From assembly GCA_050273025.1 (NCBI GenBank), contig CP158635.1:2170001-2234000 (forward strand): a DNA stretch of 64,000 bases, read 5' to 3'. This DNA is from Cenococcum geophilum (taxonomy: Eukaryota). The number at the start of each line of letters is the position of its first letter. The first letter of the stretch is position 1. This document shows positions 1 through 64,000 of this stretch, piece after piece. The notes beneath the pieces were generated by a model. The model saw only the letters and a program-made list of their open reading frames with translations. It was not told the DNA's origin and made no database searches. A program made the translations under genes and the position numbers.

Positions 1-3000
1 TCTTAACTATATAACGTTCTCTAGTTGCTACCAATTTACTATAGCCTCGATCTTCTTTAGATCTATACTAAGTTAGCCTAGTTTAATAATAAATCTAACA
101 AAATTGGTCTTCCTAGTAAAGAACTCGTATTTCTTAATTGCTACTAGCATCTATTCTTCTTATAGTCTCTTTAAGACCTATTTAACATGTTCTCCGTGTT
201 TTTCCTCTGTTATTAAGTAGATAATAATATTATTAAGATATACTATAATAAATTTATCTAAGTGTTCTCCTAATATATTATTAATACGCTTCTAGAACGT
301 TACTAGTGCGTTTATAAGCCCAAATTATATAACTAATGGTTTATATAGTCCTTCCTTTAACCTAAAGGCTGCCTTTTATTTATTGCCTTCCTTAATCCTA
401 ATCTAATAGTACGCCCATCTTAGATTTATCTTTATAAAGATTTACGCATTGCCTATCCTATCTTAGATTTCGCTAATTAAGGGTAAAGGATACCTATCCT
501 TCCTAGTAATGCTATTTAACTGTCTATAGTTAATATACAGCCTTAGTTTACCATTTTTCTTTAGTATAAATAGTACTAGATAACCTACTAATAACTGCAA
601 TAGTCTAATATATCCCTTTTATAGATTTTCCTAGATAAACTCTTTTAACGCTCTACCTTCTTCTTTAATAAGCTTATAGATTAGAAAGAACCTTAGACTT
701 ATTTCTGGTTTTAACTCTATTTTATAGTCCTATACTATATATTCTAACAGCTTTTTACTTTCCGGTAACTATAGTTTTTTACTATACTTATAGTATCTCT
801 TTAGTACATAACTTAGTCCCTTTTCTATTTCTTCGTAGGTTGCTCCTACTTAGTACTATACTAACTTAGCTTATTATTACATTTTACGGCGTTAAGTATC
901 TCTAATATTAACCTAACCTGTAATCTAATCGATCCTTAAATTATATTCCTATAACTAAGGTATGCCTAATACTGCCTTATCCCGTCCTAATAGTAGGATA
1001 TTAAAAGACATCTTAATTTATCTCCCTTTAATAGTTATCTAAATAGGTCCTGTTTTAAGATTAATAATCCCTCCTCTATAGGTTATTAGATCTCCTAAAA
1101 TTGTAACTAATAGGTAAGGTTGCTCCTTTTATTTATAAAGTAGTCCTATTCTCTTAACTGCTGCTAGTAAGATATAGTTTTATATTACTCCACTATCTAT
1201 TAGCGCTTTAAACTGCTAATCTTACCAATTAATTCGTAAATTTAGGTGTCGTCCTTAAATTCCTTTAAGGGTTTAAGGCTCTACTACTGGCTTCCTCTGG
1301 TTTTATAGGCCTCTACTTTTCCTAACTGTTAGCTGCTTAATCCTAGTATACTTAGCTTATTCTTTAGCTAATACCTAATTCGCTTTTTATCTTTAATATA
1401 CTATAAACACGTATTTTCTGGGCATTTTTACTACTATTGTCTATCTAAGCATTCTTCCATAAGGAATCTTCCTGGTTAAAGTACTAAACTTCCTTCTTCT
1501 TAGACCTCTGCTAGATGCCATCTATATATATATTTAGTATTCCTATACTATTACTCGTCCGTTATCCAGTATATCCTTATAGGGTATTTCCGATTTTTTT
1601 CCTTTAGATTCTTATGTATATCGTATATATCGTCCACGCACGCAATCTATAATAATGTATAGTGTGCTAGGTACTTTAGGTTAACTCTTAGCTCGTCTTT
1701 ATTTCCAAGTTTAAACCTTTATTATGCTAATCTAAACGTTATAACTTTATTTATAGGTACTAAGATGCGTCTCTTGCTTCTCTAGTCCTCTAAACGTTCC
1801 TTTAGATCCTTTGCTGTTATAATTAAGGCTCCTTTAATATGCGTTATAGCCTTTTCTATAATCGGGTAGTCCTAAATAACTTTTTTATCTAACTATATAT
1901 AGAAATCTTCCCACTTATTATTGTGCCTCTGCCTATACTACTTTTGGTATAGCTGCTAGAGTATATACGGCTTATCCGTAAGGAAGTATCTTCTTATTAC
2001 TATATTATAATAGCCCTTTATATGTTGTTCCTTAAACCTAGTTAGAATTCCTAGATCCTCTTTATTTTCTAATTTAGTAAACCACTTAGCTCTTAGTGTG
2101 CCTACTCTTAGCCTATTAGTAATTCTTTGTACTAGTGCTCTGTCCTTTATATGTCCCAATATGCTAAATCTCTTATCTAGTTTCTGTTCTTGCTATATAA
2201 TAATTCTTTACCTAAACTCTTCTATAGTTTCTTTTAGTTTGCGCCTTACGCTCTAATTCTCAAAGTTATCTTACTTTTTAATCTTAGTATTAAACTTTCA
2301 ATCTTTAGGCTGAATACTGCGTTCCTCTAGTAAGTTTTCTGGGTCTATATATCTGTCTCCTAGTTTAACTACTATTTATATTGCAGATTCTCTAATCTGT
2401 AAAGAAGCTCCTTACCTCTTACCTATAGGTGTCCTTATTTGTACTCTAAAATCTTAGTCCCTTAGATTTTTTAATCCTAAGCTTGCTTCTAACTTAAGCT
2501 TAGCTCCTGCCTTAGTCTAACTAGGCGTCTGTAGTGTTCTCATCTCGTCTTAAGAGTCTTAAATCTCACTTATCTCGTCTTAAGAGTCTTATACCTGTGG
2601 GAAACTCTATCCCAAGCTTATTTATATATTTCTGAACTAAGCTACTGCCCTACTCTATCGGTTTTCATCTATTATAGGTCCTTAGGTATACCTTATCTCT
2701 TCTTAAAAGTCTTGGTTATCTTTTATCTCGTCTTAAGAATCTTAAGCCTTTGGCCTTTTGCCTTTATTAAGTGCCGAAGTGGTTTGCTATCCTACTTTTC
2801 TTACGTCTCGTAAAGCGATAGACATTATATCTAGTGGGGTTTTAATCCCTACTAATGTTCCCTATTCTATAGTGGAATTATCCTCTACTTCTGGTATAAT
2901 ATCTTTAAGGTCTACTCACTCCTAATAAGCGGCCTTTATTGCCTTATTGTTACGGAATATTTCGCCTAGGTTAAATTTATCGTCCTTAATGTCCGATCTA

Positions 3001-4271
3001 TAAACTAGTTTATTAGTTCCTCTATATCCTATAGGTGCTAGCTCTTATAGCTAATAGCTTACGCCGTACTTAGCGTCCTTATAAATTTAGTATACGTTAT
3101 TATAACAAAATGCAAAACTTCTAATTAAATATTCTTTTATCCCTTATAGTACATTATTATCCCTCTATACGTGTATATCGTCTACTAGTCTCGTGCCTTT
3201 TACTATATAGTAACTCTGCCTACTTTTATAGTCTTTAATATAATAACCTTATTTTCCGCAATTTATATAAGCTCCTTTTTTAAACTATTTCTCTTGCTAT
3301 AGAGTCCGCCTAAATATCTTCTACTATTAAGATCCCTAATTTAGCCTCTACTCCTTAGACCTTTAATTACTTAATCCTTATCCTCTAGGTTTCCATAATT
3401 TGCTCCCTCCCTTATAGGCTTCTTTAGTACCACTTAAGTCTATTAACTCTATACCATACTATAGTTTCTAACTTAGCTTTTATCGTTATATACTTTGCGC
3501 CTTATACGACTATAGAACTCTATCCTAGCCTCTCTTAGCCTATTCCCTTTAGTAGATCCAATTATTAATCTTAATCACCTAATCTATTAGTTTCCTTAGG
3601 GTGTCCGCATCTTCTATTAGGATAATTACGTCCTAGACTTTAGCCTTAAGTCCCTATTTATACTATACTATAAGCGCCCTATTATTCCACTCTACTTATA
3701 TTACTAATATCTAGAACTATGTCGTATACTTAATTGCTAAAGTTTATTATATAAGGTTCTAGAGTTTTCTTTCCGCTATAGTTATTTCTTCCGGGTCTCC
3801 GAATATCTGCGTAAGTCGCTCTATAAATCCTTCCCAACTTAAGAATATAAATCGCACGTCTTAGTTAGTGGTCATCATTCCGTTTACCTATATCTCCGTA
3901 AGGTAAGGTTTAAACCACTTAAGTGCTTTTTCTAATAAGAATAGTCCTATATAGGCTATCCGATCTATAGGTATAGGTAACTTTACTCCCTTCTATAAGA
4001 CCTTAAAGTATATCTACATAAGAAACCCTTTAAGTTTTAACCTCTCTCCTATAAATCTCTTAATTAATAGTAGCTTAATCTTTACTACTCCTATCCCGTT
4101 AAGTCTTTCTTCTAACACTACACTATTAGCTATTAGCTAGTTAACTATCTCCTATAGCTGTCCAACCGTTATAGGTTGCTATGAGTTAGTATCTGCCATA
4201 CTGGTATTACCTCCTATCCCTAAAGTAGTTGCTACCATTAATGGTGTTATAGTGGCTGCTTTTAGTGGCAT
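1..4271 (-). pseudogene. gag-pol: RIP-inactivated gag-pol of A1 (gag, CCHC knuckle, protease, RT)
   Basis: De-RIPed motifs: ALIDSG protease ~1190-1210, RT YLDD ~225-240; many TAA/TAG stops derived from CAA/CAG/TGG. Confidence 0.85.
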
Positions 4272-4315
4272 GTTATTCGACTTCTTATATTAATACTATA
4301 ACTAGGTAGTAATTA

Positions 4316-4741
4316 TATAACGGAACCTTATAGCAAGAACTACAATAGGCTTGTTATTGGGCTAGGTGTATAGGAAATATAAGTATAAAAGTTAACAACG
4401 TACTAATAACTGGTGGAGTAGTTGCCTAATAGATTAACTCTAATTATATTCTAAGAATTACTATAAAGAAGGAACTATCTAGGTAGGGACTAAGGGTCCT
4501 TAAATACACAACCGTACTCCTATGAAATCCTTCTTGTACATAATATACGTGCGCTCTATCTAATCTGTTATAGATCCTACAGATCACGCAGATCACATAG
4601 ATTACATTATATGACCTTAGTTACTATTCCTCATTACATAGTTCTATCGGCTCCATCCTAGACCATACCTATATTAACCAACTAGCTTCTTCCGTCTCTT
4701 CTCCAAGTAGTCGTAACATCATACTTAAAGCGTCCGTAACA
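4316..4741 (-). repeat. Family A 5' LTR (426 bp)
   Basis: Matches the 424-bp LTRs at 20625, 35276, 38910, 42445 and 55802; TG...CA ends, partly RIPed. Confidence 0.93.
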
Positions 4742-7700
4742 AATAGGCTAAGAGAGGTTAGGATAGAGTTCTATGGTTATATAAGGCGTAGAGTACGCAA
4801 CGACTAAAGCTAAGTTAGAAACTATAGTATAGTATAGAGCTAATAGATCTAAGTAGTACTAAAGAATCTAGAAGATAAAATAAGAAATTATAGAAATCTA
4901 AAGGATAAGGATTAAATAATTAAAGGTCTAAGAAGTAGAGGCCGAATTAGGGATCTTAGTAGTAGAAGATATTTAGGCGGACTCTATAATAAGAAAAATA
5001 GTTTAAAGAAGGGGCTTATATAAATTACGGAAAATAAGGTTATTATATTAGAGACTGCAAAAGTAGTTAGAGTTACTATATAGTAAAAGGGATAAGACTA
5101 GTAGACGATATATATGTATAGAGGGATAATAATATGCTATAAGGAATAAAGGAATATTTGGTTAAAAGTTTTATGTTCTGTTATAATAATATATACCGAA
5201 TTTATAAGGACGCTAAGTATGGCGTAAGCTATTAGCTATAAAAGCTATATTTAGCAGAATATAAGGGAACTAATAAACTAGTTTGCAGATCGGATATTAA
5301 GGATAATAAATTTAATAAAGGCGAAATATTTTATAATAATAAGGTAATAAGAGCGGCTTACTTGGAGTATATAGACCTTAAAGATATTATATAAGAGGTA
5401 GAGGATAATTCCACTATAGAATAGGGAATATTAGTAGGGATTAAGACCCTACTAGACATAATATCTATTGCTTCGTAAAACGTAAGAGAAGTAGAACAGT
5501 AAGCTACTTCGGCACTTAATAAAGGTAAAAAGCTAAAAGCTCAAGATTCTTAAGACGAGATGCGAGACGACTAAGATTCTTTAGACGAGATAAGGTAAGC
5601 TTAAGGACCTATAACGGACGATAACTAATAGAGCAGAGTAATGGCTTAGTTTAGTAATATACAAATAAGCTTAGGATAAAGTTTCCTATAAATATAAGAC
5701 TCTTAAGACAAAATAAGTAAGATTTAAGATTCTTAAAACGAGATAAGAATACTAAGTAAGCCTAGTTGGACTAAGGCTGGAGTAAAGCTTAAGGAAGAAG
5801 TAAGCTTAGGACTATAGTATTTGGCCTAAAGATTAAAAAGTTAATATTAAGATTAAGAAGTAGGAAGACTTTAAGGATCTATTTATAAGACACAAACTAA
5901 AGAAAACCATAGAAGAATTTAGGTAAAGAATTATTGTATAGTAAAAACGGAAACTAGATAAGAGATTTAGTATATTAGGATATATAAGGGACAGAGCACT
6001 AGTATAAAGAATTATTAATAGGCCTAGGGTAGGTATACTAAAAGCTAAGTAGCTTACTAAACTGGAAAACGAAGAGAATCTAGAGATCCCTATTAGGTTC
6101 GAAGAATAATATATAAAAGGCTGTTATAACATAGTAATAAGAAGATACTTCCTTACGGATAAGCCGTATATACTTAAATAGCTATACTAAAAGTAGTATA
6201 GGCAGCGACATAATAATAAGTGGGAAGATTTTTATATATAGTTAGATAAAAAAGTTATCTAGGACTACCTAATTACGGAAAAGGCTATAACTTACGTTAA
6301 AGGAGCCTTAATTATAACGTTAAAGGATCTAGAGGAACGATTAGAGGACTAAAGAAGTAAAAGGTATATCTTAATACCTATAAATAAAGTTATAATGTTT
6401 AGATTAACATAACAGAGGTTTAAACTTAAAGATAAAAATAAATTAAGAGTTAACCTAAAGCACCTAGTATACTATACGCTATTATAGATTGTATGCGTGG
6501 ATAATATATATAATATATATAAGAATCTAAAGGAAAAGAATTGGAAATACCTTATAAGAATATATTAGGCGCCAGATAAGTAATAGTATAGAAATACTAA
6601 GTATATACATAGCTAGCATTTAATAGAAGTTTAGGAATTAGGGGACTTAATACTTTAACTAGAAAGATTCCTTACGGAAGAATACTTAAATAGATAATAG
6701 TAGTGGGAATACCTAGAGAATACGTATCTATAGTATATTAAAGATAAAAAGTAAACTAGGTATTAGCTAAAGAATAAGCTAAGTATATAAGGATTAAGCA
6801 GCTAATAGTTAGGAAAAGTAGAGGCCTATAGAACTAAAGGGAGCTAGTAGTAAAGCCTTAGACCCTTAAAGGAATTTAAGGATAATACCTAAATTTATAA
6901 GTAAAATAGTAAAATTAGTAGTTTAAAGCGCTAATAGATTGTGGAATAATACAAAACTATATCTTATTAGTAGTAGTTAAGAGAATAGGGTTACCTTATA
7001 AACAAAAGGAGTAATCTTATCTATTAGTTACGATTTTAGGAGATCTAATAGCATATAAAGGAGGGATTATTAATCTTAAAATAGGACCTATTTAGATAAC
7101 CATTAAAGGGAGACAAATTAAGATATCTTTTAATATCCTACCATTAAGACGGGATAAGGCAGTATTAGGGATGCCTTAGTTATAGGAATATAATTTAAAG
7201 ATTAATTGGATTATAGGATAGGTTAATATTAGGGATACTTAACGCTGTAGAATGCGATAATAAACTAAGCTAGTATAGTACTAAGCCGGAGTAATATATA
7301 AGGAGACTAAGCGAGGCTTAAGTTACGTACTAAAAAGATACTATAAGTATAATAAGAAACTATAGTTACTAGAGAGTAAAAAGCTGTTAGAGTATATAGC
7401 ATAGGACTATAAGATAAAATTAGAACTAGGAATAAGTCTAAGGTTCTTTCTAATCTATAAGCTTACTAAAGTGGAAGGTAGAGCACTAAAGGAGTTTATT
7501 TAGGAAAACTTATAAAAGGGATATATTAGACTATTATAGTTATTAATAGGTTATCTAGTACTATTTATACTAAAGAAAAATAGTAAACTAAGGCTATATA
7601 TCGACTATAGGCAGTTAAACAGTATTACTAGAAAGGATAGGTATCCTTTGCCCTTAATTAGCAAGATTTAAGATAGGATAGGTAACGCGCAAATCTTTAC

Positions 7701-7889
7701 GAAGATAAATCTAAGATAGGCGTACTATTAGATTAGGATTAAGGAAGGTAACAAATAAAAAGCAGCCTTTAGGTTAAAGGAAGGACTATATAAACTATTA
7801 GTTATATAATTTAGGCTTATAAACGCTCTAGTAACGTTCTAGAAGCGTATTAATAATGTATTAGGAGAGCACTTGGATGAATTTATTAT

Positions 7890-8057
7890 CCCTTACACCG
7901 TTGAAATCGCCCGTAGAGTCGTGGCCCGAGCTTAACCAATTAAACCACTTATTTATGGGCGGTCGGCAATTCTGCCGCAACTCCCATTGGTAGAGGTTTT
8001 GATGTTCTTAAGAATCGTGCACGGGCTAAATCTGCACGGCAGACGACGGTGCAAGGG
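7890..8057. mobile_element. 168-bp MITE with CCC...GGG termini, CMC/CACTA-like
   Basis: 14-bp TIR CCCTTACACCGTTG / CGACGGTGCAAGGG (12/14, transitions only); 2-bp TSD AT by comparison with the empty site in A1, A3 and A4 (ATTTATTATAGTAT); inverted subterminal GCCCG/CGGGC repeats. Confidence 0.85.
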
Positions 8058-10037
8058 ATAGTATACCTTAATAACATTATTATTTACTTAATAACTAAAG
8101 AAGAATATAAGGAACACGTTAAATAGGTCTTAAAGAGGCTATAAGAAGAACAAATGCTAGTAGTAATTAAGAAATGCGAGTTCTTTACTAGGAAGACCAA
8201 TTTTGTTAGATTTATTATTAAACTAGGCTAACTTAGTATAGATCTAAAAAGGATTAAGGCTATAGTAAATTGGTAAGAACTAAAGAATATAACGTGGTTA
8301 AGATTATTTCTAGGGTTTTATAATTACTGCAGAAGGTTTATAGCGTAATAGTTAAAAGATATTAAGCCATTTACGCAATTAATAAAGAAAGAAGAACTAT
8401 AGGTATAGGGAAAGGAATAATAAGAGTTATTTAAGAAAGTTAAGGAGTTGTTTACTTAGGAGCTAGTTCTTAAAATCTATTAACTAAGTTTAGAAATAGT
8501 TATAAAAATAAATATATTAGATTTTGTACTAGGGGTATACTTTATATAGAAATATTAAGATAAATGGCACCCGGTAGTATACTATAGTTAAAAAATAACA
8601 CTATAAGAGTTAAACTATAATATCTATAACAAGGAGTTACTAGGTATAGTTACAGTATTAAAGAAATAGAGAGCGTTCTTATAAGGTATAAAGAAACTAT
8701 TTATAGTTAAAATAGATTATAAGAACCTAATAGGATTTCTAATAATAAAGGAACTTAACTAAAGATAGGTTAGATGGGCAGAGATGCTTATAGAATACTA
8801 TTTTAAGATTTAGTATACTAGGGGTATGGATAATATATAAGTAGACGCTCTAAGTTAAAAGGCTAAACTATAAGACGATAAGAAGCTATTAGGGGCTTTA
8901 TTGCGAAAAGACATAGACAGAATAATTAGGTATAATTACCCGAAGATTATAGCAACTTAAAAAGAACTAAAAAGAGTTTATAAGATACTAGAAAGCTTTT
9001 AGGTATAAAGAATTCTAAAAGTATAACTAGAAGATCTATAGATGGATATATATAAAAACCGAGAAGTAAAATATATCCTAAGAAGCATAGCAGAGCATTT
9101 TATAAAAGATTTCTATAAGGGAATGACTTAAGGATATAATAGAGCTATAAGCTTAGTGTCTAGACTCTAAGAGGAGTACATTATTAATAGGATCTGGAAT
9201 ATTATAAGAAAAGTAATAAAGGAGTATCTAGATTGCTAAAGAAATAAACTAATAAGGTATAAGCTATATGGAGGGCTATAACCTATTAAAATACTAGAGA
9301 GACTATAGGAGGTTATATTATAGGACTTTATTATAAAACTACTAAAATTAAGAGATCCTATTACTAGATAAGATTATAACGTGATTTTAGTAATAATAGA
9401 TAAGCTTATAAAGTGGGGATACTTTATAGCATATATAGAATAAATATTAGTAGAAGATATTGCTAAAATCTATATTAAGGAAGTATTTATAAGGCACGGA
9501 GTACTAAGTAAGATTATATTAGATAGAGATTTAAGATTTATAATAGTATTTTAGGAAGTATTCTTAGCGGAGTAAGGAGTTAGAGCAGCAACTTCTACTA
9601 TATATTATCTATAGATAGATAGTTAAACAAAAAGATTAAATTAGACGCTAGAACAGTATTTAAAATACTATATTAATTACGTATAGAATAATTGGATATC
9701 GCTATTACTAGTTATATAGTTTATATATAATATAACACCTTAAGAAGGAATAGGTATATTACTATTTAAGGTAAATTACGGATATAAGCTAAGAATATTA
9801 TTATTACTACGGTAAGTAAAGAAAACGAGTAATATAGCTAAAGAAAGAATAAAGATATTAATAAATCTTTATATAGACCTTATAGAATTAATAAAGAAAG
9901 TATAAAAGAGAATAAAAAAGTACTATAATGCTAAGAGATCTAAGGGACTAGATCTTAAGGAGGGAGATAAAGTATAGCTACTATATAAAAATTTTAAGAG
10001 TTAACAACTAAGTAAGAAGTTAGACTATGTTAGACTA

Positions 10038-10203
10038 TATTAAGAATGAGGCAAGCGGTCGTTACGTGACGCCATAGCACTAGCGTGGCGAGGAGTCTTA
10101 GGCTCCTCGCCCTTTCTCATTCCAATTAATAAGCTTTATTAACTACCATCACTATAACCTACTTAAGTAGTCGTTATTAGTAAGTTACCCTATGTAACTA
10201 ATA
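10038..10203 (+). repeat. Copia B 5' LTR
   Basis: Direct repeat of 37672-37837. Confidence 0.93.
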
Positions 10204-13104
10204 CTAATTAGTGGTTAAATATATAGTTAACTATAGAGCAGCTAGGTTTTTAAATAGAAGAGATAGTCTTATATAGGGGTGCTATATGCGCTTATATAGA
10301 ATAGATTTCAGCGATACTATACTACCTTAAACTTACGGAAAACTAATAATAAAAGTGTTATTAAGTACTAGGAGATACTAAGTTGCGTCTATTATATAAA
10401 ATAACCACGTTTATAAAGATTTAGTTAAGTACTTTAGGTTAAAAGTGTTACTAAACCTATAGTCCTAAGTTAACGTCCGAAACGCGTTAAATAATATCCA
10501 AAACGCGTTAAACAATATCTTAAATTGCCTACCTTTTAATAGTAAACCTACAAGATCCTATAAAACTGAAAATCCTACCTACCTTTGACGTACAACACCC
10601 CGTTAATTCTGTACCTACTATAGCGTTAACCTATTTAAAGAAGTATAAGAAGGACATTAACCTAGAAACATAGAATACTAATATAATTAACTTTATAAAC
10701 GCTAAGCAACAGGATCTAAATAGATTCTTATTATACCGTATAGTATACTATAAAGACAGCGAATATAACGATACTATACTATAGTACTGTATAAGGGAGG
10801 ACTTTATTAAATAGATAAAAGAAACATAGACTCCTATAAAGAAGGATATTATATAAGACTTCTATAACTTCTTATAGGAGTATAAAGTATTTATACCTAT
10901 AGACGGGGGTACTATTAGAGATAATATTTAGGAGTAGGTTATTAACATAAAAGAAGAGCACAAATAGACTCTATAAGAGATTAAGCACCAACTACGCACT
11001 ATAAGGAAGCTTAACTTATAATAAAATCCAAGTAATATACCTCTAGAGATAAATCTACCTTCGCCCTTAACTCCTCTATATCCAATTTAACCCATAGCTT
11101 TAATGTCAGATACTATACCCTAATAAGAGTAGGTACAGGATCCTACTACTCTATAATTTAATAACCTTTAGACTCCACCGATTAGACCTACATCCCTACT
11201 ATAGCCTATAATGCAACTCCTACCTCCTCTATCTTAATCTTAAATCGGAGGCGGTTTAAAATTGCTTATAGAGCTCGCGAAGCTCTATTTAGATTAGGAG
11301 AAGAAGTTTAGTAGGGAACTATATAATATCCTTAATTCGAAACCACGTATCTTTTATAACTATTACTAAAAAGTAGGAATAGAGTCTAATTAATACCATA
11401 ACGCCTATTCCGTTATGCTTAAGGGCCAAGCTAGTACCTTCTATTATAACTATTTGGTAAGAAAAGGATATAATTTTAACCGCATAATATATAAGTTAAG
11501 ATACCACTTTAAAACAGAAGAGAATAAGTAGCAGTATATATTAGAATAGAGAGAGACTACCTTTTAAGAATTATTACTATAAACCCAGGTATCCCTCGGC
11601 TTAATTATCTTTAAAAGCTCTTTAATTAACTTTAGATAATTAAGCATAGTTTATCTAAATTATATTAAGAGAATTTTAGCCTACGTAATTAAGTTATTAG
11701 CGTATGCTAAGGCGCTAAAGAATACAACCTTGCACTCTTTAATCCTATAAATACTTATAAAGGAGTATATACTTAATTAAGATCTTCTATTAGCACCACT
11801 CTACGCTCTTAAAAAGTATAGTAATTTAATACCTAACTCTAACCTACTTTAATCGACCCGCCTAACTAATATAATTATAACTGGACTAATTAAATATATA
11901 GTGGCCGGGGTAGACAATATAGTAGAGGGTATAATTAACGACTATAAGGTAAAGGTGGAGGCCCTTATAGAGGTTTATTTTAAAGTAATTACTAAAAGAA
12001 GTACTACGTTTATAAGAAACCAAATTGCTAGTTAACTAGGCATTCTCTTAATAAGCGAAAGGAGGTATATAATAAGTTTCACTAAAGTATAAGAAATGTT
12101 AGAAATTGTAAGGTTACTATAGCCTACTTTTAAAGCTTCCTAGTTTAATATAAAGGCATAAAAGATCTTAAGGGTAAGGTTAATAAGGCCGAACAGCTCC
12201 TTATAGATATAAAAATTAAGAACTACTTACCTAACTAATACTTTACTAAGTATAGTAAGGTAGATAGTATATAAACCGTTACTATTCTTAATAACTAATC
12301 TACGCTCCACTCTATTATAAAGTTAGATATCTTTAATAAGCTATAGAAGAGTTTTACGTTCTTCTTTAATAACAGATACTCGGTAAACGTCTTCTATAGT
12401 ATTATACCAGACACTAGAGCCGCAGGAGTATCTATAGTAGGAGAACCTTAAGTTTAAGCCCTTTAGCAGCTTAATAGCTTTATTTAGATTAACTATTTAA
12501 TAGTAGGCTAATACATAATTCGTTTTAGCAAGGGTACTATAATCTCTCTTAGCATAATTAGGGTCTAAACCCCCTTAGGGTGCATTACTTTCTATATTAT
12601 TCCTATAAATACCCTATTTCTATTTTACATTAAAGATATAAATAAATTAGGCATTAAGCTTAATAACCTTAAAAATGTACTTATTTAGGGAGATAATTAG
12701 GTGCCTATTATACGTAAGTAGGGTTACCCCTAGTTGCTCCTTTATTAACTAGAAAATAGTATTGCTTAAAGCTATTTAACTAAGTTAAAGTTACGTTAAC
12801 TACACTATTATTTTAGCTACCCCTCCGTTTACTAATTACTTAGGGTTCTTTAGTAAGTAGGCTATAAAGTTAAGGTTAAGGCAATTAAGCACCTTATAAA
12901 GTACTATTATTACTACTAAATAAACTAGAAGTCCCCTAGCCGATTTAAGTTTACTCTTAAAAATAACTACAACTTTAACTTCTATATTATTATTGACATT
13001 ATATACCTTAGCGGCAAGCCAGTACTTTAAGTTATTAACTTTTTAACCTCCTTTTAAGCCGTATATTTCTTAAAGGATATATTAGCTAGAAACGTATAGG
13101 ATAC

Positions 13105-13373
13105 TATATAATTACAGCACCTGTTATACCAACCGCGTGCTTACGCGCTCGATACACCAAGTACGCGTTTACGCGTTCGGTGTACCCACTCGCTTACGCG
13201 TCTAGTGCACTCCTAAAACACTAGCTAGTTAGGGGGGAGGTGCGTTAGTATATAAACCACGTAGCCTACCTTAATAGAATTGACAGTTACCATCATCTAA
13301 AAGAGCATACGATACTATATATATTTCGTGCCCCTAGATCTAACTCACTCGTGCTATTAAATTGGTACGAACA
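13105..13373 (+). repeat. Copia C 5' LTR (269 bp)
   Basis: Direct repeat of the 3' LTR; followed immediately by palindrome CTGATCAG. Confidence 0.93.
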
Positions 13374-13381
13374 CTGATCAG
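13374..13381 (+). promoter_or_regulatory. Palindrome CTGATCAG in place of a tRNA primer-binding site (GalEa-type conserved hairpin site)
   Basis: Directly after the C 5' LTR; B has the RIPed form CTAATTAG at 10204-10211; no TGG-initiated PBS. Confidence 0.6.
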
Positions 13382-14289
13382 TAAGCACGCACAGATTAGT
13401 AATTACTTAACACCTCCCACCGAGAGATACACGACAGCGACCACCCGTTTAGACTCCTAGTACAACCTGCTAGAAGGTCGGAAGTCGGGGATTACGGACC
13501 TATTACTAACTCTGTATACTTATTTAAGTCTTAATACGGTTTATTAGAAGTATAATAGACGCGAATATAGACCTGTATAGAAACCCCTTACCCTTTTACA
13601 AACCGTTATAGACCCGTTAATTACTTTTACAGACCGTTATGGAGACCCCTTACCCCTTTGCGAACCACTATAGACCTATTAAGACCCCTTATGGAGACCT
13701 CTTACCCTCCTACGAACCCTTTACGGACCCATCAACCGATTTTACGGACCCTTACAAGACCTCTTCCGCCCGCTACGCACCACACTATACAGTATAGTAG
13801 ACATTAGCAAGTAAGTTGATGAAGGTTAAGAAAAGTGGAGGCAGGGAGTCGACCTTATGTCCATAGCTGATGTTAACAACTACATCAAATTCAAAACCCT
13901 TAAGTACGGATACTTTAAGCTCATAAACGTCGACCTATGGGAGCAATACTAGGAAGACTTTGTGGACTTTACGGAAGCTATCTTTAAGGCATACAACCCT
14001 ACTACCATCCGTAATTTACGGACCCTCTTACGTAACTAAGGTGTATAGGTTAAAAGGAATAAATAAGTCACTGTTATATAGTCCTTATATAATATAATAT
14101 ACGAGAAGGACCAAACAGAATAGACTAAAGAGGAAATCCTAGACTAGTTCCAAGAAACTAAGGAGCTCTTTACTTCTTCTAAACTTAATATAATCGCTAA
14201 CCTTATACCTAACCCTCTTAACTAAATTCGTCCTATAAACCTAAGCAGTTTTGGAATTAATTTTACTGGCTAAAGCATACCTAGTACTT

Positions 14290-14460
14290 AAGCTACGGAC
14301 TGTAATACCCCTGTAACCCAAAATACGGACTGTAATACCCTTGCAAACCAAAATACGGACCAAGTTACCCCTGTTATTTAAGTTACAGATCTGCAAGCTA
14401 TATATCCACAAGCTATATATCCGCAAGCTATATATCCGCAAGTTATAGATCCGTAACCTA
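14290..14460 (+). repeat. Coding minisatellites in Copia C gag (30-bp x3, 15-bp x4)
   Basis: TACGGACTGTAATACCC.. units; GCAAGCTATATATCC units. Confidence 0.8.
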
Positions 14461-17024
14461 CCCAACTAAAGACCTATGGCAAGGAGCTAGCTAACCTAGC
14501 TAAGCTCTATACCGACGAATCTAAATACAGCGATAAAAACGATAACTTTGACTTTAAACTAACTATCTTTACAGACCTCTGTCAGAAGGCTGATATTTCT
14601 AAATAGGAGTTTAGCCAAGCCTACTCTACTATACTGCGCGGCCTAGTACTTGACCACTACTACACCAACCTTAAGAGTAACCCCCTTAGTGTTCCCTTTA
14701 ATAAGCTATATAAAGCTACCCGCAACTACTTTAAAGGACCGGAATATAAGCGTAATATCCTTACCTAATAGAATGCAACTAAGCTACGGACCGTAATAGA
14801 CAAGAACACTAAAAAATCGACTATAGAGTGCCTGAAAATCCTTATTAAAGACCTCCGCCACCTATAGCACGGTTTTAATATTAAGCTTTAAACGGACGAC
14901 TTCCTATATAATAAACTTATTACGGCCTACTAGGAAGTAGAGCCCTATAAGTACGCCTACTACAAGCCTATAGATACCTTAGCTAGCCTCATTAATAATC
15001 TACGCTCCTCTATTATAATGTATAAAGTCTTAAACCTACTTGGTAGTACTTAAGCCTTTATTACGGATATTTAATATCCGTAAACAGACTTAGACGTCTA
15101 CTTTACAGACCACTGCTACTACTAGCAGCACCCGTACCGACTAAGTCCTACCTATAACCCCCGTAGCAACCCCCGTATAAAAATATACCCCCACAGACAA
15201 ACCAGCTAGAAGTGCTTCATGTGCGGTAAGGAAGGATATTAGTCTATAAGGCATACCCAGGAAGAACGTAACAAGTCCAAAAAGAGACTTAATAGCCGTA
15301 TTAACTAGTTCATTTTGGAATATAAAGGAGAGGAAGTAGAAAAGCCCCCTGATGAGTTAATAGAAGCCCTTATAATTGACTTTAACTCAGACGCTTAGGA
15401 ATAAGAGACCTCAGAGATATTCCTAACTACTTTTGGACCTTTTACGGACAGCTAAGCCTTTAATATTACGACCGTATTAGCCGACCGTTCCTTTATACAC
15501 TTAGTTGCGCCTAAAAACTATTCCGTAAGCACCCCTATTACGGACGTTATAGATTACAAGTAGGACCTATTTGTATATATCACTACGGAACGCTATACCC
15601 CTAAAGAATTCTACGGCGTTATAATTAATATAGGTACCTCTAAAAAGTCTACTGTAGGTTACGGACAATACCTTATATATAAGACCACCACAAATAACAA
15701 CACGGATATTAATACTATGCAAACTGGGGCCGTAAACGTCCAATTCGGCATTAGCTTAACCGCATTAATTAAATTAGTTAAAGTTAAGACCCTAATTGGC
15801 CTAGTTAACTTCCACATAGTAAAAGCGGATACCCCTTTCCTACTCTGCCTTACGGACATAGACAAGTTATAAATCTACTATAACAACGTTACGGACACCT
15901 TAATTGGCCCCGCAACTGCCCTAGGAAGCAAGTATATTACCCTACCAATTATACAACAATTTGGACACCCGTTCCTTATATAGGGAGAGACCCTACGGAC
16001 TTACATTTAGGAATCTTTTAACTATAACCCGTGCTACTTTACTAGTACTAAGATCTACCGCCTATACCACTATTTCGGCTACCCGTTAGCCGAAAAGCTA
16101 TATAGGGTCCTTAAACGCTCTAGATATAACGACGTTAATAGAAAGGCAATTAACCACTTGACTAAATACTGCTCCTACTGCCAGAAATACAGACGTTCCC
16201 TAGGCCGATTTAAGTTCACCCTTTATAAGGACCTTAACTTCAACTACTTAGTATACGTAGACATTATATATATTAACGGCAGCCTAGTATTATATATAAT
16301 TGACGAGGCAACCCGCTATTAAGCCGCCCGTTAGTTGCAAAATATATTTATAAAATACACTTAGGATATTTTACGGACCTGCTAGATTGATATATATGTT
16401 AGACCCCCTAAGTATATTACCCACAACGCCGATAGGAACTTTATTAGTAAAGAATTCTAATAGTACGCTACGGCCATGGCTATTTTAATAAAAGCTGTTC
16501 TAGTTAAGGCGCACTAGTCTGTTAGGCTTATTAAGCGAGCTTACCTAGCTCTATAGAGAGCTTATTAAATTATTATAGACGACTGTAAGAATATCTAAAA
16601 GAAACTAGCTTTACAGATGGCCGTAAAAGCCGTTAATAACACCGCTGGCCCTAATAGATTAGTACCCACCCTCTTAGTTTACGGAGCCTACCCAAGAATA
16701 AGCAACCTAGGCCCTCCTGCCCCGTCTATTACGGAACGAGCAGCTGCAATACGGAAGGTAATGGCCGAAATAGTTAAATTACGGGCTAAACAAACTGTTA
16801 ATAACGCCCTACACTACTGCAACGGACCTAATACAACCTTAATATATAACCTCCCGCTTAATTCTAAAGTCCTTATGTGGCGTAAAAGCGGTAATTAGAC
16901 TGGACCTTACCGTCTACTAGCCGTAGAAGATGAGACCTGCTATATACAGCTCCCTAGCGGACCGACAAGCTTTAGAAGCACGTCTATAAAACCCTATTTT
17001 CGGTTTAAGAATACCTATAACGTC

Positions 17025-17128
17025 GAGCTAGACAAACTAGAAGTACCCACTAAGCTAGATAAACCAGAAGCACCCACCGAATTAGGTAAACTAGAAACAC
17101 CTACCGAATTAAATAAACTAGAAGCACC
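17025..17128 (+). repeat. 27-bp x4 coding tandem repeat in the Copia C IN-RT linker (ELDxLEAPT-like)
   Basis: GAGCTAGACAAACTAGAAGTACCCACT-like units. Confidence 0.8.
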
Positions 17129-17157
17129 TTTACCTACCCTAAAGGTTCCATAGAAAC

Positions 17158-17341
17158 TGTCACAGCGACTCAGTTAATCGAGGCACGAGCGCCGTTTAGA
17201 ACGTATGCAAGCCTGTACAATTGAAATGTCTATGGACCCGGATATCAAGATGAGGAGCAGAAGGTGGAAAAGGACACGTCTATATACATATGCCAAGGCT
17301 CAAGCGAGCCCCCTGACTAGATCCGTTACGGTGCCGTAACA
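17158..17341. mobile_element. Solo LTR, family D copy 1 (184 bp), inserted in Copia C
   Basis: TGTCAC...GTAACA ends; TSD GAAAC (17153-17157, 17342-17346); second copy at 39852. Confidence 0.92.
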
Positions 17342-19084
17342 GAAACCCACTAAACCTACTAAACCTACCGTAAAGCGTGGCCGAGGACGCCCCCGTAAGA
17401 ACCCTATAACGGAGAATTACCTAACCTCTACAGGCATATCTGTAAGGCAATCTCCGCCTATAGATATATTAGTTCTAGTATAGGAAACCCCTTTTACGGA
17501 CTTACGACGTAAAGAGATCAACGGACTACTTAAAAAGGGCGTCTTTACGGTTATAATGGAAAGAGACGTTCCGCAAGGCGTCCGTATATTTAACTCGCGC
17601 TTTATTAACAAAATTAAGCACCCTAGTACTAATAAAGCCTTTAAGAAATTAAGGCTTGTTATATAAGCTTATAACGACTAGGGAAAGGGCCTAGTTCTTA
17701 CGCAATTACCTACAATTTAACGAGTCAGTTAACGGATTATACTTGTACTTACGCCTAGACTATAGTAAACTAAACCCGTAGCCCTCTACTTACGGGATAT
17801 CTCGCAAGCCTATGTGCAGTCTAATACCTACCTAAGTAGGGACATCTTTATACGGCTACCCCGCGAGCTTAACCTATAACTAGGAATAATTTTATAGGTT
17901 ATAAAACCTCTTTACGGAGTACCAGAAGCTAGAAACTATTGGTTTAAGACATACCACTAATACTACGTTAGTAAACTTAAAATGGAATAGTTGACCTATA
18001 ACCCCTGCCTCCTATATAGCCTATTAAACGGCCTTAGTATTATTAGACTCTAAACAGACGATACCCTCTTCCTAGCAGATTAGACCTTTACGGATACTAA
18101 AGAAACTAAACTATAAAAGGCAAAGTTCTTAACAAAGCCGCAAGAGTAGTTAATTAAGTAGAATCTAATTAAGTTTAATAGAGGCCTAATTATACAAAAG
18201 AGTAACCTAATTAAGCTAACTTAGGAACGCTAGGCTTAAAACCTAAAGCCCGTTATAGTAAAGCCTATAGACCTTACTAGCTCCCGCGAAAAAACCCGTA
18301 AAACCGTAAATATAAAGGACTAATACGTTGCATAGCGTGCAAGAGGCGCCTATATTGCCATAGTCTGCTAACCTAAATCTGCCTATAATTTATCCTTTAC
18401 GGCCCAGGCAGTAGATCCGCAAGAAGAAAATATTAAGCAGCTTAATAAGCGCATTTAGTGGCAAATTAATAATGCAGCAAGGGGACTTACTTTTATACCA
18501 CTAGACTTAAGTTCCCTTAGCTTACTAGTATTTACGGACGCCTCCTTTACTAATAATAAAGACCTATTATCACAGATTGGCTTTATAATTGTACTTATAG
18601 ACTATAATTATAACGCAAATACACTATACTAGTCTTTAATTAAGTGCAAATAAGTAACCCGCAGTGTACTAGCTTCTAAACTATATGTATTAGCTTATAG
18701 CTTTAATATAGCAGCCGTAATTAAATTAACGGTCTAGAAGATTCTATAACTGGAGCAGTTACCCCTGGCTTTATACACCAATTTAAAGTCTCTCTACGAC
18801 TGCCTAGTTAAACTAGGTACGACACAAGAAAAGAGGCTTATGGTCGACCTAATGTGCTTATATTAGGCCTATAAACGATGTGAAATTGTAGAGGTTAAAT
18901 GGATTAGCGGCGGAAACAACCTAGTAGACGCTATAACTAAGGCAAAGCTATATTAAGCCCTTAAAACCCTAATTAACACAAATAGGCTTAACCTAGAAGT
19001 TATGGAATAGGTAGAACGAGACTAACGGAGCATCTATGGTACGTCTACGGCCCGTTAGAAGGCCGTACGGCTTATATAGCCTAT

Positions 19085-19182
19085 TATTCTGCCACGGTGG
19101 TTAAATTAACCAATTACGATTTTCCATCCCTAGGATGGAAAATCGCCATTAGCTCGCTTAGCACTAGCGCCTTGGCGGCCCT
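19085..19182 (+). other. Shared hairpin/CCAAT-like cassette, copy in the Copia C 3' UTR
   Basis: AACCAAT + perfect 13-bp stem CGATTTTCCATCC-CTA-GGATGGAAAATCG (19117-19145) + CCATTAGC; homologues in B, E and next to F. Confidence 0.85.
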
Positions 19183-19404
19183 TAAGATCTAACTTATAGC
19201 TCGTCTACGGCCCGTCGGAAGGATGTACGGTTTATTTTACGGACCGTAAGTAGGACTTACGGCTAGCTTGGAGTACCGTTTGGAAGGCAGACTAGACGGC
19301 ACCTCGGGGAGGATTTCCTATATATTTTCTTACGTCTTTTATAGTTCTGTTAAGGCAATTACGGAGGCTATACGCAAGTGGTTCCATTTTCCAAGTACCG
19401 CTAG

Positions 19405-19723
19405 TGTATAATTACAGCACCTGTTATACCAACCGCGTGCTTACGCGCTCGATACACCAAGTACGCGTTTACACGTTTGGTGTACCTACTCGCTTACGCG
19501 TTTGGTGTACCTACTCGCTTACACGTTTGGTGTACCTACTCGCTTACGCGTTTAGTGCACTCCTAAAACACTAGCTAGTTAGGGGGGAGGTGCGTTAGTA
19601 TATAGACCACGTAGCCCACCTTAATAGAATTGACAGTTACTATTATCTAAAAGAGCATACGATATTATACGTATTTCGTGCCCCTGGATCTAACTCACTT
19701 GTGCTATTAAATTGGTACGAATA
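19405..19723 (+). repeat. Copia C 3' LTR (319 bp, two extra 25-bp tandem units)
   Basis: TGTATAATT...GGTACGAATA, then TSD GATAC. Confidence 0.93.
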
Positions 19724-21156
19724 GATACCCTATAATTATACTAGATTAATATCTACCTAGGACCCCCTAATTAAATCGTCTATAATATAGGAAAGAACTT
19801 CTTATTTATAGAGTTTTAATAACAGATAAAGGCAATAGTAATTAAGGTTAAGGAAGTCCCTATTAAGGCATATAATAGTATTAGAAAAGTAGAACAATAT
19901 TACACACTATTACGCCGCGTATATAAGATTATCTCTTTAGAACTAGAGGATGCTAGTAAAGAACTTACCTTATAAATAGCTGTTAAAGCTATTAACAATT
20001 CTGCTAGCCCGGATGGACTTATACCTATATTACTAGTCTTTAGCGCCTACCCTTAAATAACTAACAATTCTTTACTATCTCCCTTTATTATATAATAAGC
20101 TAAGGCTATTTATAACGCAATAAAGGAGGTATAACGTCTCTACGCTATACGCTAGGTTAACAACGTATTAGGAATAAGAAATGGCCTAAACACCTTAACT
20201 ACGCTTAATCTACTACTCTAGTCTAAGGTACGCGTATAGCGTAAAAAGGGAGGGTGGTTAGGCCTATATTAACTTATTATAATTAATAGTTAAACTTATA
20301 CTATTTAAATGCCTTATAGACCTACTTAATTCTATTTAACTATTATTAAGCCTTATTATAAAGATAATAGTTCTAAGCCTTTATAGGATACTATAAAAAA
20401 TACCCTAGAGGAGAACTATAATTAATATGCTCTAGAAGGCAACTATAATCCTAATATAATTATAGTAGATATGCCGCAACTATAATACGGTAGAGGTCGC
20501 CTAAAGGGATTATAAAATTATTAATATCTTATTAATTTTAAAGAGCAATTTGTTGCCGCTATTAAGAATAAAGTTAAGCTATTAATAGCCTTTATAATAG
20601 CTAAGGAGAAGGCTAACTTTAAACTGTAACGGAATCTTATAACAGGAACTATAATAGGCTTATTAATAGGCTGGGTATATAGGTAATGCAAATTAAAGTT
20701 AACAACGTAATAATAACTGGTAGGGTGGTTGCCTAATAGATTAACTCTAATTATATTCTAAGAATTACTATAAGGAAGGAACTATCTAGGTAGGAACTAA
20801 GGGTCCTTAAATACACAACCGTACTCTTATAAAATCCTTCTTATATATAATATATATACGCTCTATCTACTCTATTACGGATTATATAGATCCTATAGAT
20901 TATATAAATTATATTATATAACCTTAGTTACTATTCTTTATTATATAGCTCTATCGGCTCTATCTTAAACCGTACTTATATTAACTAACTAGCTTCTTTT
21001 AACTCTTCTCTAAGTAGTTATAATATTATACTTAAAGCGTCCGTAACACTATCTCCCTTCTCTTTATCTTTGTTTTTAAAGATTCTAAATATCTCTAAGT
21101 TATTTACTAGAGGTATAATATCCGTCTAATTAATTTAGTTAATATTATTGCTTATT

Positions 21157-21860
21157 ATACCTAAAGCAATTTCTTCTTCCTTAACTGCTTATCGCACTCA
21201 CACTATCGCTATAATATTATCCCTTAGTGAGATTATACTATCTCTATATTCTTACTGTTTAAAAAAGGGGTTAGTTTATATTGCATTAGTAAACCTATCT
21301 TCGCAATAACCATTTTCTTACTTAAAGTACACTAAAGCAAATATTTATTCGTTTTATAACGTCCGCTCTATCTCTAATCCTAAATATACGCGACTTATTA
21401 CTCTTAATAGTTATTTAGTTCTCTAGTTAATTTATTTTAAAGTTTTATATTTAATTTATTACTACGCGGCTAGATAATAAACTGTCTATTACTTTAGCGG
21501 AACTATACTATTCTTATAATACTAAATAGAAGGCTGCTAATGCTTAGTAATAGGCCCTTAAGTCTTATCTTATAGCGTCCGCTCAGTTAATCCGTCTTAA
21601 AAAGGTACGTAAGAAGGTCTATTTTAAGGAGTAGAAACTTATAAAATAGGGTCTATAGGAACTTAGTAATAAAAAAACGGATTCTCTTTTAATAGAGAAG
21701 GAAATAGATCTAAGTAGTTTAGTAACTACTCTTTTTAGGTCCCCCTTAGGTAACTTATTCTTTAGTAATCCTTCTTTATTAATACTACCTAACCTAATCT
21801 CTTCTAATACTCTTATACCTTTTCTATAGCGTTTTTTTAAATTTTCTAGTAGCTCCTAGG
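21157..21860 (+). pseudogene. Antisense accessory gene of A3: Zn(II)2Cys6-like domain plus coiled coil; exon 1 21157-21385, putative intron 21386-21473; 3' end approximate
   Basis: De-RIPed consensus of three copies gives CX2CX6CX13CX2CX8C spacing; an 88-nt (G)TACGC...CTAG intron restores the frame. Confidence 0.7.
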
Positions 21861-24081
21861 TAGTCTTAGTATAGCCTATCTACTTAACCTCGTACTATAT
21901 TTTGTCGTTAATATCCTTATAGTTAATAATCTTTAAAACTTACTATTTATCCTCTTCTTGCCCTCTATATATGTCTACTTCGTAAATTAGTAACTTAATA
22001 TTTCTATATACTAGCTTTAGTATTACAATATACTATATAGGGTAGATCTTTATCTTAGCTAGTAGGTTTAACTTAAACGTAACTAGTGAAATCCTTTCTA
22101 TAATTTTAAAAGGTCCTAGTCTAACATAGTCTAACTTCTTACTTAGTTATTAACTCTTAAAATTTTTATATAGTAGCTATACTTTATCTCCCTCCTTAAG
22201 ATCTAGTCCCTTAGATCTCTTAGTATTATAGTACTTTTTTATTCTCTTTTATACTTTCTTTACTAATTCTATAAGGTTTATATAAAGATTTATTAACGTC
22301 TTTATCCTTTCTTTTACTATACTACTTATTTTCTTTACTTGCTATAGTAATAATAATATTCTTAGCTTATATCTATAATTCGCCTTAAATAGTAATATAC
22401 CTATTCCTTCTTAAGGTGTTATATTATATATAAATTATATAACTAGTAATAGCAATACCTAATTGTTCTATATATAATTAATATAGTGTTTTAGATACTG
22501 TTCTAGTATCTAATTTAATCTTTCTATTTAACTATCTGTCTGCGGATAATATATAGTAGAAGTTACTACTCTAACTCCTTATTCTACTAAGAATACCTTT
22601 TAAAATACTGCTATAAATCTTAGATCTCTATCTAATATAATCTTACTTAATGCTCCGTATCTTACAAATACTTCCTTAATATAAATTTTAGCGATATCTT
22701 CTACTAATATCTCTTCTATGCACACTATAAAGTATCCCTACTTTATAAGCTTATCTACTATTACTAAGATTATATTATAATCTTATCCGGTAATAGGATC
22801 TCTTAACTTTAATAATTTTATAATAAAGTCCTATAATATAACCTCCTATAGTCTCTCTAGTATTTTAATAGGTTATAGCCCTCTATATGGCCTATACCTT
22901 ATTAGCTTATTCCTCTAACAATCTAAATATTCCTTTATAACTTTTCGCGCTAAGCCCTAGATTTTATTAATAATATACTCCTCCTAGAGTCTTAATACTA
23001 AGCCCGTAGCTCTATTATATCCTTAAGTTATTCCCTTATAGAATTCCTCTATAAATTGCCCTACTATGCTTTTTAGGATATACTTAGCTTTCCGGTTTTT
23101 GTATATATCTATTTATAGATCTTTTAGTTATACTTTTAGAATTCTTTATACCTAAAAGCTTTTTAATAGCTTATAAACTCTTTTTAGTTCTTCCTAAGTT
23201 ACTATAATTTTTAGATAATTATACCTAATTAATCCGTCTATATCTTTTCGTAGTAAAGCCCCCAATAGCTTTTCTTCGTTTTATAGTTTAGCTTTATAGC
23301 TTAAAGCATTCGCCCGCGTATTATCTATACCCTTAGTATACTAAACCTTAAAATAGTATTCTATAAGCATCTTTACCTATCTAACCTATTTTTAGTTAAG
23401 TTCCTTTATTATTAGGAATCCTATTAGGTTTTTATAATCTATCTTAACTATAAATAGTTTCTTTATACCTTATAAAAATACTCTTTATTTCTTTAATGCT
23501 GTAACTATACCTAATAACTCCTTATTATAGATATTATAGTTTAACTCTAGTAGTATTATCTTTCGACTATAATATGCTATTAGGTGCCATCTATCTTAAT
23601 ATATCTATATAAAGTATACCTTTAGTATATAATCTAATATATCTATTTCTATAACCGTCTCTAGTCCTAGTTAATAAATTTTAAGAACTAGCTCTTAGGT
23701 AAATAACTCTTTAATTTTCTTAAAAAGTTTTTACTATTCCTTTCTCTATGCCTATAGTTCCTCTTTCTTTATTAATTACGTAAGTAGCTTAATATCCTTT
23801 AACTACTATATTATAAACCTTCTATAGTAATTATAAAACCCTAAAAATAATCTTAACTATATAACGTTCTCTAGTTCTTACTAATTTACTATAGCCTTAA
23901 TCTTCTTTAAATCTATACTAAGTTAGCCTAGTTTAATAATAAATTTAATAAAATCGGTCTTTCTAGTAAAGAACTTGTATTTCTTAATTGCTACTAGCAT
24001 CTATTCTTTTTATAGTCTTTTTAAACCCTATTTAACGTGTTCTCTATATTCTTCCTTAGTTATTAAGTAAATAATAATGTT

Positions 24082-24166
24082 GCCCGCGAAGCCCTACTGC
24101 ACACGTCTATGTCGCCGCGGGTGGAAACATCATCGGGAAATCATTCCTTATAATGGCTAAGTGCAG
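24082..24166 (+). ncRNA. HDV-like self-cleaving ribozyme at the LINE 5' end
   Basis: P1 GCCCGCG(24082-88)/CGCGGGT(24116-22) with G.U first pair; P2 CTGCAC(24097-102)/GTGCAG(24161-66); P3 ACG/CGC around a 7-nt L3; GG 24123-24 (P1.1); P4 24128-39/24144-55; J4/2 GCTAA with C24157. Confidence 0.82.
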
Positions 24167-24496
24167 AGGCGATAGAGGAGAGCCGTCGCAGCGCGCGCAG
24201 CGCGCTGGTGTTGCGACTCTGTAGTGTTAAGCCTACAACGCGTACATCGCCCTTAACAACACCAGGAGTCCTACTGCCCCCACTTAGGGCTCCTGCCATA
24301 CTATCTAGGGGGGCCATTAAGGGAAACTAGGATACAAAAACCGCCTAACGTATAACTACCTGGCTCGCAGCCAGGCCCGAAACTAGCCTTATTTAGCTAG
24401 TTAACATAAACACGCCCTAGGCGTATAATAGGACACCCTTAGGCTTACACTAGCTCTAAGACCAAGAGGATACAGCGAGGGTATAGGGAACCTCTT

Positions 24497-24995
24497 TTTA
24501 TAAGAACTTGTTAAGGTTAACGCGTCGCAGATACTTTATATAAAACTTATTAAGGCCCCAAGGCCACCATAAAGAACTTATTAAGGCCCTGCCTAGAGAA
24601 CTTGTTAAGGCCCCTCTATAAGGGCCTATTTGGTATCTAGTACACCCAGGTAACTTAGAAGAGGGTCTTAATAGGCGTAGTGCGCGCGACCTAAACGACG
24701 GCAACGCGCCAGTAATATAACGGTAACGCGATAGCGACCGGACGGCGACTAGACGGCTTAACGAGGTGGAAACACAGGTAAAGCTCTAGGCAGCGGAAAT
24801 ATAGGCTAGCTTTAACGGCCCCATGGCGTTCAACTTATAGTTAACTCATAGTTAACTTACGGTCGACTTATAGGCAACTTATAGGAGGGTCTTAATAGGC
24901 GTAGTACACGTAACCTAATGCGTATATACACAAGGCGACTCACAGGAGGGTCTTAATAGGCGTGGTATACGTAACCTAATGCATATATATAGGGG
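24497..24995 (+). repeat. Internal repeats in the LINE 5' UTR
   Basis: About four AAGAACTTGTTAAGG-like units at 24500-24610; GAGGGTCTTAATAGGCGTAGT.. at 24661, 24886 and 24946 (last two form a 60-bp tandem). Confidence 0.8.
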
Positions 24996-25599
24996 AGGCT
25001 GTAGGGGAAATATAGGCCAGTTAGACAAGGACTTAACAGTTAAAAACATAGGCTAGCTTATAAAAAGGGGAGACATAAGCTTAGTTAGTAGGAGGGGGAA
25101 GAGCAGGTTACCTAGTACGGGACCTAGTCTTTACAGCCCCCCTCCTATAAGACACGGTCGGCCTATTATAAAAAAACTCTTATAGGTAACGCGAAACGGG
25201 AACTAGTAGTATATAGGGTGTTACGCCCCTATATTACTACTAGCTTCCTATAGGGCGTAGTATATAGTAGCTACTGCTGGCTTTAAGGACCTTATCCCTT
25301 AACTGGGCTCTAACCTTTAGTGCACTTAGTAGGCAGGTAGGATTACACCCTAGCCAGAAAGATTACTACGTAGCTTAAGAGAACGGATACGCGTATTAGT
25401 ATATTAACAGACGGAACCATTTACCTCTAGGGCGGCTTGCCGGTAAGATATACTTAAGGAGTAAACAGGAGTTACTTAGGCGGGAAAGGCAGTAGCTCGG
25501 CCTCGTCCGTAGAAGGTATACCCAACTATATTACAGGATGCAGCTACGACGCCTTTATAGAATTATGTTAGTAGGCGCGAAGATAGGAGTTACAACCCC

Positions 25600-27340
25600 T
25601 AGAAATAGCAGCTTATACCTACGCCAATAGAAATAATAAAGAAGGCGTAAAACTAGAGGCTATAGAAGGCTCCTAAGCTGTGTAAAAGCGTACTAACTCT
25701 AGGAGGAAACTCTTATACAGACTACTAGGGGGTAGACTAGTACTTAGGTAATACCATTATAAGATATCTAAAAGAACTAGTAAAATTCCCTACAATTAGT
25801 AGTAGCAGCCAACTGCTTATAGTTTAGGACTAAAGCACTAAAAAACTGGGGTAGAGGCCTAAATAAGTAGGCATATTAAACTCTACTATATTACTAGCTA
25901 ATATATAACTACCTACAAACTAATACAGCTAGCAGAATGGCTCCGCCAGTTTAGCGAACCTTAGGCGCCCCTCTAGCAAACCCTTAATTAAATCCTCTAA
26001 CGGCTAAGTAAAATTAAAAACAAGTATAACCCCCCCTTACCGGCGAACCGTACCTAGGCCGCTATAGCTGCGCTTTTACAGCACAAGGAACCTACCCCCC
26101 TTAAGTTAACAACCGGGTATATAATTACAATATAACCAAATATAGAATAAGTAGAGGGGCTTAGGGGACAATTAGAAATAGAAGTCCTTATAAAGATACG
26201 CAAAGAGGTCCACAACGCTATTATAATCCGACACCTTAAGAGCGGAGACATTAGAGTTACCCTAAAGGACTAATAGGCAAAGGAACGAGCCATAAGGGCA
26301 GGGGATAGGCTAGGAGAACGTATTAGCATAAAAGTACTCCATAAGGATTACCCAGTCAAGGTCCCAGCGGTTCCTATAAGCCTTAGGGTAAAAAAGGAAC
26401 GCTAGGCGGACAACACAGCAATTATATAGGAGATAGTAAGACAAATGGAACGCCTTATACTAGGACTCAAAATCACCTAAATCTAATAGCTTTAACAGGA
26501 AAATGCAAACTAAGTATATAACGAAAACAACAAGAGGATATAAGGGTCGCCGGAAACTCGCTAGGGAGACGCTAGACAAACGCATAGCTCCCTTATTATC
26601 AGTATACATATACTAGGAATGCAAAAACTCCTTATCCAAAAAGGAATAATTATAAATGGCCTTATATATAACACAAGGCTCTACAACTATAGACTACGCC
26701 TAGAATAATACTATCGCTATATATAATAGGGACACACCTAATCTATATACGCAGCACAGGTGTACTGCGGCCACTATATAGGCCCCTACAATATAAGATA
26801 TTGCTTAAATCAAAACTAAATAAAATACGCGAACTGCCACTGAAGCATATATAAGGCATAGGAGAGAGAAAACTACATTAAATACAGGAAACGGAAGGCA
26901 AGGGCTTAATAGCTGCAGGAATAACTACACACTAGATTATATAAATGAAAACAATAGGCGATAAGCTAGGGGGACGCAGGCGCCTTCCTAGCGTTTCCTA
27001 CCTTTAATATTAGAGGGCTAGGCTAGCTATCCCAAGCCTTAACGGGCCAAAAGCGACGCCGTGTGATATTACTAGACCAATTAGGGATATAAGGGTTATA
27101 GGGGACATAAGGGAGAGGACGCCCCGTAGGAAGACCCCTATGGACAGCAATAGCAGGCTTAAAACCAGAACAATTAAGAATTAGACTTAATGCGGCAAAT
27201 ATAACATTCGCAGCCGACCTATAAAGGGTATATAGCCAACTAGTAAGAATAGGGGAAGAACTGGTAATAATAACAAATTCAAATATAGAAGCGCTAATAG
27301 GAACACAAGATATAGGAATGGAAAGCTCTATATAAAATAA
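25600..27340 (+). pseudogene. LINE ORF1 (gag-like, three CCHC zinc knuckles), RIPed; boundaries approximate
   Basis: De-RIPed QCYRCxQWGHTQSVC ~26705, CGHCAGPH ~26764, CANCH ~26825. Confidence 0.75.
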
Positions 27341-27459
27341 ATAGTAACTAGGGTATAGATATAAAAGATAGAAGCTCTAAATATCCTAGAGAAAGTGGAA
27401 ATAGAAGAAGTAAGGAACAAAGGAAAGTTAAAAAACCCTCGCTAGGGGTCCGCTACCTA

Positions 27460-30400
27460 TCCATTATATAGTATAACTGCGGCAACACAAACCACCGCCT
27501 TATAAGGCCCCTACTAGACAGTCTAGACCTAAAGAAATACTATATTCTTGCTATACAAGAACCATATTATAATACCTTCATACAATTAACATACTGCCCC
27601 TAAGAATTCCAGCTCCTATACGAACCAAAAGCAGCTATACGCGTGTGCTTTATAATCAGCAAGGCTATCAGCCTATCCTTATAGTTATAGCAGGCAGTTA
27701 ACCTAGATATTACAGTTATAATAATCTAAATATATAGGGGACCGGTATAAATTATTAATATATATAACCCTAGGGTTAAAGGGGTCCTATAAATAGAGAA
27801 TATTATATCGGCAATAAGCTTACTAGAAACCAAAGGTATAGAGTCTATCCTACTAGGAGACATAAACCTCCACTACCCGCAGTAGGGGGGTATCCATATT
27901 ACTATAGATTAATAGTTAGAGTACCTACTAAGAGCTATAGATATCTAGGGCCTTAAGCTAGCTACCCCCCTAGGAGCAATTATATGGTAATAAGGTACCG
28001 CTAAAAGCACAATTAACCTTACATTTATAGACAAAGGCCTATACTAGAGACTTAAAAGGTATAACCCTAAAGAAGAATAGGCACTTACCCTAGACTATAT
28101 CCCTATCCAAATACAGCTAAACCTAGATACTAAAGCGCAACTAAATAGAAAAAGATACGCAATAAGGAAGCTTAAGATAGACAGTTTCCTTAATATAGTT
28201 AAACAACAACTTTAAAACCTAGAAGAAATCCACCTAATACCAAACAAGCGAGGCTTATTGGCCACCCCCAAGGAAATTAACCGAAGACTAGAAAGGATCC
28301 AGGCAGCAATTAAAAATAGGCTAGAAGAGCACTGCCCGATCTTAAAACCGGGCCCCTATATACAACACGCATGGTCCATATAATGTGCAGTTCTGGTTAC
28401 CAGCTAATAATAAGCAAGAAGGAAATATATAAATAGCCATAACCCTAAAGATAAGAGATAATATAAAGACATAAGAAACTAGCTAAAGAATACCCTAAAA
28501 AAAGAAGCAAGGAATAACTGGAGACGGTTTATAAACAAGCATACTTCTAACCCGAGCCTCCCCCATAATAAGGGCCTTTGGGCTATAACAAAATGGGTAA
28601 AGAAAAAGGTAGGGCGCCTAGCAAAAGACCTATACCTATTACCCTTACAAAGAGCAGAAGAATTACAGGCTATAAACAACAACAATAAGAAGGCAAAGAT
28701 CCTTATAGAAAGGTTCTTCCCCTAACCAGCTCTAGCAGACCTTAGTAATATTACAGGCAAAACACCAGTAACTTACCTACGGGTCAACAGCGACATAACA
28801 ATAGAGGAAATGGCTAGAACTATTAGCCGTCTTTTAAATAATACAGCACTAGGACTAGATGGGATTCCAAATAAGGCCCTAAAAACCTATAGGCCACTTA
28901 TAGCACCTTAGCTTACAGATATAGCCAGAGCATGCTTTACTATAGGCTACTACCCACAACTTAAAAGATCTATAACAACGGTTATCTTATAAAAAGAAGG
29001 CAAAGCAGATTACTTAATCCTAGGAAGCTACCGCCCTATTACCTTAAAAAACACCCTTAATAAGATCTTAGAAAGGGTAATAGCGGAACATATAGCAGAT
29101 ACGGCAAAGGAACACACCCTACTACCACAAAGCTAAATAGGGGCAAGAAAGAACCGCTTAACACTATTAGCACTTACGCTACTCGCTACCACCATTAAAT
29201 CTATATAGGCGATGCGAAAGGACTTTATAGTATTAATGCTTAGCCTAAATATTAGTGGTGCCTATAATAATATACCCCATAAGCGTCTTCTGCATATCCT
29301 TAGGGCAAAGGGCTTCCCAAAATAAATTATATAATTTATCCAAGGGTTTATAGGCCAGAAAGAAACATTACTAGTCTTTAACGGATACTAGAGCCCCCCC
29401 ATTATAGTTATAACAGGAATACTATAAAAATCACCCCTTTTACCTATACTCTTCCTTTTCTTTATAAGCAACCTACTTAACTCCTTCAAAAAAAGGGCGA
29501 CTTAGGGGATAGGCTTTGTTAATAATATAAACCTAATTATATATAGGCCAACAGCCGTAGAGAATTACAGAACACTAGAGAAAGCCTATAACACTTATAT
29601 AGAATAGGCAAAACGTTATAGAGTCTAATTCTTACTAGAGAAATACTAGCTAATCTATTTTATAAGAAAACGCAACCAATCTATAGATCTTTAGCATATA
29701 ATTTATATCTAAGGCTTTAGGGGTTAACCAGTTCAGGGCCTAAGGGTATTAGGAGTATAGGTAGATAGTAAGCTCCGGTGGAGCGTATATACGGCATAAG
29801 CGGCCTATAAAGGCTAAGCACAGTTTATCGCTTTATTTAGAATTATTAACTTTATATAGGGTCTATGCTTCTAGAGGTTACGCCTACTATATATAGCAGT
29901 CGTCCGGCCAACCATAATATATAGATCCAGTATTTGGGCTATTAGAGAAACTAAAAAGGGCCCCCCTAAATTACTCCTTAAACTACTTTAAAAGGTCTAA
30001 ATAGCCTACCTTTAAAGTATTATAGGCGGGTATAAGCAAACGGCCACAGCACTGCTTAAGAAGGAATCCAATATTCCCCCCCTATAGTTATATATTAAAG
30101 CCGCTATAATATAAAGGACATAAAATAAACGTAACTCTAATATTATAAAGTATATTAAGACACGCCTAAGTAAACTATAGAGGGACCTTAGGGTGCCCTA
30201 TAGAAGAACAAACCAATAACTCTAAAGTAGGGAAGAGATATTAGAGAAACAGGTAAAGAAAGCAGAAGAAGAATAGTACCGCTTTAGGGCCCAGGCCCAT
30301 ATAGAGGAGGAAGGAAAACGTATAAGAGGTTAGCAAAGACAATAGTAAGATAAAGAAAGGAGCTAAAGTAGAACATATAAGAATGCCGGGAAACCATCTA

Positions 30401-30900
30401 CTGTAATGCAATACTAGTTGGACCAATACTAGAGAGGCGAATAGGAGTTAAAGGTACAGAGGCTAACTTAAGCAAGACAAACCCAAGCCATAGCATAGTT
30501 AACGCTATAGGGGGTAAATACCTAAGGGCTCCGAGAAGGCCTAACAAAGGCAGAAAATATAATAGTAACACTCTTAAGAACAGGAATAATAGGACTAAAA
30601 GATTGGCTTTACTGGGTAGGTATCCTAGTAGGTAGCCCAAGATACGAATATAGCTAGCTAAGATAGATACCAAAACACGTAATACTGCTATACCCCCTAT
30701 ATACTAATTAAGAAATAATGCTCTTAGCAGCTAGTATAGAGAACTATAATACACTACTCTTAATATAAAAAGGCCTTAAGGCGGTCACCTAGTGGCTTAT
30801 TAGTTAAAATATACTAAATCAGTTCTAGGTTATAAGGGAAATAGTAATAAAAGGCAAGGGGGTAAGCAGTAGGTGCCCCCTAGTAACTCTACAGTAATAG
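27460..30900 (+). pseudogene. LINE ORF2 (APE endonuclease plus reverse transcriptase), RIPed; boundaries approximate
   Basis: IxQYNCG ~27463; ILAIQEP ~27543; LLGDxNLHHP ~27848; APGPDGIPN ~28845; SYRPI ~29026; GFVDD ~29512. Confidence 0.85.
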
Positions 30901-33900
30901 AGTAATAGTTTATAATACTAGCGCGTCCGTAGGCTTGTTACGGCAGTAGTGGTTCCTAAGAAGGTTAAACAGTAAAATAGTAGAGCACCATAGGCGACTC
31001 ATAGGCGCTAAGTAGGCGAGTCCTAAAAGGCGGGGAGATAGATCACGGGGTTTTCTTATTTTTCTTAAATAGAGTTTTCTCCCCATATATAAATAAGGAG
31101 TAGTCCGCGTAGGCCCAACAGGGATCCAAATCGGACGTTAAGCAATGAATTATTAATTAATTATTAATTAAATAATAATGTTATTAAGGTATACTATAAT
31201 GAATTTATCTAAGTATTCTCCTAATATATTATTAATACGCTTCTAAAATATTACTAATGCGTTTATAAGTCTAAATTATATAACTAATAGTTTATATAGT
31301 CCTTCCTTTAACCTAAAGGCTGCCTTTTATTTATCGCCTTCTTTAATTCTAATCTAATAGTACGCCTATTTTAGATTTATCTTTATAAAGATTTATACGT
31401 TACCTATCCTATCTTAAATTTTAATAATTAAGGGTAAAGGATACCTATCCTTCTTAGTAATACTGTTTAACTGTCTATAGTTAATACACAGCCTTAGTTT
31501 ACCATTTTTCTTTAGTATAAATAGTACTAGATAACCCGCTAATAACTACAATAGTCTAATATATCCTTTTAATAAGTTTTCTTAGATAAACTCTTTTAAT
31601 GCTTTACCTTCTTCTTTAGTAAGCTTATAGATTGGAAAGAATTTTAAATTTATTCCTAGTTTTAATTCTATCTTATAGTCCTATGCTATATACTTTAACA
31701 GCTTTTTATTTTCTAGTAACTATAGTTTCTTGCCATACTTATAGTATCTCTTTAGTATATAACTTAAGCCTTACTTAGTTTCTTTATATATTACTCTAAC
31801 TTAGTACTATACTATTTTAGCTTATTATTATATTTTGCGGTATTAAGTATCTTTAATATTAACCTAACCTATAACCTAATTAATTTTTACATTATATTTC
31901 TATAACTAAGGCATTCCTAATACTGCCTTATTATTCCCTAATAGTAATATATTAAAAGATATCTTAATTTATTTCCCTTTAATAGTTAACTAAATAGGTC
32001 CTATTTTAAGATTAATAATACCTCCTCTATAGACTATTAGATCTCCTAAAATTATTACTAATAGGTAAGGGTACTCCTTTTTCCTATATAGTAAACCTAT
32101 CCTTTTAACTGCTGCTAGCGAGATATAGTTCCTTATTACTCTACTATCTATTAGTACCTTAAACTGTTAATCTTACTAATTAATTTATAAATTTAGGTGT
32201 TGTCCTTAAATTCCTTTAAGGGTCTAAGGCTTTACTACTAGCTCCCTCTAGTTCTATAGGCCTCTACTTTTCCTAACTATTAGCTGCTTAATCCTATTTA
32301 TACTTAGTCTAACTTAAGCTAATACTTAGTTTGCTTTTTATCTTTAATATACTATAAATACATATTCTTTAGGCATTCCTACTACTATCATTTATCTAGG
32401 CATTCTTCCGTAAGGAATCTTTTTAGCTAAAGTATTAAGTTACCTAACTCCTAAACTTTTACTAGATGCTAGCTATATATATACTTAGCGTTTTAATACT
32501 TTTATTCCTCTACTAACTAATATATTCTTATAGGGTATTTCTAGTGCTTATCTTTTAGTGCTTTATATATATTATACACGTTATCTATATATATAATCTA
32601 TAATAGCGTATAATATGCTTAGTATCTTAAGTTAACTCTTAGCTTATCTTTACTCTTAAGTTTAAACCTTTCTTATATTAATCTAAGCGTTGCAACTTCG
32701 TTTATAGGTACTAAGATATATTATTTACTTCTCTAGTCCTCTAACCGCTCCTCTAAATCCTTTAATATTATAATTAAGGCTCCTTTAATATAACTTATAG
32801 CCTTTTCTATAATTAGGTGGTCTTAGATAACTTTCTTATCTAACTATATATAAAAATCTTCCTACTTATTATTATGCCTTTATCTATACCACCTTTAGTA
32901 TAGCTACTAGAATATATACGGCTTATCCGTAAGAAAGTATCTTCTTATTACTATATTATAACAGCCTTTTATATATTATTCTTTAAACCTAGTTAAAATC
33001 CCTAAATCCTCTTTATTTTCTAGTTTAGTAAGCTACTTAGCTCTTAGTATACCCGCTTTAGGCCTATTAGTAATTCTTTATACTAGTGCCCTATTCCTTA
33101 TACGTCCTAATATACTAGATCTCTTATCTAGTTTCTATTCTTACTATGCAATAATTCTTTACCTAAATTCTTCTATAGTTTCCTTTAGTTTACGTCTTAT
33201 AGATAAATCCTTAAAGTCTTCTTACTTCTTAATCTTGGTATTAATTTTTTAATCTTTAGGCTAAATACTACATTCCCTTAGTAAGTTTTCTAGGTCTATA
33301 TATCTATCTCCTAGTCTAATTACTATTTATACTATAGATTCTCTAATCTATAAAGAAGCCGCTTACCTCTTATTTATAGGTGTCCTTATTTATACTTTAA
33401 ATTCTTAATCCCTTAGATTTTTTAATCCTAAGCTCGCTTTTAACTTAAGCTTTACTCTAGCCTTAGTCTAACTAGGCTTACTTAGTATTCTTATCTCGTC
33501 TTAAGAGTCTTAAATTTTACTTATCTTGTCTTAAGAGTCTTATACTTATAGGAAACTCTATCCCGAGCTTATTTATATATCTTTAAACTAAGCTACTACC
33601 CTACTCTATCGGTTTTCATCTATTATAGGTCTTTAGATATACCTTATCTCGTTTTAAGAATCTTAGTTATCTCTTATCTCATCTTAAGAATCTTAAGCCT
33701 TTAGCCTTTTACCTTTTTTAAGTACTAAAGTGGTTTACTACCCTACTTCTCTTATATCTCGCGAAGTAATAGATATTATATCTAGTGGGGTCTTAATCCC
33801 TACTAACGTTCCCTATTTTATAGTAGAATTATCCTCTATCTCTTATATAATATCTCTAAGGTCTACTTACTCCTAGTAAGCGGCCCTTATTGCCTTATTA

Positions 33901-36900
33901 TTATAAAATATTTCGCCTTTATTAAAGCCATTATCCTTAATATCCGATTTGCGAACTAGTTTATTAGTTCCTTTATATTCCGCTAAATATAGCTTTTATA
34001 GCTAATAGCTTACGCCATATTTAGCGTCTTTATAAATTTAGTATACGTTATTATAATAAAACGCGAAACTTCTAATTAAATACTCTTTTGTTCCTTATAG
34101 TATACTATTATCCCTTTATATATATATATCTTCTACTACTAGTCTAGTTCCCTTTATTGTATAGTAACTCTAACTATCTTTATAATCCCTTGTAAAATAA
34201 CCTTATTTCCCATAATTTATATAAGCTCTATTTCTAAACTATTAACTTTGCTATAGAGTCCGCCTAAATATCTTCTACTACTAAGATCCCTAGTTTAGCC
34301 TCTACTCCTTAGTCCTATAATTACTAAATCCTTAACCTTTAGGTTTTTATAGTTTCTTACTCTATCTCTTATAGGCTTCTTTAGTACTACTTAGGTCTAT
34401 TAACTCTACGCCATACTATAATTTCTAACTTAGCTTTAGTCGTTATGTACTCTACACCTTATATAACTATAGAACTTTATCCTAACCTCTCTTAGCCTGT
34501 TCCCTTTAGTAGATCTAATTATTAATCTTAATTACTTAATCTATTAATTCTCTTAAGGTGTCCGCATCTTCTATTAGGATAATTATATCCTAGACTTCAG
34601 CCTTAAGTCCTTACTTATACTGTACTATAAGCGCCCTATTATTCTACTTAACTTATATAGCTAACGTCTAGAACTACGTTATATACTTAATCGCTAAGGT
34701 TTATTACGTAATATTTTAGAGTTTTTTTTTTTACTATGGTTACTGCCTTTAGGTCTCTAAATATTTATATAAGTCGTTTTACGAATCCGTTCTAGCTTAA
34801 GAATATAAACTATACCTCTTAGTTTATAGTTATTATTCTATTTACCTAGATTTCTATAAAGTAAGGCTTAAACTATTTAAGTACCCTTTCTATTAAGAAC
34901 AATCCCGCGTACGCTATTTAATCTATAGGTATTACTAGCTTAGCTTCTTTCTATATAACCTTAAAGTGCATTTATATAAGGAATCCTTTAAGCTTTAATC
35001 TTTCTCCTAAGTACCTTTTAATTAATAGTAACTTAACCTTTGCTATACCTATCCTATTAATCCTATTTTCCAACGTTATATTATTTTCTATTAACTAGTT
35101 AACTATTTTTTATAGTTATTTAACCGTTATAGGTTACTATAAGTTAGTATCTACTATATTAGTGTTACCTTCTAACCTTAAAGTAGTTACTGCCGTTAAT
35201 GGCGTTATAGTGGCAGCTTTTAGTAGTATATTATTTAACTTTCTATATTTAATACTATAACCTTAGTAGTAATTATATAATAGAACCTTATAGTAAGAAC
35301 TATAATAGGCTCGTTAATAGGCTAGATATATAGGTAATATAAATTAAAGTTAATAACATAATAATAACTAATAGAGTGGTTGCCTAATAGATTAACTCTA
35401 ATTATATTCTAAGAATTACTATAAGAAAGGAACTATCTAAGTAGGGACTAAGGGTCTTTAAATATACAACCGTACTTCTATAAAATCCTTCTTATACATA
35501 ATATACGTGTGCTCTATTTACTCTATTATAGATTATATAGATCCTATAGATCCTATAGATTATATTATATAACCTTAGTTACTATTCTTTGTTATATAGC
35601 TTTATTGGCTCTATCTTAGACCGTGCTTATATTAACTAACTAGCTTCTTCCAACTCTTCTCCAAGTAGTTATAACATTGTACTTAAAGCGCCCGTAACAT
35701 AAACTCGTAAAATAGCTCTAAAAGAAAGGTTATATTATAACTTTAGGAGCTCCTTTCTAAGTATCTAATAAGTAGGAGATTAATAGTCTTATTACAAGAG
35801 GAGTTTTTAAATTTAAGAAGTATAACCCTACTAAGTTTAATAGAGTTCGCATCTTTAAGTTAAGAATGGTTAATAAGATTAAAGGTAAAGCTACTAACGC
35901 CCTATTTAAGAAATTAAGGCTTATTATCTAAGGTTATAATAATAATAATAAGGAGGTAATTCTTACCCAATCTCCCATAATTTAATAAACTAGTTAGTAA
36001 GTTATTATTACGCTAGCTCCCTCCTTAATAAAGAATAGAATAGCGGTTTATTTACGAGATATTACTTAAGCCTATACCCAATTAGAGATATACCTTTAGC
36101 GCTTAATATTAGCATACCTTCTAGAGTAAATTCGCCACCAGTATCCTAAAGATACGATTATAGTTATGCTTAAGCCATTATATAGAATCGCAGAGGCAGA
36201 AACTTACTAGTGGGCTACCTATAGTAAGTACTATAAAGAGAAGCTTTTAATAACTACTTCTATATTTAACCCCTACTTCCTTATTATAACTACAGGAACT
36301 CTATTTGGAATTATTGGCATATAAACTAATAATATAATTATTTTAAGAAACGACTAGTTCTTAGCTCTTAAAAAAGATAAGCTAATAAAGGCAAATCTTA
36401 TAGCAAAGCTAAAGGAAAAGCTTAATTTAATAACACTATTACTCTTTAATAGATGTATCCTCTCCCTAGATAAGGATTCTATTACTTTACGCCAAAAGGG
36501 TTAAGGTAAGAAGATTAACGTTATTAACGTTAATTCTCTAAAGTAAGGATATATAGAGTAATGCGCTCGCGAAGCTTATATTGCTTCTATCTATTAACCT
36601 AAGGCTTTATTTAATCTCTTTATTGCCGCTTAACACTAGGAACCAACTAAGGATAACGTTCTTACCCTAAATAAGCGTCTTTTCTAGCAAATAAACCATC
36701 TTAATTAGGGACTACTCTATGTACCTATTAATCTTCCCACCGCTAAGCTCTTTATATTTATTAATAGATTATTTATAAATAATAAAGATTTTAGCTCCTA
36801 GCTAGGATATAAGATTATTATCGCAAATAAATCTACTAAAGAGAATAACTTTATAATCTACAGTAATCTTATTTATTAGAGCTTAACTAAGAGTAAACGC

Positions 36901-37309
36901 GTTACTTAAAGCGTTCTAGTATTAGAGATATATAGAATAGTTAGCGGAGTTAATATAGCAATTGCAATTAGAACTACCCTAAAGATAATTATAAATCGAC
37001 TTGAACTTCCTGTTATCCCTATAATTATCTGCACTAACTTATATTCCCTTTATAAGTATTTAGTTAAGCTTAGTACTATAAAGGAGAAGCACCTTATAAT
37101 CGATATTATAGCACTTTAGCAATTCTATAAGCGTTAAGAACTCTTTAAGATTTAATAGATTAATGGCTAAGATAACCCGGTAAATATAATAATAAAGGCG
37201 AACCTAAATAAGGCACTAAAGACGTTTGTTAATATAAATACTCTACATATATAAGTTAAAGGTTAGGTTAAAAGGGAGTCTCTAGAAATTTCCTAGTTAT
37301 GTAAGGTCT

Positions 37310-37497
37310 TAAGATATCTAGAAACTTTAACCAGCGGTTAAAGTTATCTAATTAGTTAGATTCTCTTGCTAAGACTTTTCTAAAAGGGGGGGTATAACAT
37401 TCTATAGACCCTAATTTTAACTAGCCAATTAGGATTTTCTATACCCGGCATAGAAAATCGCTATTAGCTCGCTTATAACTAGCGCCTTAGCGGCCCT
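37310..37497 (+). other. Shared cassette, copy in the Copia B 3' UTR
   Basis: AACTTTAACC-AGC-GGTTAAAGTT (37323-37345); GCCAAT..GATTTTCTAT-ACCCGGC-ATAGAAAATC; tail CTCGCTTA..ACTAGCGCCTTAGCGGCCCT shared with C. Confidence 0.85.
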
Positions 37498-37671
37498 AAC
37501 ACAATATCTACCTATAACTTTAAGTAAGAAAGCACCACGTACTAAGAGGCAAATTTTAGGATAGCGAGACTTATATTACAATAGCAATAGTAAGTAAAGA
37601 GGATCGATATTTATTATGCTAGTTAAGCAGTATTTATATATAGATGGCAACTATAAAAAAAGAGTTGCTAG

Positions 37672-37837
37672 TGTCGGGAATAAGGCAAGCGGTCGTTACG
37701 TAACGCCGCGGCACTAGCGTAGCGAGGAGTCTTAGGCTCCTCGCCCTTTCTCATTCCAATTAATAAGCTTTATTAACCACCATCACTGTAACCTACTCGA
37801 GTAGTTGTTATTAGTGAGTCACCCTATATAACCAACA
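37672..37837 (+). repeat. Copia B 3' LTR
   Basis: TGTCGGG...CCAACA, followed by TSD GACTA. Confidence 0.93.
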
Positions 37838-38099
37838 GACTAAGACCTTTTAAAATTATATAGAGGATTTTACTAGTTACGTTTAAGTTAAACCTACTAG
37901 CTAAAATAAAGATCTACCCTATATAGCATATTATAATGCTAGAGCTAGTATATAAGAATATTAAGCTACCGGTCTATAAAGCAGATATATATAGAGGATA
38001 GGAAGAAGATAAATGGCAAGTTTTAAAGATCGTTAGTTATAAAGATATTAACAATAAAATATAGTATAAGGTTAAGTAGATAAGCTATAATAAGACTAC

Positions 38100-38801
38100 C
38101 TAGGAGCTACTAGAAAATTTAAAGAATGCTATAAGAAAGGTATAGGAGTATTAGAAGAAATTAGGTTAGGTAGTATTAATAAAGAAGGATTACTAAAGAA
38201 TAAGTTACCTAAGGGGGACCTAAAAAGAGCATTTGCTAAACTACTTAGATCTATTTCCTTCTCTATTAAAAGAGAATTTGTTCTTTTATCGCCAAGCTCC
38301 TACAAACCTTATTCTACTAGCTTTTACTTCTTAAAACGAACCTTTTTATAAACCTTCTTAAGACGGATTAACCGAGTAGACGCCGTAAGACAAGACTTAA
38401 GAGCCCGTTGCTAAGTATCGGCAGCCTCCCGTTCTATGTTATAAAAATAGCGCAATTCCGCTAAAGTAATAGACAGTTTATTATTTAGCTATATAGCAGT
38501 AGATTAAATATAAAACTCTAAGACAAATTAATTAGGGAACTAGACGACTATTAAAAGTAATAGGTTATATATATTTAGTATTAGAAATAGAGTAAACGTT
38601 ATAGGACGAATAAATATTTACTTTAGTGCACTTTAAGTAAGAGGACGGTTATTGCAAAGATAGGTTTACTAATATAACGTAAACTAACCCCTCTTTTAAA
38701 CAGCGAAAATATAGAGACGATATAATCTCACTAAGAGATAGTATTACAGCGATAGTACGAGCGCGATAAGCAGTTAAAGAAGAAGAAATTGCTTTAGGTA
38801 T
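38100..38801 (-). pseudogene. Antisense Zn2Cys6-like accessory gene of A2 (exon 1 38801-38573; intron 38572-38485)
   Basis: Codons 31/34/41/55/58/67 read TAT/TGT/TAC/TAC/TGC/TAT; exon 2 reads ..LAELR..EREAAD..RLIRL.. Confidence 0.7.
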
Positions 38802-38909
38802 AATAAGCAATAATATTAACTAAATTAATTAGACGGATATTACACCTCTAGTAAATAACTTAGAAATATTTTAAATCTTTAAGGACGAAGATAAAGAGGA
38901 GGGAGATAG

Positions 38910-39333
38910 TATTACAGACGCTTTAAGTACAATATTACGACTACTTAGAGAAAAGTTAGAAAAAGCTAGTTAGTTAATATAAATATAGTCTAGAATAAAG
39001 CTAATAGAGCTATATAACGAGGAATAGTAACTAAGGTTAGGTAACGTAATCTATATAATTTATATAATCTATATAATCCATAATAGAGTAGATAGAGTAT
39101 ACGTATATTATATACAAGAAGGATTTTATAAGAGTACGGTTATATATTTAAGGACCCTTAATCCCTACCTAGATAGTTCCTTCCTAGTAGTAATTCTTAG
39201 AATATAATTAGAGTTAATCTATTAGGCAACCACTCTACTAGTTATTATTACGTTGTTAACTTTAATTTGCATTATTTATACACCTAGCCCATTAATAAGC
39301 CTACTGTAGTTCCTACTACAAGGTTCTGTTACA
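38910..39333 (+). repeat. A2 3' LTR
   Basis: Follows the PPT; ends GTTACA. Confidence 0.92.
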
Positions 39334-39851
39334 CTACTATAATATTTCCTATAGGGCTTCGTTACAAACTCTATATAACTTTATCCTTTTATAATAATAG
39401 GGGATACCCTACTTAGATCTACCTCAATAGTTAAAGAATTAATTCTATTATTAACGTAATAAAAGTATAAACGGCTATTAAAGCAATTTATTTTAGTTAT
39501 ATATATTAGCTAAAACGTATCCTTATAGTTTTTAACAGCCTTAAGGTAGTAGGAATGTATCTACTTTCTAACTTTATTCCTATTGCTATTAAGAAAAAGG
39601 TTATAATTTTAAATTACTGCTAGAGAATCCTATTATTGTCTACTTAAAAGGGCGTTAAATAAGGCGCTGGCAGCTATAAGCTTAACTATAGTAAGAAAGC
39701 GATATAGGATTGTGCTATAAAGATTAGTATATCTAGATAGCGTATAGGGTAGCACTTTTAAGTCTTAGTAAGTATCTACTAGCTCTACTTAGGTCCCTCC
39801 TTCTATAACCTTAAGGTTATTATAATTATTCTAAATACTAACTAATTATAG

Positions 39852-40034
39852 TGTTACAGCGACTTAGTTAATTAAGGTATAAGCGCCGTAAAGAACGTAT
39901 ATAAACCTATATAATTAGTAGTCTATAGACTTAGATATTAAGATAAGGAGTAGAAGGTAAAAAAGGACACGTCTATATATATATGCCAAGGCTTAAGCGA
40001 ACCCCCTTACTAGATCCGCTACGGTGCCGTAATA
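39852..40034. mobile_element. Solo LTR, family D copy 2
   Basis: Homologous to 17158-17341; TSD TATAG (39847-39851, 40035-40039). Confidence 0.9.
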
Positions 40035-40057
40035 TATAGTAGTATTATTTACTAGGT

Positions 40058-41447
40058 CCGTAGAAGGTACCTAGGGCTTCTATATTATAGGATGCAGTCA
40101 CGACGCCCTTATAGGATTACGCCAGTAGGCGCGTAAGATAGGAGTTACGACCCCTATAAATGGCAGCTTATACCTATACCGGTAGAAATAATAGAAAGAG
40201 GCGTAGAACTAGAGGCTATAGAAGGCTCCTAAGCTGTATAAAAGCGTACTAACTTTAGGAGGAGACTCTTATATAGACTGCTAGGGGGTAAACTGGTCCT
40301 TAGGCTAATAAAACCCATTATAAGATATCTAAGAGAATGGTGAAATTCCCTATATAAGTGGTAGTGGCAGCTAACTACTTATAGAAAGCCCTAGGCCCCT
40401 AGCCTAGATAAGAGAAAGCTATTAAAAAACTAGGGTAGAGGCCTATATAAGCAGGCATACTAAACTCTACAATATAACTACCTGCTTAGGGTGCCCTATA
40501 GGAGAGTAAACTAACTACCCTAAAGTAGGGAAGATATATTAAAGAAATAGGTAGAGAAAGTAGAAGAAAAATAGTGCTATATTAGGACCCAGGCCTATAT
40601 AAAGGAGGAAGGAAGATGCGTAAGAGGCTAGTAAAGATAATAGTAAGAGAGAGAAAGGAGCTAAAGTAGAGTATAAAAGAGTACTAGGAAACTATCTACC
40701 GTAATATAATACTAGTTAGACTAATACTGGAGAGGTATATAGGAGTTAAAGGTATAGAGACTAACTTAGGTAAAAGGAACCTAAGCTATAGCATAGTTAA
40801 TACTATAGGGGGTAAATACCTAAGAACTCTAAGAAGGCTTAATAAAGGTAGAAAATATAATAGTAACACTCTTAAGAATAGGAATAATAGAACTAAAAGA
40901 TTGGCTCTACTAGGTAGGTATTTTAATAGGTAGCCTAAGATACAAATATAGCTGGCTAAGATAGATACTAAAACACGTAATACTATTATACCCCTTACGC
41001 ATTAACTAAGAAGTAATGCTCTTAGTAGCTAATATAGCAAACTATAATACACTACTCTTAATATAAAAAGGTCTTAAGGCGGTTACTTAATAGCTTATTA
41101 GCTAAAATATACTAGACTAGTTCTAGGCTATAAAGAAAATTATAATAAAGGTAGGTAAAGGAGCAAGTAATAGGCGCTCTATAATAACTCTATAGTAGTA
41201 AAGTAAAGTTTATAATACTAGCGCGTCTATAGGCTTGTTATAGTAGTAGTGGTTCCTAAAAAGGTTAAAAAGTAAGGTAGTAAAGCACCACTAGTAACTT
41301 ATAGGCGCTAAGTAGGCAAGTCCTAAAAGGCAGGGAGATAGATTATAGGGTTTTCTTAAATAGAGTTTTCTCCCTATATATAAATAAGGAGTAGTCCGCG
41401 TGGGCCTAATAGGGATTTAATTTGGACATAAAGCAATAAATAATTAT
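40058..41447 (+). mobile_element. 5'-truncated, internally deleted copy of the LINE family (1.39 kb)
   Basis: 40058-~40484 matches LINE ~25507-25915; ~40485-41447 matches ~30188-31155; 15-bp TSD TATTATTTACTAGGT (40043-40057, 41448-41462). Confidence 0.9.
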
Positions 41448-44139
41448 TATTATTTACTAGGTTCTAGTTAAAGGTCCTTTTACTTTATAGGGAAGGTAAA
41501 GTATAGTTATATATACGTCTCCTTTCTTATATAGCTAAGCTACCTAGTTAGTTGTATACTTTTCCACATCCTTAGTAGTCTAGTCTTAGTTAGTAATCTT
41601 ATACACAAATCTATTACCCTTAATTAATTCTCACGCCTTAAAATCTTCTTATTATAATTTTAGGTAATAATATATACTAGGTAGGATAATTATATAATTA
41701 TCCTTAGTTTTATTATCTAGAGAAACGCTTTTTTAGATTATATTAGCACTATATTCGCTCTCTAAAAGAGAGGGAATATTAATATTAATATAGCAGAATG
41801 CTATAGAGTCTCCCTTAAGCGTGAATTTTATATAATAAGAGTAGGAGATAAGTTATTACTAGTTATTAGGCCTAAGAGTATAATAAAGACAGTAATACTA
41901 AGGATCCTACCTTATTAGCTACTAGTAGAGACTATAAACCATTATTCTTAACTAGCTATAATTTAGCCGCCTATTAATTAGATACTAATAATAGCAGTAT
42001 ATATATATATATATTAATTATTGCTAAAATACTAAAATACTACTATTATTTTTATTATTATTTTTATATCCGATTGTATTATACTACGTATAATACTGCG
42101 CATGCAGCCTCTAGGCTATAGTGCTATAGTTCTATATATATAAATCCTTTTAGGCAGCTTAATATGTCCTAGTAGCTATATCCTAATAGTTTATAAACCT
42201 CTAGACTAGGGGTTTACTGGTCCCTAGTAAAATACTAAGTTGCTAACAACTAATAGGTAGTTTAGAAAAAATAGAAAAGACTATAAGAAATTAAGAAACC
42301 CTAACGCCTATCTATATCCTATTTGTAGTTTATTCTATCCTTTTACACTACTATTATTTAAATATATTTAAAACTACGGATCCTTCTTACTTCTATACTT
42401 TTTAGTTATTTAATAGCAGTATATAATTAAGTAAAGCCTTTTAGTATTACGGACGCTTTAAGTACAATGTTACGACTACTTAGAGAAGAGTTAAAAGAAG
42501 CTAGTTAGTTAATATAAGCACGGTCTAGGATAGAGCCAATAAAGCTATATAACGAAGAATAATAACTAAGGCTATATAATATAATCTGTATAATCTATAA
42601 GATCTATATAATCTGTAATAGAGTAGATAGAGCGTACGTATATTATATATAAGAAGGATTTTATAGGAGTACGGTTGTGTATTTAAGGACCCTTAATCCC
42701 TACCTAGATAGTTCCTTTCTTATAGTAATTCTTAGAATATAATTAGAGTTAATCTATTAGGCAACTACTCTACTAGTTATTATTACGTTATTAACTTTAA
42801 TTTACATTACCTATATACCTAGCCTATTAATAAGCCTATTATAGTTCCTGCTATAAGGTTCCGTTATATAATTACTACTAAAGTTACAGTATTAAATACA
42901 GAAAGTTAAATAATATACCACTAAAAGCAGCCACTATAACGCCATTAATGGCGGCAACTACTTTAAGGTTAGAAGGTAATACTAATATAGCAGATACTAA
43001 CTTATAGCAACCTATAATGGTCGGATAACTATAAGAAATAATTAACTAGTTAATAGAAAATAATATAACGTTGGAAAATAGGATTAATGGGATAGGCGTA
43101 GTAAAGGTTAAGTTACTATTAATTAAAAGGTACTTAGGAGAAAGATTAAAGCTTAAAGGATTCCTTATATAAATGCACTTTAAGGTTATATAGGAAGAAG
43201 CTAAGCTAGTAATACCTATAGATTAAATAGCGTACGTGGGATTATTCTTAACAGAAAGGGCACTTAAATAGTTTAAGCCTTACCTTACGGAAATCTAGGT
43301 AAATGGAATAATAACTATAAACTAAGAGGTATAGTTTATATTTTTAAGCTAAAACGGATTTATAGAATAACTTATATAAATATTTAGAGACCTAAAGGCA
43401 GTAACTACGGTAGAAAGAAAACTTTAAGATATTACGTAATAAACCTTAGCAATTAAGTATATAACGTAGTTCTAGATATTAGCTATATAAATTAAGTAAA
43501 ATAATAGGGCGCTTATAGTATAGTATAAGTAAGGACTTAAGGCTAAAGTCTAGGACGTAATTATCTTAATAAAAGATGCGGATACCCTAAGAGAATTAAT
43601 AGATTAAGTAATTAAGATTAATAATTGGATTTACTAAAGGGAATAGGCTAAGAGAGGTTAGGATAGAGTTCTATAGTTATATAAGGTATAGAGTATATAA
43701 TAACTAAAGCTAAATTAGAAACTATAGTATAATATAGAGCTAATAAACCTAAGTGGTACTAAAGAAGTGTCACGGTACTAACCTGACGCATACTGTTTCA
43801 TACTATCTCGTACTATTTCCTATTATTAGCTGGCCCACCACTAGTGACTTAGCGGCTGGCCCTACTATTTATATATAATACCCCCTTTCCACCTTCCCCT
43901 CTTTATACCATAACGTAGTTATTTAGTCTACTTTATTGCAGCACTATAACAGTTTATAGTATCTTTAATTTGCACCCCGTCGCGATTACTAATTCCCCAT
44001 ATTTTAGCTAATTGACCTCCGCCCTAAAGCAATCGCAACCTATACGCGCCCCTACTAAAACTAATACGTCCCTAATATAGTTTTAGAATGATCCTTAGTT
44101 TTTACCTAGCGCCTAGATAGGCGACACTAATGACGCCGA

Positions 44140-47100
44140 AATGGCTAAAACCTAGAACCCCCGCAACGTTTTTATAGACCTCTTTATAAAGATATACCCT
44201 AATATCGCGTGGATAATCCGCCGCTCCCTACTGTACCCTAAGACCTTTAAGCCTACTAAAGCTTACCTTACCCTTATTAACTATACTAATGAGTTCCTTA
44301 GTAATATTAAAGTAGGACTATAGTGTATATATAATATAAACACCGCTAATAAGAAAGCCAACGAAAACCTTAGTACCCTTATTGCTTTTTAGATAGGAAC
44401 TATTAACTTCTAGGTAGAGACTATTACCGTTCTAAAATAATTAACCCCTATAATAATGGTAGTAACCTAGCAGAAAAAATAGAGATCTAAAGACCCGCTA
44501 ATATTTAGTGGAAAAGGCACCCTACTAGAATAATAAGCTAATTTTAAGACCTAGCATATTAAGATTAAGGGAGTTTTTAACTAGGACTAGGACTACTTTA
44601 ATATAGTTTAGTTCTAGATCCTTTATATCTTAGATATACTAGAGGACAAGACCTATAAGTTTATTAAGTAGGGCCTAGAGCTTATATATAAGAACCTAAA
44701 CAATATATCTACGTGGAAATGGCCTACTAAGGAAGATATGCTTAAAGACCTTACTGCCCACTATAAGGTCCTTAATATAACCTAGGTCGTAAAGAACAAG
44801 CTTAACTATTTCCCCTAGGGCGAGTGTAATTACTAGTCTTAGAAGGGAGAGCTTAATAAGCTAATAGTTTATACTAAGAAGATAGACGAATAGAAGGTAG
44901 ACCTACTCTAAAAGTTTATCTCTCTAAAGATAGAAGAGCTGGTACTTGGATTTACCTATAAAATTAATAATAGTAACTATATAGGTTAGAGCAAGCAGAT
45001 AGATATATTTGCTAAAAACCTCGCAAACTATATATACCGAGCCAACCTTAAGAAGAACGCTAACCACTGCCTACCTGCTTAAGCCCTTGCCCCTATATTA
45101 ACCCTAACCCTAGCAGTAACTAGAGAACCTATAGACCTTAATAAAATCTTAGATATGGAGTATAAGCGCCGCGTTAATAATAGACTATACCTTACCTATA
45201 GCCTGCCTAGCTACTAAAAGGGTGCCTATAACCCCACTAAGACAGTAAACCTAGTCCTAATGCTACCCTATTAAACGACGCGAACTAATAACCGTAGATG
45301 CGGTGACTGTGGAGTCTATTATAGACGCAGCGACCATAAAGCCTATTATGGCCGCGGTAGATAACCCCTCCCCTTTAACCCTATAGCTTAGTTACTCTAA
45401 ACTATACCCTATATAGGAGCCCAACCTATTAATAACGCCTAGTATTAGCGACTTCGCGCTAGCGAATATAAACACGGCTACGTCGTTAGCGAGGTATTAT
45501 CTTCCTATACCCTAACCGAAACTAAGATTAATACCACCAGCTAGACGGACACTAGACCGCCCTACTAAGACAGCTCTATACCCTAGTTATTAAAAGGCAG
45601 ACCCTTAAACTAAGTTACGTTTAAGGGTCTAAACTATATAAGGAGGAAGACGAGAAGATTAGGTCCCTATTACTAGATTAATTAGTTCTTTCTATTAGTA
45701 AACTACTACTTAATCTTAGATTAGTAAATAGTAATAAAAAATTAATCCTTATTTAAACCTAACTCTTCTTATTACGTAACCTATACCCCTAAGTTTATAT
45801 TAATATAGTAAGCCTAGTGGACTCCGGTAGTATTATAATAGTATTTACTAATATAGAGTCTATTATAAGAAAGTATAACATTATAACTAAGAAGCTGCTA
45901 GTACCTAGGCTACTACGCCTTATAAACAGTATCCTAACTTTACTTATTACAGACTACTTTACCGCCTAAATATTAATCGGCCTCTATACTAAAGCCATAC
46001 TCTTTTTTATTACTAAACTCTTACCCACTACCCTAATTATCCTAGGTATGCCCTAGCTTTAGAAGCATAAGCCCTATCCTAGCTTTAGGAAACTTAAGAT
46101 CCGCTTTAACTTAGACTACTACTCTAGGCACTACCTTCTATAGGGGATAACCGACATTAGTAGGGACGCCCTATATAGATACTTAGTACTACTAAGCCTA
46201 GTGCCTAGGACTATATATAAAGCCCTAATAGTAGAAGATGTTTCTAATAAAGGGGAGCCTATATAGCTGCAAAGAAACGAAATAGTAGAAGACTGGACTA
46301 CCCTAGCACTTAAGACTAAAATAATAGGCTAGCTAGCCCTACCGAGACTAAGGAAGAAGGTCTGCTTTACGCCGCTACTACTAAGAATTTAACCCTAACC
46401 TAGGCACTATTTAAACCCTAGCCGCCTAACCTAATACCTAGAACTAAGCTATATGCCATATATATATACTATAGCTCGCGTTATAGTAAGGATTGGCTAT
46501 AGAACTACTAAGACCTAGATAGTAGAAACCGCGCTACCGCAACGCCTAACCTTATACCCATCTCCTGCGCGTACTATATAGGGCCGCCGCCTTGTTTCTG
46601 CCCCCCTAGGCCGACTAAGCTATACTAGCCTAGCCGTAGTACCAGAGAACTAGATACGCCCCAACTTAGATAATATTAAATGCACTTATATTATTAATTT
46701 TACCCAGTTCTATAAATAAAAAGATATAAAGGTAATGAGGATCCATATAGTAGAGTTAGTAGAACTAGTTAAATAAGATAAGCACTAATAGCTACTTAAA
46801 GAGCTGCCTATAGGCCTAATAGAAGTACCGAACCTATTAAAAAGGTCTTTCTGCCGGCTAGTGGAAGGCGACTATATAATAAAGGAAGCCTATAAAGTGC
46901 TCCCCCCCTATTTCTATAACTTTTTTAAGATAAATTTAAAAACCAAACCTGAGCTTTTATATCGGAAGATAGTTAATACTAATATTAAAAAATTTCTAAA
47001 AGGCAAACTAGGATTAACCCATGAAGATATTTTATAACGCCTATTAAAGGAGTTTAGTAAATATATTAAGCACTTCCTCCCTAAAAATATAGATAAGCTG

Positions 47101-50100
47101 CCCCCTTACTAACCATAGGACTATAAAATTAAGATCACCCCCAGAAACTAGGCCCCGTACTATAAAAATAAACTACTTTTACCTACTAAACTTAGGTATG
47201 TAAAGAAGTAGATTAATAAGATACTAGATAAGGGTTTTATCCGTAAATTAACCTCACTAGCTACCGTACCACTTCTCCTTGCTGCTAAGCCCGGCGGCGG
47301 TGTATAAATCTACTATAATTACTAAGGCCTAAATATAGTTACTATTAAGAATTAATACCTACTGCTACTAATCCGCGAGACACTTAACGCACTTTATAGT
47401 GCTAAGTACTTTACTAAACTTAATATAATTGCTACGTTTAACTAGATCCGGATTATAGAGGGCTATAAATAGCTTATAGTATTTATTACCCAGTTTAGAC
47501 TCTATAAAATGCTAGTTATACTATTTAGCCTCTATAATATACCCGCTATATTTTAAAACTATATTAACCATGTTTTATATAACGCCCTTAACAACTACTA
47601 TACTGCCTACCTTAATAACGTCCTTATCTTTTCTAAAATACGCGCCGAGTACACTAAGTATATAAATAAAATTATCTAAAGACTTGGTAATACTAGACTT
47701 TGAATTAATATTAATAAGTCTAAGTTCTACTCTACTAAAATAAAATACCTCGGCCTAATTATCCTAACTAATAGCATAACTATAGACCCTAAGAAGGTAC
47801 AGGCCTTATAAAAATAAAAGGACCTAATATTAATTAAAGAACTATAATAATTTCTTAGCTTCGCGAACTTCTACTAATAATTTATTTAAAGCTACTTTGC
47901 TATTACTATACCTATAACAAAACTCCTAAAGAAGGATATTAGATAGCTATAGGGATTAAAATAAGCTAAATTATTTAAGGCCCTTAAGGGAGCCTTTACT
48001 TTAGTACTAGTACTAGCATACTATAACTACACGAAGAAAACAGTAGTAGAAACAGATGTATTAAATTAGGCTTCTAGCGGAGTCCTTTCCCAGTATAATA
48101 ATAACGGAAAATTAAGACTAGTCGCATTCTTCTCCGCAAAGCACTCTACGCTAGAGTATAACTATAAGATCTATAATAAAGAACTCTTAGCTATCGTTAA
48201 GGCTTTAAAGGAATAGCGTCCTAAGCTATAAAGGACTAAGGAGCTGTTTAAAATTATTACTAACTATAAAAACCTATAGACGTTTATAACTATTAAGCAG
48301 CTAAACTAGCGCTAAGTTTAGTAGGCAGAGTTTCTTTTATAGTTTAACTTTGTAATTATATATAGACCTAGTAGTAAAGCTATACTCCCTAACGCCCTAA
48401 GCTGGCTACTAGGAATAAGGCCTAAGGACGCTAATAATAAACGCCTCCGCTACTAAGCCTAAGTCGTTATACCGCCCCAAAAAGTTAACCCTATAATCTT
48501 AGAAGAATTACTATATAAGTCCCGTAACTCTAACGATATAGAGTTTATAGCCGCTCTAGACCCTAAAATAGCCGAAAAGTTACTAGACGAGTTAATTTAG
48601 CTAGGATACTAGGAGAATAAACTCGTAAGAGATATAGTAGTAGCCCTATGTAATTAGAAAGCTCACTATTAGCTAAAGAAGATTAGGAAATTACTCCGCT
48701 ATAATAAGTTAGAATGTAGTATTATTAACGGATAGATCTACTTCCGCTAACGTCTTTTTGTCCCTAACGCCCTAGACCTCCGCCTAGAAGTTACCTATTA
48801 CTCTTATAGTAGTGGCCCCGCTAGTTACCCTAGCTAGGTTAAAACTCTTAACCTCTTAAATTAAATATATTAGTGGCTAGGAATCTCCTAGTTTATAACT
48901 ACCTTCGTTAAAGACTATACCCTATACTTTTATACTAAGACCCCCTATTCTGCCCCGCCTGGTTTTTTAAAGCTACTAAAATTACCTACTTGCCTATAAA
49001 CTAATATCTTAATTAACTATATTATAACGCTGTTAATATACTAACGCTACGGCAAGGTATATAAATATATCCTTATTATTATAGACCACCTAACTAAAAT
49101 ATAACACTATATTCTAGTAATAGGACTCTTAATAGAGGAGCTAGTTAATAGCTTTATTAATAATATATATAAGCTCTACGGTGCACTAAGCATAATTATC
49201 TCCAATCGCGGCATATAATTTATTAACGACTTCTAGCAATAACTAAGTAAACGCCTTAAGACAACCTTATAACTAAGCTTAGCCTAGCACCTAAAAATGG
49301 ACGGCTAAACTAAAATTATTAACGCTGCTATAAATAAATACCTCTGTACTTTTATTAGCTTTATATAGAATAACTAGGTTAACTACCTACCGCTCGCTAA
49401 GTTTACTATAAATAACCAAGTTAATAAGAGTATAGGCATCTCCCCATTTTTTATAAACTATAGCTTTAACCCTTGCCTCGAAATCGAGCCTACTGGCCCC
49501 TACCTACTAACACTATTAGTATAAGTAAAGAAGGAGTTCTTCTGTATAGACTTTATAGCCAACTGCTTTAAGCGGATATTAATACAGCTTAAGGCCCTAG
49601 CCCGGATTTTATAGCAACGCTATAAAGATAATACTAATACCCGTAGAAATAAGAGCGTGTTATTCTATAAAGGTAATATAGTTATAGTTAGCTTAGAAAA
49701 TATAAAGATAAATAGACCTAAGAAGAAATAGGACAATAAATAGGACGGCCCGTACCCCGTACTCGCAGTATACTAAAGGGTAGTCGTAGTAAACCTCCTG
49801 GACCATATTTAAGTAAATAAATCCTTTTATATATCTAAGGTCCGCCTTTAAGCTGCTAAAGAGATCCCTAGCTAAGTAAATATTAATATTATAAAGCGCC
49901 GTAATGTACAAAGATGAGTGGTAGAGAGAGATAATAACGGCAATATAGAAGATAAATGGGAGTTTAAAAAAATCCTTAATATACACAACAAAGACCCCTA
50001 GGGCCTAACTTATAAGATTAAATGGAAATATTATAAGGATATAACCTGGCAGCTAGAGGAAGACTTAAAGGGTTATAAATAAGCTATATAGCGCTTTTAT

Positions 50101-50163
50101 AAGCAACACCCTAAGAAGCTAAGACCCCCAGACTGGGTATAAGATAAGAAAAAGTCACGCTAA
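44140..50163 (+). pseudogene. gag-pol: RIP-inactivated gag and pol of E (boundaries approximate)
   Basis: Protease LVDSG ~45814; RT AYLDDV ~47605; RH VETDAS ~48046; integrase ISDRG ~49198; chromodomain WEFEKIL..YxIKWK ~49957-50060. Confidence 0.86.
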
Positions 50164-50199
50164 GGTCGCGGCTGACCACCGTATTAAAATTTATGGTGG

Positions 50200-50412
50200 T
50201 TGAGATGTTATAAAACTTTAACCGGCGGTTAAAGTTATCTAATTAGCTAAATTCTTACTAAGAAACGCCATACGGATTGATTTGGGTGGCGGTATAGAGT
50301 TCTGCCAACCTTACTTACTAAACTAACTAATTAAGATTTTCTATACCCAGCATAGAAAATTACTATTAGCTTAGTTAAGGGCGGTAAGCGGAACTAATAT
50401 CTTCGCGGTAAA
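50200..50412 (+). other. Shared cassette, copy in the Gypsy E 3' UTR
   Basis: AACTTTAACC-GGC-GGTTAAAGTT (50214-50236); GATTTTCTAT..ATAGAAAAT (50335-50360); tail TAAGCGGAACTAATATCTT shared with the F copy. Confidence 0.85.
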
Positions 50413-53400
50413 AAATAGGCAACCCTATATACTGCCTATTTTTAAGTTATTTATTTAGTTTAGGGACCAAACCATTTAGGGGAGAGGAGTACTATTACGG
50501 CACTAACCTGACGCATACTATTTTATACTATCTCGTACTGTTTCCTACTATTAGCTAGCCTACCACTAGCGACTTAGCGGCTGGCCTTACTATTTATATA
50601 TAATACCCCCTTTCTACCTTCTTCTCCTCTTTATACTATAACGTAGTTATTTAGTCTACTTTATTGCAGCACTGTAATAAGAAGCCTATAAGAGATAGAG
50701 TAAGAAACTATAGAAACCTAGAGGTTAAGGATTTAGTAATTATAGGACTAAGGAGTAAAGGCTAAACTAAGGATCTTAGTAGTAGAAGATATTTAGGCGG
50801 ACTTTATAGTAAAGTTAATAGTTTAGAGATAAAGCTTATATAAATTGCGGGAAATAAGGTTATTTTATAAGGGATTATAAAGATAGTTAGAGTTACTATA
50901 TAATAAAGGGAACTAAACTAGTAGTAGAAGATATATATATATAGAGGGATAATAGTATACTGTAAGGAATAAAAGAGTATTTAATTAGAAGTTTCGCGTT
51001 TTATTATAATAACATATACCAAATTTATAAAGACGCTAAGTATAGCGCAAGCTATTGGCTATAAGAGCTATATTTAACGGAATGTAAAGGAACCAATAAA
51101 CTAGTTCGCAGATTAGATATTAAGGATAATAGCTTTAATAAAGGTAAAATATTTTATAATAATAAGGTAATAAGGGCCGCTTACTAGGAGTAAGTAGACC
51201 TTAAAGATATTATATAAAAGGTAGAGGACGATTCTACTATAGAATAGGGAACGTTAGTAGGGATTAAGACCCTACTAGATATAATATCTATCGCTTCGCG
51301 AGACGTAAGAGAAGTAGGGCAGTAAACTACTTTAGCATTTAAAAAAGGTAAAAGGCTAAAGGCTTAAGATTTTTAAGACGAGATAAAAGATAACTAAGAT
51401 TTTTAAGACAAGATAAGGTATACCTAAGGACCTATAATAGACGAAAACTAATAGAGTAGGGCAGTAGCTTAGTTTAAAGATATATAAATAAGTTTAGGAT
51501 AGAGTTTCCTATAAGTATAAGACTCTTAAGATAAAATAAATAAGATTTAAGACTTTTAAGATAAGATAAGAATATTAAGCAAGCCTAGTTAAACTAAGGC
51601 TAGAGTAAAGCTTAAGTTAAAAGCGAGCTTAGGATTAAAGAATTTAAGGGATTAAGAATTTAGAGTATAAATAAGGATACCTATAAATAAGAGGCAAGCG
51701 GCTTCTTTATAGATTAGAGAATTTATAGCATAAATAGTAACTAGACTAGGAGACAGATATATAGACCTAGAAGACTTACTAAGGGAACGTAGTGTTTAGC
51801 CTAAAGATTAAAAAATTAATACCAAGATTAAGAAGTAAGAAGACTTTAAGGATCTATTTATAAGACGCAAACTAAAGGAAACTATAGAAGAATTTAGGTA
51901 AAGAATTATCGTATAGTAAGAATAGAAACTAGATAAGAGATCTAGTATATTAAGACGTATAAGGGATAAGGTACTAGTATAAAGAATTACTAATAGGCCT
52001 AGAGCGGGCATACTAAGAGCTAAGTGGCTTATTAAATTGGAAAATAAAGAGGATCTAGGGATTTTAACTAGGTTTAAAGAACGATATATAAAAGGCTGTT
52101 ATAATATAGTAATAAAAAGATACTTCCTTATAAATAAGCCGTATACACTTTAGTAGCTGTATTAAAGGTAGTATAAACAAAGGCATAATAATAAGTGGGA
52201 AGATTTCTATATATAGTTAAACGAGAAAATTATCTAAAACCACCTAATTATGGAAAAGGCTATAAGTTATATTAAAGGAGCCTTAATTATATTATTAAAG
52301 GATCTAAAGGAGCGGTTGGAGGACTAGAGAAGTAAATAACGTATCTTAATACCTGCGAATAAAGTTATAACGCTTAGATTAATATAAGAAAGGTTTAAAC
52401 TTAAGAGTAAAAATAAGCTAAGAGTTAACCTAAGACACTAAGTATATTATACGCTATTATAGATCATATATATAGATAACGTGTATAATATATATAAAGC
52501 ACTAAAGAATAAGTACTAGAAATACCCTATAAGAATATATTAGTTAGTAAAGAAATAAAAGTATTAAAATGCTAAGTATATATATAGCTGGCATCTAATA
52601 AAAGTTTAGAAGTTAGGTAACTTAATACTTTAGCTAAAAAGATTCCTTACAAAAGAATACCTAAATAGATAATAGTAGTAGGAATACCTAAAGAATATAT
52701 ATTTATAGTATATTAAAGATAAAAAGTAAACTAAGTATTGGCTTAAGTTAAACTAAGTATAAATAGGATTAAGCAGCTAATAGTTAGGAAAAGTAGAGGC
52801 CTATAAAACTAAAGGGAGCTAGTAATAAAGCCTTAGACCCTTAAAGGAATTTAAAAATAACACCTAAATTTATAAATTAATTAGTAAGATTAACAGTTTA
52901 AGGCACTAATAGATAGTGGAGCAATAAGGAACTATATCTCGCTAGCAGTAGTTAAAAGGATAGGTTTACTATATAGGAAAAAGAAGCACTCTTACCTATT
53001 AGTAATAATTTTAGGAGATCTAATAGCCTACAGAGGAGGCATTATTAATCTTAAAATAGGACCTATTTAGTTAACTATTAAAGGGAGATAAATTAAGATG
53101 TCTTTTAATATATTACTATTAGGGAATAATAAGGCAGTACTAGGAATACCTTAATTATAGGAATATAATCTAAAGATTAATTAGGTTATAGGTTAGGTTA
53201 ATATTAGAGATACTTAATGCTATAAAATGCAATAATAAGCTAAAATAGTATAGTACTAATTTGGAGCGATATATAAAGAAACTAAGTAAGGCTTAAGTTA
53301 TATACTAAAGAGATACTATAAGTATGGTAAGAAACTATAGTTACTAGAAAGTAAGAAGCTATTAGAGTATATAGTATAGGATTATAAGATAGAATTAGAA

Positions 53401-54989
53401 CTAGAAATAAATCTAAAATTCTTTCCAATCTATAAGCTTACTAAAGAAGAAGGTAGAGTATTAAAAGAGTTTATCTAAGAAAACTTATAAAAGGATATAT
53501 TAGACTATTGTAGTTATTAGCGGGTTATCTAGTACTGTTTATACTAAAGAAAAATGGTAAACTAAGGCTATATATCGACTATAGATAGTTAAACAGCATT
53601 ACTAGAAAGGATAGGTATCCTTTACCCTTAATTAGCGAAATTTAAGATAGGATAGGTAATATATAAATCTTTATAAAGATAGATCTAAGATAGGCGTACT
53701 ATTAGATTAGAATTAAAGAAGGCAATAAATAAAAGGCAGCTTTTAGGTTAAAGGAAGGACTATATAAACTATTAGTTATATAATTTAGATTTATAAACGC
53801 ACTAGTAACGTTTTAGAAGCGTATTAATAATATATTAGGAGAACACTTAGATAAATTTATTATAGTATACCTTAATAATATTATTATCTACTTAATAACT
53901 AAGGAAGAATACGGAGAATACATTAAATAGGTCTTAAAGAGACTATAAGAAGAATAGATACTAGTAGTAATTAAAAAATATAAGTTCTTTACTAGGAAGA
54001 CCGATTTTATTAGATTTATTATTAAACTAGGCTAAGTTAGTATAGATTTAAAGAAGATTAAGGCTATAGTAAATTAGTAAGAATTAGAGAATGTTATATA
54101 GTTAAGATTATTTTTAGGGTTTTGCAATTACTATAGAAGGTTTATAGTATAGTAATTAAAGGATATTAAGCCACTTACGCGATTAATAAAGAAAGAGGAA
54201 CTATAGGCATGGGAAGAGGAATAGTAAGAATTTTTTAAGAAAATTAAAGAGTTATTTACCTAAGAGCTAGTTCTTAAAATCTATTAACTAGGACTAGAGA
54301 TAGTTATAGAAATAGATATATTAGATTATATACTAAGGGTATACTTTATATAAAAATATTAAGATAGATAGCACCTAGTGGCATATTATAGTTAAAAGAT
54401 AACACTACTAGAGTTAAACTATAATATTTATAATAAGGAGTTATTAAGTATAATTACAGTACTAAAGAAATAGAGAGCATTCTTATAAGGTATAGAGAAA
54501 CTATTTATAGTTAAGATAGATTATAAGAACTTAATAGGATTCCTAATAAAGACGTTAATAAATCTTTATATAGACCTTATAGAATTAGTAAAGAAAGTAT
54601 AAAAGAGAATAAAAAAGTACTATAATGCTAAAAGATCTAAGGGACTAGATCTTAAGGAGGGAGATAAAGTATGGCTACTATACAAAAATTTTAAAAGTTA
54701 ATAACTAAGTAAGAAGTTAGACTATGTTAGACTAGGACCTTTTAAAATTATATAAAGGATTTTACCAGTTATATTTAAGTTAAACCTACTAGCTAAGATA
54801 AAGATCTACCCTATATAGTATATTATAATACTAGAGCTAGTATATAGAAATATTAAGCTATTAGTTTATAAAGCAGACACATATAAAGGGTAAAAAGAGG
54901 ATAAATAGTAAGTTTTAAAGATCGTTAACTATAAGGATATTAATAATAAAATATAGTATAAGGTTAAGTAAATAGGCTACACTAAGACT

Positions 54990-55693
54990 ACCTAGGAGCT
55001 ATTAGAAAATTTAAAGAATACTATAGGAAAGGTATAGAAGTATCGGAAGAGATTAGGTTAGGCAGCATTAATAAAAAAAGATCGCTAAAGAATAAGTTAC
55101 CTAAGGGGAACCTAAAAAGAGTAGTTACCAAACTACTTAGATCTATTTCCTTCTCTATTAGAAGAAAATCTATTCTTTTATTACTAAGTTCCTATAAACC
55201 CTATTTTATAAGTTTCTACTCCTTAAAACGGACCTTTTTATATACCTTTTTAAGACGGATTAACTAAGCGGATGCCGTAAGATAAGACTTAAGGGCCTAT
55301 TGCTAAGCATTAGCAGCCTCCTATTTAGCGTTATAAGAACGGCGCAGTTCCGCTAAAGTAATAAATAGTTTATTATCTAGCTGTGTAGCAGTAGATTAAA
55401 TATAAAACCCTAAGATAAATTAACTAGGGAACTAGACAACTATTAAGAGTAATAGGTTGCGTATATTTAGTATTAGAGATAGAGTGGACGTTATAGGATA
55501 AATAAATATTTGCTTTAGTATACTTTAAGTAAAAGGATAGTTATTATAAAGATAGGTTCGCTAATATAATATAAACTAACCCCTTTTTTAAATAGCAAGA
55601 ATATAGAGATAGTATAATCTCACTAAGGGATAATATTATAGCGATAGTGTGAGTACGACAAGTAGTTAAGGAAGAAGAAATTACTTTAGGTAT
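54990..55693 (-). pseudogene. Antisense Zn2Cys6-like accessory gene of A4 (3' end approximate)
   Basis: Collinear with the A2 and A3 copies, including the CTAG acceptor. Confidence 0.68.
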
Positions 55694-57569
55694 AATAAGT
55701 AATAATATTAACTAAATTAATTAGACGGATATTATACTTCTAGTAAACAACTTAGAGATATTTAGAATCTTTAAGGACGAAAATAAAGAGGAGGGAGATA
55801 GTGTTATAGACGCTTTAAGTATAATATTATAACTACTTAGAGAAGAGTTAAAAGAAGCTAGTTAGTTAATATAAGTACGGTCTAGAATAGAGCCGATAGA
55901 GCTATATAATAAAGAATAGTAACTAAGGTTATATAATATAATCTATATAATCTATAGGATCTATATAATCCATAATAGAGTAGATAGAGCGTATATATAT
56001 TATATATAAGAAGGATTTTATAAGAGTACGGTTGTGTATTTAAGGACCCTTAGTCCCTACCTAGATAGTTCCTTCCTTATAGTAATTCTTAGAATATAAT
56101 TAAAGTTAATCTATTAGGTAACTACTCCACTAGTTATTATTACGTTATTAACTTTAATTTATATTACCTATACACCCAGCCTATTAACGAGCCTATCGTA
56201 GTTCCTGCTATAAGGTTCCGTTACATTTAGTTATAGGAAAACCTTAGTACTAAGTTATAAATAAACTTATATAGTTTTAAGAAGTTAGATAAAATTAAAG
56301 GTTTATATACTTTTCTAAACTAAGAATATGTAGTAGGATCTATTTTTATAGTGCCGAGGTAGTTATAAGTATAATATATTAAGTAGAGTCTATAATATAG
56401 TATAGTATAATTTAAACCCTTTATTGCTAAACCTATACGCCCTTATATTGCTTATATATATCTCTAGATTAAAACTAGCTACGCAAGAGCTTTATAACCT
56501 TAGTTTAATTTTAGTAGTTTAGTTTAGGGACGCTTTAAAATAAACGGGTATATAATTTTTTTAATAGTTATATCCTTACTTTATACAGAGTATTACTATA
56601 GTGTTTACGGCCTTCTTAATATACTCCTCATTATCTCCCAGCTTAATAATATTTTTTATTAAATATTAATTTTACTTTTAGCCCATCTACTTCTAGGTAA
56701 GTAACCGTTAGCCCTCGTCTTAGATTCCTTTTTAAAGAGAATACTAGTAGCTATAGGGGCGAGCTAATAGGCATTCTAGCTGTAAGAATACATTTATTTA
56801 TAAATAATAAAGGCGAGTTAACTAATATAGGTAATCCTTATTAGGGCGGACTTGGTATAATATTAATGCCTCTTTTTAAATAGGTATTAATAGCTAAAAA
56901 GCTAATAGATTTATTATATTAAAAGTATATTGCAAATATATTTATAGTATAAGAGCTAAGCTTTCTCCTACTTATTTAATTTTAATATTAGTAACTTTTA
57001 GTCTTATAGTAGCTAGTTTCCCACTTTTTAGTAAGAGGTCCTTATTTAGAATAAGGAAGCTAGTTAAGTATCTTCTTAAATTATACTTATTTACTACCTA
57101 GACTAATATTATCCTTTTTAATATCTTATGCGCAAGTATAAAATTAGTCGGTTATAGTTAAGTAGTGTTCCTAATACTACGTCTTAGATAATTAAGCTTA
57201 TTAATTAAAGCCTTATTAACCCCCGCTATTACTTTATAAAGTAGGTAAATGGTAAGCTTTTAGGTGGTAGAAAGAAAGTAGTAAAAGACTATATATTTAA
57301 GTGGTCTGTTAAAAATACCTTATCTTTAGATTTAAAGGAGTACTACTTAATGCTAATTAACTATAAAGCCTCTAACTTTTATAAAGAATATTATTAATTT
57401 ATTGCTTAGCTCCTTTATATAGTACGAGAGTTCTACTAGATAAAGATATAATAAATATTATTATTAATTCTATTTAATTTATCCTTTAACTAATCGCGGC
57501 TATATTTAAGGGTTATTAAGGGCAAAAAGGTAAAGTTTTAAATAGGGGTTCCTAATCTAAATAGTCTAC

Positions 57570-57704
57570 TAAATTTAGGTAGTAGTGTAGAGTTCTACTA
57601 GCTCTAATTATTAAATAGACTAATTATAATTTTCTATCCCTAAGATAGAAAATTACTATTAGCTTAGTAAAGGCGATAAGCGGAACTAATATCTTTGCAG
57701 TAAA
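57570..57704 (+). other. Shared cassette, copy downstream of (and antisense to) Gypsy F pol
   Basis: TAATTTTCTATC-CCTAA-GATAGAAAATTA (57627-57655); both flanks match the E copy. Confidence 0.8.
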
Positions 57705-57899
57705 TAATAATAGATAGTTATATATAAATATTCTTTTACCCTTAACTCACTATTAACATATATTAGATTTCTATAACTAAAAAGGTAAATAAGAAAGCGT
57801 AATAGAAAGGGCTTTAGAAAATACGGCAAATAAATAGATAGAATATATAGCTATTATCTATATCCTCTTCCCTACCTTAAAAATTAACTATCCTCCAAT

Positions 57900-60490
57900 T
57901 AAATATTTTGTACTTAGTTCTATTAAATAATCTTTTTAAAATACGCACTTCTTAAACTATGTAGCGTTGCGATACTAATGGATTTTATATTGTATCTTCC
58001 TTAGGTTCTAGCTCTGCTATTATTTCTTATAGTATAATTCCGCCTAACTGGTTAAGCTTATCTTTCTAGCAAACTTTAGATATCTATTATTAATAAAACC
58101 TATTTAATCTATTCTCTAAAGTTTAATTACAGAATAGTATACCGTTAAAATCTTTAATTAAGTACTATCCTTTATAAGGATAACTCTTATATATACGAAA
58201 CAGGCCTAGCTATTTTAGATCTAACTTATAACTACTAGAATAATCTTATCTAAGCTATATATTATAAAGTATAACTATATCTCTAACCTTAAATCCGTCT
58301 TAGTAAATATGATAGGTATTATTAAAATACTTCTTATTTAGTACTCTTAGTCGTCTTATATATATAACAGCCTCTTATATATCCGCGTCTTTTTAGTTAA
58401 ACTACCCCATATAAAGTGCTAGTAGCTCTAAAGTGGTCCGGACTATTTACTAAGGCAGCGTTTGCTAGGTGGGTATATAAAGTTTAATAGGAAGGATATA
58501 CTTACATATATACAACTCTTACTAGTATTATTCCCATAAACCGCTTAATAGTTATTCTATCTGCCCATAAGACAGCATAAAGATTATCTAGCTATAAGCT
58601 ATCTATCTTTGCCAAAGCGCCTATTATAGGTTTATAACCTTATTCTATAAAGCCTTACCCCTATAGGTAATATACAGAAGCTATAACTCTTTTAATATTA
58701 TAGAACTCTACAAGCATAGCTGTAATATTAGCGCTCTCTCCTTTACTATCTATAGAGAGCTATCTAAATACTCCCTATTAGTAGATAATATCTTTTATAA
58801 AGGAACTTTGCTATACTTTTTACATCCTTATTTTAAAGGGCCTAAGCCTTTACCTATCTAGATATATATTCTTAAGCAATAGCTAGGTACTAAAATCTAA
58901 GACGGTTTAGCGGTATAAATATAATACCTACTATTACTTATTGCTATAAGGTAGACTCCTATATAGGGTATATTACTTCTTCTTCCTATCCTAACTATTG
59001 CCCCTAGCACTATAGGTATAACTTAATATACTATAATATCTAATCCTATAGCCCTAACTACTAGTACGTTCCCTCTTATCTATAATATCCACTCTAATTA
59101 TAAAGACTTTTAATAGTTTCTTACTAAGTAGCCTTATTGTTAACTGCTTTCCGTATTAGTATATTTTTAGACTATTAGCGGAAGAGCTGCTAATTATATA
59201 CTAGGAACTTTAGCGTATATTACTTAAACTTTTTAAATTCCTTAGTATTTATCTCTTCTAAACACTATAAAGTTACTAGCTATTTCGTAATTCTCTAAAA
59301 TTTCTCTAAATATAAGTCTTCTAGTGGTAGACCTGCTTCCATTTTAAGAGGGCTAGCTATATATTCTAAGGTACTTAGCTTATAGTTAATAAACTCTTTA
59401 ATATCCTTAGTTGGCTTATTAGGTTATTTGCTACTAGGCAGCCGTTATAAAAGTCTATTAGCTAGGCTATTTTTCCTTCCTAATATATATCTAATATTAA
59501 AGTCCTATAGCTAGATCTATGCTAGCTATCTTATTATTAAGGCTTCTGGTAAATTAGTAGTAGTATAATTTAGTTATATAACTAAGGTATTTATATCCAC
59601 CTTAACTATAAAGTAAACGCCGTATAGGTGCACGCGATACTTTTTTAATATATATAGTAACGCCTAATACTTAAGCTTTTCTAAATTATATTTCTATTCC
59701 AATTAAGACTAAATACCGCTCTTATATTAACATGGGTAATAATAACCTTATATATTTAGTTATATAAGGCCGCGCCCCTATCCATTCTTGTATCTATTAA
59801 TAGCAAGAATAATTAACCTAGCCCCCTTAGTATAATCTAGCTAAACCAATACGAGTATAGTAATAATTATATACTTTAGAGTCTTTATAGCGGTAATCTG
59901 CTCTATATCCTATATAAATAGAACATTTACTTATAGCAGTTAGAAGATTAGCTCTGTCTTAGCTATAAAGTCTTTTACCTATATTTAGTAATATATAACA
60001 ACTCCTAGAAATACTTAGGCAGATATAACGTCTTTATAGTCTCTTTAGTAAATAATCTTTGTAACCTTTAACTCTTCTAAATATTATCCCTTTTTATTAC
60101 AACGGTAACCAATTACTATAATCTTATCTTTATAGAAATAAGACTTTACGCCTAAGATTATACATCTAGCTTATTTTAAATCTACGAGTACTCTATTTAG
60201 CTATATAATATATTCCAAAATATATTAACATATGCCTAAAAGACTCTCTTCTCCATTATATACTATCTATAGGCCTTTTACTATAATATTATTTAGAAAT
60301 GGTAAGGTATAGTATAGAATATATCGCTTTAGGATCTTAGTAATTGTCTATATAAACTAGGCTACTAAATTTATACCTTTTATAGGTACTATCGTTTATT
60401 ATAGAAGTCTTAAAGGCATTATAAAGGCCATTAGGTTTCTACTTTCTATATTAAGCTCTAGCTAGTTATAGCTAGAGAAAAAGTCTACTA
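57900..60490 (-). pseudogene. pol: Truncated pol (RT-RNase H-integrase) of a third Gypsy-type family F; no LTR identified
   Basis: De-RIPed minus strand: VDFFSGYDQ ~60490, PFLDDI ~60300, IILAVD ~59815, EDIICRxGVF ~58795, AYHPQGQG ~58675, KLDPKWLGPF ~58225. Confidence 0.8.
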
Positions 60491-61345
60491 TATATTCTAT
60501 AGGCTTTTGAGGGGTTTAAGGCCGTAACTATCTCTGCTGCTCTTGGCTTTCTACCTAGCTCTCTACCCAGTTAACTATCTAATTGCGATTATTCCTTTAG
60601 TGTCTATAATTGTAAAGCTGGCGATCTACGATTAAGCTAGGGCCTTAAGTATTTTAATGTGGATTTAGAACGATTATATTAACTAATTTTTGCAACTCTT
60701 CCTTAGTAATTTCCTTAATTTCCTTACAGCTTTGCGTAGGAAGGAAGAATTGTAAATAGCTATTAGGTAAACTACAGTAATTGCGTAATGTCTCGTAGCC
60801 CATTTAAAGTACCTTAACGATTATAGGAAGCTTGCGATTAGCTTCTTTATAGAGCTGCTTTTAGCTTTACTACCTTTCCTTTACACCCTCTCTTTATAAT
60901 TATTACCTCTTTTAAGTTCTATAATCTTTTAAATATAGTAAGGGACCCTCTTAATCCACTGCTAAATTTGCTACTACTTAAGATCTTACTAAGCTCTAAG
61001 CTAAGCCTTTTTATAGCTGCACAAGAAGTAAGTAGGCCCCTTTTTATAGTAACTTGTTTTAAGTAGCCCTAGTAAGGCTTAATTATATTTAGATTAGGCG
61101 AATTACCTAGCTAAAGAAGATATTAAATCTCGCAGGCATTAAAGTAGGTTTAGTAAATCTTTGCTATATAAGAAGTAGTCTTATCTTCCTATACAATTAT
61201 ATTAAGATTTAAGTATATAAGGCTTTAGGTAAATAGAAGAAGTTTTAGTATTAGGATATTCGTTAAATATCGCCACTAGTTAATTCTACCTCTACTTAAT
61301 TAAGTAAAAGCTCTATACAATAGTGTAAACTTCTACTTAGTAGGT

Positions 61346-64000
61346 TATTACGGAACCCCACCGTAGGGGCCTCCATAGGAGAGCCCCGTGCTCTCGCGTA
61401 CACCTCGCGTACAGCTTATGTCAGCTACGCGTAGGTATATCACCTCCTTACAATCGATCGCGTAATGTTTTGTAGACTCCTCAAATACATACGCTCTGTA
61501 GCCACTGCCCCCGTTCTATAACATTACGTTACGCCTTTTTACTACTAACGCTTAGCCTACGACTAATTCTATATCTTTATAATACTATAGGCGCTACTAA
61601 AAGTAGCGTATTTATAAATTACCTTACTTTATACTTTTAAGGAACCTATAATAGTAAGATAATATTCCTTACTAGCTACTATATTAAACCTAAAGAATAA
61701 TTTAATACCTATACTTAATCTACAACGCCAATCAATCCTAGGAGAATTTAATTTATTAGCCCTAGCCTTAACCCCTAAGGAGATAGATACCAATAATGTC
61801 TTATTTTTTATTAACTATATAACTACGGATAAGTAAACGGAAGGGCTACTACCTATTAAAATTAAAATATAAGACGTTAAGATGTTTGTAAAAATAGTAA
61901 TATAAGACCCTAATAAATACTACCGCCTTTTATAGAACTATTACCTAAAGTTTATATAAGCTGAGATATATACTACTTAAGATCGTGATATTATCTAGGA
62001 CTTATAAGCTTATAAGGCGCTCGCTAATAACACACGTTAAGAAACTAAAGATAACCTCTATATATCTAAACGCGACGTCTAATAATTAAAGAAGAATAAG
62101 ATTATACTAATTTCTATAGTTACTAAAAAAGAAGGCATAATTAAATACCTATAATTTTAGCTTAATAAGCACATTTATAATAACGTTAGATACTTCTTTA
62201 CTATATATAACGCCACCTAAGTCTCTACGCCCCTAGCAACTTTATCTACTTAACGCTTAACGGAGGGTTAGCGTTAAGCAGCTTTACCTAATAGAAACCC
62301 CTACTAAAGTAGCGATAATAAAAGCCATAATAATTAAACCTAAACTGCTACCGTAGGGTTTAATATATACTACCCTAATCCTTTAGTTTTTTAAGGAGAC
62401 TGTAAGGAATATAGCCACTAGAAGATATAAATCCGCGAAAAACTAACTTAGAGCACCTACCTTTTTCCTACGGAAGATACTAAGATTGGCTATATTATTG
62501 GGCGAATAAAGGGTATACTATTTAATAGACTCTTTGCTTAATAGGAGACTAGTAGCCGCTAAAAGTAGTAGTCTTACTAAGAAGTTCTTAACGATCTCAA
62601 CCTAATATACTATAACTATAACCTACTAGCCACTAACTGAGCTAAACTACGTGCCTTAAAGATAAGCCCTACTGAATTATTTAATAAGTTCTATATTAAA
62701 TTCTAGAAATATACTAGAGCCCTCGCCTAAGACAATACTAAAGACTAAGAGGATCTCCTTAAAAAGTTACTTATTGCCTTAGTTACGCAGCCGCTAGCTA
62801 TAACTATAACGATATTTATAAGATAGTAGCAGTCCTATAAAAGATTAAATAATAACTAAATTAGATTGCTACTATTAATTCTTACTTAAAGACCTCTTTA
62901 TAGAAGCCCTCTAGGCCTATTAAACCTATATATACTAAGCTACTAACGCCTACTACCTTAAGTACTACTAGAGCCAATATTAACCTCTCTATACTAACCT
63001 TTCTATAAAAACTCCTAGATAGAGAGTATAAGCTACTTTAGAAACTAGAACACTACTATAGATGCTATTAAAAAGGCTGTTATTATAATAACCTAAACTG
63101 CCTAATAGCTAGGTTTAGTACCTACCGCCTAATACTTAACCTAATGCCCTAAATACTAAATACGTTGCTATACGCCACTACCGTATAAGATAAAGACGTA
63201 GTAATAGTAGTAGAATTAGATATGGAAGCGGAAAACACTAAGTCCTAGCCCTAAGTTATAGGTTAGGACGCCCTAATAATAGAAGGATCTATATATTGGC
63301 CTACTTAATAAATAACTTAATAAAAATAAATAGATAAAAATAGATAGTTTTACCTATAATAGGAACTACTGCTATAAAATAATATAAAAGCCGTTTTATA
63401 ATTAACTATAGAGCTACTAACTAATTTGTAGATATTTAACTTGTGCGTACTTATAACCTACCTACTTTACCCCCTACTAAATCCCGCGCCCTATAACTCG
63501 CTAATAGTAGTTATACTATATAGAAGATTACCTACGTAGTATAACTCTACTTAGATATAAATGGGCACCAGAAAGAGCTCTAGGCCTATATTATACTACT
63601 TACTAACTACCCTATTGTCCTTAGAATAAGCTAGCTTAAATAACACAACCCTACTATTAACTAGGAAAAGAAAGAAGCAACCTTTAACTCTAAATACTAT
63701 AGAGAGACTTGCCTTGGATATAGCCTAGCCGTCTCTATTTACTTATTAGGATATTAACCTAAGAAACCCCTTATTATTCTACCTATAATTAACTGCTACT
63801 ATATAAGTGCTATGGCCTTCTACCGTATAGTATATAGGAAAGGCTAAACTGTTACTATAGCTTCCTAATTATAACTATATAAGCTTAATAAAGAATAAAA
63901 CTACGTCCTCTATAGTAATAGGATAGATATAGTTAACCTTCTAAAAGATAACGCCTCTGCGAAACTCTACGGACTTTTACCTTTAAACTTTAAGAAGTTT
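61346..64000 (+). mobile_element. 5' part of Gypsy element G (LTR, gag, protease; runs off the window)
   Basis: Putative LTR 61346-61523 (TATTACGG..ATAACA); retrotransposon-gag-like FPTEDxKIGY ~62463; CYRC ~63055; protease IDxGAT ~63400; IVLGxxWLxxHNPxIDW ~63613. Confidence 0.8.

What the first reader, a model, noticed from the sequence alone, without database searches (positions are those of the whole stretch)
19085..57704. One mosaic hairpin/CCAAT cassette shared by unrelated Copia and Gypsy elements
Seen: four elements with no other visible nucleotide similarity (Copia C 19085-19182, Copia B 37310-37497, Gypsy E 50200-50412, beside Gypsy F 57570-57704) carry, just after pol, the same core CCAAT-[GATTTTCYAT..ATRGAAAATC hairpin]-CCATT(G)GC. 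The modules are shuffled: B+E share the upstream AACTTTAACC hairpin and the loop type; B+C share one tail; E+F share another tail and the GGTGGCGG..GAGTTCTGCC segment; C+F share a loop type. It is sense in B, C and E but antisense to F pol. Inference: a cis-element exchanged between superfamilies, such as a paired CCAAT-complex enhancer or anti-silencing site, a structured RNA, or a tiny hitch-hiking element. I know no description of it.
Basis: partly seen in the sequence, partly recalled or inferred. Interest (0 to 1): 0.8.

Follow-up and report, generated by a model that had tools for sequence, protein, structure and literature searches.

The report
Shared CCAAT-palindrome cassette in fungal retrotransposons
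An ~80-base non-coding module, made of two inverted CCAAT boxes around a perfect palindrome plus a fixed tail, sits just after the polymerase gene of many otherwise unrelated Copia and Gypsy retrotransposons of one RIP-mutated fungus, so these selfish elements appear to trade a common control or recombination signal.

Summary
All four copies lie at the stated places (4 matches; 0.04 expected by chance). One pattern scan found at least 134 more distinct copies in public metagenome contigs.

The conserved core is about 80 nt: CCAAT, a 3-nt spacer, a 27-nt perfect palindrome, a 3-nt spacer, ATTGG, then a ~28-nt asymmetric tail. Un-RIPed copies keep both CCAAT boxes.

In the window, elements B, C and E are complete, with target-site duplications. 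In each, the cassette is internal, between the pol stop and the 3' LTR. In one Gypsy family the cassette lies inside both LTRs. A half-cassette (ATTGG plus tail) lies in U3 of E's own LTRs.

Hosts are GalEa-clade Copia and several Gypsy families, in sense or antisense orientation. The sequences on either side of the cassette reassort. There is no TIR or TSD signal, no Rfam match and no usable RNA evidence. One palindrome pair occurs only as C:G or G:C, and both forms occur in most of the larger families.

Best reading (about 0.45): a DNA-level, CCAAT-complex-type promoter or UAS module of LTR origin, spread between families by recombination. Main rival: an RNA or cDNA hairpin acting in dimerisation or template switching. 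I found no published description.

The parts
19101..19181 (+). Cassette copy C: CCAAT 19110-19114, palindrome 19118-19144, RIPed ATTGG 19148-19152, type-1 tail to 19181. Internal to Copia C, 85 nt after the pol stop (19023-19025) and about 220 nt before the 3' LTR (starts 19405).
37416..37496 (+). Cassette copy B: palindrome 37433-37459, type-1 tail, G:C loop class. Internal to Copia B, about 175 nt before the 3' LTR (starts 37673).
50318..50417 (+). Cassette copy E: palindrome 50335-50361, type-2 tail to about 50417. Internal to Gypsy E, upstream of the polypurine tract 50478-50491 and the 3' LTR.
57573..57709 (+). Cassette copy F: palindrome 57628-57654, type-2 tail. Antisense to the minus-strand Gypsy F pol. 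A minus-strand polypurine run lies at about 57862-57878, so it may lie in F's 3' LTR or its 3' UTR; this is undecided.
   Evidence: F-like loci L017, L024, L041 and L067 have the same layout
37323..37361 (+). Second module ('U') in B: a 10-bp-stem hairpin followed by a CTAATTAG-type near-palindrome. In less RIPed copies the latter reads as an inverted CCAAT box.
50214..50252 (+). Second module ('U') in E, homologous to the one in B.
50547..50586 (+). Half-cassette (ATTGG box plus type-1 tail, no palindrome) inside U3 of E's 3' LTR, followed by a CT-rich tract.
43822..43862 (+). The same half-cassette in E's 5' LTR.
43768..50678 (+). Gypsy (chromovirus-like) element E: 187-nt LTRs (TG..CA), target-site duplication AGAAG, nested in another repeat family.
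13105..19723 (+). Copia (GalEa clade) element C: LTRs 13105-13373 and 19405-19723, target-site duplication GATAC, CHSeq1 CTGATCAGT at 13374-13382. Nested inside B.
10038..37837 (+). Copia (GalEa clade) element B, 27.8 kb because of nested insertions. LTRs are about 165-170 nt (10038-10204 and 37673-37837), target-site duplication GACTA, CHSeq1 CTAATTAGT at 10205-10213.

Best explanation
The cassette is a DNA-level cis-regulatory module of LTR (U3) origin. Two head-to-head CCAAT boxes are each followed by 13 conserved bases that meet at a 7-bp centre. A fixed tail follows, then in many families a CT-rich tract. Arrays of an ATTCTGCC-type decamer often lie upstream.

I infer that the fungal CCAAT-binding complex (HapB/C/E type), with perhaps a further factor on the centre or tail, binds it. 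It would then act as an upstream-activating or promoter-proximal element wherever it lies in U3.

Because it is the one stretch of homology between families, recombination has moved it, and the sequence around it, between many Copia and Gypsy families. The likely routes are template switching or read-through capture during reverse transcription. This would leave copies in the 3' UTR just upstream of the current polypurine tract, in either orientation.

Shown: the anatomy, distribution, positions, mosaicism and conservation. Inferred: protein binding, promoter activity and the route of exchange.
For: 1. Both CCAAT boxes fit the CBC site 5'-CSAAT-3' (passages of PMC7144946). The left box was not in my search pattern, yet it is kept in 135-137 of 137 copies apart from RIP changes.

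2. The same paper states that CBC covers 13 nt downstream of CCAAT. Here CCAAT + 3 + 10 nt reaches exactly the edge of the 7-nt centre on both sides (read).

3. The unit is polar.
- The (A/G/T)TTCTGCC motif averages 0.94 per copy at -150..-10, against 0.06 downstream, 0.18 further upstream and 0.11 on the other strand.
- A pyrimidine run of 12 or more lies at +70..+140 in 41 of 125 copies, against 0 of 125 at -140..-70.

4. In Gypsy family #1 the cassette lies inside both LTRs of one element (L079/L080: 240-nt TG..CA LTRs, cassette 56 nt from the LTR start). Eight of the 13 assessable copies of that family have no pol nearby, as expected for 5' or solo LTRs.

5. A half-cassette (ATTGG plus tail, no palindrome) lies in U3 of E's own TSD-verified LTRs and of 6 E-like LTRs, followed by a CT-rich tract.

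6. The asymmetric tail is kept in antisense families too. Across 19 family representatives it shows 0.033 transversions per site, against 0.49 in the flanks. Conservation regardless of orientation fits a DNA site better than an RNA signal.

7. Flanks reassort. Upstream type U1 occurs with downstream types D0, D1 and D6. D0 occurs with six upstream types from both superfamilies. One full four-combination set exists.
Against: - In the window's B, C and E the cassette is internal, so it is absent from the 5' LTR and cannot be those elements' own promoter.
- The same holds in Copia families #0, #4, #5, #10 and #11 and Gypsy families #2 and #6. There 37 of 37 copies with enough upstream flank have pol directly upstream.
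- The centre pair 9/15 switches between C:G and G:C and never takes a non-complementary form (0 C..C or G..G in 137). That pattern fits base pairing better than base-specific protein contact.
- No TSS, binding or expression data exist.
- The TATA-like strings after the tail look like RIP products in less mutated copies.
- The stem sequence was fixed by my search pattern, so its invariance is not evidence.
Confidence: 0.45

Rival explanations
1. The cassette is a single-stranded nucleic-acid hairpin, in genomic RNA or minus-strand cDNA, that acts during replication. It could be a dimer-linkage or kissing-loop site, or an RT pause and template-switch site, in the 3' part of the genomic RNA. Sharing it would let RNAs of different families pair and recombine, which would spread it further.
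For: - In every layout seen (pre-PPT 3' UTR or U3) the cassette lies in the 3' part of the genomic RNA.
- The hairpin is strong: -31.1 kcal/mol (z -3.7) on the + strand and -47.8 kcal/mol (z -6.9) on the - strand for L063. Being a palindrome, it forms in either orientation.
- Pair 9/15 is C:G-class in 77 copies, G:C-class in 56 and other in 1 of 134. Both classes occur in 10 of the 15 largest families.
- The centre is self-complementary in both forms (CCCCGGG and GCCCGGC).
- The mosaic breakpoints flank the cassette.
Against: - The CCAAT arms and the 28-nt asymmetric tail are invariant rather than covarying.
- The tail is kept in antisense families, where the RNA would carry its complement.
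- RIP hits both arms of a palindrome alike, so most double changes carry no information.
- Within the families examined, the class change fits a single event on a tree.
- Rfam gives no match.
- To my knowledge, dimerisation sites of retroviruses lie in the 5' leader (recalled).
Confidence: 0.25
2. The cassette is a passenger without present function. Internal copies would be fossil or captured pieces of another family's LTR, by read-through capture, a polypurine-tract shift, or nested insertion followed by deletion. They survive only because the stretch between pol and the 3' LTR tolerates extra DNA. The similarity would reflect recent amplification.
For: - Internal units are often preceded by a polypurine-like run plus TG and carry LTR-like bodies. 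The Copia #10 unit runs TG..CA. The Gypsy #6 and Copia #0 D0 bodies match the LTR of Gypsy #1 over up to 170-215 nt.
- Both orientations occur.
- Nearly all copies seen are RIP-mutated and lack long ORFs: only 4 ORFs of 250 aa or more in the loci of 3 kb or more, and none of them is pol.
Against: - About 80 nt stay nearly invariant at transversion level across 19-32 family representatives, while the adjoining non-coding DNA is unalignable.
- The cassette has been kept in at least 15 families of two superfamilies.
- The one internal unit I checked for a solo-LTR signature has no 5-bp target-site duplication (flanks AGCGT and CCTTA, read).
- The 9/15 pair is always complementary.
Confidence: 0.2
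3. The cassette is a miniature DNA transposon (MITE or foldback element) that inserted independently into these retrotransposons.
For: It is short and centred on an inverted repeat, occurs in both orientations and has many copies.
Against: - Flanking direct repeats are no longer than in the control that pairs the left flank of one copy with the right flank of another (132 copies).
- Inverted repeats outside the known palindrome show no excess.
- The conserved unit is asymmetric because of its tail.
- No copy was seen outside a retrotransposon-type repeat. All 51 copies that have a pol 3' end within 1.2 kb lie next to that end; 26 others have none that close.
Confidence: 0.03

Closest known systems
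U3 enhancer/promoter modules of retroviral and retrotransposon LTRs (CCAAT and TATA boxes, tandem enhancer repeats; host-factor sites such as heat-response elements in plant Copia LTRs). Recalled, not looked up.
   Same: It has consensus CCAAT boxes, upstream tandem decamers and a downstream CT-rich tract. It lies in U3 of both LTRs in one Gypsy family, and as a half-cassette in E's LTRs.
   Different: One homologous ~80-nt sequence is shared by many families of two superfamilies. Most copies lie outside the LTR, upstream of the polypurine tract, and in either orientation. Two CCAAT boxes sit head to head around a perfect palindrome.
Conserved Hairpin Site (CHS) and 'extended CHS' of fungal GalEa Copia elements (PMC5445492; abstract, passages and section 10 read)
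   Same: It is a conserved hairpin-forming non-coding element in the same Copia clade. That paper also reports non-coding blocks of 33-62 bp that are 'surprisingly well conserved' between different families within a species.
   Different: The CHS lies directly after the 5' LTR in place of a primer-binding site and has other sequences (CTGATCAGT or CTAATTAGT). It is described for Copia only. Elements C and B carry their own CHS at 13374-13382 and 10205-10213 in addition to the cassette.
CCAAT-binding complex sites of filamentous fungi (PMC7144946; abstract and passages read)
   Same: Both boxes fit 5'-CSAAT-3'. The 13-nt conserved arm equals the stated CBC coverage downstream of CCAAT.
   Different: The HapX part of the bipartite motif (RWT 12 bp downstream) is not matched; TCC or TGC stands at that place. 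A paired, palindromic arrangement is not described in the passages I read. Binding was not tested.
Cassandra TRIM elements carrying 5S rRNA-derived sequence in their LTRs (recalled, not looked up)
   Same: A conserved foreign-looking cassette is carried in the terminal region of LTR elements.
   Different: Here there is no match to any Rfam family and no cellular source is known. The hosts are autonomous Copia and Gypsy elements.
Retroviral dimer initiation site hairpins (recalled; also discussed in PMC5445492, passages read)
   Same: A stem-loop with a self-complementary centre, present as two alleles.
   Different: It lies at the 3' end rather than in the 5' leader. The stem and flanks are sequence-invariant, and dimerisation was not tested.

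Membership tests
MITE / foldback DNA transposon | Target-site duplication flanking each copy | tested here: not met
   The longest direct repeat between -45..-8 and +55..+100 in 132 copies has the same distribution as the control that pairs flanks of different copies.
MITE / foldback DNA transposon | Terminal inverted repeats at the ends of the unit | tested here: not met
   Inverted repeats outside the internal palindrome show no excess. The conserved unit ends in an asymmetric tail.
LTR U3 promoter/enhancer module | Lies between the LTR start and the transcript start, and so is present in both LTRs | tested here: inconclusive
   Met in Gypsy family #1 (L079/L080) and, for the half-cassette, in E's LTRs. 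Not met for the full cassette in B, C and E or in 7 metagenome families, where 37 of 37 copies have pol directly upstream.
LTR U3 promoter/enhancer module | Transcription starts downstream of it | not testable with these tools
   Raw RNA reads of run X21 gave depth 0 over E and 0.3-0.6 at B, with no start sites there.
CCAAT-binding complex (HapB/C/E, NF-Y type) target site | CCAAT pentamer matching 5'-CSAAT-3' | tested here: met
   Left box: -9 C in 135/137, -7 A in 136, -6 A in 136, -5 T in 137; position -8 is C or its RIP product T. The right box is mirrored. Consensus taken from PMC7144946.
CCAAT-binding complex (HapB/C/E, NF-Y type) target site | Bound by the complex in vitro or in vivo | not testable with these tools
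   No binding data are available.
GalEa Conserved Hairpin Site | Lies directly after the 5' LTR, with CHSeq1 CTGATCAGT or CTAATTAGT | tested here: not met
   The cassette lies 3' of pol and has a different sequence. The true CHS of C and B are at 13374-13382 and 10205-10213.
Known structured RNA family (Rfam 15) | Match to a covariance model | tested here: not met
   0 matches in the window at gathering score. 0 matches at E up to 1 in six less-RIPed loci. No tRNA was found.
Nested solo LTR | Complete TG..CA unit flanked by a 5-bp target-site duplication | tested here: not met
   Only one family was examined, by eye. The Copia #10 unit runs TG..CA but its flanks are AGCGT and CCTTA. In Copia #0 the LTR-like body is cut short.
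Retroviral-type dimer initiation hairpin | Self-complementary loop on a stable stem; RNA dimerises through it | tested here: inconclusive
   The self-complementary centre and stable stem are met. Dimerisation is not testable, and the 5'-leader position is not met.

The most novel reading that the evidence does not exclude
The palindrome is a shared pairing signal for retrotransposon RNAs. Genomic RNAs of unrelated Copia and Gypsy families that carry the same hairpin would kiss through its self-complementary centre and be co-packaged. Reverse transcriptase pausing at the hairpin would then switch templates. Families would thereby swap 3' ends and LTR promoters and spread the hairpin itself. The two centre alleles (CCCCGGG and GCCCGGC), present in most families, would act as compatibility types.
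Probability: 0.12. Interest if true: 0.9.

Novelty: new variant of a known kind. Interest (0 to 1): 0.62.

Why it matters
LTR retrotransposon families are normally defined by having unrelated non-coding ends. Here one nearly invariant ~80-nt module is shared across two superfamilies, with the DNA around it reshuffled. That means regulatory or replication signals can pass horizontally between selfish elements within one genome.

If the module is a CCAAT-complex site, a single host factor could control much of a genome that is mostly transposons. If it is a pairing or template-switch hairpin, it would be a mechanism for recombination between families.

Either reading can be tested with standard assays. 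The module also gives annotators a marker for the 3' ends of heavily RIP-mutated elements.

Tried and rejected
- **Whole genome.** None is held for this window. The metagenome records behind the loci could not be opened as handles. So no full-contig survey and no direct search for 5'-LTR partners of the Copia copies was possible.
- **Viral contigs.** 0 matches.
- **Earlier findings of this scan.** Nothing by place, sequence or words.
- **Pfam on long stop-masked translations.** Searches gave 0 families for Copia B and C, because RIP damage is too great. C was classified through homologues instead, and B only through its pol homology to C.
- **RNA evidence.** No RNA holder was listed. Laying run X21 (raw RNA reads) and X22-X24 (contigs only guessed to be RNA) gave no reads over E and too few at B to place any start or end. 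Contigs that cross the core run into other flanks on both sides.
- **TATA box after the tail.** Rejected as evidence. In less RIPed copies the string reads GT rather than AT at several places.
- **'Cassette lies in U3 of Copia B' (my earlier reading).** Rejected. B's TSD-verified 5' LTR starts at 10038 and matches 37673 onward. In addition, 0 copies have an LTR end plus CHS downstream of them.
- **HapX bipartite motif.** Not matched.
- **Literature.** Searches on Copia/Gypsy/CCAAT/promoter, chimeric/template switching, Cenococcum/RIP, and the two stem 10-mers found no description of this cassette. Supplements of PMC5445492 (element structures) were not read and might show the region.
Full report
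**1. The observation**

The four sites are as described. A pattern for the stem and loop finds exactly these four places in 64 kb at up to 3 mismatches. Chance expectation is 0.04, and 0 of 100 shuffles reached four.

BLAST among the four regions gives C-B 82 nt at 82.9%, E-F 138 nt at 80.4% and B-E 161 nt at 72%. The other pairs give 53-73 nt at 78-80%.

MAFFT aligns all four over about 140 columns. The E/F tail aligns to the B/C tail with a 13-nt indel and mainly C>T or G>A differences.

The window is AT-rich (GC 0.25-0.44) and full of stop-riddled repeats, which fits RIP.

**2. The hosts in the window**

- **C is Ty1/Copia.** Its stop-masked IN-RT-RH translation finds 367 homologues. The best of them carry PF07727 (RVT_2) and PF00665.
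  - C has the GalEa-clade marks listed in PMC5445492 section 10. These are ADxxTK at the end of RNase H, TDD preceded by a RIP-made stop where Q is expected, and CHSeq1 CTGATCAGT right after the 5' LTR (13374-13382).
- **B is homologous to C**. It has CTAATTAGT after its 5' LTR (10205-10213).
- **E is Ty3/Gypsy**, with RVT_1, RT_RNaseH_2 and RT_RNaseH at 46801-48300. IN and a chromodomain-like end follow downstream, read from the translations.
- **F's pol is on the minus strand** (RT_RNaseH match).

All three plus-strand elements are complete and bounded by target-site duplications.

| Element | Span | TSD | LTRs |
|---|---|---|---|
| C | 13105-19723 | GATAC | 13105-13373 and 19405-19723 |
| E | 43768-50678 | AGAAG | 187 nt |
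| B | 10038-37837 | GACTA | about 165-170 nt, starting at 10038 and 37673 |

In B, C and E the cassette is therefore internal. It lies 85 to about 210 nt after pol and 60-220 nt before the polypurine tract or 3' LTR.

**3. Copies elsewhere**

One scan of metagenome contigs used a pattern covering the stem, the loop length and the right box. These hold 138 matches, of which 134 are distinct. Viral contigs gave none.

The least mutated copies, such as L063, read CCAAT..ATTGG. So the boxes are original and not RIP products.

Positions that the pattern did not fix are strongly kept.
- The left CCAAT is kept in 135-137 of 137 copies, allowing C>T at its second base.
- The type-1 tail shows 0.033 transversion differences per site among 19 family representatives.
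- The -18..-1 stretch shows 0.119 among 32 representatives.
- Flanks at -100..-31 and +80..+149 show 0.49, which is random.

The stem itself was fixed by the pattern, so its invariance says nothing.

**4. Context of the copies**

I used stop-masked pol pieces of the window as tblastn queries. This covered the 77 distinct copies with at least 2 kb of flank on one side; 57 more could not be assessed.

| Context | Copies |
|---|---|
| Just 3' of a Copia pol, sense | 25 |
| 3' of a Gypsy pol, sense | 19 |
| Next to the 3' end of a Gypsy pol, antisense | 5 |
| Next to the 3' end of a Copia pol, antisense (34-35 nt) | 2 |
| No pol 3' end within 1.2 kb | 26 |

Four of those 26 are F-like copies with the F-type RNase H 1.5 kb away on the other strand.

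In Copia families #0, #4, #5, #10 and #11 and Gypsy families #2 and #6, all 37 copies with enough upstream flank have pol directly upstream. None is followed by an LTR end plus CHS. In those families the cassette is therefore internal, as in the window.

In Gypsy family #1 it lies inside the LTR. Contig pieces L079 and L080 hold one element with two 240-nt TG..CA LTRs, each carrying the cassette 56 nt from its start. Eight of that family's 13 assessable copies have no pol nearby.

A tail-only BLAST found 74 hits.
- 64 have the exact hairpin.
- 3 have a one-mismatch hairpin.
- 7 have no hairpin at all. Six of these are E-like LTRs and one is L036:27.

So the right box plus tail exists as a unit of its own in true U3 regions. 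That includes both LTRs of the window's E.

**5. Architecture around the cassette**

The unit is polar.
- An (A/G/T)TTCTGCC motif, often in 10-nt tandem arrays, averages 0.94 per copy at -150..-10. It averages 0.06 downstream, 0.18 further upstream and 0.11 on the other strand. It is typical of 18 of 32 families.
- A pyrimidine run of 12 or more lies at +70..+140 in 41 of 125 copies, against 0 of 125 at the mirror position.

A second module lies upstream in sense or downstream inverted in 40 of 134 copies. It is a 10-bp-stem hairpin followed by an inverted CCAATCAG-type box.

**6. Mosaicism**

I clustered the 97 nt upstream and the 108 nt downstream separately.
- The Copia-B pol end (U1) is joined to three different downstream types (D0, D1, D6).
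- The commonest downstream type (D0, 40 copies) follows six upstream types from both superfamilies.
- One complete four-combination set exists.

Some Copia and Gypsy families share up to 170-215 nt around the cassette. The minimum common to all families is about -18..+37, extending to about +61 among families with the type-1 tail.

In the window itself, tail type and loop class occur in all four combinations.

**7. The palindrome**

Positions -1..25 form a perfect 13+1+13 palindrome. The CCAAT and ATTGG arms extend it after a 3x3 mismatch.

Pair 9/15 takes only complementary forms. Of 134 metagenome copies, 77 are C:G-class (including RIP derivatives), 56 are G:C-class and 1 is TT. None is C..C or G..G. 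Both classes occur in 10 of the 15 largest families.

Within the families I looked at, the class follows subfamily structure and fits one change per family. This amounts to several independent double transversions or transfers, which RIP cannot produce.

As RNA, the L063 copy folds at -31.1 kcal/mol (z -3.7) on the + strand and -47.8 kcal/mol (z -6.9) on the - strand.

**8. What it is not**

- Flanking direct or inverted repeats show no excess, so it is not a MITE.
- It matches no Rfam family, and no tRNA was found.
- It is not the GalEa CHS, which lies after the 5' LTR.

**9. Mechanism**

I favour a DNA-level regulatory module at about 0.45.
- Both boxes fit the fungal CBC site 5'-CSAAT-3'.
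- The conserved arm of 3 + 10 nt equals the 13 nt that CBC is said to cover downstream of CCAAT (PMC7144946 passages). Two complexes would then sit head to head and leave the 7-bp centre free.
- The upstream repeats and the downstream CT tract fit this reading. So do the true-U3 copies, and so does the conservation of the asymmetric tail in either orientation.

From my own recall, not looked up, CCAAT boxes and CT-rich tracts are the classic promoter elements of filamentous fungi.

The weak point is that most copies are internal, where they cannot drive the element's own genomic RNA. They could be captured or fossil U3 pieces, or they could act on antisense or read-out transcription. I could not tell which.

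The always-complementary 9/15 pair and the constant 3'-of-RNA position keep a hairpin model alive at about 0.25. A functionless passenger is at about 0.2 and a MITE at about 0.03.

**10. Limits**

- The copies were selected by a stem pattern.
- 51 loci have only 300-nt flanks.
- Most loci come from a few metagenome sets, probably one or a few related fungi.
- Nearly all copies are RIP-mutated.
- No RNA or binding data could be had.

Noticed in passing
window 37323-37361 and 50214-50252; 40 of 134 metagenome copies: A second mobile-looking module: a 10-bp-stem hairpin (AACTTTAACC..GGTTAAAGTT) followed by a near-palindrome that in less RIPed copies contains an inverted CCAATCAG box. It lies upstream in sense (families #2, #5, #6, #14) or downstream inverted (families #3, #12 and others).
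   Followed up: partly
window 19042-19075 and 19202-19235: In Copia C the cassette and about 125 nt around it are bracketed by a 34-nt imperfect direct repeat. The repeat is also present in the un-RIPed relative L063. This could be a template-switch insertion scar or an insertion into an existing tandem repeat.
   Followed up: no
window 10038-37837: Copia B is a 27.8-kb nest. Its two short LTRs and the GACTA duplication enclose Copia C (13105-19723) and pieces of several other repeat families.
   Followed up: partly
L101 and L060 (metagenome loci): Two full cassettes lie in tandem about 100 nt apart behind a Copia-B-type pol end.
   Followed up: no
L018, L047, L057 (family #9/#22): Here the cassette lies near the 5' end of a repeat unit whose similarity runs more than 3 kb downstream. 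My tblastn queries found no pol there, and Pfam found no family in L047. It may be a non-autonomous element. In L018 it lies 1.7 kb from an ATG7-like host ORF.
   Followed up: partly
L013, L019 (families #7, #17): In these Copia families the cassette is antisense and only 34-35 nt from the pol stop. The CT-rich tract that follows it on the cassette strand reads as the polypurine tract of the minus-strand element.
   Followed up: no
window 39867-40347: Contigs of runs X22-X24 pile up here with summed word depth of 1700-4900, far above the rest of the stretch. Raw RNA reads of X21 also lie on 40348-41309. This marks an abundant or expressed repeat piece unrelated to the cassette.
   Followed up: no
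window 37425-37471 in runs X22-X24: Contigs match only the cassette core and then run into other flanks: ATTCTGCC-type sequence before it and a type-2-like tail behind it. So less-RIPed cassette variants exist in those runs.
   Followed up: no

Follow-up and report, generated by a model that had tools for sequence, protein, structure and literature searches.

LTR retrotransposons are usually held to need gag and pol only. The locus studied here raises the question of whether the 0.67-kb stretch that follows pol and precedes the 3' LTR in a fungal element, read on the strand opposite to pol, was once a third gene, and what kind of protein it would have encoded. By the window we mean the whole stretch of 64,000 nucleotides of Cenococcum geophilum DNA that was analysed; it holds three copies of the element family (family A, copies A2, A3 and A4). 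A first-pass annotation had read a spliced gene for a Zn(II)2Cys6-type protein in them. Our results make it very likely that RIP has destroyed a genuine third gene here, antisense and intron-bearing, of a fungal Ty3/gypsy chromovirus, and that the stretch is what remains of it. The features referred to below are, in window coordinates:

20625..21051, minus strand: 3' LTR of copy A3, a 425-nt repeat with five further copies in the window
4318-4741, 35283-35699, 38907-39331, 42442-42866 and 55802-56226: the other copies of the 425-nt LTR repeat
21052..21156, no strand assigned: spacer from the LTR to the antisense start codon in A3, with the polypurine tract inside; presumed antisense 5' UTR or promoter
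21157..21385, plus strand: exon 1 in A3, 76 codons and the first base of a split codon, with the six-Cys motif at codons 31, 34, 41, 55, 58 and 67
21386..21440, plus strand: probable intron in A3, 55 nt, its donor mutated to AT and its acceptor to AA
21441..21829, plus strand: exon 2 in A3, including the stop at 21827-21829; predicted long helix, Ser/Pro-rich stretch and acidic-hydrophobic tail
21801..24081, minus strand: 3' part of pol in A3 (RNase H, integrase, Tf2-type SH3, chromodomain-like end), from Pfam matches and the Trp codons; the end at 21801 is provisional
38129..38801, minus strand: the gene in copy A2 (exon 1 38801-38573, probable intron 38572-38518, exon 2 with stop 38517-38129)
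55021..55693, minus strand: the gene in copy A4 (exon 1 55693-55465, probable intron 55464-55410, exon 2 with stop 55409-55021)

Element copy A3 lies on the minus strand and its pol is broken at about 24081 by another element. RNase H and the Tf2-type SH3 domain are matched by Pfam within the minus frame of 21052-24081, and the Pfam matches in the window comprise RVT_1, RT_RNaseH, SH3_Tf2-1 (26.2 bits, short of its cut-off of 30) and a weak Ty3_capsid. The element had been called a chromovirus with a chromodomain. No Pfam match to Chromo was obtained in the window itself, but in L040, a relative with fewer mutations that has protease, RT, RNase H, integrase and SH3, Chromo is matched at 22.4 bits (short of its cut-off of 25.1), and the conserved Trp codons of A3 at 21897, 21882 and 21858, which are TGG/TAG columns, fit a chromodomain. 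A polypurine run of the minus strand at about 21052-21071, found by inspection of the sequence, adjoins the 3' LTR of A3, and the spacer 21052..21156 is almost without transversions in 77 aligned sequences. RIP has been heavy across the window (TpA/ApT = 1.72; (CpA+TpG)/(ApC+GpT) = 0.38), and transitions make up 160 of the 167 variable columns in the three family A copies.

The plus-strand reading of A3 begins at 21157, some 105 nt inward of the LTR, and is arranged tail-to-tail with pol. The same reading is found on the minus strand at 55693 and 38801, and no indel separates the three copies. As the first-pass annotation had proposed, it is present in all three family A 3' ends, in the interval that separates the chromodomain end of pol from the 3' LTR and on the strand opposite to pol. 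When the window was searched in six frames with a profile made from database relatives, those three places alone were matched (E 1e-43 to 5e-40); elsewhere the best scores stayed at E of about 1.7 or worse. All three window copies of the antisense gene are dead. Their start is ATA, they carry 8-10 internal stops and 0-2 of the six Cys codons are left: A4 has 10 internal stops, none of the six Cys codons and a TGG junction codon (HMM match 55879-55382), and A2 has 8 internal stops and two of the six Cys codons (HMM match 39005-38490).

Judged by the window copies alone, with 8-10 stops and ATA starts, there might have been no gene here at all, and the reading would come from de-RIPing a non-coding spacer, or an extension of pol, too permissively; any TAY codon may, after all, stand for an original Cys, His, Arg or Tyr. 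The de-RIP comparison is built on database relatives. The internal stops of the window copies (10, 10 and 8) all stand at codons that are CAA, CAG, CGA, CGG or TGG in other copies. The start column is ATG in 17/82 copies and ATA in 64/82, and the stop column is TAG in 73/77. A profile of exon 1 found 130 database proteins at E<=1e-3, of which 29 reached E<=1e-10, and a second database search with exon 1 gave 661 ORFs, all relatives being named 'hypothetical protein' only. Homologous ORFs in such hundreds speak against an artefact. Among related loci with at least 1500 nt of flank, pol is on the opposite strand and just downstream, tail-to-tail, in 62/63. The stretch or parts of it recur in sequencing data from two coded organisms as well as in metagenomes of root and soil, and one DNA run holds tens of thousands of contig pieces of the family.

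What the relatives have at the six positions also bears on this question. The spacing CX2CX6CX13CX2CX8C, which had been read with Tyr codons taken as RIPed Cys, is borne out, since the six positions are nearly all Cys or Tyr in 247 related proteins. Position 31 has Tyr in 154 and Cys in 40, position 41 Tyr in 210 and Cys in 37, and position 55 Tyr in 174 and Cys in 58; Cys is the commoner residue at position 34 (137 Cys, 106 Tyr), position 58 (132 and 102) and position 67 (125 and 98). Arg or His is found at most once at each of them. Columns 13, 33, 50, 64 and 70 are Arg-type, with the mixtures of R, C, H and Y that are expected of CGY codons under RIP. The earlier reading of position 64 as Arg agrees with this, and an extra Cys read at position 12 in A4 does not hold, the column being Arg-type. 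That two Cys codons survive is correct for A2 (C34 and C58), but A3 keeps one (C34) and A4 none, so the statement is true only across copies. All six cysteines are kept in P0155, and by eye in P0080 as well. Cys is found where RIP can only remove it, which again argues against an artefact of de-RIPing, and judged from the alignment the six cysteines are ancestral. The relatives with the fewest mutations (P0130, P0248, P0141 and L002) have Tyr at position 41, and a Cys there may therefore not be universal.

Evidence for coding comes from transversions, which RIP never makes; the selection tests use these only, in 82 aligned DNA copies. Transversion diversity at the first, second and third codon positions is.083,.033 and.169 in exon 1 and.107,.096 and.194 in exon 2. 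In exon 1 the four-fold third positions are more diverse than the two-fold ones in the plus frame (.216 vs.052, p=1e-5), and the minus frame gives no significant difference. The same holds for 21641-21826, with.141 vs.053 (p=.026) in the plus frame and no significance in the pol frame, and the four-fold test was not significant in exon 2a (p=.13). As a control, the four-fold test on pol itself selects the minus strand, as expected (p=2e-5). Indels common to at least three sequences are multiples of 3 in 3/3 cases in exon 1 and in 10/10 in exon 2. With transversion-based selection and in-frame indels both against it, the reading as non-coding spacer or pol extension keeps next to no probability, and we are highly confident that the antisense gene was real and once under selection. 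An intact full-length copy was not found among the relatives; the in-frame readings of 79 loci carry 3-12 internal stops. These 79 loci were chosen by peptide patterns from P0130, a choice that biases what they show at positions 34 and 41.

The gene is read in one frame once an intron is removed (75/82 copies, with 7/82 out of frame). The intron had been placed at 88 nt. For that length the acceptor A at 21472 is present in only 10/79 relatives, and the homology of the exon 2 frame to P0130, with which it is colinear, begins already at 21443. Judged from the aligned copies, the intron is most likely 55 nt, 21386-21440. Its donor would be GT(A/G)CG(T/C), with G at 21386 in 26/82 (A in 56/82) and T at 21387 in 81/82; over the whole set the donor is GT in 26 and AT in 55, and the acceptor is AG in 76/82. 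A branch-like (C/G/T)TAAC stands at 21427-21431, followed by an acceptor TAG with G at 21440 in 76/80, and the junction codon is TGG in 74/82. Across the intron transversion diversity is flat in the 82 DNA copies, with no codon periodicity at 21388-21442. P0130, a nearly unmutated ORF of 110 residues, runs in a single frame from exon 1 into exon 2; judged at the protein level, it lacks 52 nt rather than 55 nt. A donor at 21392, giving 49 nt, was considered and rejected: it fits most relatives, and the three window copies have GA or AA there, not GT. The sense genomic RNA retains any intron that belongs to the antisense strand, and such an intron therefore survives reverse transcription.

The functional product could instead have been the unspliced ORF, that is exon 1 and about 30 further codons up to stops at 21472-21480 (about 106 residues), with 'exon 2' conserved as a C-terminal tail of pol or as a cis-acting RNA. 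Nearly all database ORFs have this form and many share a tail of the type ...LVPxLIxxRVLxLIxx; they are confined to exon 1 or to pieces of exon 2, and a search for longer proteins with an exon 2 profile found none. Such truncation is expected anyway of metagenome ORF callers without intron models. The net changes of intron length (+6, +12, +72 and +75) can all be divided by 3. Splicing makes no such demand, and the pattern would suit an unspliced product, whereas the lack of codon periodicity at 21388-21442 would not. The pol frame of two relatives, L040 and L037, is open beyond the chromodomain and reaches the counterpart of about 21722 or further, and from 21858 to 21645 the pol frame has no stop common to more than 20% of sequences; both observations would suit a pol tail. 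Against a pol tail, the four-fold enrichment of exon 2 is found in the plus frame and not in the pol frame. Conserved donor, branch and acceptor signals, the TGG junction in 74/82 and the joining of both exons in one frame by P0130 likewise favour splicing, and we regard an unspliced functional product as improbable.

RNA coverage is too thin to decide for or against splicing. Raw RNA of run X21 gives 44 reads on the stretch, 43 of them partial, and the first mate is on the minus strand in all reads that fall between 21210 and 22368. In most stranded libraries a first mate on the minus strand means plus-strand RNA. A splice junction, which the first-pass annotation had proposed as a check, was not seen at the intron in any RNA run, at a coverage of just these 44 reads in X21. 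One contig of run X15 is unspliced from 21125 to 21447, as the unspliced product would have it; that X15 is RNA is itself a guess.

Returning to the spliced gene, it once encoded a product of about 205 residues with a basic N-terminus, the six-Cys module, a helix of about 60 residues, a Ser/Pro-rich stretch and an acidic-hydrophobic tail. AlphaFold2 predicts one helix in P0130, residues 47-109 (63 residues), with block-mean pLDDT of 85-98; the alignment has indels in this region, of 7, 7 and 11 residues. A coiled-coil-like segment had been proposed to follow the Cys cluster. The long helix is predicted indeed, but its heptad signal is weak (occupancy in the best register.37 vs.23 overall), and we call it a long helix only and not a proven coiled coil.

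It is a separate question to which family the Cys module belongs. Pfam searches with the window copies' own readings gave no match. The queries were all RIP-damaged, and a miss is weak evidence. With the relatives, the best match to Zn_clus (PF00172) comes from an 83-residue part of P0155, at 19.2 bits and E.0013, below the cut-off of 21; it aligns profile positions 16-36 of 39, which is the CX2CX6C half alone. Only 5/147 relatives match Zn_clus at E<=1, and the nearly unmutated P0130 reaches 9.4 bits. DUF3716 (PF12511) is matched by the same six-Cys relative at 18.5 bits and E.0019, below its cut-off of 22, and at E<=1 by 2/147 relatives. A second relative, P0141, matches DUF3716 only, at 15.4 bits. 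The nearest Atlas clusters are also DUF3716 and Zn_clus, all under the bar of that tool. For the cluster itself, pLDDT over the Cys module is low (50-61) in both AlphaFold2 models, and Foldseek of the predicted structure against PDB gave no match (one row at E 9); a sequence search of solved structures gave no match at E<=10. The Zn(II)2Cys6 assignment of the first-pass annotation is thus not upheld by the profile search.

Zn2Cys6 proteins typically have the spacing CX2CX6CX5-12CX2CX6-8C. With gaps of 2, 6, 13, 2 and 8 the module resembles Zn_clus in its six cysteines, CX2CX6C ... CX2CX8C, and in being N-terminal, and it differs in the middle gap, which at 13 is one residue over that range. 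DUF3716 is a fungal Cys-rich domain, and the six-Cys relative spans nearly its entire profile (6-59 of 59). We consider a true GAL4-type binuclear cluster unlikely. That the cysteines bind zinc is on balance probable, and that the module binds DNA falls somewhat short of an even chance. With the gene itself real, its module may be no GAL4-like DNA binder but a zinc knuckle, of the DUF3716 type or some other, whose ligand is RNA or protein. The product could then attend to the RNA or particle of its own element, as a chaperone or adaptor might, with the helix serving assembly and not dimeric DNA recognition. The long DUF3716 alignment, against the half profile of Zn_clus, the match of P0141 to DUF3716 only and the third gap of 13 all point that way. 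The product may share its layout, a Cys module at the N-terminus with a helix and then an acidic tail behind it, with small fungal activators, which speaks for a regulator instead. So does the one functional hint found for DUF3716, which is related to DNA: PMC10776026 reports a DUF3716 protein to be orthologous to a Neurospora protein that binds telomeric sequence. We hold an RNA- or protein-binding module to be a serious minority possibility. DUF3716 proteins are further described, in the part of PMC8232023 drawn on here, as genes of the REP9 transposon of Zymoseptoria; the domain is thus also borne by a fungal transposon, whereas REP9 is a class II element whose genes are not antisense to pol.

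For the spliced gene as a regulator, the following can be proposed. Transcription would start from the conserved spacer or from the 3' LTR in reverse. The six-Cys module, whose nearest families are DUF3716 and Zn_clus, would bind zinc and nucleic acid, the helix would pair two chains, and the protein would act as an element-encoded regulator or targeting factor. In a more specific and distinctly speculative form, the protein would be a transposon-borne, sequence-specific DNA binder of the DUF3716 kind that sits as a dimer on its own LTR-spacer and activates its own element or shields it from silencing, and that is carried separately by mobile elements of fungi with no relation to each other, namely gypsy, perhaps copia, and IS3EU-type DNA transposons (REP9), as a transcription or targeting factor. 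If this is true, DUF3716 gains a function, and retrotransposons with a private activator would offer a rough parallel in fungi to the accessory regulators of retroviruses. A conserved, selected and spliced third gene on the other strand would mean that the element carries its own factor, and so large a family offers a handle on the role of the DUF3716-like module and on its interplay with the silencing of elements in fungi. For annotation of the window, the 0.67-kb stretches are to be recorded as dead gene remnants and neither as spacer nor as host genes.

Antisense genes at this position are known from other retrotransposons. In our literature search no paper was found describing a Cys cluster in an antisense retrotransposon gene, and the part of the review PMC7264820 drawn on here calls the function of such antisense genes unknown. 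According to the same source, the plant LTR retrotransposons Grande, RIRE2, Retand and PvRetro13 have antisense ORFs (aORF-3R) between pol and the 3' LTR. These share position and orientation with the gene described here and are conserved within families; they belong to plants and mostly to non-chromovirus lineages, and the proteins are not known to be related. Boty-like elements of Botrytis carry brtn, an extra antisense gene in the interval between pol and the 3' LTR, as described in parts of PMC8365987, PMC7264820 and PMC4227169, which cite Zhao et al. 2011, Virology 417:248. The descriptions given there contain no Cys cluster, intron or coiled coil, the window copies are dead, and the two genes are compared here by layout. 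Both belong to a fungal gypsy element with a chromodomain, a probable one in the family described here, and lie as an extra antisense gene between pol and the 3' LTR, and brtn is the closest precedent. In its position and in its coding conservation, the gene described here belongs with the class of antisense additional genes formed by brtn and aORF-3R.

The window is fungal DNA heavily damaged by repeat-induced point mutation (RIP). GC content lies at 25-44%, and the RIP indices are 1.72 for TpA/ApT and 0.38 for (CpA+TpG)/(ApC+GpT). Self-comparison resolves a nested-repeat mosaic in which a 425-nt LTR occurs six times. Three copies of a probable Ty3/gypsy chromovirus, family A (A2, A3 and A4), carry the antisense gene, which is laid out in A3 as follows:

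20625-21051, minus-strand element: 3' LTR of A3 (self-comparison)
21052-21071: polypurine run adjoining the A3 3' LTR (sequence)
21157-21385, plus strand: exon 1 of the antisense gene
21386-21440, plus strand: intron, most likely
21441-21829, plus strand: exon 2

The minus frame of 21052-24081, which holds A3 pol, matches Pfam RT_RNaseH (E 1.7e-14) and RT_RNaseH_2 as well as a Tf2-type SH3 domain. The chromodomain named in the first-pass annotation has no Pfam match in the window itself, but the label fits three Trp columns in the A3 pol end (21897, 21882 and 21858) and a Chromo score of 22.4 bits, under the cut-off of 25.1, in L040, a relative with fewer mutations. At about 24081 A3 pol is interrupted by a less mutated plus-strand insert (24082-31160, GC.37-.44), which looks like a non-LTR element: it has an RVT_1 match (E 7e-11) and is without LTR-type partner domains. 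On the other side, 13400-19400 (plus strand) contains open frames of 99-103 residues (15564-15872, 16011-16322 and 16599-16898) that look like polyprotein pieces of another element; the long read-through of this region gave no Pfam match at E<=1e-3.

The plus-strand reading begins at 21157 in A3, just as had been claimed, and recurs without indel at 55693(-) in A4 and 38801(-) in A2, and a profile built from database relatives matches only these three places in the window. With the 55-nt intron removed, each copy is 205 codons plus a stop. The start codon is ATA in all three, internal stops number 10 in A3, 10 in A4 and 8 in A2, the donor is AT throughout and the A3 acceptor is AA. Two surviving Cys codons had been counted; per copy there are one (A3), none (A4) and two (A2) of the six. 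All three gene copies are dead. Among them 160 of 167 variable columns are transitions, and every internal stop has a Gln, Arg or Trp codon at the same site in other copies.

Because the window alone cannot tell a gene from a permissive reading, we used relatives as evidence. An exon 1 profile of the three window readings, scored against 1.84 billion protein representatives, yielded 130 matches at E<=1e-3, 29 of them at E<=1e-10, and a second search seeded with 40 less mutated relatives found 661. The relatives are short unnamed ORFs of RIP-like composition from metagenomes, ENA, JGI and NCBI. The family is extremely abundant in the organism of one DNA run (X1), since 40,288 of its contig pieces fall at >=80% likeness on the 1.8-kb stretch 20600-22400.

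Cys and Tyr at the six positions of the motif CX2CX6CX13CX2CX8C (247 relative ORFs)
Position 31: Y 154, C 40
Position 34: C 137, Y 106
Position 41: Y 210, C 37
Position 55: Y 174, C 58
Position 58: C 132, Y 102
Position 67: C 125, Y 98

The six proposed positions are nearly exclusively Cys or Tyr, whereas columns 13, 33, 50, 64 and 70 are mixed R/C/H/Y. Under RIP TGY can become TAY but never the reverse, and from CGY codons all four residues arise. We infer from these column patterns, given the one-way change, that the ancestral protein had six Cys and an Arg at position 64, in agreement with the first reading. The search profile carried Tyr at five of the six Cys columns, so any bias works against Cys. 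One relative, P0155, retains all six. Position 41 is the weakest, being Tyr in the least mutated relatives (P0130, P0248, P0141 and L002).

P0130, a nearly unmutated 110-residue ORF, was used to fetch 79 metagenome loci, all RIPed and with GC of 37-42% across the region; together with the window copies they form an alignment of 82. The 88-nt intron proposed earlier does not hold: the A of its acceptor at 21472 is present in only 10/79 relatives, and P0130 matches the exon 2 frame from 21443. The donor at 21386, GT(A/G)CG(T/C) preceded by T, has G in 26/82 and A in 56/82, followed by T in 81/82. A (C/G/T)TAAC site lies about 10 bases upstream of the acceptor TTATAG, which ends at 21440 and has its G in 76/80. 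These conserved signals make an intron of 55 nt (21386-21440) the most likely one. Its removal gives TGG as junction codon in 74/82 and readings in frame in 75/82. Intron length is 55 nt in 62 copies, 130 in nine, 61 in five, 127 in two, and 67, 54, 131 and 38 in one each. Net length differences between families (+6, +12, +72 and +75) are without exception multiples of three, a regularity that removal by splicing does not account for. P0130 joins both exons in one frame as though 52 nt were absent, and could represent either a transcript after splicing or a variant that carries a deletion. Most database ORFs are unspliced and stop some 30 codons beyond exon 1, which would be expected anyway from ORF callers that ignore introns. 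The RNA runs, with thin coverage, contain no intron joint; run X21 has 44 reads on 20600-22400, 43 of them partial. Its reads within 21210-22368, too few to rely on, always have the first mate on the minus strand, which would mean plus-strand RNA in most stranded libraries.

To look at selection, the 82 sequences were compared at purine/pyrimidine differences alone, a kind of change that RIP does not produce.

Transversion diversity at codon positions 1/2/3
Exon 1:.083/.033/.169
Exon 2:.107/.096/.194
21388-21442:.069/.082/.089

Third positions of any plus frame coincide with those of one minus frame, and in exon 2 that minus frame is the pol continuation. Since periodicity alone does not separate the two, a four-fold-box test was applied.

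Transversion diversity in four-fold versus two-fold boxes
Exon 1: plus frame.216 versus.052, p 1e-5; minus frame p.84
21443-21640: plus frame.268 versus.218, p.13, not significant; minus frame p.38
21641-21826: plus frame.141 versus.053, p.026; minus frame p.66

In the pol control (21840-22690) the same test correctly comes out for the pol strand (p=2e-5) and against the plus frame. Purifying selection, which the first-pass annotation had proposed as a check, is thus indicated by periodicity and by the plus-frame four-fold excess in exon 1 and 21641-21826. Indels common to at least three sequences are multiples of three in 3/3 cases in exon 1 and 10/10 in exon 2. The start column is ATG in 17/82 and ATA in 64/82, and the stop is TAG in 73/77. 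Pol homology lies directly downstream on the opposite strand in 62/63 loci whose flank measures 1500 nt or more, the arrangement anticipated for homologues. The four-fold tests, in-frame indels, start and stop columns, sites of internal stops and position beside pol together argue that the antisense gene is real, was once under purifying selection and is part of the element.

The surroundings of the gene have features of their own. In the spacer 21052-21156, from the LTR end to the antisense start, transversions are almost absent among 77 sequences and conservation exceeds that of the exons, which suggests cis-acting signals additional to the polypurine tract. At about 21832, just beyond the antisense stop, A3 carries a T that 76 aligned relatives lack, which shifts the reading frame of the pol tail. 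In L040 (3400-3600) and another less mutated relative, L037 (4100-4300), both minus strand, the pol frame continues well beyond the chromodomain, and the stops in it are all of the Trp/Gln type; a tail-to-tail overlap of pol with the antisense gene, of at least 100 nt, is probable.

The protein had been called Zn(II)2Cys6-type. The 83-residue six-Cys part of P0155 scores 19.2 bits against Zn_clus (E.0013, cut-off 21) and covers only the CX2CX6C half of the profile. With DUF3716 it aligns along nearly the full profile at 18.5 bits (E.0019, cut-off 22), and P0141 also matches DUF3716. Twenty less mutated relatives reach only 9.4-9.8 bits for Zn_clus, and Pfam gave no match on the window readings. 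The nearest protein-atlas clusters are DUF3716 and Zn_clus, all below its bar; no chain of a solved structure matches by sequence, and Foldseek with a low-confidence model gave no match. The module resembles both families while scoring below both Pfam cut-offs. DUF3716 is reported in two genes of REP9, a class II transposon of Zymoseptoria (PMC8232023), and a Fusarium DUF3716 protein is reported as orthologue of a Neurospora telomeric-sequence-binding protein (PMC10776026). These reports hint at DNA binding and mobile elements.

Read from N to C, a composite of the 82 copies starts with a basic N-terminus and the six-Cys module (31-67), continues with a segment prone to form a helix and another rich in Ser/Pro/Ala, and closes with an acidic-hydrophobic tail, matching the layout first described. 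AlphaFold2 with P0130 and 119 natural relatives gives one helix at residues 47-109 (block-mean pLDDT 85-98) and a Cys part at 50-61; a six-Cys relative modelled alone has a mean of 59. Length differences between families in the helix region are 7, 7 and 11 residues, which would preserve the register of a heptad or hendecad repeat, but P0130 shows weak heptad occupancy.

In 2011 Zhao et al. reportedly described Boty-like gypsy elements of Botrytis with an additional antisense gene, brtn. Our literature search found no paper describing a fungal retrotransposon whose antisense gene encodes a cysteine cluster. PMC8365987 draws brtn as an additional ORF of BcGypsy1, and PMC7264820 counts Boty as one of the elements that have an ORF in antisense between pol and the 3' LTR, and calls the function of these ORFs unknown. 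The latter also notes, on Zhao et al. 2011, a brtn-type antisense gene in Sclerotinia elements, and PMC4227169 gives such an element a chromodomain-bearing gag-pol gene. The original interpretation is upheld in that the element encodes a six-Cys protein in a spliced gene on the antisense strand, whose Zn(II)2Cys6 identity and proposed function stay hypothetical. The observation behind it is upheld as well, apart from where the intron begins and ends and how many Cys codons survive. The interest lies in the gene family rather than in the window copies, which are dead members of an already known kind of accessory gene. What they share with brtn of Boty-like elements, compared by description only, is that each is an additional antisense gene of a gypsy element.
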